Source of the DNA: Fonticula-like sp. SCN 57-25
Lineage: Eukaryota
Length of the DNA: 35,585 bases
Assembly: GCA_001724245.1 (NCBI GenBank)
Contig: MEDX01000039.1
Span: 1-35,585, forward strand
Reading direction: 5' to 3'
Below the pieces are notes generated by a model that saw only the letters and a list, made by a program, of their open reading frames with translations, did no database searches and had not been told where the DNA came from. The translations under genes and the position numbers were made by a program. Position 1 is the stretch's first letter. Every line of letters begins with the position of its first letter. Positions 1-35,585 of the stretch are shown here, in pieces.

Positions 1-158
1 ACCCAACGGCATCGTCAGGCAAAAACAAAACGGAAACAAAAAACAAAAATTGGCAAATGCACAGTCAGCATTACGGAACTGATCGATGTCACGCAATCAC
101 GTGGCCTCGATATCGTGACACATCGCTCGGCCAAAGTGCGTCAACCCACAACAACAGC

Positions 159-3100
159 ATGTCGGGCGGCCGCGCAGCGGTGGTTCCGCTCGCGGAGCGC
201 GTCCTTTTCCCTGGCGGCCTCATGAATGTTATTCTCCCCGCCTCCACCTCGTCGCGCTTTCAGACTCTGCTGTCGCAGTCGTTTCGGCCAAAGTCATCGA
301 CGCCGCTGCTTGTTGCCGCTGTCCCCATTGTGGGGGAGAATGCGGCGGCAGTGACGTCGGCCATCATGACGGATGCCTCTGCCGGCTCCTCGCCCCTGCC
401 GGACTTTGGCTGCCTTGCCCGCGTGACGCGCGTTGAGCAGGTCGACTTTCGCGGCGGCATGCGCATCGTGCTCTCTCTCGAAGGCCAAACCCGCGTCTCG
501 ATCTCTGCTCCCGCGATGACCGATGGCTACCTTACCGTGCACGCCAATCCGATTCAAGATGTTCTTCCGAGCTCATCTGACGAAGAGTTTGCCAAGCAAT
601 TCCACGCGCTGCGCTCTTCCGCGCGCAGTCTTCTCCACGTGCTCGTCGACATGCACATCAACAAGAAGGCGCTCATGGAACTCGATCGCCGCGTCGGATC
701 CCTGCCGGCATCGAACCTCGCCGATCTCCTCGTGTCGACCATCTCTTCACCGGCCGAAGAAAAGCTGGCCCTTCTCGGCGAGGCCGACGTAAAGACCCGC
801 GTGGCGCGCGCGACGGTGCTCGTCGACGAACAAACGCGGCTCGCGTCCGTCTCGCAGTCGGCGCTGTCGCTCACCGACAGCATCGCAAAGAAGGAAAAGC
901 GCAGGATGGAGCTGCGCAAGCAGATGCAGGAGATTAGAAAGGAGCTCGGGAAGGGCGAAGGCGACGACGAGGACGACGATAACGAGCTGCAGGGGCTCGC
1001 AAAGAAGCTCGAATCCCTCAACCTCAAGCCAGAGGTCAACAAGGTCGTCCAAAGAAGTACGTTAATGAATTACAAAATTTGTTGAAATGAGCGAAAAGGG
1101 CCATTTTTACTGCTTTTATGAATCTATAATGCTCTAAAATGTGCTCATTTTGTCTACTTTCATCCTTGTTTTGTTATCATTGTGACTCTTTTTCGATCTC
1201 TTTTGGCCTCTTTTATGTTCAAATTGCTCACTTCTTCCCTAGATATGAAGCGCCTTGAGCGCACCAACCCGAACTCTGCCGAGTACGCCTCCCTCCGCGA
1301 CCACCTCGAGCACATCTCCGAGCTCCCCTGGCCCTCCCCCACCCCCCCCTCCACCCCCGACATTGACATTGACCGCGCCCAGCGCCAGCTCGACGACGAC
1401 CACTACGGCCTCGACAAGGTCAAGCGCCGCATCGTCGAGTACCTCGCCGTCCGCAAGCTGCGCCCCTCGCACCGCGGCCCAATCTTGTGCCTGATTGGCC
1501 CGCCCGGCGTCGGCAAAACTTCCCTCGGCCGCTCAATCGCCGACGCGCTCGGCCGCAAGTTTGCGCGCATTTCCCTTGGCGGCGTGAGCGATGAAGCTGA
1601 CATTCGCGGTCACCGCCGCACATATGTTGGCGCGATGCCCGGCCGCGTGGTCGCCGCGCTCGCGCAGGCCGGCAGCGACAGCCCCGTCGTGCTGCTCGAC
1701 GAGATCGACAAGCTCGGAAAGAGTCACCGCGGCGACCCCGCGGCGGCGCTGCTCGAAGTGCTCGATCCAGAACAGAATGGAGCTTTTACGGATCACTATC
1801 TGGGCGTGCCATTCAGTCTAGAGCATGTGCTATTTATAGCGACGGCCAACAGCGCCGATGAAATTCCGCCGCCGCTCGCTGATCGCATGGAAATCATTCG
1901 CATTCCAGGGTACACTTTTGAGGAAAAGGTGCAAATTGCAAAACGGTATCTGTTCCCAAAACACGTGACTGCGTGCGGGCTGGAGCAGGGAAGGTTCCAT
2001 ATGAGTGATGACGTCATCTACAAGTTGGCGTTGAATTATACGCGCGAGCCGGGTGTAAGGTCGCTCGAGAGGCAAATTGCGGCAGTTTGCAGGGGGTTTG
2101 CAGTTGATATTGCAAGGGGTAAAGGAGAGGAAGTGAAAGGAAGGCGCGATATTACTTATGAGGACGTCGAGCGCATCCTAGGAGTACGTATTGGTTTGAT
2201 AGGGTGATGGTTGATGTGAAGTGATATACATGATGATATACATGATGTCTTTTGATATACATGATGTTTTCGATATACATGATATTTCTTGATATGCAAG
2301 ATGTTTCTTGATACACATGATATCATTGATGTAAAGTGATGTACATGATGTTTATTTTTTGATATACTTGATATACATGGTGTCTCTTGATATACATGAT
2401 GTCTCTTGATATATATGATGTCTCTTGATATAAATGATATATTCTTTCTTTGATGCTGACAAATGAAATAGGCACAGCTTTATGATGAAGACTGGCTTGA
2501 AAGGACGGCCGTTTCTGGTGTCGTCATGGGCCTCGCGTGGACATCATCAGGTGCAGGCAGCGTCCTCTTTGTCGAGAGTACGTACTGGGAATGTTATCAG
2601 GGGTGGATTACAGGGAGAAGTGTGTTGAAAAGTGACACTTTTTGGTTGTATTTTATGAAATCTGATCGAGAATTGTCACTTTTGTGTCATTTTTGTGTCA
2701 TTTTTGTGGTACTTTTCACCACTTTTACATCATTTTTATGTCTTTTACCCTCTTTTACCCTCACTTTTCTTCCTTTTCTTCCACTTTTCCTAACCATCCT
2801 TCTTCAGCCACACAGATGCCCGGCAAAGGCCGACTAATTCTCACCGGCCAACTCGGCGACGTCATGCGCGAGTCCGCCCAAGCCGCCATCAGCTGGGTCC
2901 GCAGCAACTCTCCCCTCCTCTCCCCCTGGAACGCCTCCGCCGCCGCCGCCGCGCTCGACACCACCGACATTCACATCCACTTTCCCGCGGGCGCCATCCC
3001 CAAAGACGGCCCGTCCGCCGGCGTGACAATCCTAACGTCGCTCGTGTCGCTGCTGAGCGGCGTCCCCGTGCGCCCAAACACGGCCATGACGGGCGAGGTG

Positions 3101-3343
3101 ACGCTGCGCGGCGTCGTGCTGCCCGTCGGGGGGATCCGAGATAAGGTGCTTGCTGCGCATCGGAGGGGGGTCAAAAGGGTCATCCTGCCGGCGGGGAATA
3201 GGAGGGATGTGGAGGAGGTGCCGGAAAAGGCGAGGAGGGAGATGGAGTTTGTGTTTGTGAGGAGCGCGGTGGAGGTGCTGGAGGCGGCGATTGAGAGGGG
3301 GGAGGAGAGGGTGGAGGAGACGCAGATTGTCAGTAGGCTGTAA
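159..3343 (+). CDS. LONP2: Peroxisomal Lon protease (LONP2/Pln type); exons 159-1056, 1243-2183, 2472-2577, 2808-3343
   Basis: Lon N-domain (RVLFPGG), Walker A GPPGVGKT, Walker [21 protein letters not shown], catalytic KDGPSAG and PVGGIRDK, C-terminal SRL (PTS1). Three GTACGT...AG introns join the exons in frame. Confidence 0.95.
2221..2440 (+). repeat. Degenerate ~19-bp intronic minisatellite (TTGATATACATGATGTCTC-like) in Lon intron 2
   Basis: Repeated GATATACATGAT cores are directly visible. Confidence 0.9.
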
Positions 3344-3456
3344 TTATATTGAATAAAGGATGAGAATATGGGGACAAAATTGGAGACAAAATGGGGTTGT
3401 TTTGGCCTTGTGCATGGTACAATAGTAAGGTTTTTGCTCTGTTTAGGTTTTTGTTT

Positions 3457-3560
3457 ATTGGCAAAATGGTCACTTTTTTAAATATTTATCTTTATGGTTC
3501 ATTGGCAAAATGGTCATTTTATGATATGTTTAGCCTATTGGTCATTGGAAAAATGGTCAT
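3457..3560. repeat. Three copies of ATTGG(C/A)AAAATGGTCA at ~44-bp spacing
   Basis: Copies start at 3457, 3501 and 3544, between two convergent 3' ends. Confidence 0.8.
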
Positions 3561-3735
3561 ATTTGCCTATCATTGGTCGCCTATCATGGGCACAAGGGCA
3601 CTTTGATCATTGACTCTACTGTTGTGTGTTCCAGGCAATTAAAACATTTTGAATGGTCGTGTATATTGAGTGCCCTATAGGCATGTAACCTACTGGTTAA
3701 AACTGCGCGACTGCGCTTGCAAGTCGACTCTTGGC

Positions 3736-4584
3736 TTAGCAGCTCCAGAGCTCGTCGACCCACTCCGGGTGGTCAACAAAGACGTTGCGGTTGTACTGCC
3801 ACGAGTAGATGGCGTTGTTGCGGAACATCTCGCGCTCGGTGACCGGGAAGTCGTGGTGCCACTCGAGGAGCGTGCACAGCCAGCCAAAGTACGGGATGCT
3901 GCCGGTGGACTCGTCGATGACCTCGAGCGTGGGGGTGTCGTTGTCCTGGCCCTGGTTGCGGACCTCCATGTAAAAGATGACGCGCGCGAGCTGGCCCTTG
4001 TAGTCGTCCGGGACCTCCCAGGTGGAGCTGGTGGTGTAGGTGATGACATCGCAGTCGTTGATGTCGTTCTTGTAGGGGAGCAGGCAGACGGCATCGCCGC
4101 CATCCTTGTAGTCCTTGTTGCTGCGCATCGAGTTGACGCGCTTCTCGGCGGCGAAGAGGTGGTGGCCATCAGTGTACGGAACGTCGCCCTCATCGGGGAA
4201 GCCCTTGGACTTGGGCCACACGTGCTCGCGGTTCCAGCCGGTGGTCGAGCTGCCAGTGTCGCGCTGGCTCTTGGGCCAGCTCTCGCCAGTGTACACAAGG
4301 ATCACGTTGTCGGGGTTGGAGGGATCCTCATCGGCCTCCTCGCACATGTCCCAGACGCAAGAGTACGAGTGCGAAAGAGTGCCGTTGGAAAGGAGAAGGG
4401 CGAGGGCAGCGCGCATCTCGCGGGCGTCCTCGGCGGCGTGCACATCGGCGTAGTACACCTCATCGACGTAGGTCGGCGGGCGATCGGGCTTGGTGCACGC
4501 GTTGCGCTCGTTGAGCGAGGGGAGGATGGGCGCAGCGGCCGCAAGCGCGAGGAGCGCCGCAAGGGCAAGGACCACGCGCGCCAT
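3736..4584 (-). CDS. Secreted Endonuclease I family (His-Me finger; Bsn/EndA-like) nuclease, intronless
   Basis: Signal peptide MARVVLALAALLALAAAA. Motifs WNREHVWPKS, TDGHHL, VNSMRSNK, WEVPDDYKGQLARVIFYM, LLEWH and RNNAIYSWQYNRNVFVDHPEWV. Confidence 0.9.
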   Translation of the reverse strand: MARVVLALAALLALAAAAPILPSLNERNACTKPDRPPTYVDEVYYADVHAAEDAREMRAALALLLSNGTLSHSYSCVWDMCEEADEDPSNPDNVILVYTGESWPKSQRDTGSSTTGWNREHVWPKSKGFPDEGDVPYTDGHHLFAAEKRVNSMRSNKDYKDGGDAVCLLPYKNDINDCDVITYTTSSTWEVPDDYKGQLARVIFYMEVRNQGQDNDTPTLEVIDESTGSIPYFGWLCTLLEWHHDFPVTEREMFRNNAIYSWQYNRNVFVDHPEWVDELWSC

Positions 4585-5381
4585 GATCGAGGTCCGGGCG
4601 GGTCGGGGAAAACACGGCGTGCTGCGCGCGGGTGGGCGTCTTCAGTGACGCGATTGGACGAGAGGGGCTGGAGTGGGCCAATCAGAAGAAAGTGGTGACT
4701 CTGCGTGACGATCGTGGGAGACGGCAAGGAAAGAATATGCTGCATATTTGTGGCATACTTTCTGCATATTTCGCGCGCTTTTTGGGTCAAAAGAGTTGAA
4801 CATTTGCCATACATTCATTATATTTATACATTCGTACATTGGAAAAATAGGGGTGGCACGTATTGTAGAGCTCAATAGAGCTCGTCATCGTGCGATATGG
4901 GGCACGCGGGTAGGCGAATGTACACGGGAAACGTCTATAAAGAGGTCAAAAGCTAAGTGCGCTTGGGCGGCGGCAGGCTGATGTTGGCGCGCTGCAGCAT
5001 CTCCTCGGGCGATCCGTTCATATCTACAGTCGCCGCGTGTTAGCGCACGATTCCGGTCAGCGCGGGTGGCGCACATCTCTTGTAGAGGAACCATGAGCTG
5101 AGCGCGAGCAGCGGCAGCGAAAAAGTCAAATACCGCATACTATCCCTGTTGTCAGTCTTCTCCCACACAGCCAAAGGGCGCGCACTAGACGAGCTTTGGC
5201 GTCTTTTTCGCGTCGCCAAAGAATCCCTGCTTGCCGTCGGCCGCCATCGTCGGTCTGAGTCGGTTAGATCTGGTTTGGGTCGGTTAGAGTCGGGTTGCGG
5301 TTGGTTATATTACCTATTTATAGTGTCTTCTGTCAGCACCCCGTCGAACGTGCGGTTGGTGGGGGGTGCGGGGATCGCGAA

Positions 5382-7119
5382 ATGCGGTACTTGTTGGGCC
5401 CTCCACCGGACGCGAGCGTGTGCTCCTCCCCGACGTGGGTGCCCATGCCCGCGTCCTTCCGGGAGGCGCACCTCCTGCTCAGCCCACGCGGCGGCTCGAC
5501 CCCGTCGAACCGCCGCCTTTCCTCGGACAGCTTCTCGAGCGGAGGATCCCCTGGCTTCCTCGAGCGCGGCGGCTTCCTTCGCGGCGGCAGCAACAGCAGC
5601 GTATCGTCTTCGCGCCGACCCGTGTCGACCGCGTCGTCCGTCGACGAGTCCGAGCTGAGCTTTCCGCGCTCGCCGCATCAGGGCGTCGCGGCACTTCAGC
5701 ATGCACTGCCGGCCGACGAGGCGCAGCATGCCGCCGACATGCTGGACGGGAGCGCCGCCGTCAAGGAAGGACGCCTGCTGCTTCGCAAGAGCACAGGCGA
5801 GTTTCAGGCATTCCAATTTATTCTATCCCCGACGCATCTAGCCTACTTTTCAGGGACGAGTGTCGCTGCTGCCGGCATCATCGAGCTCGCCCAGGTCACG
5901 GCGCTGCGCCTTCGCGCCGCCACCGACTACGCCATCGAGCTCGTCGCCAACGGCAGTGCGTAAAAGTGTTGTGTTGGTGCTTATTTAACGCGTTGGCAAC
6001 AGCTCTGTATCTGATCCTGGCCGTGACGCACGTCGCCTGCGAAGAGTGGTTCGCCGCCATCCTGCGCTATTGCAAACCGCACGTCCGCGAAAAGGTTCGC
6101 CTCTGCAAACTAGAATTTTGCACTAACATATGCTCTAGTTGCTTCCTTCGACGATGGACGTGTTGTTCCCTGCACTGGGCGATCGCGTGACTGTCCCTGT
6201 GACGCTGCTCACGCGCGTCCGCGACGTTTTCGCCCCCCTCAGCGAGCGCCTCGCCTACGAAGTGAGCCCCGTAACAGAGTCTGCTTTATGTCTTCGTCGC
6301 GGCGAGCGCGTCGTATGGCTCGACGACGACGACTATATTCTTTCCCCCGCCGTGATCTTCAAATCACACGTGATCGAGTGCCGCCCCCTTTCGCACCGCG
6401 TCGCGATGAACACTGACGCCCACGTGTCCGCCCCCGACGACGTTGTCGGCTTTCTGCGCAAGCAAGGCGCCGACCCGCTCGTGCGCGCCTGGAAGCGCCG
6501 CTGGTTTTTCGTGCGCGGCGAAAACCTCTTTTACTCCAAGCAGCCAAAGGCCGACGGCGACGATCTCGCCGGCGATGCGCTCGGATTCATCAACCTCGAG
6601 TCGGCGCAGTCAATCGAACTTGACCCACGCCACGTGGCCGTATTTTCTATCGTGACGTCATCGCGCGTGTACCGCCTAGAGGCGGCGAGCGACGAGGACG
6701 CCAACGTGTGGGTGGCGTGCCTCGGCCGCGTCATGCACTACTATGAGCGCCAGCGCATGTCTCACGTGACGCCTTGGCTGCATATTGAGATGCGATTGGA
6801 CAGCGCTGTCCAATCAACGTCGTCGAGAAAGGAGGGGTTCATGATGAAGCGCGGCTTTTACAATACAAGATACAAGTCGCGCTACTTTATCTTGGCGGGA
6901 AATGAGCTCACGTACTATGACGCGAGCGAGGGGCGACACTTGAGGGGCAGCATTCCGCTTGCTGGTGCGGTCATTGCCACGCGCGAGCAGGAAGGAGAAG
7001 ATGTTTTCTCCATTGTTACAGAGGCGAGGACGTATTTTTTGAGGGCGCCGTCGAGGGCGGTGCTTGAAGAGTGGATTGTGGCCATTCGGTATGAGCAGCA
7101 GGCTCACGCAAGGGGGTAA
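5382..7119 (+). CDS. Protein with three PH domains and an RA/FERM-N-like segment; exons 5382-5955, 6003-6094, 6139-7119
   Basis: PH signatures VKEGRLL..CEEWFAAI, GFLRKQG..WKRRWF..WVACL and KEGFMMKRG..YKSRYF..EEWIVAI. Introns 5956-6002 and 6095-6138 (CACTAAC branch) keep the frame. The start codon is uncertain. Confidence 0.85.
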
Positions 7120-7373
7120 ATATGAAGGGGCGCCTCGCGGGCGGGGCCGTCAAAATTAGCAGTTGTATCAGTATATTTTGTTGCATTCTAGTCAGTATAG
7201 TGTGCCATCATGGCGAGACATATGAAAGGCTATTGTATGATGTGGGTTTTGGGTAATAACTTAGATATCGATCAAATGAAAGCATTCTTGTCGACAATGA
7301 ACATAAAAGTGATGGTAACTCTTTCAGATGTCTTCTCAGATGTTTTCGTACTTTAAACTATATTTACAATGAA

Positions 7374-8081
7374 TTATACAAGAGCAGGATCAGCGAAAGT
7401 AAACTCACCCTGCAGCGCCTGCTCCGACGCAACCTTATCAAGCCTCGCGCCCTGCATCTTCATGTACTGCACGATGCGCGCGACCTCGACGGGCGATCCG
7501 TTCATGTCGGTCACGTTCCTCCACACGGCCTCGGCGAGATCCGTGTCGTTCTTGAGCATCGCTTCATCGTACGCGAGCGACACGCCAAAGTACTGCGAAA
7601 TAAGCAGCCGCATGTTCTTGTCAATGCGGGTGATGCCAATGTCCGCCATGCGGTGCTCCATGTCGTCAAAGAAAAGCTGCATGATCTGCTGCGAGACGGC
7701 CTTGCCGGCCTCGCCCTCGGCGCGAAGCCGAACAATGACAAACCAAATGTGCATGTGCGTCACAAGGAACCACGACTGAAAAGTGTCAGGCAAAGCGCAC
7801 GACTGGCAAAAGAAAGACTTTTGGGCGTCGTAGATGCTGCCAATCGACTTGTACGACTCGCGCGCGCGGCGCATGCCGACAGCATCGCGCGACTGCATGC
7901 CAGATGCGTAGAGAAGCGTGTTGGCCACGAGGCCGCCAAGCGACTTTGGCTTGCCGAGCTCCGCGGGAAGGCCCTTGGGGTACGTCATCATCGGCGACGC
8001 CTTGCCAGCGCCAAGAGGCACGCTCGGGACGCCCTTGGGCGCCGCCGCCGCCGCCAGCCGCCGCACCGCCACGCGCAACAT
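7374..8081 (-). CDS. UQCC1: Ubiquinol-cytochrome c reductase assembly chaperone (Cbp3/UQCC1)
   Basis: Mitochondrial presequence MLRVAVRRL. Motifs LPDTFQSWFLVTHMHIW, FFDDMEHR, AYDEA and LAEAVWRN. Confidence 0.93.
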   Translation of the reverse strand: MLRVAVRRLAAAAAPKGVPSVPLGAGKASPMMTYPKGLPAELGKPKSLGGLVANTLLYASGMQSRDAVGMRRARESYKSIGSIYDAQKSFFCQSCALPDTFQSWFLVTHMHIWFVIVRLRAEGEAGKAVSQQIMQLFFDDMEHRMADIGITRIDKNMRLLISQYFGVSLAYDEAMLKNDTDLAEAVWRNVTDMNGSPVEVARIVQYMKMQGARLDKVASEQALQGEFTFADPALV

Positions 8082-8086
8082 AGGAA

Positions 8087-8123
8087 CACGTGACTGATAT
8101 CACGTGCCGAGCAGGTCACGTGA
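8087..8123. promoter_or_regulatory. Cluster of three CACGTG E-boxes between the divergent UQCC1 and GRAM-VASt genes
   Basis: CACGTG at 8087, 8101 and 8117; the last lies in a GTCACGTGA context. Confidence 0.55.
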
Positions 8124-8323
8124 GTATCAGGTGTGTTGGTGGCTCCTTGCTTGTCGGCGGCTGGGGCGTCCCTTGATTTCCTTGCCGGGCAGCGATCCTA
8201 CGGGCCCTTTTCGTCTATCGGCGGTGACGCTCGTTTCACAATTGATAAATTTCCCCTTTTTACGACTGTTTGCACCTCTTTTTCCATTGATATGTCTGTG
8301 ACGCGCCGCATCCCGGCGCCGTC

Positions 8324-10877
8324 ATGCCAGATCTGAGTCGCGCGTCGCCTTCATCGGCGGTAGTCCCGCTCTCTTCCTCCCCCCCCTCTGTCGCCGTAGC
8401 GCCCCAGAGCGCAGTCGGCGGCCGCGCGTCCTTGAACGCAGCCACGTCATCCGCTGATCCTGCCGCTCCTCGCCGGCGGGTCGCCCTGAGCCAAGAGCGG
8501 ACAGCCGAGCTACACAGCCGCTTCCGGGATCTCCCCGCAGACGAAGTCGCCGCAGCCGACTACTCAGCGTCGCTCCAGAAGGAGATCCCGATACACGGGA
8601 AGCTCTTTGTGTCGCAGCGTTACATTCACTTTTACTCGAATCTGTTTGGCTGGGTGACGGCGGTGAGCATCCCGTTCTCAGACATCCTATCGATCGAGAA
8701 GAAGAACAAGCCAATCTTTGTGAGGAGCGGGATCCAAGTGGTCACACTCACCTCAAAGGTGTGCAATTGCTTTTTGATAATGCGTTTGGGAGGGTTTTTG
8801 TATCGTTTGGCAACTTTTTTGGTATGGTTTGTGCTGCTTTTGTTGCATATGGCCATCATTTTCTGCTGATTTCCAGCACATTTCCAACACTTTTACCACT
8901 TGTCTTTCACCCATTTTCTTACACCCCCTCTTCCCTACAGCACTACTTTGCTGCGTTCCTGAACCGCGACCAGGCCTTCAACCGCCTCGTCAGCTTCTGG
9001 CGCAACAGCCAACAAGAGAACCCCCTCGACGCCGACGAGCTCCTCGGCATCGACGAGTCGTTCCCCTTCGAGTCCGACTCTGTCTTTTCCGACGACGAAG
9101 TGTCCGCCTCGACCGACCTCGCCCGACGCGAGCGCTCCCAAAGCCTCCAAATGGAGCCTTCTTCAGCAACGTCTTCCGTGACGTCATCTGCATCACGCAA
9201 CTTGGCGGGAACGCCGACGGCCGCTTCGTCGTCGTTTTCGGCCGCCGAGCGCGACGCCGACGCGCCGTCAACGCCGGCAAGGTCGCGCGCGACGTCGCGG
9301 ACCGACGACGCAAAGTCGCCGCCGGCGACGCCCGCCGGGGCTGCGGCGACGCCCGCGGCGGTTTCGGCGGCGATTTCGGCGGCGGTTTCGGCGCCTGACA
9401 CGCCCACGTCGGCGACTTTGGCGACACAAGAGGCAGTTGTGGCGGTGCCCGACAAGGCGGTGGAGCCAAAGGATGTCGGGTATGCGCCGCTAAAGACGCC
9501 TGTTTTGGATGTGGTGCTGCCGGCGCCGATTGGAGTGGTGTATGAGAAATTGTTTGATCCGAGTTTGCCGTTTTTTGCGACGTTTTTGCGCGAGAATCAG
9601 CGTCTCACAGGTGCGCAGATTGTGGTATTTTGATATGAAATGTCGGTTTGTCACGCTTTTCTGTGATATTTATTGTTTGATATCCGTTTTTGACTTTATG
9701 TTGCTTGATGTTCATGATAAATTTCCTTTATATATTACCATTTTTGATATGTTTCCCTTTTATTGACCCTTTTCAGATGTCGAATTTGATGCATGGTCCG
9801 TTGACGACCGCGGCCAGGAGACGCGCGGCTACCGCTACATCATGCAGCTGAACGCCGTCATGGGCCCCAAGTCGACACGTGTCAGCAACCGTCAGCGGTT
9901 CATCACAAAGGACCTGCCACGTGGCGTCGTTGTTGAGAATGTTTCCGAGACGCCCGACGTGCCGAGCGGCGACTGCTTCAGGACGGTCAATATGTACTGC
10001 CTCACGTGGGTCGACACTAACAAGACGAGGCTTATCATGTCGGGCGGTATCAACTTTTTAAAGTCAACATGGATCAAGAGTACGCGCAATGAGAGTGTTT
10101 GGGGTTGATTCAGGGGATATTTATGGGTGCATTGATACATTGATACATGTCTTGATACATGTCATACTTCGTTGATATTTTGGATACATGTCATGATACA
10201 TTGATATTTTTGATACATGTGGTAATTTTGATACATGTCACGCTACATTGATAGATGTGATAAATATATGGATCTTTTTCTATTTCTTTTACTTACTCGT
10301 TTTTCAGGCTTTATTGAGACGCACGGTACAGAAGGATTTGTCACCTTTGGCAAGGCACTTGACCGCGCACTTCGCCTCGAACTTTCACCTCGCTCGGCCG
10401 ACGGCGCCCCGGGGGGTGCCTCCCCGACCACCCCCCTCGAGCCGCCGCCGCCCGCCGCCGCCGAGCCACAAGTCGAGTTGCCGCGCGAGGCTTCCACCGG
10501 CATCCTGGCAAAGGCAGAGGGCATATTGGTCAGCCTCGGCGTGCCCCTCAAGCGCGAGCACTTTCCGCGGCTCGCCGTCGCGATCGTGCTCGGCCTCCTT
10601 TTGCTCATCCAGATCAATGCGGTACGCTGATTGGCTAGAGATATAAATGGCGGTTTCTGATTGGTGAATTTCATAGGTGATGCATCTTGGACGGACGTCA
10701 CGTGCGCTGTCGCAGCTTGAGCTTGAGGCCACGCGGGTTCGCGCGACGTGTCCGCTGGCGGAAGTTGGCGTGGCGCAGGCGGCGCAGGTTGAGATGCTGG
10801 CGGAGCGGCTAAGGCGCACTGAGGAAATGATGGAGGAGATGCGCGCAAAGATGATGACAGTGCAGGGGGGGCAGTGA
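8324..10877 (+). CDS. GRAM + VASt (Aster/LAM family) sterol transfer protein with C-terminal TM and coiled coil; exons 8324-8758, 8941-9610, 9777-10079, 10308-10621, 10677-10877
   Basis: GRAM: HGKLFVSQRYIHFYSNLFGW and FLNRDQAF. VASt: ETPDVPSGDCF and KSTWIKSFIE. TM: LAVAIVLGLLLLIQINAV. Four GT-AG introns restore the frame. Confidence 0.92.
10131..10260 (+). repeat. Intronic TTGATACATGTC-like degenerate tandem repeat
   Basis: Multiple TGATACAT cores in intron 3 of the GRAM-VASt gene. Confidence 0.8.
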
Positions 10878-11086
10878 GCTGTGTTGATACTATATATGCT
10901 GGGTGAATAAACAGTACACTTTTATGATCATACTGAAGACAACACAGTCGTATCATAGCCATGCATGTATGACAGGAATTTATCATGACATTGTGTATAA
11001 TCAGCTTGATTTATTCGGATAAAGTGTACAAATAACTAAACATGGAGTGCCGACCAATGCCGGAAATAGACTACAATAACCAATAA

Positions 11087-12991
11087 TTAAATTTCAGAGA
11101 TGGGCTTGTTGGCGGTCCATTTAAGTGTCCACGCCGGCGCCAGTCCGTCCTTTACAAACTGTTCCTGCTGTTTCCTGACGCGCTCAATAATCGCCTCAAC
11201 TTTGCGCACTTCTAGATCACTATCAAAGGCAAGCGCCGCCTTGACCGACAGCGACGCCAATCCCGGCCCAGTAAGGCACGCCTCTTGCAATGGGTGCTCA
11301 ACAATGACGTCATCATCGTCATATTCACTTTCGTCATTTTCAGCGTCTCTATCATCGCCGCCTTCGTCGTCGGTCCACTCGACGCCCTCTTCTTGCGTGT
11401 ACCACGTCGGCTCAACAGGGGTGAACTTTGGGTGTTTCCGAAGGAAGCGGCGCACTTGACGGGCACCCCAGGAAAGAACGCCGAGCTGGTCAGACCATGA
11501 AACCTTGTTTTCCAGCATGTATGCGCGCAAATGAAGCATGCAAACCGAGTTGAAATTGCAAGTGTCGTCATCGATGGGGACAAGGTCGCCGACGGTCAGG
11601 GAGCAAAGCATATCGCCAGACAAGTCATTGATGACGTCATAGAGATAGATAAGGCGCCAGTCTTGAAGGAGAATGCAAAGTTGATCTGAAGAAAGGGCCG
11701 AAATGCCAGTACCATCTATTAGAAGTTTGTCAAGTGCGGCCAAGCGTTCAGTTTCGTCGGTGGTAGCGTGTCCAAGAGCGACCTTTGATCGAAGGGAAGG
11801 GTCAAAGAGCATTACGTCACCATCGCGGCCTACTGCAAGCAGTCCACTTGAGGGATGATACGTGCCATGTGCTTCATCCTAGCGATGAAAGACATACTGT
11901 TAACAACAAAATAAAAACAGTTTGATACACGCAGTATCGCTTAACAAACAATAAAATATACACGTCCAAACACGTCTGCTTTGTCGTACCATTAAAGGAA
12001 CGCAGAGAGCGCCGTCCAATGTGCCGGTTTCGGTGGACCATACTTGTATTGATCCGTTCGATGTCACAGTCACGACGTACTTGTCATTCGCAGTAAACGC
12101 GCACGACGTGACGGTATCTCGTACAATTGACGTGTCGGGAAAAAGGCAGAAATCACCCACGTTTGGTTTGCCTTCTTTAATTTCAACGTCTGCAGCAAGT
12201 GCGAAAAACGTGCTGGCCGCCAAGAACGCCTGTCCATTGCTAGAGAACGATACATCGTACGCCTACCAAGCAGAGTGTGAGTGCACCAAAGGGGTATTCG
12301 CAGAAAAGCGCACGTCTGGAAGGTCGCTGGAATTGAGACTGTCATATGTGGTCGTCTCGTTTGGATGTGCGTTGAATGCAAAGACAACTTCGCCGATAGC
12401 GAGCAGCTGTCCGTCTGGAGAGAACCGCATAGGAACAGGGGCATGGAGGTCAGCAAATAGCTGCAGCTTTTCTTCCTTGAGAACGGTATAGTCGGCGTTT
12501 ACGTCTAGCAAGTAAAGGGTCGGGCGAGCGAGTACCGCCAGTGTGGCGCCAGAGGGATGGAACGCACAACCGTGAAGCTATCGGCGCAGTCAGCGACAGA
12601 GACGCAATACCGAGACACGTACCCCGATCGCGTTTCCGTCGCGTGCCATTACTGAGCGGTGCAACATTTTGCCGTCAGAAGTGAAAGCCGCAACGATCAA
12701 TTGTGAAGGTCCCATGTCGTGCATTGGGCTGCACGCCGTCACAGCGAAGCGCGTTCCGTCCGGCGCCCACGAAAGGCCGCTCGCCGTGGTGTCGTTCGGG
12801 AGCGGGATGTCGTAGACGACGGCGGCGGTACTCGTTTCCCAGATGCGAACGACATTCCTCGAGCGCCAAGCGCAGGCTAAATACTGGCCGCTCGGGCTGA
12901 ATGCAAACAGACGCACCGACGAGCGTCCAACAAACTCGTCGCCAATGGGCAGCTTGCGGATCTCGCTCCAGGCCGGGGCGACGGCGGACAT
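11087..12991 (-). CDS. WD40-repeat protein with two C-terminal SAM-like segments; exons 12991-12623, 12577-12314, 12262-11990, 11878-11087
   Basis: WD blades FAFSPSGQYLA, LSWAPDGTRFA, CAFHPSG, RFSPDGQLLA, VSFSSNG, CAFTANDKYVV and YHPSSGLLAV. SAM-like LSSDQLCILL..LSGDMLCSLTVGDL and SWGARQVRRFL..LTGPGLASLS. Three phase-0 introns. Confidence 0.8.
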
Positions 12992-13388
12992 TCCCTGACG
13001 ATTACTCGGAAACACGCGGGCGAGCTTTGGGCGAAAAAGAAGAACAAAGGGGATACGTTAGCGATGGCAATCGAGCAAGTCCAGGCAGCATGCGCACTCA
13101 GGTGCGGCTCGGGTGTCAACAGGCGAGGGAAACCCCGCTGCTGCCCCTGCGGCCAGGGGACTTTCAGAGTGCAATTCGACTCTATCGTTGCCAATCCTCT
13201 CATATTGTAGGCGAGATTTCTCTACTCGAATAAAAGCGACTTAAGACGATTTTTACAATCAATTAATCAGGAGAGGAATCCGCCACATTGAAGACATTTT
13301 ACTGACCACATCGCCGCTTAGCGCATACTTGTGGCTCCTATTCCAACTCATATATATATTCAAAATGTACAAGCGCGCGTTCGCGCGT

Positions 13389-15186
13389 CTATTCCGCGGC
13401 TTGCGCGGCCGCGATCTGCTGCCTCGCCGCCTTGATCGCCGCCGCCTTGCCCGCCCGCCGCACCCTCACCTCCTCAGCACCTACGTGGTCCGCCGCTCCC
13501 CTCGCGTAGTTGAACGCCCAAAAGTCAAACAGCGCGAGCGTCTCTGCCGCGTGGATGGCGCTCGTCTCGCTTGCGTCAAACAGCGGGTTGACAAACGCGC
13601 GCTTCTCTGCGCGCAGCGTCGCGACGGCGTCCCAGATGCACGCCGTCCGCCCGTCGGCCTTTGCGGCGGCGCGCTCGGCAGCCGAGTCAAAGAGAAAGTC
13701 GCCAAAGGCGCCCGACCGCGCGTGGTCGGCGACAAAAAGAAGCAGCGAATCGTCGTACTCGAACGCGCGCGGGTTGGCGCGGACCAGCTGGTGGAGCGCG
13801 TCACAAAATACGAGGAAGGCGGCGCCGAGCGCGCGGCCGCTCTTCTTTGCCCACGCGTGCCGCGTGCCAAAGGGGAAGCCGTGACTGAAAGCACGAGTTA
13901 GAAGATGCAAGTGTGTCAGCAAATGCGTACGAGAGCCACTCCTTTTGGATGAGCACCGCGAGGCCGTTGATAGTGCGGTAGTACGGGTCGACGAGCACCT
14001 GCGCGAGCGACGCAATGATGCACGCGCGGTCGGGCGACGCGTCCTCTTGCACCAGCAACACTGACGTCTATCCACATGATCAGCAAAAGAAAATTTAGAG
14101 AAGAGATTCGCACCTTGGCTGTGAGGAGGTCGGCGACACGGTTGGCCGCGGCGAGGAAGCGCGTGACTGTAAGCGGCCACTTTGACGCGTCGAGGTCGGT
14201 AAAGAAGCGCGTATCGTCCTTGCTTGTCGGCTGCAGGCAGAGCGTGCTGAGTGCGGACCACGCGGCGGCGATGCGGTCGACGCTCGGCACCTTGACGCTG
14301 AGCGAAGCGAGTGGGACGTCGGCGCCGCCCAAGGGAACGCTGCCTTCGGGGTGCGCCTCGAGCGAGAGCGCCGCCCAGGGACCATTGCCAAGGGCGCCGA
14401 GGTACGCGCGGCCGGCCGCTCGTCCAATGGGTGTGTCGCTGTCGGTGAAGCGTCCGCTACGGACGAGCAGGGATTGGTCCGACCCCCACGCGAGGGCAGG
14501 GAGACGGTGCGCGGAAAATGACTTTGCCGCGTTGACGGCGGCGCTGTCCTCCACGGCCGCGGGGACAATGAGCGCGGGACCATACGCGGGACACACTGCA
14601 AACGCGCTGTTCACCGCAGAGACGCGCCACGCGCCGCTCGAGGTCCGCCACCGCGCCAGCTCGGCCGACGCATCATAGACGGCGCCCCGATGCGAGGGCG
14701 ATGGGCGATAGTCAAACGCAAAGAGACGCTCGACGTTACCGGAAAAGGCGTATTGCGAGAGACTGTCGAGAAACGTGTCCGTGGCGCCCCGCGGCTCATC
14801 GGACAGAGTAAAGATGATGCGCTGCAGATCAGACGTCTGAAGCGAGAGCGTAAAGACGCCCTTGTCGCGGGACGACTTTATGGAAGAAATGTGCGCGAGG
14901 GCAGTGCTACAAAGATCCGGCAGGTGGGGAATAAAACCAAGGGGCTGAAAGAGGCGCGTCAGAGAACAGATCTCAGGGGATGCCGAGGCCGTACGGAGCG
15001 CTGCGATCCGGCAGGCACAAATATTAGACGGTAGTTGGTGAGCCAAAGGTTTCCGGTAGCAACCGTGTCTGTGGCGTTCGGAAGCCACCGTGTACAATTC
15101 TCCACCATACGAAGCGTCACTTCGCCATTCTCGACATCGGCGGCGGTGAACGAGGCCGCCGGCGCGCCCTTGTTCTTTGGCGCCAT
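13389..15186 (-). CDS. Myotubularin-related protein, predicted catalytically inactive; exons 15186-14995, 14944-14114, 14067-13931, 13884-13389
   Basis: PH-GRAM GNLWLTNYRLIF; LFAFDY, WRVSAVN..VCPAYG, LAQVLVDPYYRTINGLAVLIQKEWLSHGFPF, QLVRANPRAFEY and FGDFLFDSAAER. The HCSDGWDR position reads QEDASPDR. Confidence 0.9.
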
Positions 15187-15471
15187 CGCTGCTCGGGTTT
15201 ACCCAAACGGCCACGTGGTCAAGCGGATGAATGTTGAGTGTGATGGACGAGAGTAAGATGTAGCACCATGCTTGCGAATTCAGGCGGTATACTTTCCAAA
15301 TGCAAAGAGAATGGACAATAGCTGTGGTAGTATGACACAGTATAGGCTGAGCTCTATGGTATAGCAGTCGCTTCTGTGTGCCTGCTCTCTCAGTCCTCAC
15401 TATTCATACTCTTGATTGGACGGCACAAACTAGCAAATTGTTCCTTTTTCACCGATTGTGTCATCCTCGAC

Positions 15472-16559
15472 ATGCTGCGGGTCGGCGCTACGGCGATGCG
15501 GGCGGCCGTCCAGGTCCCCTTTTCTCACCCCGCGCGCCTTCTCATGGCCCGCTCGATGAGCTCCTTTTCGTCAAACAACATTGTGCGCGACCGCCCGCTT
15601 CCCGTCAACACCATCGTCAAGTTTGTCCCTCAGCAGGAGGTGTGGATCGTGGAGCGCTTTGGCAAGTTCCACCGCATGCTCAAGCCCGGCCTCAATGTTC
15701 TCCTGCCCTTTATTGATCGCATCTCGTATGTGCAGTCGCTCAAGGAGATCGTGATTGAGATCCCGACGCAGGCGGCCATCAGTAATGGTACGAAAAAGGC
15801 CGCGTGATCCTCTGTGCTGACACATGATGTCTAGACAATGTGGCGCTTCACCTGGACGGCGTGTTGTACCTTCGTGTTGACGATCCGTACAAGGCCTCGT
15901 ATGGGGTTGAGGACACTGAGTATGCCGTCGCTCAGCTTGCGCAGACGACGATGCGCTCTGAAATCGGCAAGCTTAATCTCGACAACACGTTCAAGGAGCG
16001 CGATCGCCTCAATCACGCGATTGTGAGCGCCATGAATGATGCGTCATCGGCGTGGGGCGTGACGTGTCTCCGCTACGAGATCCGCGACGTGACGCTTCCC
16101 GATGACATGATGAAGGCGATGCAGATGCAGGCGTCGGCCGAGCGCCGCAAGCGCGCGCAGATTCTCGACTCTGAAGGTTCGCGCCAGGCCGAGATCAACA
16201 TCGCCGAGGGTCGCCGCCAGGCGGTCGTGCTCGCGTCCGAGGCCAAAATGCTCGAGACGACCAACTTGGCAAAGGGTGAGGCGGCGGCGATCGAGGCGCG
16301 TGCGAGCGCCACGGCGCAGTCGGTCTCGCGGATCAGCGAGGCGCTCCGCACTGCCGGCGATCAGGGCACGCAGGCAATGTCGCTCAGCGTCGCCGAGCGC
16401 TACGTCGACGCGTTCGGGCAGCTCGCAAAGTCGAGCACGACAATGCTGCTCCCGAGCAACGCGGGCGACCCGGCCGCCATGGTCGCGCAGGCAATGGCCG
16501 TAGTCACACAGATCAACAAGACCAACTCGGCACAGGCGGCCGACAGCAAAAAGAACTAA
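15472..16559 (+). CDS. STOML2: Stomatin-like protein 2 (SPFH/Band 7), mitochondrial; exons 15472-15787, 15835-16559
   Basis: Presequence; FVPQQEVWIVERFGKF, DPYKASYGVED, QLAQTTMRSEIG, WGVTCLRYEIRD and AERRKRA. 47-nt intron 15788-15834. Confidence 0.95.
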
Positions 16560-16853
16560 TACCCAATGAACAAATGGCGATGATATTTCACCTCCTCTCT
16601 CACTCTCTTTCCCCCTCTCTGTTTTGGTATCGCAATAAAATGCACGTTATTCGAATACTTTGTGGAGTCACACATCGTGGTGCATACATTTTTAGCCTCA
16701 TGTTTCGATTTAAAACATTCCCTAAACCACGTTTCACACGTTCAAAAAAGTCCTTTCCGCTTAATTGTTTAATATAATTCTCATTTCTTATACATCGTGA
16801 TTCTGGATATGTACAACGCAAAAACGGGGCCATTTGTACATGTTTTTTTGCAC

Positions 16854-17900
16854 CTACTTGCGGCCTCCCTTCTTGTTCTTCTTGCTGCCCTTGTTTGGCT
16901 GCTTCTTCTTCTTTGTCCCCTGGAGCGACAGGTCGTCCTCGTCGTCGCTGTAGTCGTCCGCCATGGCGGCCCTCCGCTGCGCGAGCTGGCTCGCGTTGAA
17001 CCCGCTCCCGGCGAGCTCGTGCTCGGTGCCGGCCACCTCGACCTCGCTGCCGTACCCGGGCGCCCAGGGCAGCAGCGGGTCCTCGTAGGGGTTGCGGTCG
17101 ACCGTAGCAATGCTGCGGTCCACAAAGAAGAAGTGCGACGAGCGCGGCGGGTTGACCGCCGGCGGATCGAGGCGCTCGGCCGGAGCGTCGCGGTCCTCGG
17201 TAAGGCCCTTTTCGTCGGCCTCGGCGATCTCCTGCGCGCGGCGGAGCGCCTCGGCAGTGACACTGCGGCCAGCCTTGCGGTTGGCGCGCGCCACGCGCTC
17301 GGCGGCGTAGAGCTGCTCCATCGAGCGAAGGCTCGGCATGAGCGTCCGCAGGCCGCGGTTGTAGCCCGTGCGGCGGACAAGCGCCGTCCGGAGATACTCG
17401 TCAATGTTCTCGCGCGTCACAAAGTCTTGGCTCATCTGATCGAGGCGGCGCACGTTAAGGAGCGTGATCTCGCGCATGTCCTGCTCGCGGCGAAGCCGCC
17501 TCTCGGCGCGCTCCGCGGTGATCTTAGCCTTGGCGGCGGCTTGAACGGCGCGCTCGGCATTGAGGCGGGCGGCCTTTTCGAGGCGAACGGCCTCGCGGGC
17601 GGCGCGCTTCTCATCCTCGCGCGCGTGAAGAGTCGCCTGCTCGGCAGAGTCCTGCGCCTCGCGCGCCTTGCGCGACTCCTCCACCTCAACGACATAGAGG
17701 CGGCGGAGCTGCTTCATGGCATGCGAGTACGACTGATCGCGCACGTTGTCGTTCGTGGGGACATACGGGCCCGACTGGATCGACTGAGCAAGGTTCATAG
17801 CGGTGCGCTCGACAATCTCCGAGTGGAGACGCGCCAGCGGAAGTGCCGCGGATGCCGCCGGCAGCGGCACCCGCAGGCCCGACCCCAGCGTGCGCAGCAT
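16854..17900 (-). CDS. Putative mitochondrial coiled-coil protein resembling mitoribosomal mS26, with a long C-terminal extension
   Basis: Presequence-like MLRTLGSGLR, an E/R/A-rich helix, and DFVTRENIDEYLRTALVRRTGYN, which resembles the MRPS26 C-terminal FITRENL..AL..YN motif as I recall it. Confidence 0.6.
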   Translation of the reverse strand: MLRTLGSGLRVPLPAASAALPLARLHSEIVERTAMNLAQSIQSGPYVPTNDNVRDQSYSHAMKQLRRLYVVEVEESRKAREAQDSAEQATLHAREDEKRAAREAVRLEKAARLNAERAVQAAAKAKITAERAERRLRREQDMREITLLNVRRLDQMSQDFVTRENIDEYLRTALVRRTGYNRGLRTLMPSLRSMEQLYAAERVARANRKAGRSVTAEALRRAQEIAEADEKGLTEDRDAPAERLDPPAVNPPRSSHFFFVDRSIATVDRNPYEDPLLPWAPGYGSEVEVAGTEHELAGSGFNASQLAQRRAAMADDYSDDEDDLSLQGTKKKKQPNKGSKKNKKGGRK

Positions 17901-18499
17901 CGTGGGCCCCCCGAACAAGGAAAAACGAAAGAAAGATTTGGTGTAAAGATCAAAGGTAATTCACAAGAGAAGTCTACGGTAATCTTTGGAGCAGTATGAT
18001 TGGTGGATTGCGCCGGTCAACCGTTTTCATTGGCCGGCCACCTGAAACGTGCATCACAATGTTGCAGCACGCTTGTCGCGTACCACACATTCCATCGAGC
18101 CAGATTCAAACCCGGCGGAAGGGTATAGTCAAAGTTTTATGGAATGGAACGAAATGGACACATGCTATAGTTTTGGACGACCAGACGTTACGTTAAACGT
18201 ACTGGGATATAAAATTGTGTCAATTGAAGTGACCAATTTACCAAGTGTCCAAGCAGAGATGCCCGAATGGCGTGTAAAGATGCCTTGATCTGAATCTGGG
18301 CGGTTACGCGAAAAGTGATGGTATAATAATTCCTCCGCTCTGATTCATACCAGGACTACGTGTTTGTTTCTTCCCCTTCTTGCGGCCGCCGCGAGATTTT
18401 TTCCCCACTTTACCTCCCTCATCGATCTTGTTTCCGTCTGGTTGAGTTTAACAGCTCGACGCGAATTGTTTGGCGAAACACTTACTGTGCCTGGTAGAC

Positions 18500-21400
18500 A
18501 TGGCGACAGGTGCGAAAATTTCCTTTTCCCTTTTTTTTCCTTTCCACCCCCTGGGTATTGTTTTCTTTCCCCATCGTGCTGACGCGACGGTGTAGTTTTG
18601 GACGACGCCCAGGATGGCCGCCGCGATGCGGATGCCATGGACTCTGAGCGCCGCCACCGCATCGCGCACGAATACCTTGTGCGCATCGGTGAGGCCAAGG
18701 AGTGGATCGAGGCGTGCATCGACGAGGATCTGCCCCCGGTCGTCGATATGGAGGACGCCCTCACCAACGGTGTCTACCTCGCCAAGCTCGCTCGCTTCTT
18801 TGCCCCCAAGAGCGTCAAGAAGATTTACGACGAGAAGCAGGAGCAGCCGCTCAACCTGCGTCACTCGGACAACTTCAACTCTTTCCGCGTTGCCTCCCTC
18901 AAGGCCGGCCTTCCCCTGGTACGCCCACGCGCATTCCTTTGATCGACGTTTGTCTAACGCTGCGCAGACGTACTTTTTCGAGCTCACGGATCTGTACGAC
19001 AAGAAGAACATGCCGCGCGTGATTTACATGCTCCACGCCCTGAGTCACTTCCTCGCCAAGAAGGGCATCGCTCCCAGGATCAACAACCTCATGGGCCAGC
19101 TCTTCTTCACTGGTACGACCACGCTGCATTTTATCATTTTTTTCTGACACACCATGTACAGATGAGGAGCTTGAGCAGGCGTCGCGCAACCTTGGTAACC
19201 TGCAGATGCCGTCGTTCGGCGACCTCAACGCGTCGCTCGACCGCGAGCTCGGCGAGCCGACCACCGAGAACGAGCGCATTCGCCGCGAAGTTCGCGAGAG
19301 CCAGGCTTCGTACGAGGGCCGCGTGGCCGCTCTCCTCGAGTGGGCCCGCCAGGCCACCGAGCAGGTGTCCCAGCCCGTCTCGTCGACGATGACCTTTGCC
19401 GCCCTCACGCAGGCGCGCGCCGCCCACGACGAGTTTGTCAAGTCGGATTACACGCCGCACAGCTCGGAGAAGGATCAGCTGCTCGCGATCTACAACGAGA
19501 TCAATGAAAAGCTCAAGTCGCACGACATGGGCGAGTACGAGGTCGGCGAGATGTTCTCCCCGGCCAACATTACCAAGGTGTGGGGCGATCTCGACAGCGC
19601 CATTGCTGCTCGCCTCGCCGCCCTCGACTACAACTCGCGCCGCTTCAAGTATGACAAGGAGGCTGGCGAGCACGTTGACTGGCTCGGCGAGGCCACCGCG
19701 CAGCAGAACACGCGCGAGTTTGTCGGCCAGTCGTCGCGCGACGTCAACGCCGAGATCGAGAAGCAGGCCGCCTTTGCCTCTGGCGAGAAGGCCACGCGCA
19801 GCGGTCACCGCGACCAGCTCGCGTCCGACATTGCGTCGCTCCGCTCGGACTCTTCCTACACTGCCCCCGCCGGCCGCTCCGACGAGGACATTAAGAAGCT
19901 CTGGGCCGATCTTGAGGCCGCCGAGGCGAGCCGCAACGCCGAGCTCCAGCGCCAGCTCGAGTTTGCCAACCGCCGCGAGGCGTTTGAGGGCAAGTCGGAG
20001 GCTCTCGGCGAAAAGTTCCGTCTCCAGGCCCAGGCCTACGACGACCGCTCGTTCCCCGAGGACCTCGAGGCCATCAACGCGCTCATCGCCGGCCTCCCCG
20101 CCGAGCGCAGCAAGGTTGCTGCCCAGCGCGGCGAGATTGACTCGCTCCGTGGCGAGTATGACGGCATCAACAATGACTTCAAGTACATTGCGCCGATCGG
20201 CCGCAGCATCAGCGACGTTGAGGAGCTCTACGCTCAGATCGAGCGCGCCATTGACAACCGTCAGCGCGCCCTCGAGGAGAAGAAGCGCATGCTCGACGAC
20301 GCCGCTCGCGCCAAGCACTTCCGCGACAACGAGACCTCGATTGAGCAGCTGCAGGCCAACCTCCGCGGCTGGCTCGGCCGCAAGCACCACGCCGAGCGCC
20401 TTGCGCTCCTGCGCGAGAAGGAGGAGCTCTGGGAGAAGATCCAGGCTATTGCGCGCGGTAACGCCGTTCGCCGCCGCATCCGCGACATGAAGAGCCACTA
20501 CGCCGCGAATGTCGACAAGGTGATCAAGGCTCAGGCCGTTGTCCGCGGCCACCTTGCCCGCGAGCACTACAAGATGCTCACGAGCCGCGACAACCCGCCG
20601 GTCGACACTGTCCAGCGCTTCCTGTACCTGCTCGACGAGAGCGAGAAGGACTTTGACGAGGAGCTCGAGCTCGAGCGCCTCAAGTACCTCGTGGTGACCA
20701 ACATTCGCGAGAACGACAAGCGCGAGGTTGAGCTCAACCACCTCGACATTAAGATTGCGCTCCTTATTCGCAACCGCTCGTCGCTCGATGAGATTGTCGA
20801 GTCGACCAAGAAGTACCTCAAGCAGCAGAAGAAGGCCGAGGCCGCCGACTCGAACAACCTCAAGGTGCTCGACAAGGATGCCCGCCAGCGCCTCGAGAGC
20901 TACCAGCACCTGTTTTACCTGCTGCAGACGGAGCCCAAGTACCTTGCCAAGGTCATGACCGAGCTCGCCACCAAGGAGACCAACATCAAGTTCCTCGAGA
21001 CGGTCGTCCTGACCCTCTATGGCTATGCCCAGAACGTGCGCGAGGAGTACCTCCTCCTCAAGCTGTTCCAGAACGCGCTCCACGAGGAGATGCTCAACGT
21101 CACCGACGAGCAGGACATTCTCCGCGGCAACCCCGTGTTCATCAAGCTTGTCGTGCACTACACGCGTGGTGCCCGCGAGCGTCAGTTCCTGCGCGAGCTG
21201 CTGCAGCCGCTCGTCCTTGAGGTGCTCGACCGCGACGACCTCGACCTTGACGTCGACCCGCTCTCGATCTACCGCATGCTTATTCGCGAGGAGGAGTCGC
21301 GCTCTGGTGAGAAGAGCACCAAGCCGTACGATGTGTCGCGCTCGCAGGCCGTCGAGAGCGAGGAGGTGATGAAGATTTTCGTCAAGCGCCTCAAGGACCT

Positions 21401-22958
21401 TCGCGGCATGACGGACAAGTTCCTGTCCGCCATCATTGCCTCGCTCCCCCGCATGCCCTACGGCATCCGTTACATTGCGCGCGAGCTGTACGCGGCGCTC
21501 AAGATCCGCTTCCCGAACCAGACAGACGAGAGCGTGTTCATCAAGATTGTGGGTCACCTCATCTACTACCGTTACATGAACCCCGCGATTGTCGCGCCCG
21601 AAGGCTTTGACGTTATCGAGACTGTCATTACCTCGCAGCAGCGTAAGAACCTCGGTGAGATCTCCAAGATGCTCCTGCAGGTTTCCGTGAACCGCCTCTT
21701 TGACGACGAGTCGTTCCACCTCTCGGCGCTCAACGAGTTCATCACGTCGGCGAACGCGCGCTTCATGCAGTTCTTCCGCGAGGTCAGCGACGTGCCGTCG
21801 GCCGAGGACCACTTCCAGATCGACCGCTACGACGACTTCCTCAAGATCAGCAAGCCGACCGTGTACCTTGCCCAGGACGAAATCTACCGCGTGCACGCCC
21901 TCATGGACGAGTACAAGGAGAGCATCACGGCGGACGAGTCTGACCCGCTCCGCGTGATTCTTACCGAGCTCGGCCCGCCGCCGCCGCCGTCGGTGGAGGG
22001 CACCGGCCACGGCCCCGAAATCACGCTCACGCTGACGAACCGTTTCTCTGACGACGGCTCTGAGGAGGAGCAGCGCGTCAAGACGACCTTTGTGCAGACC
22101 AAGCGCTACTGCCTGTCGATCCTTCGCCTGCAAAAGGGCAAGAACCTGCGCGAGATCCTCGAGGCGCCGGTGACTGCCGAGCAGGAGAAGCTGTACGAGA
22201 TGCAGCAGGAGCACGAGAGCTCGCTTCGCCGCGCCCGCTCGACGCGCGCCGGCGGCATCAAGAAGAGCGAGTCGCAGCATGACGTGACGCAGCTGTCGCT
22301 CAAGGACCTGAAGCAGAAGGCGCTCGACAACATTAACGTGCTTGTTGAGGCCAAGGCTGTTTCGCGCGAGAACAACTACCAGGGCCTGCTCAACGACATT
22401 GCCAAGGACATGCGCAACAAGAACCGCCGCCGCATCCAGCGCCGCGCCGAGCTCATCAAGGTCCGCCAGACGCTTGCTCACCTCGAGGAGAAGACGACGT
22501 ACCTCGAGTCGCAGAAGCAGTCGTACCAGGATTACGTCAACTCGTGCATTGGCACGATGCGCGACAAGGGCAAGAAGAGCAAGCGCCGCACTGTGCTGCC
22601 GTTCACGACGCAGTTCTACCACGTGCAAAAGATGAAGCGCGAGGGCAAGGTGTTTGCGTTTGGCTCGTACTCGTACACGGCCGAGCGCCTCTTCCAGAAG
22701 GGCGTCCTCGTCGAGCTCGAGGGCATCCCCGAGAGCCAGCGCAGCCGCGTGTCGCTCACCATCTCGTCCGACGAGATTGGCGTCTTCAACATTGAGGGCA
22801 AGTTCCTCGGCATGTCGGTCGACCAGGGCACCGAGATCAGGCTCGACGACCTCTTGCAGAAGCAGTTTGACAACATCCAGATCATGAACCTCGGCATCGC
22901 AAAGGTCAACGTCAACCTGCTCATCTTTTTGATCAACAAAAAGTTCTTCCAGCAGTGA
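18500..22958 (+). CDS. IQGAP: IQGAP family protein (CH - spectrin-like repeats - 3 IQ - GRD - RasGAP_C); exons 18500-18509, 18596-18918, 18968-19112, 19162-22958
   Basis: HEYLVRIGEAKEWIE, NGVYLAKL, DLYDKKNMPRVIYMLHALS, IQ motifs LQANLRG/IQAIARG/AQAVVRG, YQHLFYLLQTEPKYL, YYRYMNPAIVAPE and the C-terminal KVNVNLLIFLINKKF. The 10-nt first exon is inferred from splice signals. Confidence 0.95.
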
Positions 22959-23303
22959 TCCGTCGATGCTATGTGTACATATCTTGTTGCAGCAAAAGAG
23001 ACATCTAATATACTCAGTGCCATATTATTCTTATTGAAAGGGGAAAAGGAATCTGGGAGCCACAATAGTTGCGGAAAGGTCCATTGGCATCTTATTGTCA
23101 CAATTGAAGTAAAGTCATATCTGTGCAATATGGCCACTTTTGCGCTTGTTCGTTTAATAGTATTATCCGTTTTCAAATGGTTTCCATAGTCAATATCATG
23201 ACATTGTGACTTTTGTACACTAGACCAGAAATAAATAGGCATGGATGCTTGTATTGTAAACAGAAACAAAAGCGAGTTGCATAAAGAGTACAGGTCAAGG
23301 GCG

Positions 23304-24284
23304 CTACTGCATGGCGGGCTCGTACTTTTTCGCCTCGAGCTTGTTGCCGCTCGCGGCAAACGACGACGCGCCCTTTTGCAGCATGATGATGTCGGCGTCG
23401 GTGAGCTTTGTCCCGTCGATCGGGTCGCACATGTCCTTGCGGACGGTGTGCTTGACGGCGTCCGCCGACACCACGCGCCCCGATGGCCTGAGCACCGCGA
23501 CGGGCGTGCTGTCCGTGAGCGTCTCGAACGTGATCGGGCACATCCAGCGATGCTTGCTGGTCGCCGTCGACGCGGCATCACCATTGACGGGCGTGAACTT
23601 TACGCTGATCAGATCTTTGACGCGGAGCTTCTTGCCAGAAAAGGGGCACGTCGTGGTCTGGTCGGGCCGCGCGACGGGGGCAGTGCTACCAGTCGACACG
23701 GTCGGCGTATTGTGCGGCACCCAGAAGCTGCCCTGGGATGCTTCGCTCGGGCCTGACGACCCCGTCGATGCCGACGTCGAGACGGCGCTCTCAAGGCGGC
23801 GAAACTCGGCGATCTTGTCGCGGCCCACAGCTTCCTCAATGGCACGGCGCTCGCTCTAGATGGGCGTTAGGAGATGCGGGAAAGCTCACGCGGGCGCACC
23901 TCTTGTTTCCGAATGCTCTCGTCATAGAGTTGTTTTAGCTTGGCCATCTCGGCCTTTTGGTTGAGCAGGACAGTCAAGATCGCCTCGCGATCGTAGAGAT
24001 ATCCATGTTGACTGGAAATAAAGAGTATAAGAAAAAGACCAATAGAGAAAAGCGGCGTACGTGACGACGGGATCGCGGGGATGCTGCAGTGTCAACCAGC
24101 AGGAATCCCAGTGCCGCTGCGAATCTTTCCCTAGCCGCATCACCTGCGTGCCATATCCGGCCACTTTCGAGTCGCGCTATGTTAGAGTGTCAGCACACAA
24201 AAAGGCAGCAACCAGGCCACGAACCGTCCTCTCATAGGCCGTGTAATAGTGCAGCGCCGCGCTATTCTTCGAGTGCTTGCCCAT
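23304..24284 (-). CDS. NOSIP: Nitric oxide synthase-interacting protein (split RING/U-box); exons 24284-24225, 24176-24061, 24011-23900, 23855-23304
   Basis: MGKHSKN..YTAYER, GYGTQVMRLGKDS, DPVVTQHGYLYDREAIL, SFWVP, CPFSGKKLRVKDL, CPITFETL and LQKGASSFA. Confidence 0.93.
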
Positions 24285-24527
24285 CTTCCGCCGTCGGTTG
24301 ATGCAAACTGCAAACTGACGAGCACTTGCATCGATTGACACTGTATTGACATGCCACGCCATGCCATACGAGTTATAGAAAGAAAAGCAGGCTACCGTGT
24401 GTCGTATTATACAGTAATTAAGGGTCGGCTGGCTTTTTATTATAGTTTTAAATGAATATAGTTGCATAGCAATACAGCAGAGATCATTGCGAATATTTCA
24501 TATCATAGGAAAATCCCTGACAAAAAT

Positions 24528-25664
24528 TTACGACGCGCCAAAGACGGTGTTGAGCTGCTGTGTGACGCGAATGAAGGTGGTTCTCTTTGAGAGCTCCTTG
24601 AGGTGCGCCGCTCCGACGTACGTGCACGACGAGCGCAGCCCGCCGAGCAGGTCGTTGATGGTGTCCTGCACCGGGCCGCGGTAGGGCACCTCGACGGTCT
24701 TGCCCTCTGACGAGCGGTACTCTGCGACGCCGCCCTTGTAGCGCGTCATGGCCGTCGTCGAGCTCATGCCGTAAAAGATCTTGTACTTGCGGTTGTCGCG
24801 ATCGACGATCTCGCCGCCGCTCTCATCGTGGCCGGCAAACATGCCGCCAAGCATGACAAAGTCGGCACCGCCGCCAAACGCTACAAGAAAAGTTGTCAGC
24901 AAAAGTAGTGTCAAAGAAAGTCGCGCGTACCTTTGGCGACGTCGCCCGGAACTGTGCAGCCGCCGTCGGCGATGATGTGGCCGTTGAGCCCGTGCGCGGC
25001 GTCGGCGCACTCGATGACGGCAGACAGCTGCGGGTACCCGACGCCCGTCTGCTTGCGCGTGGTGCACACAGAGCCCGGTCCAATGCCGACCTTGACAATG
25101 TCGGCGCCTGACAGGATCAGCTCCTCGACCATCTCGCCCGTCACGACATTGCCGGCGATGATGGTGTGGTTGGGGTACTTGGCGCGCACCTTGCGGACGG
25201 TCTCCACGAAAAACTCAGAGTAGCCGTTGGCGACGTCGAGGCAAATCATGTTGACGTTAACTTTTTGCAGGATGCTGTCCATGAGGTCGAGGTCGACCTG
25301 GCCGACGCCTGATGACACAGCAGCGTACTGGAGCAGCTCGGGATGCTCCTCGGCGAGCTCGCACCACTCGGCCAGCGTCGTGAACTTGTGAAGGACGGTG
25401 ATGAGGCGGTTCGCGCCTAGCACGCGGGCCATACCCACGGTGCCGACCGTGTCCATGTTGGACGCCATGATTGGGACGCCCGTCCATGTCGCCTATCAAA
25501 TGTCACGTCAGCATCAGGGGGTGACTAAGCAGCGGGCGTACCTTGGAGTGGCGGAAGGAAAAGGTGCGCACAAGGTCAACATCCGCGCGGCTGGCAATGG
25601 TGCTGCGCTTGGGCCGGATGAGCACGTCCTTAAAGTCAAGCTTGATGTCGTTCTCGATTCGCAT
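24528..25664 (-). CDS. GMPR: GMP reductase (E. coli GuaC/human GMPR type); exons 25664-25542, 25492-24931, 24880-24528
   Basis: [77 protein letters not shown] and [12 protein letters not shown]. Confidence 0.96.
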
Positions 25665-25755
25665 GATGCCTGGAAAACTTCACGGGGCACCAGGGGGTCA
25701 AAGGTGGAATGAACAACAAAAAGCTGATGCAATCAGTTAACTACGTGTCAGCAAG

Positions 25756-25780
25756 TTCCGGAATCAATCATTCCGGAATC
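25756..25780. promoter_or_regulatory. Duplicated TTCCGGAATC motif in the 140-bp GMPR/UTP7 divergent gap
   Basis: Palindromic TTCCGGAA at 25756 and 25771, each followed by TC. Confidence 0.5.
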
Positions 25781-25804
25781 TCGCAGGTGTGATCAGTAGT
25801 CATC

Positions 25805-27390
25805 ATGGCCGAGCGGTACAAGCGCGGGACGCCGACCGGCGCTGGCCGCGGCGCGCATCCGCGCCTCAAGCGCGAGATGAGTCGTCATGAGCGCGAGGCG
25901 CACAACGCGGCTGAGCGTGCTGCAAACGCCGAAGTGCTGCTGCCGACCGATGCCGGTCTGCTCGAGGCCGAGGGCATGGAGCGGACGTACAAGTTTACAC
26001 AGGCGGCCATCCGCGAGAGCGTCGACATGGCCGCGGCGCGCAAGGGATTTGACCTCGCGCTCGACCAATTCGGACCGTACCGCACGAATGTTACGCGTAA
26101 TGGTCGTCACCTTTTGCTCGGCGGGCGGAAGGGGCATCTCGCCTCGTTTGACACTGCATCGCACCAGCTCGGGTTTGAGCTCCACGTGAAGGAGACTGTC
26201 CGCGATGTACAGTACGGATCGCGTCTATTCCGGCCTGCACGACTGGTACTAACGCCCTTTACTTTAGCTGGCTTCATAACGAGAGTCTCTTTGCGGCGGC
26301 GCAGAAAAAGTATGTTTATATATATGATCGGACGGGCGCCGAGGTTCATCGGCTAAAGCATCACACGGAGGCGTCGCGGCTCGACTACCTTGATCACCAC
26401 TTTTTGCTAATGTCGATTGGCGACGCGGGCATTCTGCGTTTCCAGGACACGTCCACCGGCGAGATCGCCGCCGAGCATCGCACGCGCCTCGGCCCGTGCG
26501 ATGTCCTTGCGCACAACCCGCAGACTGCCGTCGCGCATCTGGGCCACGGGAACGGCGTTGTTTCTCTGTGGACACCCACTGTGTCGACGCCGCTTGTCAA
26601 GATGTTTTGCCACCGCGCGCCTGTGAGCGCCGTGGCGCTGGACGCGACGGGCCACTACATGGTGACTGCTGGCCTGGACCGCCAGGTCAAGGTGTGGGAC
26701 ATTCGCACGTACAAGCAGGTGCACGCGTACGCCGTCAACACGGCGCCCGCCACGTCGCTCGACATTTCGCAGCGCGGCCTGCTGGCTGTCGGCTCTGGCG
26801 GCCACGTAAACATTTGGCAGGACGCGATCCGCAGCAAGGCGGCTGCGCCGTACATGTACCACGCGCTGCCTGGGTCGCGCGTCGCGTCGCTTTCGTTTGT
26901 GCCGTACGAGGACGTGCTCGGCGTGGGGCACGAAAAGGGTTACGCGTCGCTCATTGTGCCGGGCGCCGGAGAGCCCAACTTTGACGCGTACGAGGCGAAT
27001 CCCTTTGAGAACCGCAAGCAGCGGCGCGAGACCGAGGTCAAGCGGCTGCTCGACAAGATCCAGCCCGACGCCATCTCTATGGACCCCAACGCGATTGGCC
27101 GCGTGGCCAAGACAAACAAGGAGGAGCAGCTGAGCCGCGCGCAGGCGAGCGCAGAGGCCAACAACGCGGACGGCGAGCCGTTTGTGCCGAGGAACAGGAA
27201 AAGGGGAAGGAGCTCGGCAAAGAGGAGATTCCTGCGCAAGCAGCAAAACGTCATGGACACGCAGCGGAGCCTTATGCTCGAGGAGCAGAAGAAGCGCAAG
27301 AGGACACCGCAGATGGAGGCGCAGGACGCGGCCGACGAGGCGGCCGTTTCGGGGCCCGCGCTCTCGCGCTTCAAGCGCACCCGCGCATAG
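25805..27390 (+). CDS. UTP7: U3 snoRNP protein Utp7/WDR46 (BING4); exons 25805-26211, 26268-27390
   Basis: GLLEAEGMERTYK, TRNGRHLLLGGRKGH, WLHNESLFAAAQKKYVYIYD, HLGHGNG, FVPYEDVLGVGH and VPGAGEPNFD. Intron 26212-26267 has a TACTAAC branch point. Confidence 0.96.
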
Positions 27391-27602
27391 TTTTGTTGCT
27401 TTCTTTCTTTGGCATCGCAGATTGGTTCAGAAAATACTCGTTGATTAAATTGATGATACTTGTACAAAGGGAATACTAGGTCATGATGCGAAATGAACGT
27501 CAAATTGAACAGACTCATGCTCGTAACAATGCAACGCGCAAAGAACACGACACGGCTAAACTACGCAAAATTGCACAGAAACAGATAAAGAATCATTCAA
27601 TG

Positions 27603-30272
27603 TTATTCTGCATCGACGCCGATCATAGGGGCGCCGAGGTACTTTTCAACGCAGGCCAAGAGCGCAGGCTGCCGGCACGGCTTGGCGAGATAGTCCGTCA
27701 TGCCCATCTTGAGCGCGTCGTCCACCTGCTCTTGCCGCGCGTTGCCAGATAGGCCGATGATGGGTATGGGTTCGGCAACACCGCGGCGCTCTTCGTCCTT
27801 TCGAATAGCGCTAGTGGCCTCTAGGCCGTCTAGGACAGGCATCTCGACATCCATAATGATCAGATCGTACGGCGGGACAGCGTGAAGGTACATGTCGATC
27901 GCCTCTCGTCCGTTGGCCGCAAGGTCGACGGTGTACGGCTTGCCGGGCGCTGTCTCAAACTGCTTCCGAAGGACGGCACGATTGATGTCATTGTCTTCCG
28001 CGACAAGAATACGCCGCTGCGAGGAAGGCGAGGTAACCGGTGGCGATGCCAGATGCGCGCCAGGTGACTTGTTTGACTGACGGCGCCGCGATCGTCCACG
28101 CGTTGCAATTGGCTCAACCTCAGAATCAAGCTCGCTGGACGGGCTAGCGATGGCGCAAGGAACGCTAAACACAAACGTGCTGCCTTCGCCGACCTTGCTC
28201 GTGACGGCGATAGTGCCGCCAAGAAGATCGGTCAAGGCGCGGCTAATGAAGAGCCCCATTCCCGACCCGCCATAGTTGCTGTATGTCTTGCTGCTTGCTT
28301 GCATAAACGGCTTGAAAAGACGGCCGCTCTCCTCGGAAGTCATGCCAATGCCCGTGTCAATGATCGAGAAAACAAGGCGGACAAACGCGCCATCAGATGG
28401 CGGCGCTGTAAAGTCGCTTTCCGAAGACGAAGCGTCCTCGCGACGAGCAGCAAGCGCAGCCTTGACACATTCGGCAAACTCGGCGGCAGACATCGTTTCA
28501 ACAGCAACAGCAAACGTCACCTTGCGCTCATTGCAATTGCGGGTAAACTTGATGGCGTTGGAAAGAAGGTTCACCAGAACTTGGGATATGCGGTGAGAGT
28601 CGCCGCGGAGGCGCATGTCCTTGTCAATGCTGGGGGCATCGAGAACCAGCGCCACGTTCGACGACTCGGCCTCAGCGCGAAAGGTGTTCATGACCGAATC
28701 AACAAGCCGCTGCAGCAAAAACACTCGTTCTTGAATCCCAAAGTGGCCGGCATGAAGGCGCGATATCTGCAGCACGTCGTCGGTGATGCGCCGCTGATGG
28801 TCGGCACAGAGTTCGATCGCATCCCATAGCGCTTCCTGCCCTTCAATCCGATCAATAATGTCTTTCACATCCGCCGTTGTCAACTTGCGAAGGCTCGCTA
28901 GAATGTCCGCCCTTTCGACAAGGAGCATGTCCATGTTGTTGACGATGCCGTTGAGTGGATTGCGAATCTCGTGGCAGATCATGTCAACAAAGCGCTCCTG
29001 CTCCCTTCGGTGCTGCTCGGCCTCGCGCGCGCGCGCCTCGGACGTCTCGGCAACGAGCGCAAGGGCATCGAGGCGCGAGCGCTCCAGCTGCAGCCGCTCG
29101 CTCACATCCGCAAAGGCGCACACTAGGCTGCGTACATTGCCGGCGCTGTCGACTTCTGGGAGCGTTCGCGCCATCATCACAATCTTGGCGTTGTCGGTAG
29201 GCCGCACAAACACAAACTCGGCTTTCATGTGCGCCTTTGGATCTCGGAGCGCAAGCAACCATGCCGCCAGGACCATATCGCGGTCGCTGTCCTGGACAAA
29301 CATAATCCAGTCGTGGCTGTCATGGACGCGAAGACCCGTGAGCTCGGTCCAGCGCTCGTTCACAAAGCTCGCTTGACCGGTCGCAGCATTGGTGCGCGTG
29401 ATGGCGTTCGGATTAAGGCGCATCAGAATTGAGAGGTCCTCTGACGCTCGCTTGAGATCCTCATTCCGCTGCACAATCGAGTCGAACAGATGCTTGATGC
29501 GGCGCTCGAGCGGGAGGTAGGCGCAAAGGCCAATGATAGACAGCACGCCAAGGATGATCCCCATAAAAATATAATTCAAGTCGCGCACGTCGTTCATCTG
29601 ATCCTGGCTAATCTCGGTCATGTTGAGCTGGATGAAATTGAGCGGAACGAGCACACCCAGCTCCTGGTTGATGATGTTGGTAACATTTCCCACAATCGTG
29701 GGCGTCACACCAGTGATCGCCGCGCCACCGACAAGCTCCGTAACAATGTCGAAAAAAGAAGCCGCCGTCGATTCCGCAAAAGGTGCCATTTCTACCCAGA
29801 GCGTGCGAATGCCAGGGCTTGTGATCGTGTGGGTAACGTTGAGGGCGCCATTCGCGTGCTCGAGCGCCTCCAAACCGATCGTCATAGAAAGATAGCCGGC
29901 AAAGAGCGGGTCAATTGAAGCCACCAAAAGAGTAGAGTTGGTCGGGTCAATGACGATGCGCAGCGCCTGCTCAACAGCCGCGCTGTAAAAGTACCGGATA
30001 ATCGAGACGTTGAGAATGGCCTCGCCGTTGAGGATCGCCGTCGTCAGACCATTCGCGACGACAATCATGGCAGCGACAGCAAGAGCCCCGATCACGCCCA
30101 AGGAAGAGACGAAAATGATCCGCAGCGTCAGGTTGGTCGACCTGACATTCTGATTGCCCCACGATGGATGCCAGTACGCCGCCACCCGCCGAAGAAACCT
30201 GACAAACGACGTTTTCTTTTTCACCGGGTTGGCAGGGCCAGCAGCGAGGAGCATGTCATCCTCAACGAGCAT
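27603..30272 (-). CDS. Membrane-bound hybrid histidine kinase (TM - extracytoplasmic helical domain - TM - PAS - HisKA - HATPase - REC), no intron in the ORF
   Basis: Two hydrophobic segments; PAS FVNERWTELTG; H-box CHEIRNPLNGI; N-box QVLVNLLSNAIKFT; DTGIGM; GGSGMGL; receiver VAEDN, DLIIMDVEMP and YLAKP. Confidence 0.95.
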   Translation of the reverse strand: MLVEDDMLLAAGPANPVKKKTSFVRFLRRVAAYWHPSWGNQNVRSTNLTLRIIFVSSLGVIGALAVAAMIVVANGLTTAILNGEAILNVSIIRYFYSAAVEQALRIVIDPTNSTLLVASIDPLFAGYLSMTIGLEALEHANGALNVTHTITSPGIRTLWVEMAPFAESTAASFFDIVTELVGGAAITGVTPTIVGNVTNIINQELGVLVPLNFIQLNMTEISQDQMNDVRDLNYIFMGIILGVLSIIGLCAYLPLERRIKHLFDSIVQRNEDLKRASEDLSILMRLNPNAITRTNAATGQASFVNERWTELTGLRVHDSHDWIMFVQDSDRDMVLAAWLLALRDPKAHMKAEFVFVRPTDNAKIVMMARTLPEVDSAGNVRSLVCAFADVSERLQLERSRLDALALVAETSEARAREAEQHRREQERFVDMICHEIRNPLNGIVNNMDMLLVERADILASLRKLTTADVKDIIDRIEGQEALWDAIELCADHQRRITDDVLQISRLHAGHFGIQERVFLLQRLVDSVMNTFRAEAESSNVALVLDAPSIDKDMRLRGDSHRISQVLVNLLSNAIKFTRNCNERKVTFAVAVETMSAAEFAECVKAALAARREDASSSESDFTAPPSDGAFVRLVFSIIDTGIGMTSEESGRLFKPFMQASSKTYSNYGGSGMGLFISRALTDLLGGTIAVTSKVGEGSTFVFSVPCAIASPSSELDSEVEPIATRGRSRRRQSNKSPGAHLASPPVTSPSSQRRILVAEDNDINRAVLRKQFETAPGKPYTVDLAANGREAIDMYLHAVPPYDLIIMDVEMPVLDGLEATSAIRKDEERRGVAEPIPIIGLSGNARQEQVDDALKMGMTDYLAKPCRQPALLACVEKYLGAPMIGVDAE

Positions 30273-31802
30273 GGCCCTCCACCGGAGACGCCGAAGCCGG
30301 GGTTAATATCGTTCTGCGGGATCGGAACCGCTTCTCCGAGCGAGAAGGTCGCCAGGGGGAGATTCTGAACCTGTTGAATGGCGCGCGACATGACAGACAG
30401 CGGCTCCTCGAAAAGGAAGTGTCGACGACTATAGAATACGCCGATTGGTCGATAGACTCGAGGAATGGTTGTGATTGGTCAACGGTAGTTGCGCCTGCAA
30501 CAATCAAAGAGCGACGGCAAAAGCCACTGCCCCACCTACCCACCTGGCCCCAGCATCGTTTTTTTACCGGCCCAGTATCGTTGACGCCGACGTGGTGGTG
30601 GCAGCGACAATCTTGCAGGTGGGCCAGCAGACAGTCGTCCCTCTCCTGCTTGGGCATTTTCTGATGTGTGAAACTGTCCCGGCGTCGCGCGTGAGTATGC
30701 TTTTAGACGTGCGCTGCGTCGCTGCACATCCGCATGCTGGATAGTGTCCTAACCCAACGGTATTCTTTGCGGCTCATAGCAATCGTCTGCACCGTGCTAA
30801 CAGAGCGCTCGCTTAAAGCTGCTATGAGACTACGGCAAGGGCACTGGCCAATGTGGCCATCACGATGGAATCAGCACATCGATGATGCCAGCAGTCTTGA
30901 TTCTGGGGCAGGCCGCGCGTGCAATCAAGCATACAACAGGTCATAACCGCGGCTTTTGAGAACCGTAATATTTACGTGGGGCGCAGGAAAGGTCTGGTAC
31001 TTTTGGCATTACTCGCGTAGTATGGATGGTGCACTATTGCGGTTGTACAATTGCCGCCCCGCCCCGCGAGAGCACATGGTGAAATGGTTGGACCTCCAAT
31101 TAAAGCAATAGGTTGAGAGCGTGTCAACGGGTCACTTTTTTGTGCAAAAGCATACTGTACACGAATATAGGTTAACCGGCATCTCAAACGAAAGGGGAAT
31201 GCACCAACAAAAATGCGTTTCGAAAGAGTGACTGTCGATAACGATATCCATCAAGACAAGCATTCAAAAAAGCAAAGACTTTTACAGAAACTTAGTGCAC
31301 AGGAATTTTGGACGCTGGCGCCGAGTAGAAGAACCAGGTTTGGATCGATTTCGCGGACAAGTATTTGGAAAGGATCAAAATTTCATGACGTAATAATGTC
31401 TCAGGAACACGGATCTTTTAACCGAAGACGTCATCAAGGGACGAGCCAGTCCCGCAACAAAGAGAGCCCAATAACAAAACCATGGACTGCTGGGTGCTGT
31501 GAAGAAGGGAACAGTGGCGACCAGCAGCATAAAATTCTGCACCTCAAATGGCGGCACGCAAATCTAGCAGAGCGGGATTTCGTCTCATCACGGTTCTTTC
31601 TCAAAGAGAATCAATCGAAATTTATAATCAACGTCGACCGTTGGTTGAGACGATTTTCATTGTTTGTTGTGATGAAGAGCGAGCTGTCGAGCGCGCGCGC
31701 GCGCACGTAGTTTCAGGCCCTCGAAGCGTGTGCCGGTGAGGAAGCGACTCGCTCTTTTCTTCGAAATGAGCTTATTGAGGAACGTCATTTTGAGATGTAC
31801 AG

Positions 31803-32431
31803 CTTTTGTTTGAGGGGGATGTTCTGCCGTCGCATGTTTTGTGGTGTTCAAGCGTACGCATGCTCGACTGGGAGTGAGCGCCGGCGCGGCAGTGCGACGC
31901 TGTCGTGGTTTGGAGAACTGGCGGCGTCAAGACTGCTATTCCGGCGATTTTCCACGAAGAATTGACGGTTGTCATTCTGTCTTTCATTGCCGTGATCGAC
32001 GATGTGTACCGCGAGTTAATGACCAGACGAGTTGGCGACGTGATGCTTCACATCAGCTGTGAGCAGACCAGTGGTCCAATGCCAGTACGTGCTCGATTCG
32101 CTATGTGCTCCGTATTAACCACCATCTTATATTCCCAGAGCCGCGTTTTGTGATCTTTTCTATTACGGTGCCCGATTTTCAACTCGCCGTCCATGGCTCT
32201 GACGGGCACTGCCTCGCTGGCAACGCCCTGTGCCTGCAATCGACGACCGCTATCATCGGGGACACTGTGCGGGAGGATCTGGTATTTCTGGTGGACGACA
32301 AGCGGCCCGCGCGCCTACTGCCGTCGATTGAAATTGTGATCCTGATCCTAGAGCGCCGTGTCATCACGACCGGCAACCTCTTTGTGGCTACCTGTCATGG
32401 TTTGCGAGTCTACTGCGGCAGCTCTTCGTAA
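31803..32431 (+). pseudogene. Possible degraded spliced gene fragment of unknown family
   Basis: GTACGC (31854) and GTACGT (~32085, with ATTAAC and CCCAG downstream) match the local splice consensus, but the flanking ORFs do not join in frame. Confidence 0.2.
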
Positions 32432-32955
32432 ACGAATGTTTAGCATCCTAGTGGACGGTTTCCATGATTAGCTCGGCATACTATGGTTAGTATCCGTAGC
32501 TCCCTGAAACATAACGTACAGCTCGCACACGTCGCACCTTCCGGTGGCGTTGACGCGCGCCCACCGACCGCAGCGCAGGCACGGTAGACTGTTCTCCTCC
32601 TGAAAGTCACCGATGCCTGGAGCGACCAGAAATCTGGAAGCCCATCGTCCGAGGACAACTGCTGCTGTTGCGCTCCATACGCCACCAACCCCACCGACTC
32701 GTACGACTCCAACAGCGCTCGGCGAGCTTGCTCGCGCTCCTCGTTGCGCTCCGGAATTGCCGCGCGGTTCGCTTCCACCTGCTCCTCCCTTCGCAGAATG
32801 TGCTGGACGGTAGCGCTGCCGACGTCAGCTGGCACTCCGCGATGCGGACGGTACGCGCAGCATTCTCGGGCCCATCGTTATGGGAAATAATCCCGAGGCC
32901 CAGCCGCTCCCTAAACGACATCCAAAAGTCAGTCGTCTTGGGGCACCGCCGCTGG

Positions 32956-33450
32956 GAAATAGTCGAAATTCTGCATTCCCCAGACTAGGGCGAGACACCC
33001 GCGGTCAGTGGTGGAATAATCGCGTTCGGTCGGCGAAAGGAGACGACTTGCATAGGCAATTGGGTGCCCTTCTTGCTCGAGCACTGCTCCAATGCCAATA
33101 GTAGAGGCATCGGTAGTCAAGGTGAAACCTTTGCCGAAGTCTGGGTAAGCAAACACAGGCGTGTTAGTTAGAGTGTTCTTCAAACGACGGAATGCTTCAT
33201 CCGCAGCCTGGTCCCAGATGAACTCCTTCTTATTGTGTTTGATGAGGCGGGTGATCGGCTCAGCAGTGTATGCGAAGTCTTTGATGAACTTGCGATAATA
33301 GCCGGCCAATCCCATAAATGTCTGGATATCCTTGACAGTGCTTGGAATCGGGAACTCTGACACCGCTTTCACTCCATCTTGTGAAGCGTGCACTCCATCT
33401 TTGTCGATAATGTGCCCCAGGATATTGCCCTTGCCCTTGAGGAACTTGTA
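32956..33450 (-). mobile_element. Truncated Ty3/gypsy pol relic (RT C-terminus, connection, RNase H N-half)
   Basis: ILGHII, KDIQTFMGLAGYYRKFIKDFA, FIWDQAADEAF, LTTDASTIGIGAVL, PIAYASR and YSTTDRGCLALVW. In-frame stop upstream; similarity ends abruptly after NFDYF. Confidence 0.92.
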
Positions 33451-33529
33451 TTAGTTCAATATATTGTCTTTCCCCTCTTTGCTTTACACTCACTGGGTTG
33501 GTAATAGTTATTATTTTTACCCAGGTCAA

Positions 33530-33675
33530 TGTAAGAGAGGTGTGCCAAGGATCAGGGTAAGACAAAGTGTATTGAGTGGATACCCAGGAATCCGAGGGAA
33601 AGGCACGAGATCCAACCACGTGGATCACTGTGCACAAGACTGCCACAGCCTATATCCTACACCACCCCCTCCTTA
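33530..33675 (-). mobile_element. Polypurine tract followed by a 132-bp LTR-like segment (TGTAGG...CTTACA)
   Basis: On the minus strand AAGGAGGGGGTGG directly precedes TGTAGG (33661), and the segment ends in CTTACA (33530), giving TGTA..TACA termini. No second copy is seen in the window. Confidence 0.55.
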
Positions 33676-33701
33676 TAGAGAACCCCCTACTAGGTTTGCC
33701 T

Positions 33702-33759
33702 CACAGTTTTACACTCGCGCTTCAGCGCCACACAGTTTTACACTCGCGCTTCAGCGCCA
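33702..33759. repeat. Tandem 28-bp duplication CACAGTTTTACACTCGCGCTTCAGCGCC
   Basis: Two adjacent copies are visible. Confidence 0.9.
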
Positions 33760-33947
33760 AACGTCTTCTCTGACTCACACATTCCACAATCATAATAATT
33801 CTCAGACTCTGCAAAAACACACGTTCTCCACAAAGCCCTTGTCGTGAAGAATCTCGAATATCTCAACCATCAAACTTCCTCTCCCCTCCTTCTTTGAGCT
33901 CCCGGCCGTGTCTTATCTCCGTCTTTCCAGCTTGCGTCGGTTTACAG

Positions 33948-34112
33948 CTCGCTCGATCACTCGTTCGACATTCGCTCGACAACTCGTTCGGCATTCGCTC
34001 GAGAACTCACTCGACAACTCACTCGACAACTCGATTGAAAACTCGCTTGACAACTCGCTTGACAACATGATTGACACTTGATTGACAACTCGATCGACAA
34101 CTCGCTTGAAAG
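33948..34112. repeat. Degenerate ~12-bp tandem repeat (CTCGACAACTCR-like)
   Basis: Repeated GACAACTCG/GACAACTCA cores. Confidence 0.85.
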
Positions 34113-34444
34113 CGTGTAGGAAACTTCCACGTTGCCATCCTCCTTATGTCGATGCGCACTCGCTTGGTAACGTCTTGATGGCTGTCTCGTATTCAAAACA
34201 CCGCTACTGCGCGCGACGCGCTGAGGCATCACCAATGAAAATCTCGTTCACTCGAATCTCGCCGAAATGTAACTCGCGCTCACGCACGCGTCCTTGCGCT
34301 CGAATTGAAACCGGCTTGATCTTGTTCACAGCACCCAAGACGACATAACCCAACACGTCTCGGCATAGCTCGCTACTCATGGTCTGCCCCCGCAGGTACT
34401 CCGAGTACCGCGTGTTCGCATACCGTCGTCCGCGCCACAGGCAA

Positions 34445-34700
34445 TAGAGAAATAAAAAAAAAATGAAACAAAACTCTACGCTGCTCCGGAGAAAAAAAAA
34501 AAGAAAACTCCGCGCTCGCGCTCCTGGCCTGGCGCGTTCACGCTCTTGACGATCACTTGATTCACTTCATATGCAATCGATATACACCTCGCGGCCGCGC
34601 CTGAGAAAAAGAAAAGAAAAACTCCGCGCTTGCGTCTGCCGCTTGACTGACGTCCGCACTAAAAGCTCACGCTCGAGAAAAAAAAAGAAAAACTCGGTGC
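34445..34700. repeat. Four dispersed GAGA-A(n)-AAAACTC units
   Basis: Copies near 34446, 34489, 34603 and 34675; two continue as CTCCGCGCT. Confidence 0.7.
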
Positions 34701-35158
34701 CTCTGTCTGGATCTTGCTGCGCCCCTGCGCTCTTCTACGCCTCTGACTACAGTCCCAATACTTCGTCAACTCGCTTGAATGTTCCGCCTGTCGTTCCTCA
34801 GCTGGCGCTTGTTCATGCTTGTCCCGGCCGACCCGCACTCTGTTCGTGTCACCCGCCGGGTGTCGCGGTCGTTGGTCTCACAGAAAATATCCTCTGAAAG
34901 TGTCGCATTCCATCCTTGCGGCGAAAACATCTCACGATGCTGCTGCGCCCGCTCGCCTTCGGCCTCCGCGCGTTACTGGACCTTGACAAAAGCCGCTCGC
35001 CGCACGCCATTCCACAGAGAACAGGCGCCACTTGGTTTGCCGTAACACGTGCCGCCGACCGCCTTAGAAACTTCGCCCGATATCATAATTCAAGTGTGTT
35101 CCTTGTCGCTCGGCAATCCTCTCTCACGCTTCGGTCGGTGGAAGAAACGTTCTTCGCC

Positions 35159-35219
35159 TTGCTCGTGTTCTTAAACGTGCTCATGTTCTGACGTTGCTCG
35201 TGTTCTTAAACGTGCTCAT
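35159..35219. repeat. 26-bp direct repeat TTGCTCGTGTTCTTAAACGTGCTCAT
   Basis: Copies at 35159 and 35194. Confidence 0.9.
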
Positions 35220-35585
35220 ACTTGAGCCGCCCGGCGCATGTCGCATGAATGTCCATAACTCCGTCGCGTGAATACCCACACGCCTGAACCTTGCGTTTAA
35301 CATCGCCGCGTGAAAACCACCAGCTCGAACCGCTCGAGTTTCTCCCGCGCAATAATCACTCGCCCAGGTTTCATACTCGATAGTATCGTACGTCTCCTAG
35401 ATTACGTTGCCTTGCATCGATCAATCGCCTTCGCTACCCCGAGGCGCGCTCGCTGCCGGCCGCCTTGATAGTCCAGCCTGCTTCCCTGGTTGTTGCAAAC
35501 GACCAACTGTCGCCCACGTCTCTGAACCTCCCAACAGTTTTGCAGGTATCAAACCACTCTTCTTCCCGCGCGCCTTTCGATCCCC

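Follow-up and report, generated by a model that had tools for sequence, protein, structure and literature searches.

Genes and introns of the window

The window, the whole 35.6-kb stretch of DNA that was analysed, holds 15 recognised genes, 11 of which contain introns. These 11 encode a Lon protease, a small protein, a PH-domain protein, a GRAM/VASt protein, a WD-repeat protein, a myotubularin-related protein, stomatin-like protein 2, an IQGAP, a NOSIP-like protein, a GMP reductase and UTP7/BING4. Reading-frame continuity enabled the reconstruction of 27 introns (Table 1), 13 of them on the minus strand, and all 11 spliced models stay open across every junction.

Table 1 Introns reconstructed in the window and the observations on each
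Intron	Position	Strand	Length (nt)	Donor	Observations
Lon protease, 1	1057..1242	+	186	GTACGT	GC 0.33; gap-free against 7 Lon homologues
Lon protease, 2	2184..2471	+	288	GTACGT	GC 0.29; 19-nt tandem repeat inside; junction gap-free
Lon protease, 3	2578..2807	+	230	GTACGT	Junction gap-free; Lon_C profile continuous, about 46|47
Small-protein gene, 1	5140..5185	-	46	GTGCGC	Sole frame-compatible GT donor; CTGAC 16 nt from 3' end
Small-protein gene, 2	5024..5074	-	51	GTGCGC	Sole frame-compatible GT donor; CTAAC at -20
PH-domain gene, 1	5956..6002	+	47	GTGCGT	Last possible donor before stop codon
PH-domain gene, 2	6095..6138	+	44	GTTCGC	Top coding score; last possible donor; CTAAC at -16
GRAM/VASt, 1	8759..8940	+	182	GTGTGC	Exception (+4 T); GRAM profile ends at last residue before 8759; top coding score
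GRAM/VASt, 2	9611..9776	+	166	GTGCGC	VASt match begins at exon start, at most 1 residue off; last possible donor
GRAM/VASt, 3	10080..10307	+	228	GTACGC	Tandem repeats inside; VASt match ends at exon end, at most 2 residues off
GRAM/VASt, 4	10622..10676	+	55	GTACGC	Top coding score; last possible donor
WD-repeat gene, 1	12578..12622	-	45	GTACGT	Frame and signals only; CTGAC at -16
WD-repeat gene, 2	12263..12313	-	51	GTGCGC	Frame and signals only
WD-repeat gene, 3	11879..11989	-	111	GTACGA	Acceptor side: homology to a relative's ORF (P0248) starts at first residue of next exon
Myotubularin-related, 1	14945..14994	-	50	GTACGG	Frame and signals; CTGAC at -18
Myotubularin-related, 2	14068..14113	-	46	GTGCGA	Top coding score; colinear with MTMR2 chain save a one-residue loop difference
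Myotubularin-related, 3	13885..13930	-	46	GTACGC	Exons join without gap at residue 255 of chain 4y7i_A
Stomatin-like protein 2	15788..15834	+	47	GTACGA	Band_7 continuous 55|56; gap-free against 5 junction-spanning homologues
IQGAP, 1	18510..18595	+	86	GTGCGA	Behind 10-nt first coding exon; frame and signals only, 3 GT candidates
IQGAP, 2	18919..18967	+	49	GTACGC	Exons join at 132|133 of chain 3i6x_A
IQGAP, 3	19113..19161	+	49	GTACGA	Donor side: IQGAP1 CH domain homology reaches residue before donor
NOSIP-like, 1	24177..24224	-	48	GTTCGT	Gap-free against 3 homologues
NOSIP-like, 2	24012..24060	-	49	GTACGC	Gap-free against 3 homologues
NOSIP-like, 3	23856..23899	-	44	GTGCGC	Gap-free against 3 homologues; sole GT candidate
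GMP reductase, 1	25493..25541	-	49	GTACGC	Exon 1 stops at residue 64 of chain 2ble_A, exon 2 continues at 65-66
GMP reductase, 2	24881..24930	-	50	GTACGC	IMPDH profile continuous 224|225; sole GT candidate
UTP7/BING4	26212..26267	+	56	GTACGG	Exons join at about 243-244 of 7mq8_LW, 158-159 of 5wlc_LW

The donor pentamers are GTACG (16), GTGCG (8), GTTCG (2) and GTGTG (1), that is, GT[A/G/T]CG in 26 of the 27 introns, with GTGTGC at 8759 as the sole exception. C at +4 (C 26, T 1) and G at +5 (27/27) are near-fixed and are the two most fixed positions of the donor; A is absent from +4 in all 27. Position +3 is A in 16 donors, G in 9 and T in 2, and the last exonic base (-1) is G in 15, A in 7, C in 4 and T in 1, while +6 is variable and leans to C (C 14, T 6, A 5, G 2). 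The same donors are found in the 19 short introns, of 44–56 nt, and in the eight long, AT-rich ones (86–288 nt, mean GC 0.36). An earlier note on this DNA had derived the GT(A/G/T)CG rule from 24 of 25 introns in ten genes, and the independent rebuild reproduces it in 11 genes, down to the donors cited as examples (GTACGT at 1057, 2184 and 2578, GTGCGC at 9611, GTTCGC at 6095 and GTACGG at 26212) and the position of the exception. Its statements that +4 is never A, that +5 is always G and that the rule extends to AT-rich introns are likewise borne out; its description of +6 as free holds in that all four bases occur there, but not in the lean to C.

All 27 introns begin with GT and end with AG, and the acceptor has a pyrimidine at -3 in every case (Y-A-G). 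A search of the last 30 nt detected the branch-site-like motif CT[AG]A[CT], of the YTRAY kind, in 19 introns, starting 9–20 nt before the 3' end, and one-letter variants of it in the same place in the remaining eight. Donors of minor (U12-type) introns are of the RTATCCTT type. This class was rejected, with no such donor among the 27, G at +5 throughout and +3 to +5 reading NCG or GTG. The introns are real, and they are very probably ordinary major (U2-type) GT–AG introns with a strict, transformed 5' signal.

Donor choice and chance

In the sense exons, GTNCG accounts for 96 of 1,134 GT dinucleotides (8.5%), and against this background the probability of at least 26 GTNCG donors in 27 is 3e-27. 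For a donor-choice control, each acceptor was fixed and all frame-compatible, stop-free GT donors were enumerated, giving 133 candidates across the 27 gaps. In 16 gaps no further candidate follows the chosen donor, and in 4 it has no competitor. The choice-corrected probability, that at least 26 gaps hold any GTNCG candidate, is 2e-14. The GTNCG rule is not due to chance.

A codon-usage score blind to the donor sequence ranks the GTNCG donor top in 12 of the 27 gaps, with GC donors also permitted, and is too weak to place donors unaided. Nor can the pentamer alone define a donor, because GT[AGT]CG also occurs 64 times within exons on the sense strand. Alignment to homologues, Pfam profiles or solved chains crosses 12 of the 27 junctions without a gap, six further junctions are supported from one side, and the basis of the other nine introns is reading frame and splice signals only. 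That the donors were picked to fit the motif, with the true splice sites elsewhere, is highly improbable: frame continuity alone permits the 133 candidates and the codon-usage score failed to resolve many gaps, but GTNCG is the donor at all 12 junctions fixed by gap-free homology and the only candidate in four gaps, and chance would rarely supply such candidates so widely (P = 2e-14).

The host and the reading of C at +4

In a protein tree, the stomatin-like protein pairs with a protein 80% identical to it (support 99/94), and Fonticula alba joins next (93/88). No Thecamonas is present among the best 120 stomatin-like matches listed, and the window is therefore not from Thecamonas or a close relative. 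Against the Fonticula grouping stands Lon, whose closest named relatives among the best 120 matches listed are chytrid fungi, at 61–63% identity, with no Fonticula among those 120. Two further genes of the window, for a cytochrome bc1 chaperone and for a mitochondrial ribosomal protein, point to aerobic mitochondria. The host is probably an aerobic, Fonticula-related protist on the fungal side of the opisthokonts, a placement drawn from one protein tree.

The best explanation, and very probably the right one, is that these are U2-type GT–AG introns with a strict, transformed grammar in a Fonticula-related host that belongs to the +4C class of lineages. The donor in this host would be G-U-R-C-G, with +6 free but C-leaning, followed by a CTRAY-type branch motif 9–20 nt before the 3' splice site and a Y-A-G acceptor, at a preferred minimal intron length of 44–56 nt. 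From one 35.6-kb window, we infer that the rule extends genome-wide. The published systems considered here are represented by excerpts of three reports (PMC2483917, PMC10581693 and bioRxiv 10.1101/2022.06.08.495308). By analogy with Thecamonas and the Mamiellales, we lean towards a standard U1 (ACUUAC) and U6 (ACAGA), with the +4C preference set at another recognition step; the odds of a standard against an altered U1 are drawn from a handful of published lineages rather than from this organism's data. An Rfam search of the window gave no match at the gathering score or at E up to 1, and no snRNA gene.

A co-evolved U1 with a G facing +4 (ACGUAC for ACUUAC), with which GUACG would form five contiguous Watson–Crick pairs, is a tentative alternative. 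GTACG, the commonest donor (16/27), complements CGUAC exactly, and +4C and +5G are the positions closest to fixation; a standard U1 would be expected to pair only with +1 to +3 and +5, and -1 is G in just 15 of 27. A precedent is the U1 candidate of Mastigamoeba balamuthi, which reads ACGUAC where the donors prefer GUGCGC (bioRxiv 10.1101/2022.06.08.495308). However, the same excerpt gives a standard U1 despite +4C in Thecamonas trahens and five Mamiellales, and ACUUACC is reported as invariant in 236 U1 candidates identified among 240 species (Parker et al., PMC10581693).

We consider it unlikely that, as in budding yeasts, the +4 preference moved because METTL16, which writes m6A on U6, or SNRNP27K was lost or altered. 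In Saccharomycotina, loss of both, or of Met141 of SNRNP27K, goes with a change at +4 (PMC10581693), and +4A is indeed missing from the 27 donors. The published association, however, is with a switch from A to U (Parker et al. 2023), and here the shift is to C, with U at +4 in one donor of 27. The excerpted text states no prediction for +4C, describes A/U versus G/C variation at +4 as much smaller and does not explain how a U6 adenosine lacking the methyl mark would come to prefer C (PMC10581693). Neither gene lies within the window.

Less likely still is a regional rule, with the GTNCG grammar confined to part of the genome, much as half of chromosome 2 escapes the strict signals of Ostreococcus. 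In Ostreococcus lucimarinus, two populations of introns in different genomic regions differ in their 5' consensus (PMC2483917), and the sample here is 35.6 kb; but GTNCG is common to 11 unrelated genes, to both strands and to both classes of intron size and composition.

The case bears on how the 5' splice-site consensus and the spliceosome change together. In the excerpted literature the +4C cases are split, one lineage having an altered U1 and two retaining the standard form, and U6 methylation is linked to the best-studied +4 switch, the yeast change from A to U. The host would add a further independent, near-fixed +4C lineage on the fungal side, and with it one more natural test of the link between +4C and U1. 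Were its U1 to read ACGUAC, the host would, going by the excerpts, provide the first example in opisthokonts and the third independent co-change of U1 and splice site after Entamoeba and Mastigamoeba. A gene finder trained on GTRAGT donors would go wrong on this genome, for which GT-N-C-G, then CTRAY, then YAG, at 44–56 nt, may serve as a usable gene-finding model.

Comparison with known +4C lineages

With C at +4 in 26 of 27 and G at +5 in all, the donors match the +4C-dominated class and probably represent a new instance of this already described class of lineages, which shows both U1 outcomes (Roy and Bowser 2022, bioRxiv 10.1101/2022.06.08.495308). The earlier note took the near-fixation to suggest altered 5' splice-site recognition, through a variant U1 or U6 or through loss or change of METTL16 or SNRNP27K. 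One ground on which it would have given up that reading, a +4C preference on record across relatives whose U1/U6 are standard, holds for distant lineages but not for close relatives of the host.

Ostreococcus donors are +4C-dominated (GTGCGTG; PMC2483917), and the Mamiellales Ostreococcus lucimarinus and Micromonas have strict GTGCGTG or GYGCGY donors and an ACTGAC branch motif (PMC2483917; bioRxiv 10.1101/2022.06.08.495308). As here, +4C and +5G are found in nearly all introns, the branch motif near the 3' splice site is strict, and short introns lie in a GC-rich genome. In contrast to the window, where +3 is A in 16 of 27 donors and +6 varies, these excerpts give G at +3 and fixed +6 and +7. 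The Mamiellales are green algae, unrelated to a Fonticula-like opisthokont, and their U1 is reported as standard.

Mastigamoeba balamuthi shares +4C, +5G and a common C at +6, and its introns, put at about 2.5 per gene in the excerpt, compare with the 27 found in the 15 genes of the window. This species is an anaerobic amoebozoan, whereas the window encodes the bc1 chaperone and the mitochondrial ribosomal protein and shows the Fonticula grouping. Thecamonas trahens, an apusomonad near the base of the opisthokonts, has the same +4C preference, the strictness of which is not quantified in the excerpt. The +4U donors of Saccharomycotina (GUAUGU) resemble those described here in a lineage-wide shift from +4A and in strict signals, with no compensatory snRNA change needed according to the excerpted account (PMC10581693). 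The yeasts, however, switched from A to U, a base able to pair with the U6 adenosine, whereas the C found here has no standard pairing with it.

Donor sites of the 27 introns

The gene models reconstructed from the sequence contain 27 predicted introns in 11 genes, on both strands. All pairs of GT or GC with AG that leave the frame open were enumerated in every gap separating two coding frames. Frame continuity by itself leaves many donor choices per gap, and a codon-usage segmentation that was blind to donor sequence proved too weak to place donors and was replaced by homology combined with a candidate-count test. Twelve of the 27 junctions are gap-free by homology (Table), every one with a GTNCG donor, that is, with C at intron position +4. 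Six further junctions have one-sided support, and nine introns were placed on frame and splice signals alone. The WD-repeat gene has no homology support for introns 1 and 2, because a search of representative sequences with its last exon returned four matches, none of which is a full-length homologue. Two other candidates were rejected. One is a PH-domain gene intron at about 5808, across which the frame stays open; the other is a GTGAGT donor near 7390 (minus strand), situated within the open frame of the gene for the cytochrome bc1 chaperone.

The donor pentamers comprise 16 GTACG, eight GTGCG, two GTTCG and one GTGTG. Position +3 is A in 16 introns, G in nine and T in two, position +4 is C in 26 and T in one, and position +5 is G throughout, with C (14), T (6), A (5) or G (2) at position +6. 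The last exon base is G at only 15 of the 27 sites. The single exception, GTGTGC at 8759 in intron 1 of the GRAM/VASt gene, is supported on its donor side by a GRAM profile match that stops at the last exon residue. All 27 acceptors read YAG, and a CT[AG]A[CT] branch motif starts 9-20 nt before the 3' end in 19 introns, with one-letter variants in that same zone in the remaining eight. The introns fall into a short class (19 introns of 44-56 nt, mean GC 0.50) and a long, AT-rich class (8 introns of 86-288 nt, mean GC 0.36). The GTNCG rule is common to both strands, to 11 unrelated genes and to both classes.

With the acceptors fixed, the 27 gaps contain 133 frame-compatible, stop-free GT candidates; in 16 gaps no possible donor lies beyond the chosen one, and in four there is no other candidate. 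GTNCG makes up 8.5% of GT in the exon background, at which rate the probability that at least 26 gaps would merely contain a GTNCG candidate, allowing free choice among candidates, is 2e-14. An earlier note, drawn from 25 introns in 10 genes, had claimed near-universal GTNCG donors; the claim is confirmed far beyond chance by the count of 26 of 27, this choice-corrected probability, the homology and the consistency of the signal, and the donor examples named there and the single exception are all correct. Within sense-strand exons there are also 64 GT[AGT]CG pentamers, and on the two strands together the combined donor, branch and acceptor pattern has 79 matches at unannotated sites, so the pentamer is necessary here and insufficient to define a donor. 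Judged from these signals, the introns of the window are ordinary major-type introns that carry a strict, transformed 5' signal in this lineage.

Gene content and phylogenetic placement

The window is nuclear DNA of a eukaryote with GC-rich exons, and 15 protein-coding genes were recognised between 159 and about 30,300. The final 5 kb (30400-35585) is poor in genes and has several A-runs.

Table. Genes and other features of the window, with the junctions that are gap-free by homology. Comparison chains: 2ble_A for GMP reductase, 3i6x_A for IQGAP and 4y7i_A for the myotubularin-related protein.
Feature	Position	Strand	Junctions and remarks
Lon protease gene			three junctions, against 7 homologues
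Tandem repeat in Lon intron 2	2234-2438		19-nt unit, 10.7 copies; AT-rich intron
Tandem repeat	3431-3564		43-44-nt unit, about 3 copies; AT-rich spacer after Lon gene
Endonuclease_1 (PF04231) protein gene	3739-4584	minus	intronless; N-terminus hydrophobic, signal-peptide-like, secreted-looking
Small-protein gene			
PH-domain protein gene			
Ubiquinol-cytochrome c chaperone (cytochrome bc1 chaperone) gene	open frame covers about 7390	minus	
GRAM/VASt protein gene			
Tandem repeats in GRAM/VASt intron 3	10132-10238		18-29-nt units; AT-rich intron
WD-repeat protein gene	11090-12994	minus	
Myotubularin-related protein gene	includes 13885-14113	minus	intron 3, at residue 255 of 4y7i_A
Stomatin-like protein 2 gene			one junction, against 5 homologues
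Mitochondrial ribosomal protein S26-like protein gene			
IQGAP gene			intron 2, at residues 132/133 of 3i6x_A
NOSIP-like protein gene			three junctions, against 3 homologues
GMP reductase gene			two junctions, at profile positions 224/225 and residues 64/65-66 of 2ble_A
UTP7/BING4 gene			one junction
Hybrid histidine kinase gene			
RT_RNaseH_2 retroelement fragment	32932-33450	minus	
Tandem arrays	33948-34109		12/23-nt units

Six of the eight long introns are found in the Lon and GRAM/VASt genes. The repeats in intron 2 of the Lon gene and intron 3 of the GRAM/VASt gene have a similar GATACATG-like core; otherwise minimal introns could have been lengthened here by a shared minisatellite or by a mobile insertion. 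The myotubularin-related protein, aligned with MTMR chains, has Glu at the position of their catalytic CX5R-loop residue and is probably a pseudophosphatase without catalytic activity. The last 263 residues of the WD-repeat protein look like a lineage-restricted domain: 1.84 billion representatives yielded only three relatives besides the window's own protein. The look-up of the IQGAP exon in the ESM Atlas gave a family-level match only.

The best named relative of the stomatin-like protein is Fonticula alba (71% identity); the top match has 80% identity and the rest of the matches listed are near 56-66%. In a maximum-likelihood tree of this one gene, the window protein pairs with the 80% protein (support 99/94) and the pair then joins Fonticula (93/88), apart from fungi, animals and their relatives. 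For Lon, the best named relatives among the matches listed are chytrid fungi (61-63%). The predicted cytochrome bc1 chaperone and mitochondrial ribosomal protein genes point to aerobic mitochondria and exclude both Mastigamoeba and Entamoeba as the source. Parvularia atlantis was also rejected as the source, given the 8.58 introns per gene reported for it (PMC9492541) versus 27 introns in 15 genes here.

In exon-level ORFs from relatives, homology starts exactly at exon starts of the window (15835 and 11878), with identities of 80% (ORF P0003), 63-67% (P0248) and 28-36% (P0249), and the residues before the homology look like intron read-through. Homology that begins at exon starts indicates that intron positions are common to the window and these relatives. 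No relative was found in metagenome contigs scanned with the IQGAP exon or with an alignment of the WD last exon from the window and two relatives.

Recognition of C at +4 and published lineages

By a count of possible base pairs, a standard U1 could pair with only positions +1 to +3 and +5 of GTNCG donors, and a standard U6 with only +5. Positions +1 to +5 of GUACG would all pair with a U1 of the sequence ACGUAC. A U1 candidate with this sequence is described in Mastigamoeba balamuthi, together with GUGCGC donors; the same study assigns a standard U1 to Thecamonas trahens, which prefers C at +4, and to five Mamiellales with GYGCGY donors (Roy and Bowser 2022, bioRxiv 10.1101/2022.06.08.495308). 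In the published +4C lineages, as these sources describe them, changed and unchanged U1 split one to two, and a changed U1 in the host lineage, one of the causes proposed in the earlier note, is a possible but doubtful explanation. An Rfam search of the window gave no match at the gathering score or at E values up to 1, and no snRNA gene. Involvement of METTL16 or SNRNP27K in the preference, also proposed in the earlier note, is unlikely. Across 240 species, variation at +4 is described as almost only A versus U, and the pairing sequences of U1 and U6 as invariant (Parker et al., PMC10581693).

A literature search of article texts turned up no account of donor motifs in Fonticula or nucleariids. 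Introns of Ostreococcus lucimarinus outside chromosome 2 are reported to have an "atypical consensus GTGCGTG" and the branch motif GACTGACG (Irimia and Roy 2008, PMC2483917). The window is a further case of the already described lineages with +4C donors, rather than a separate kind.
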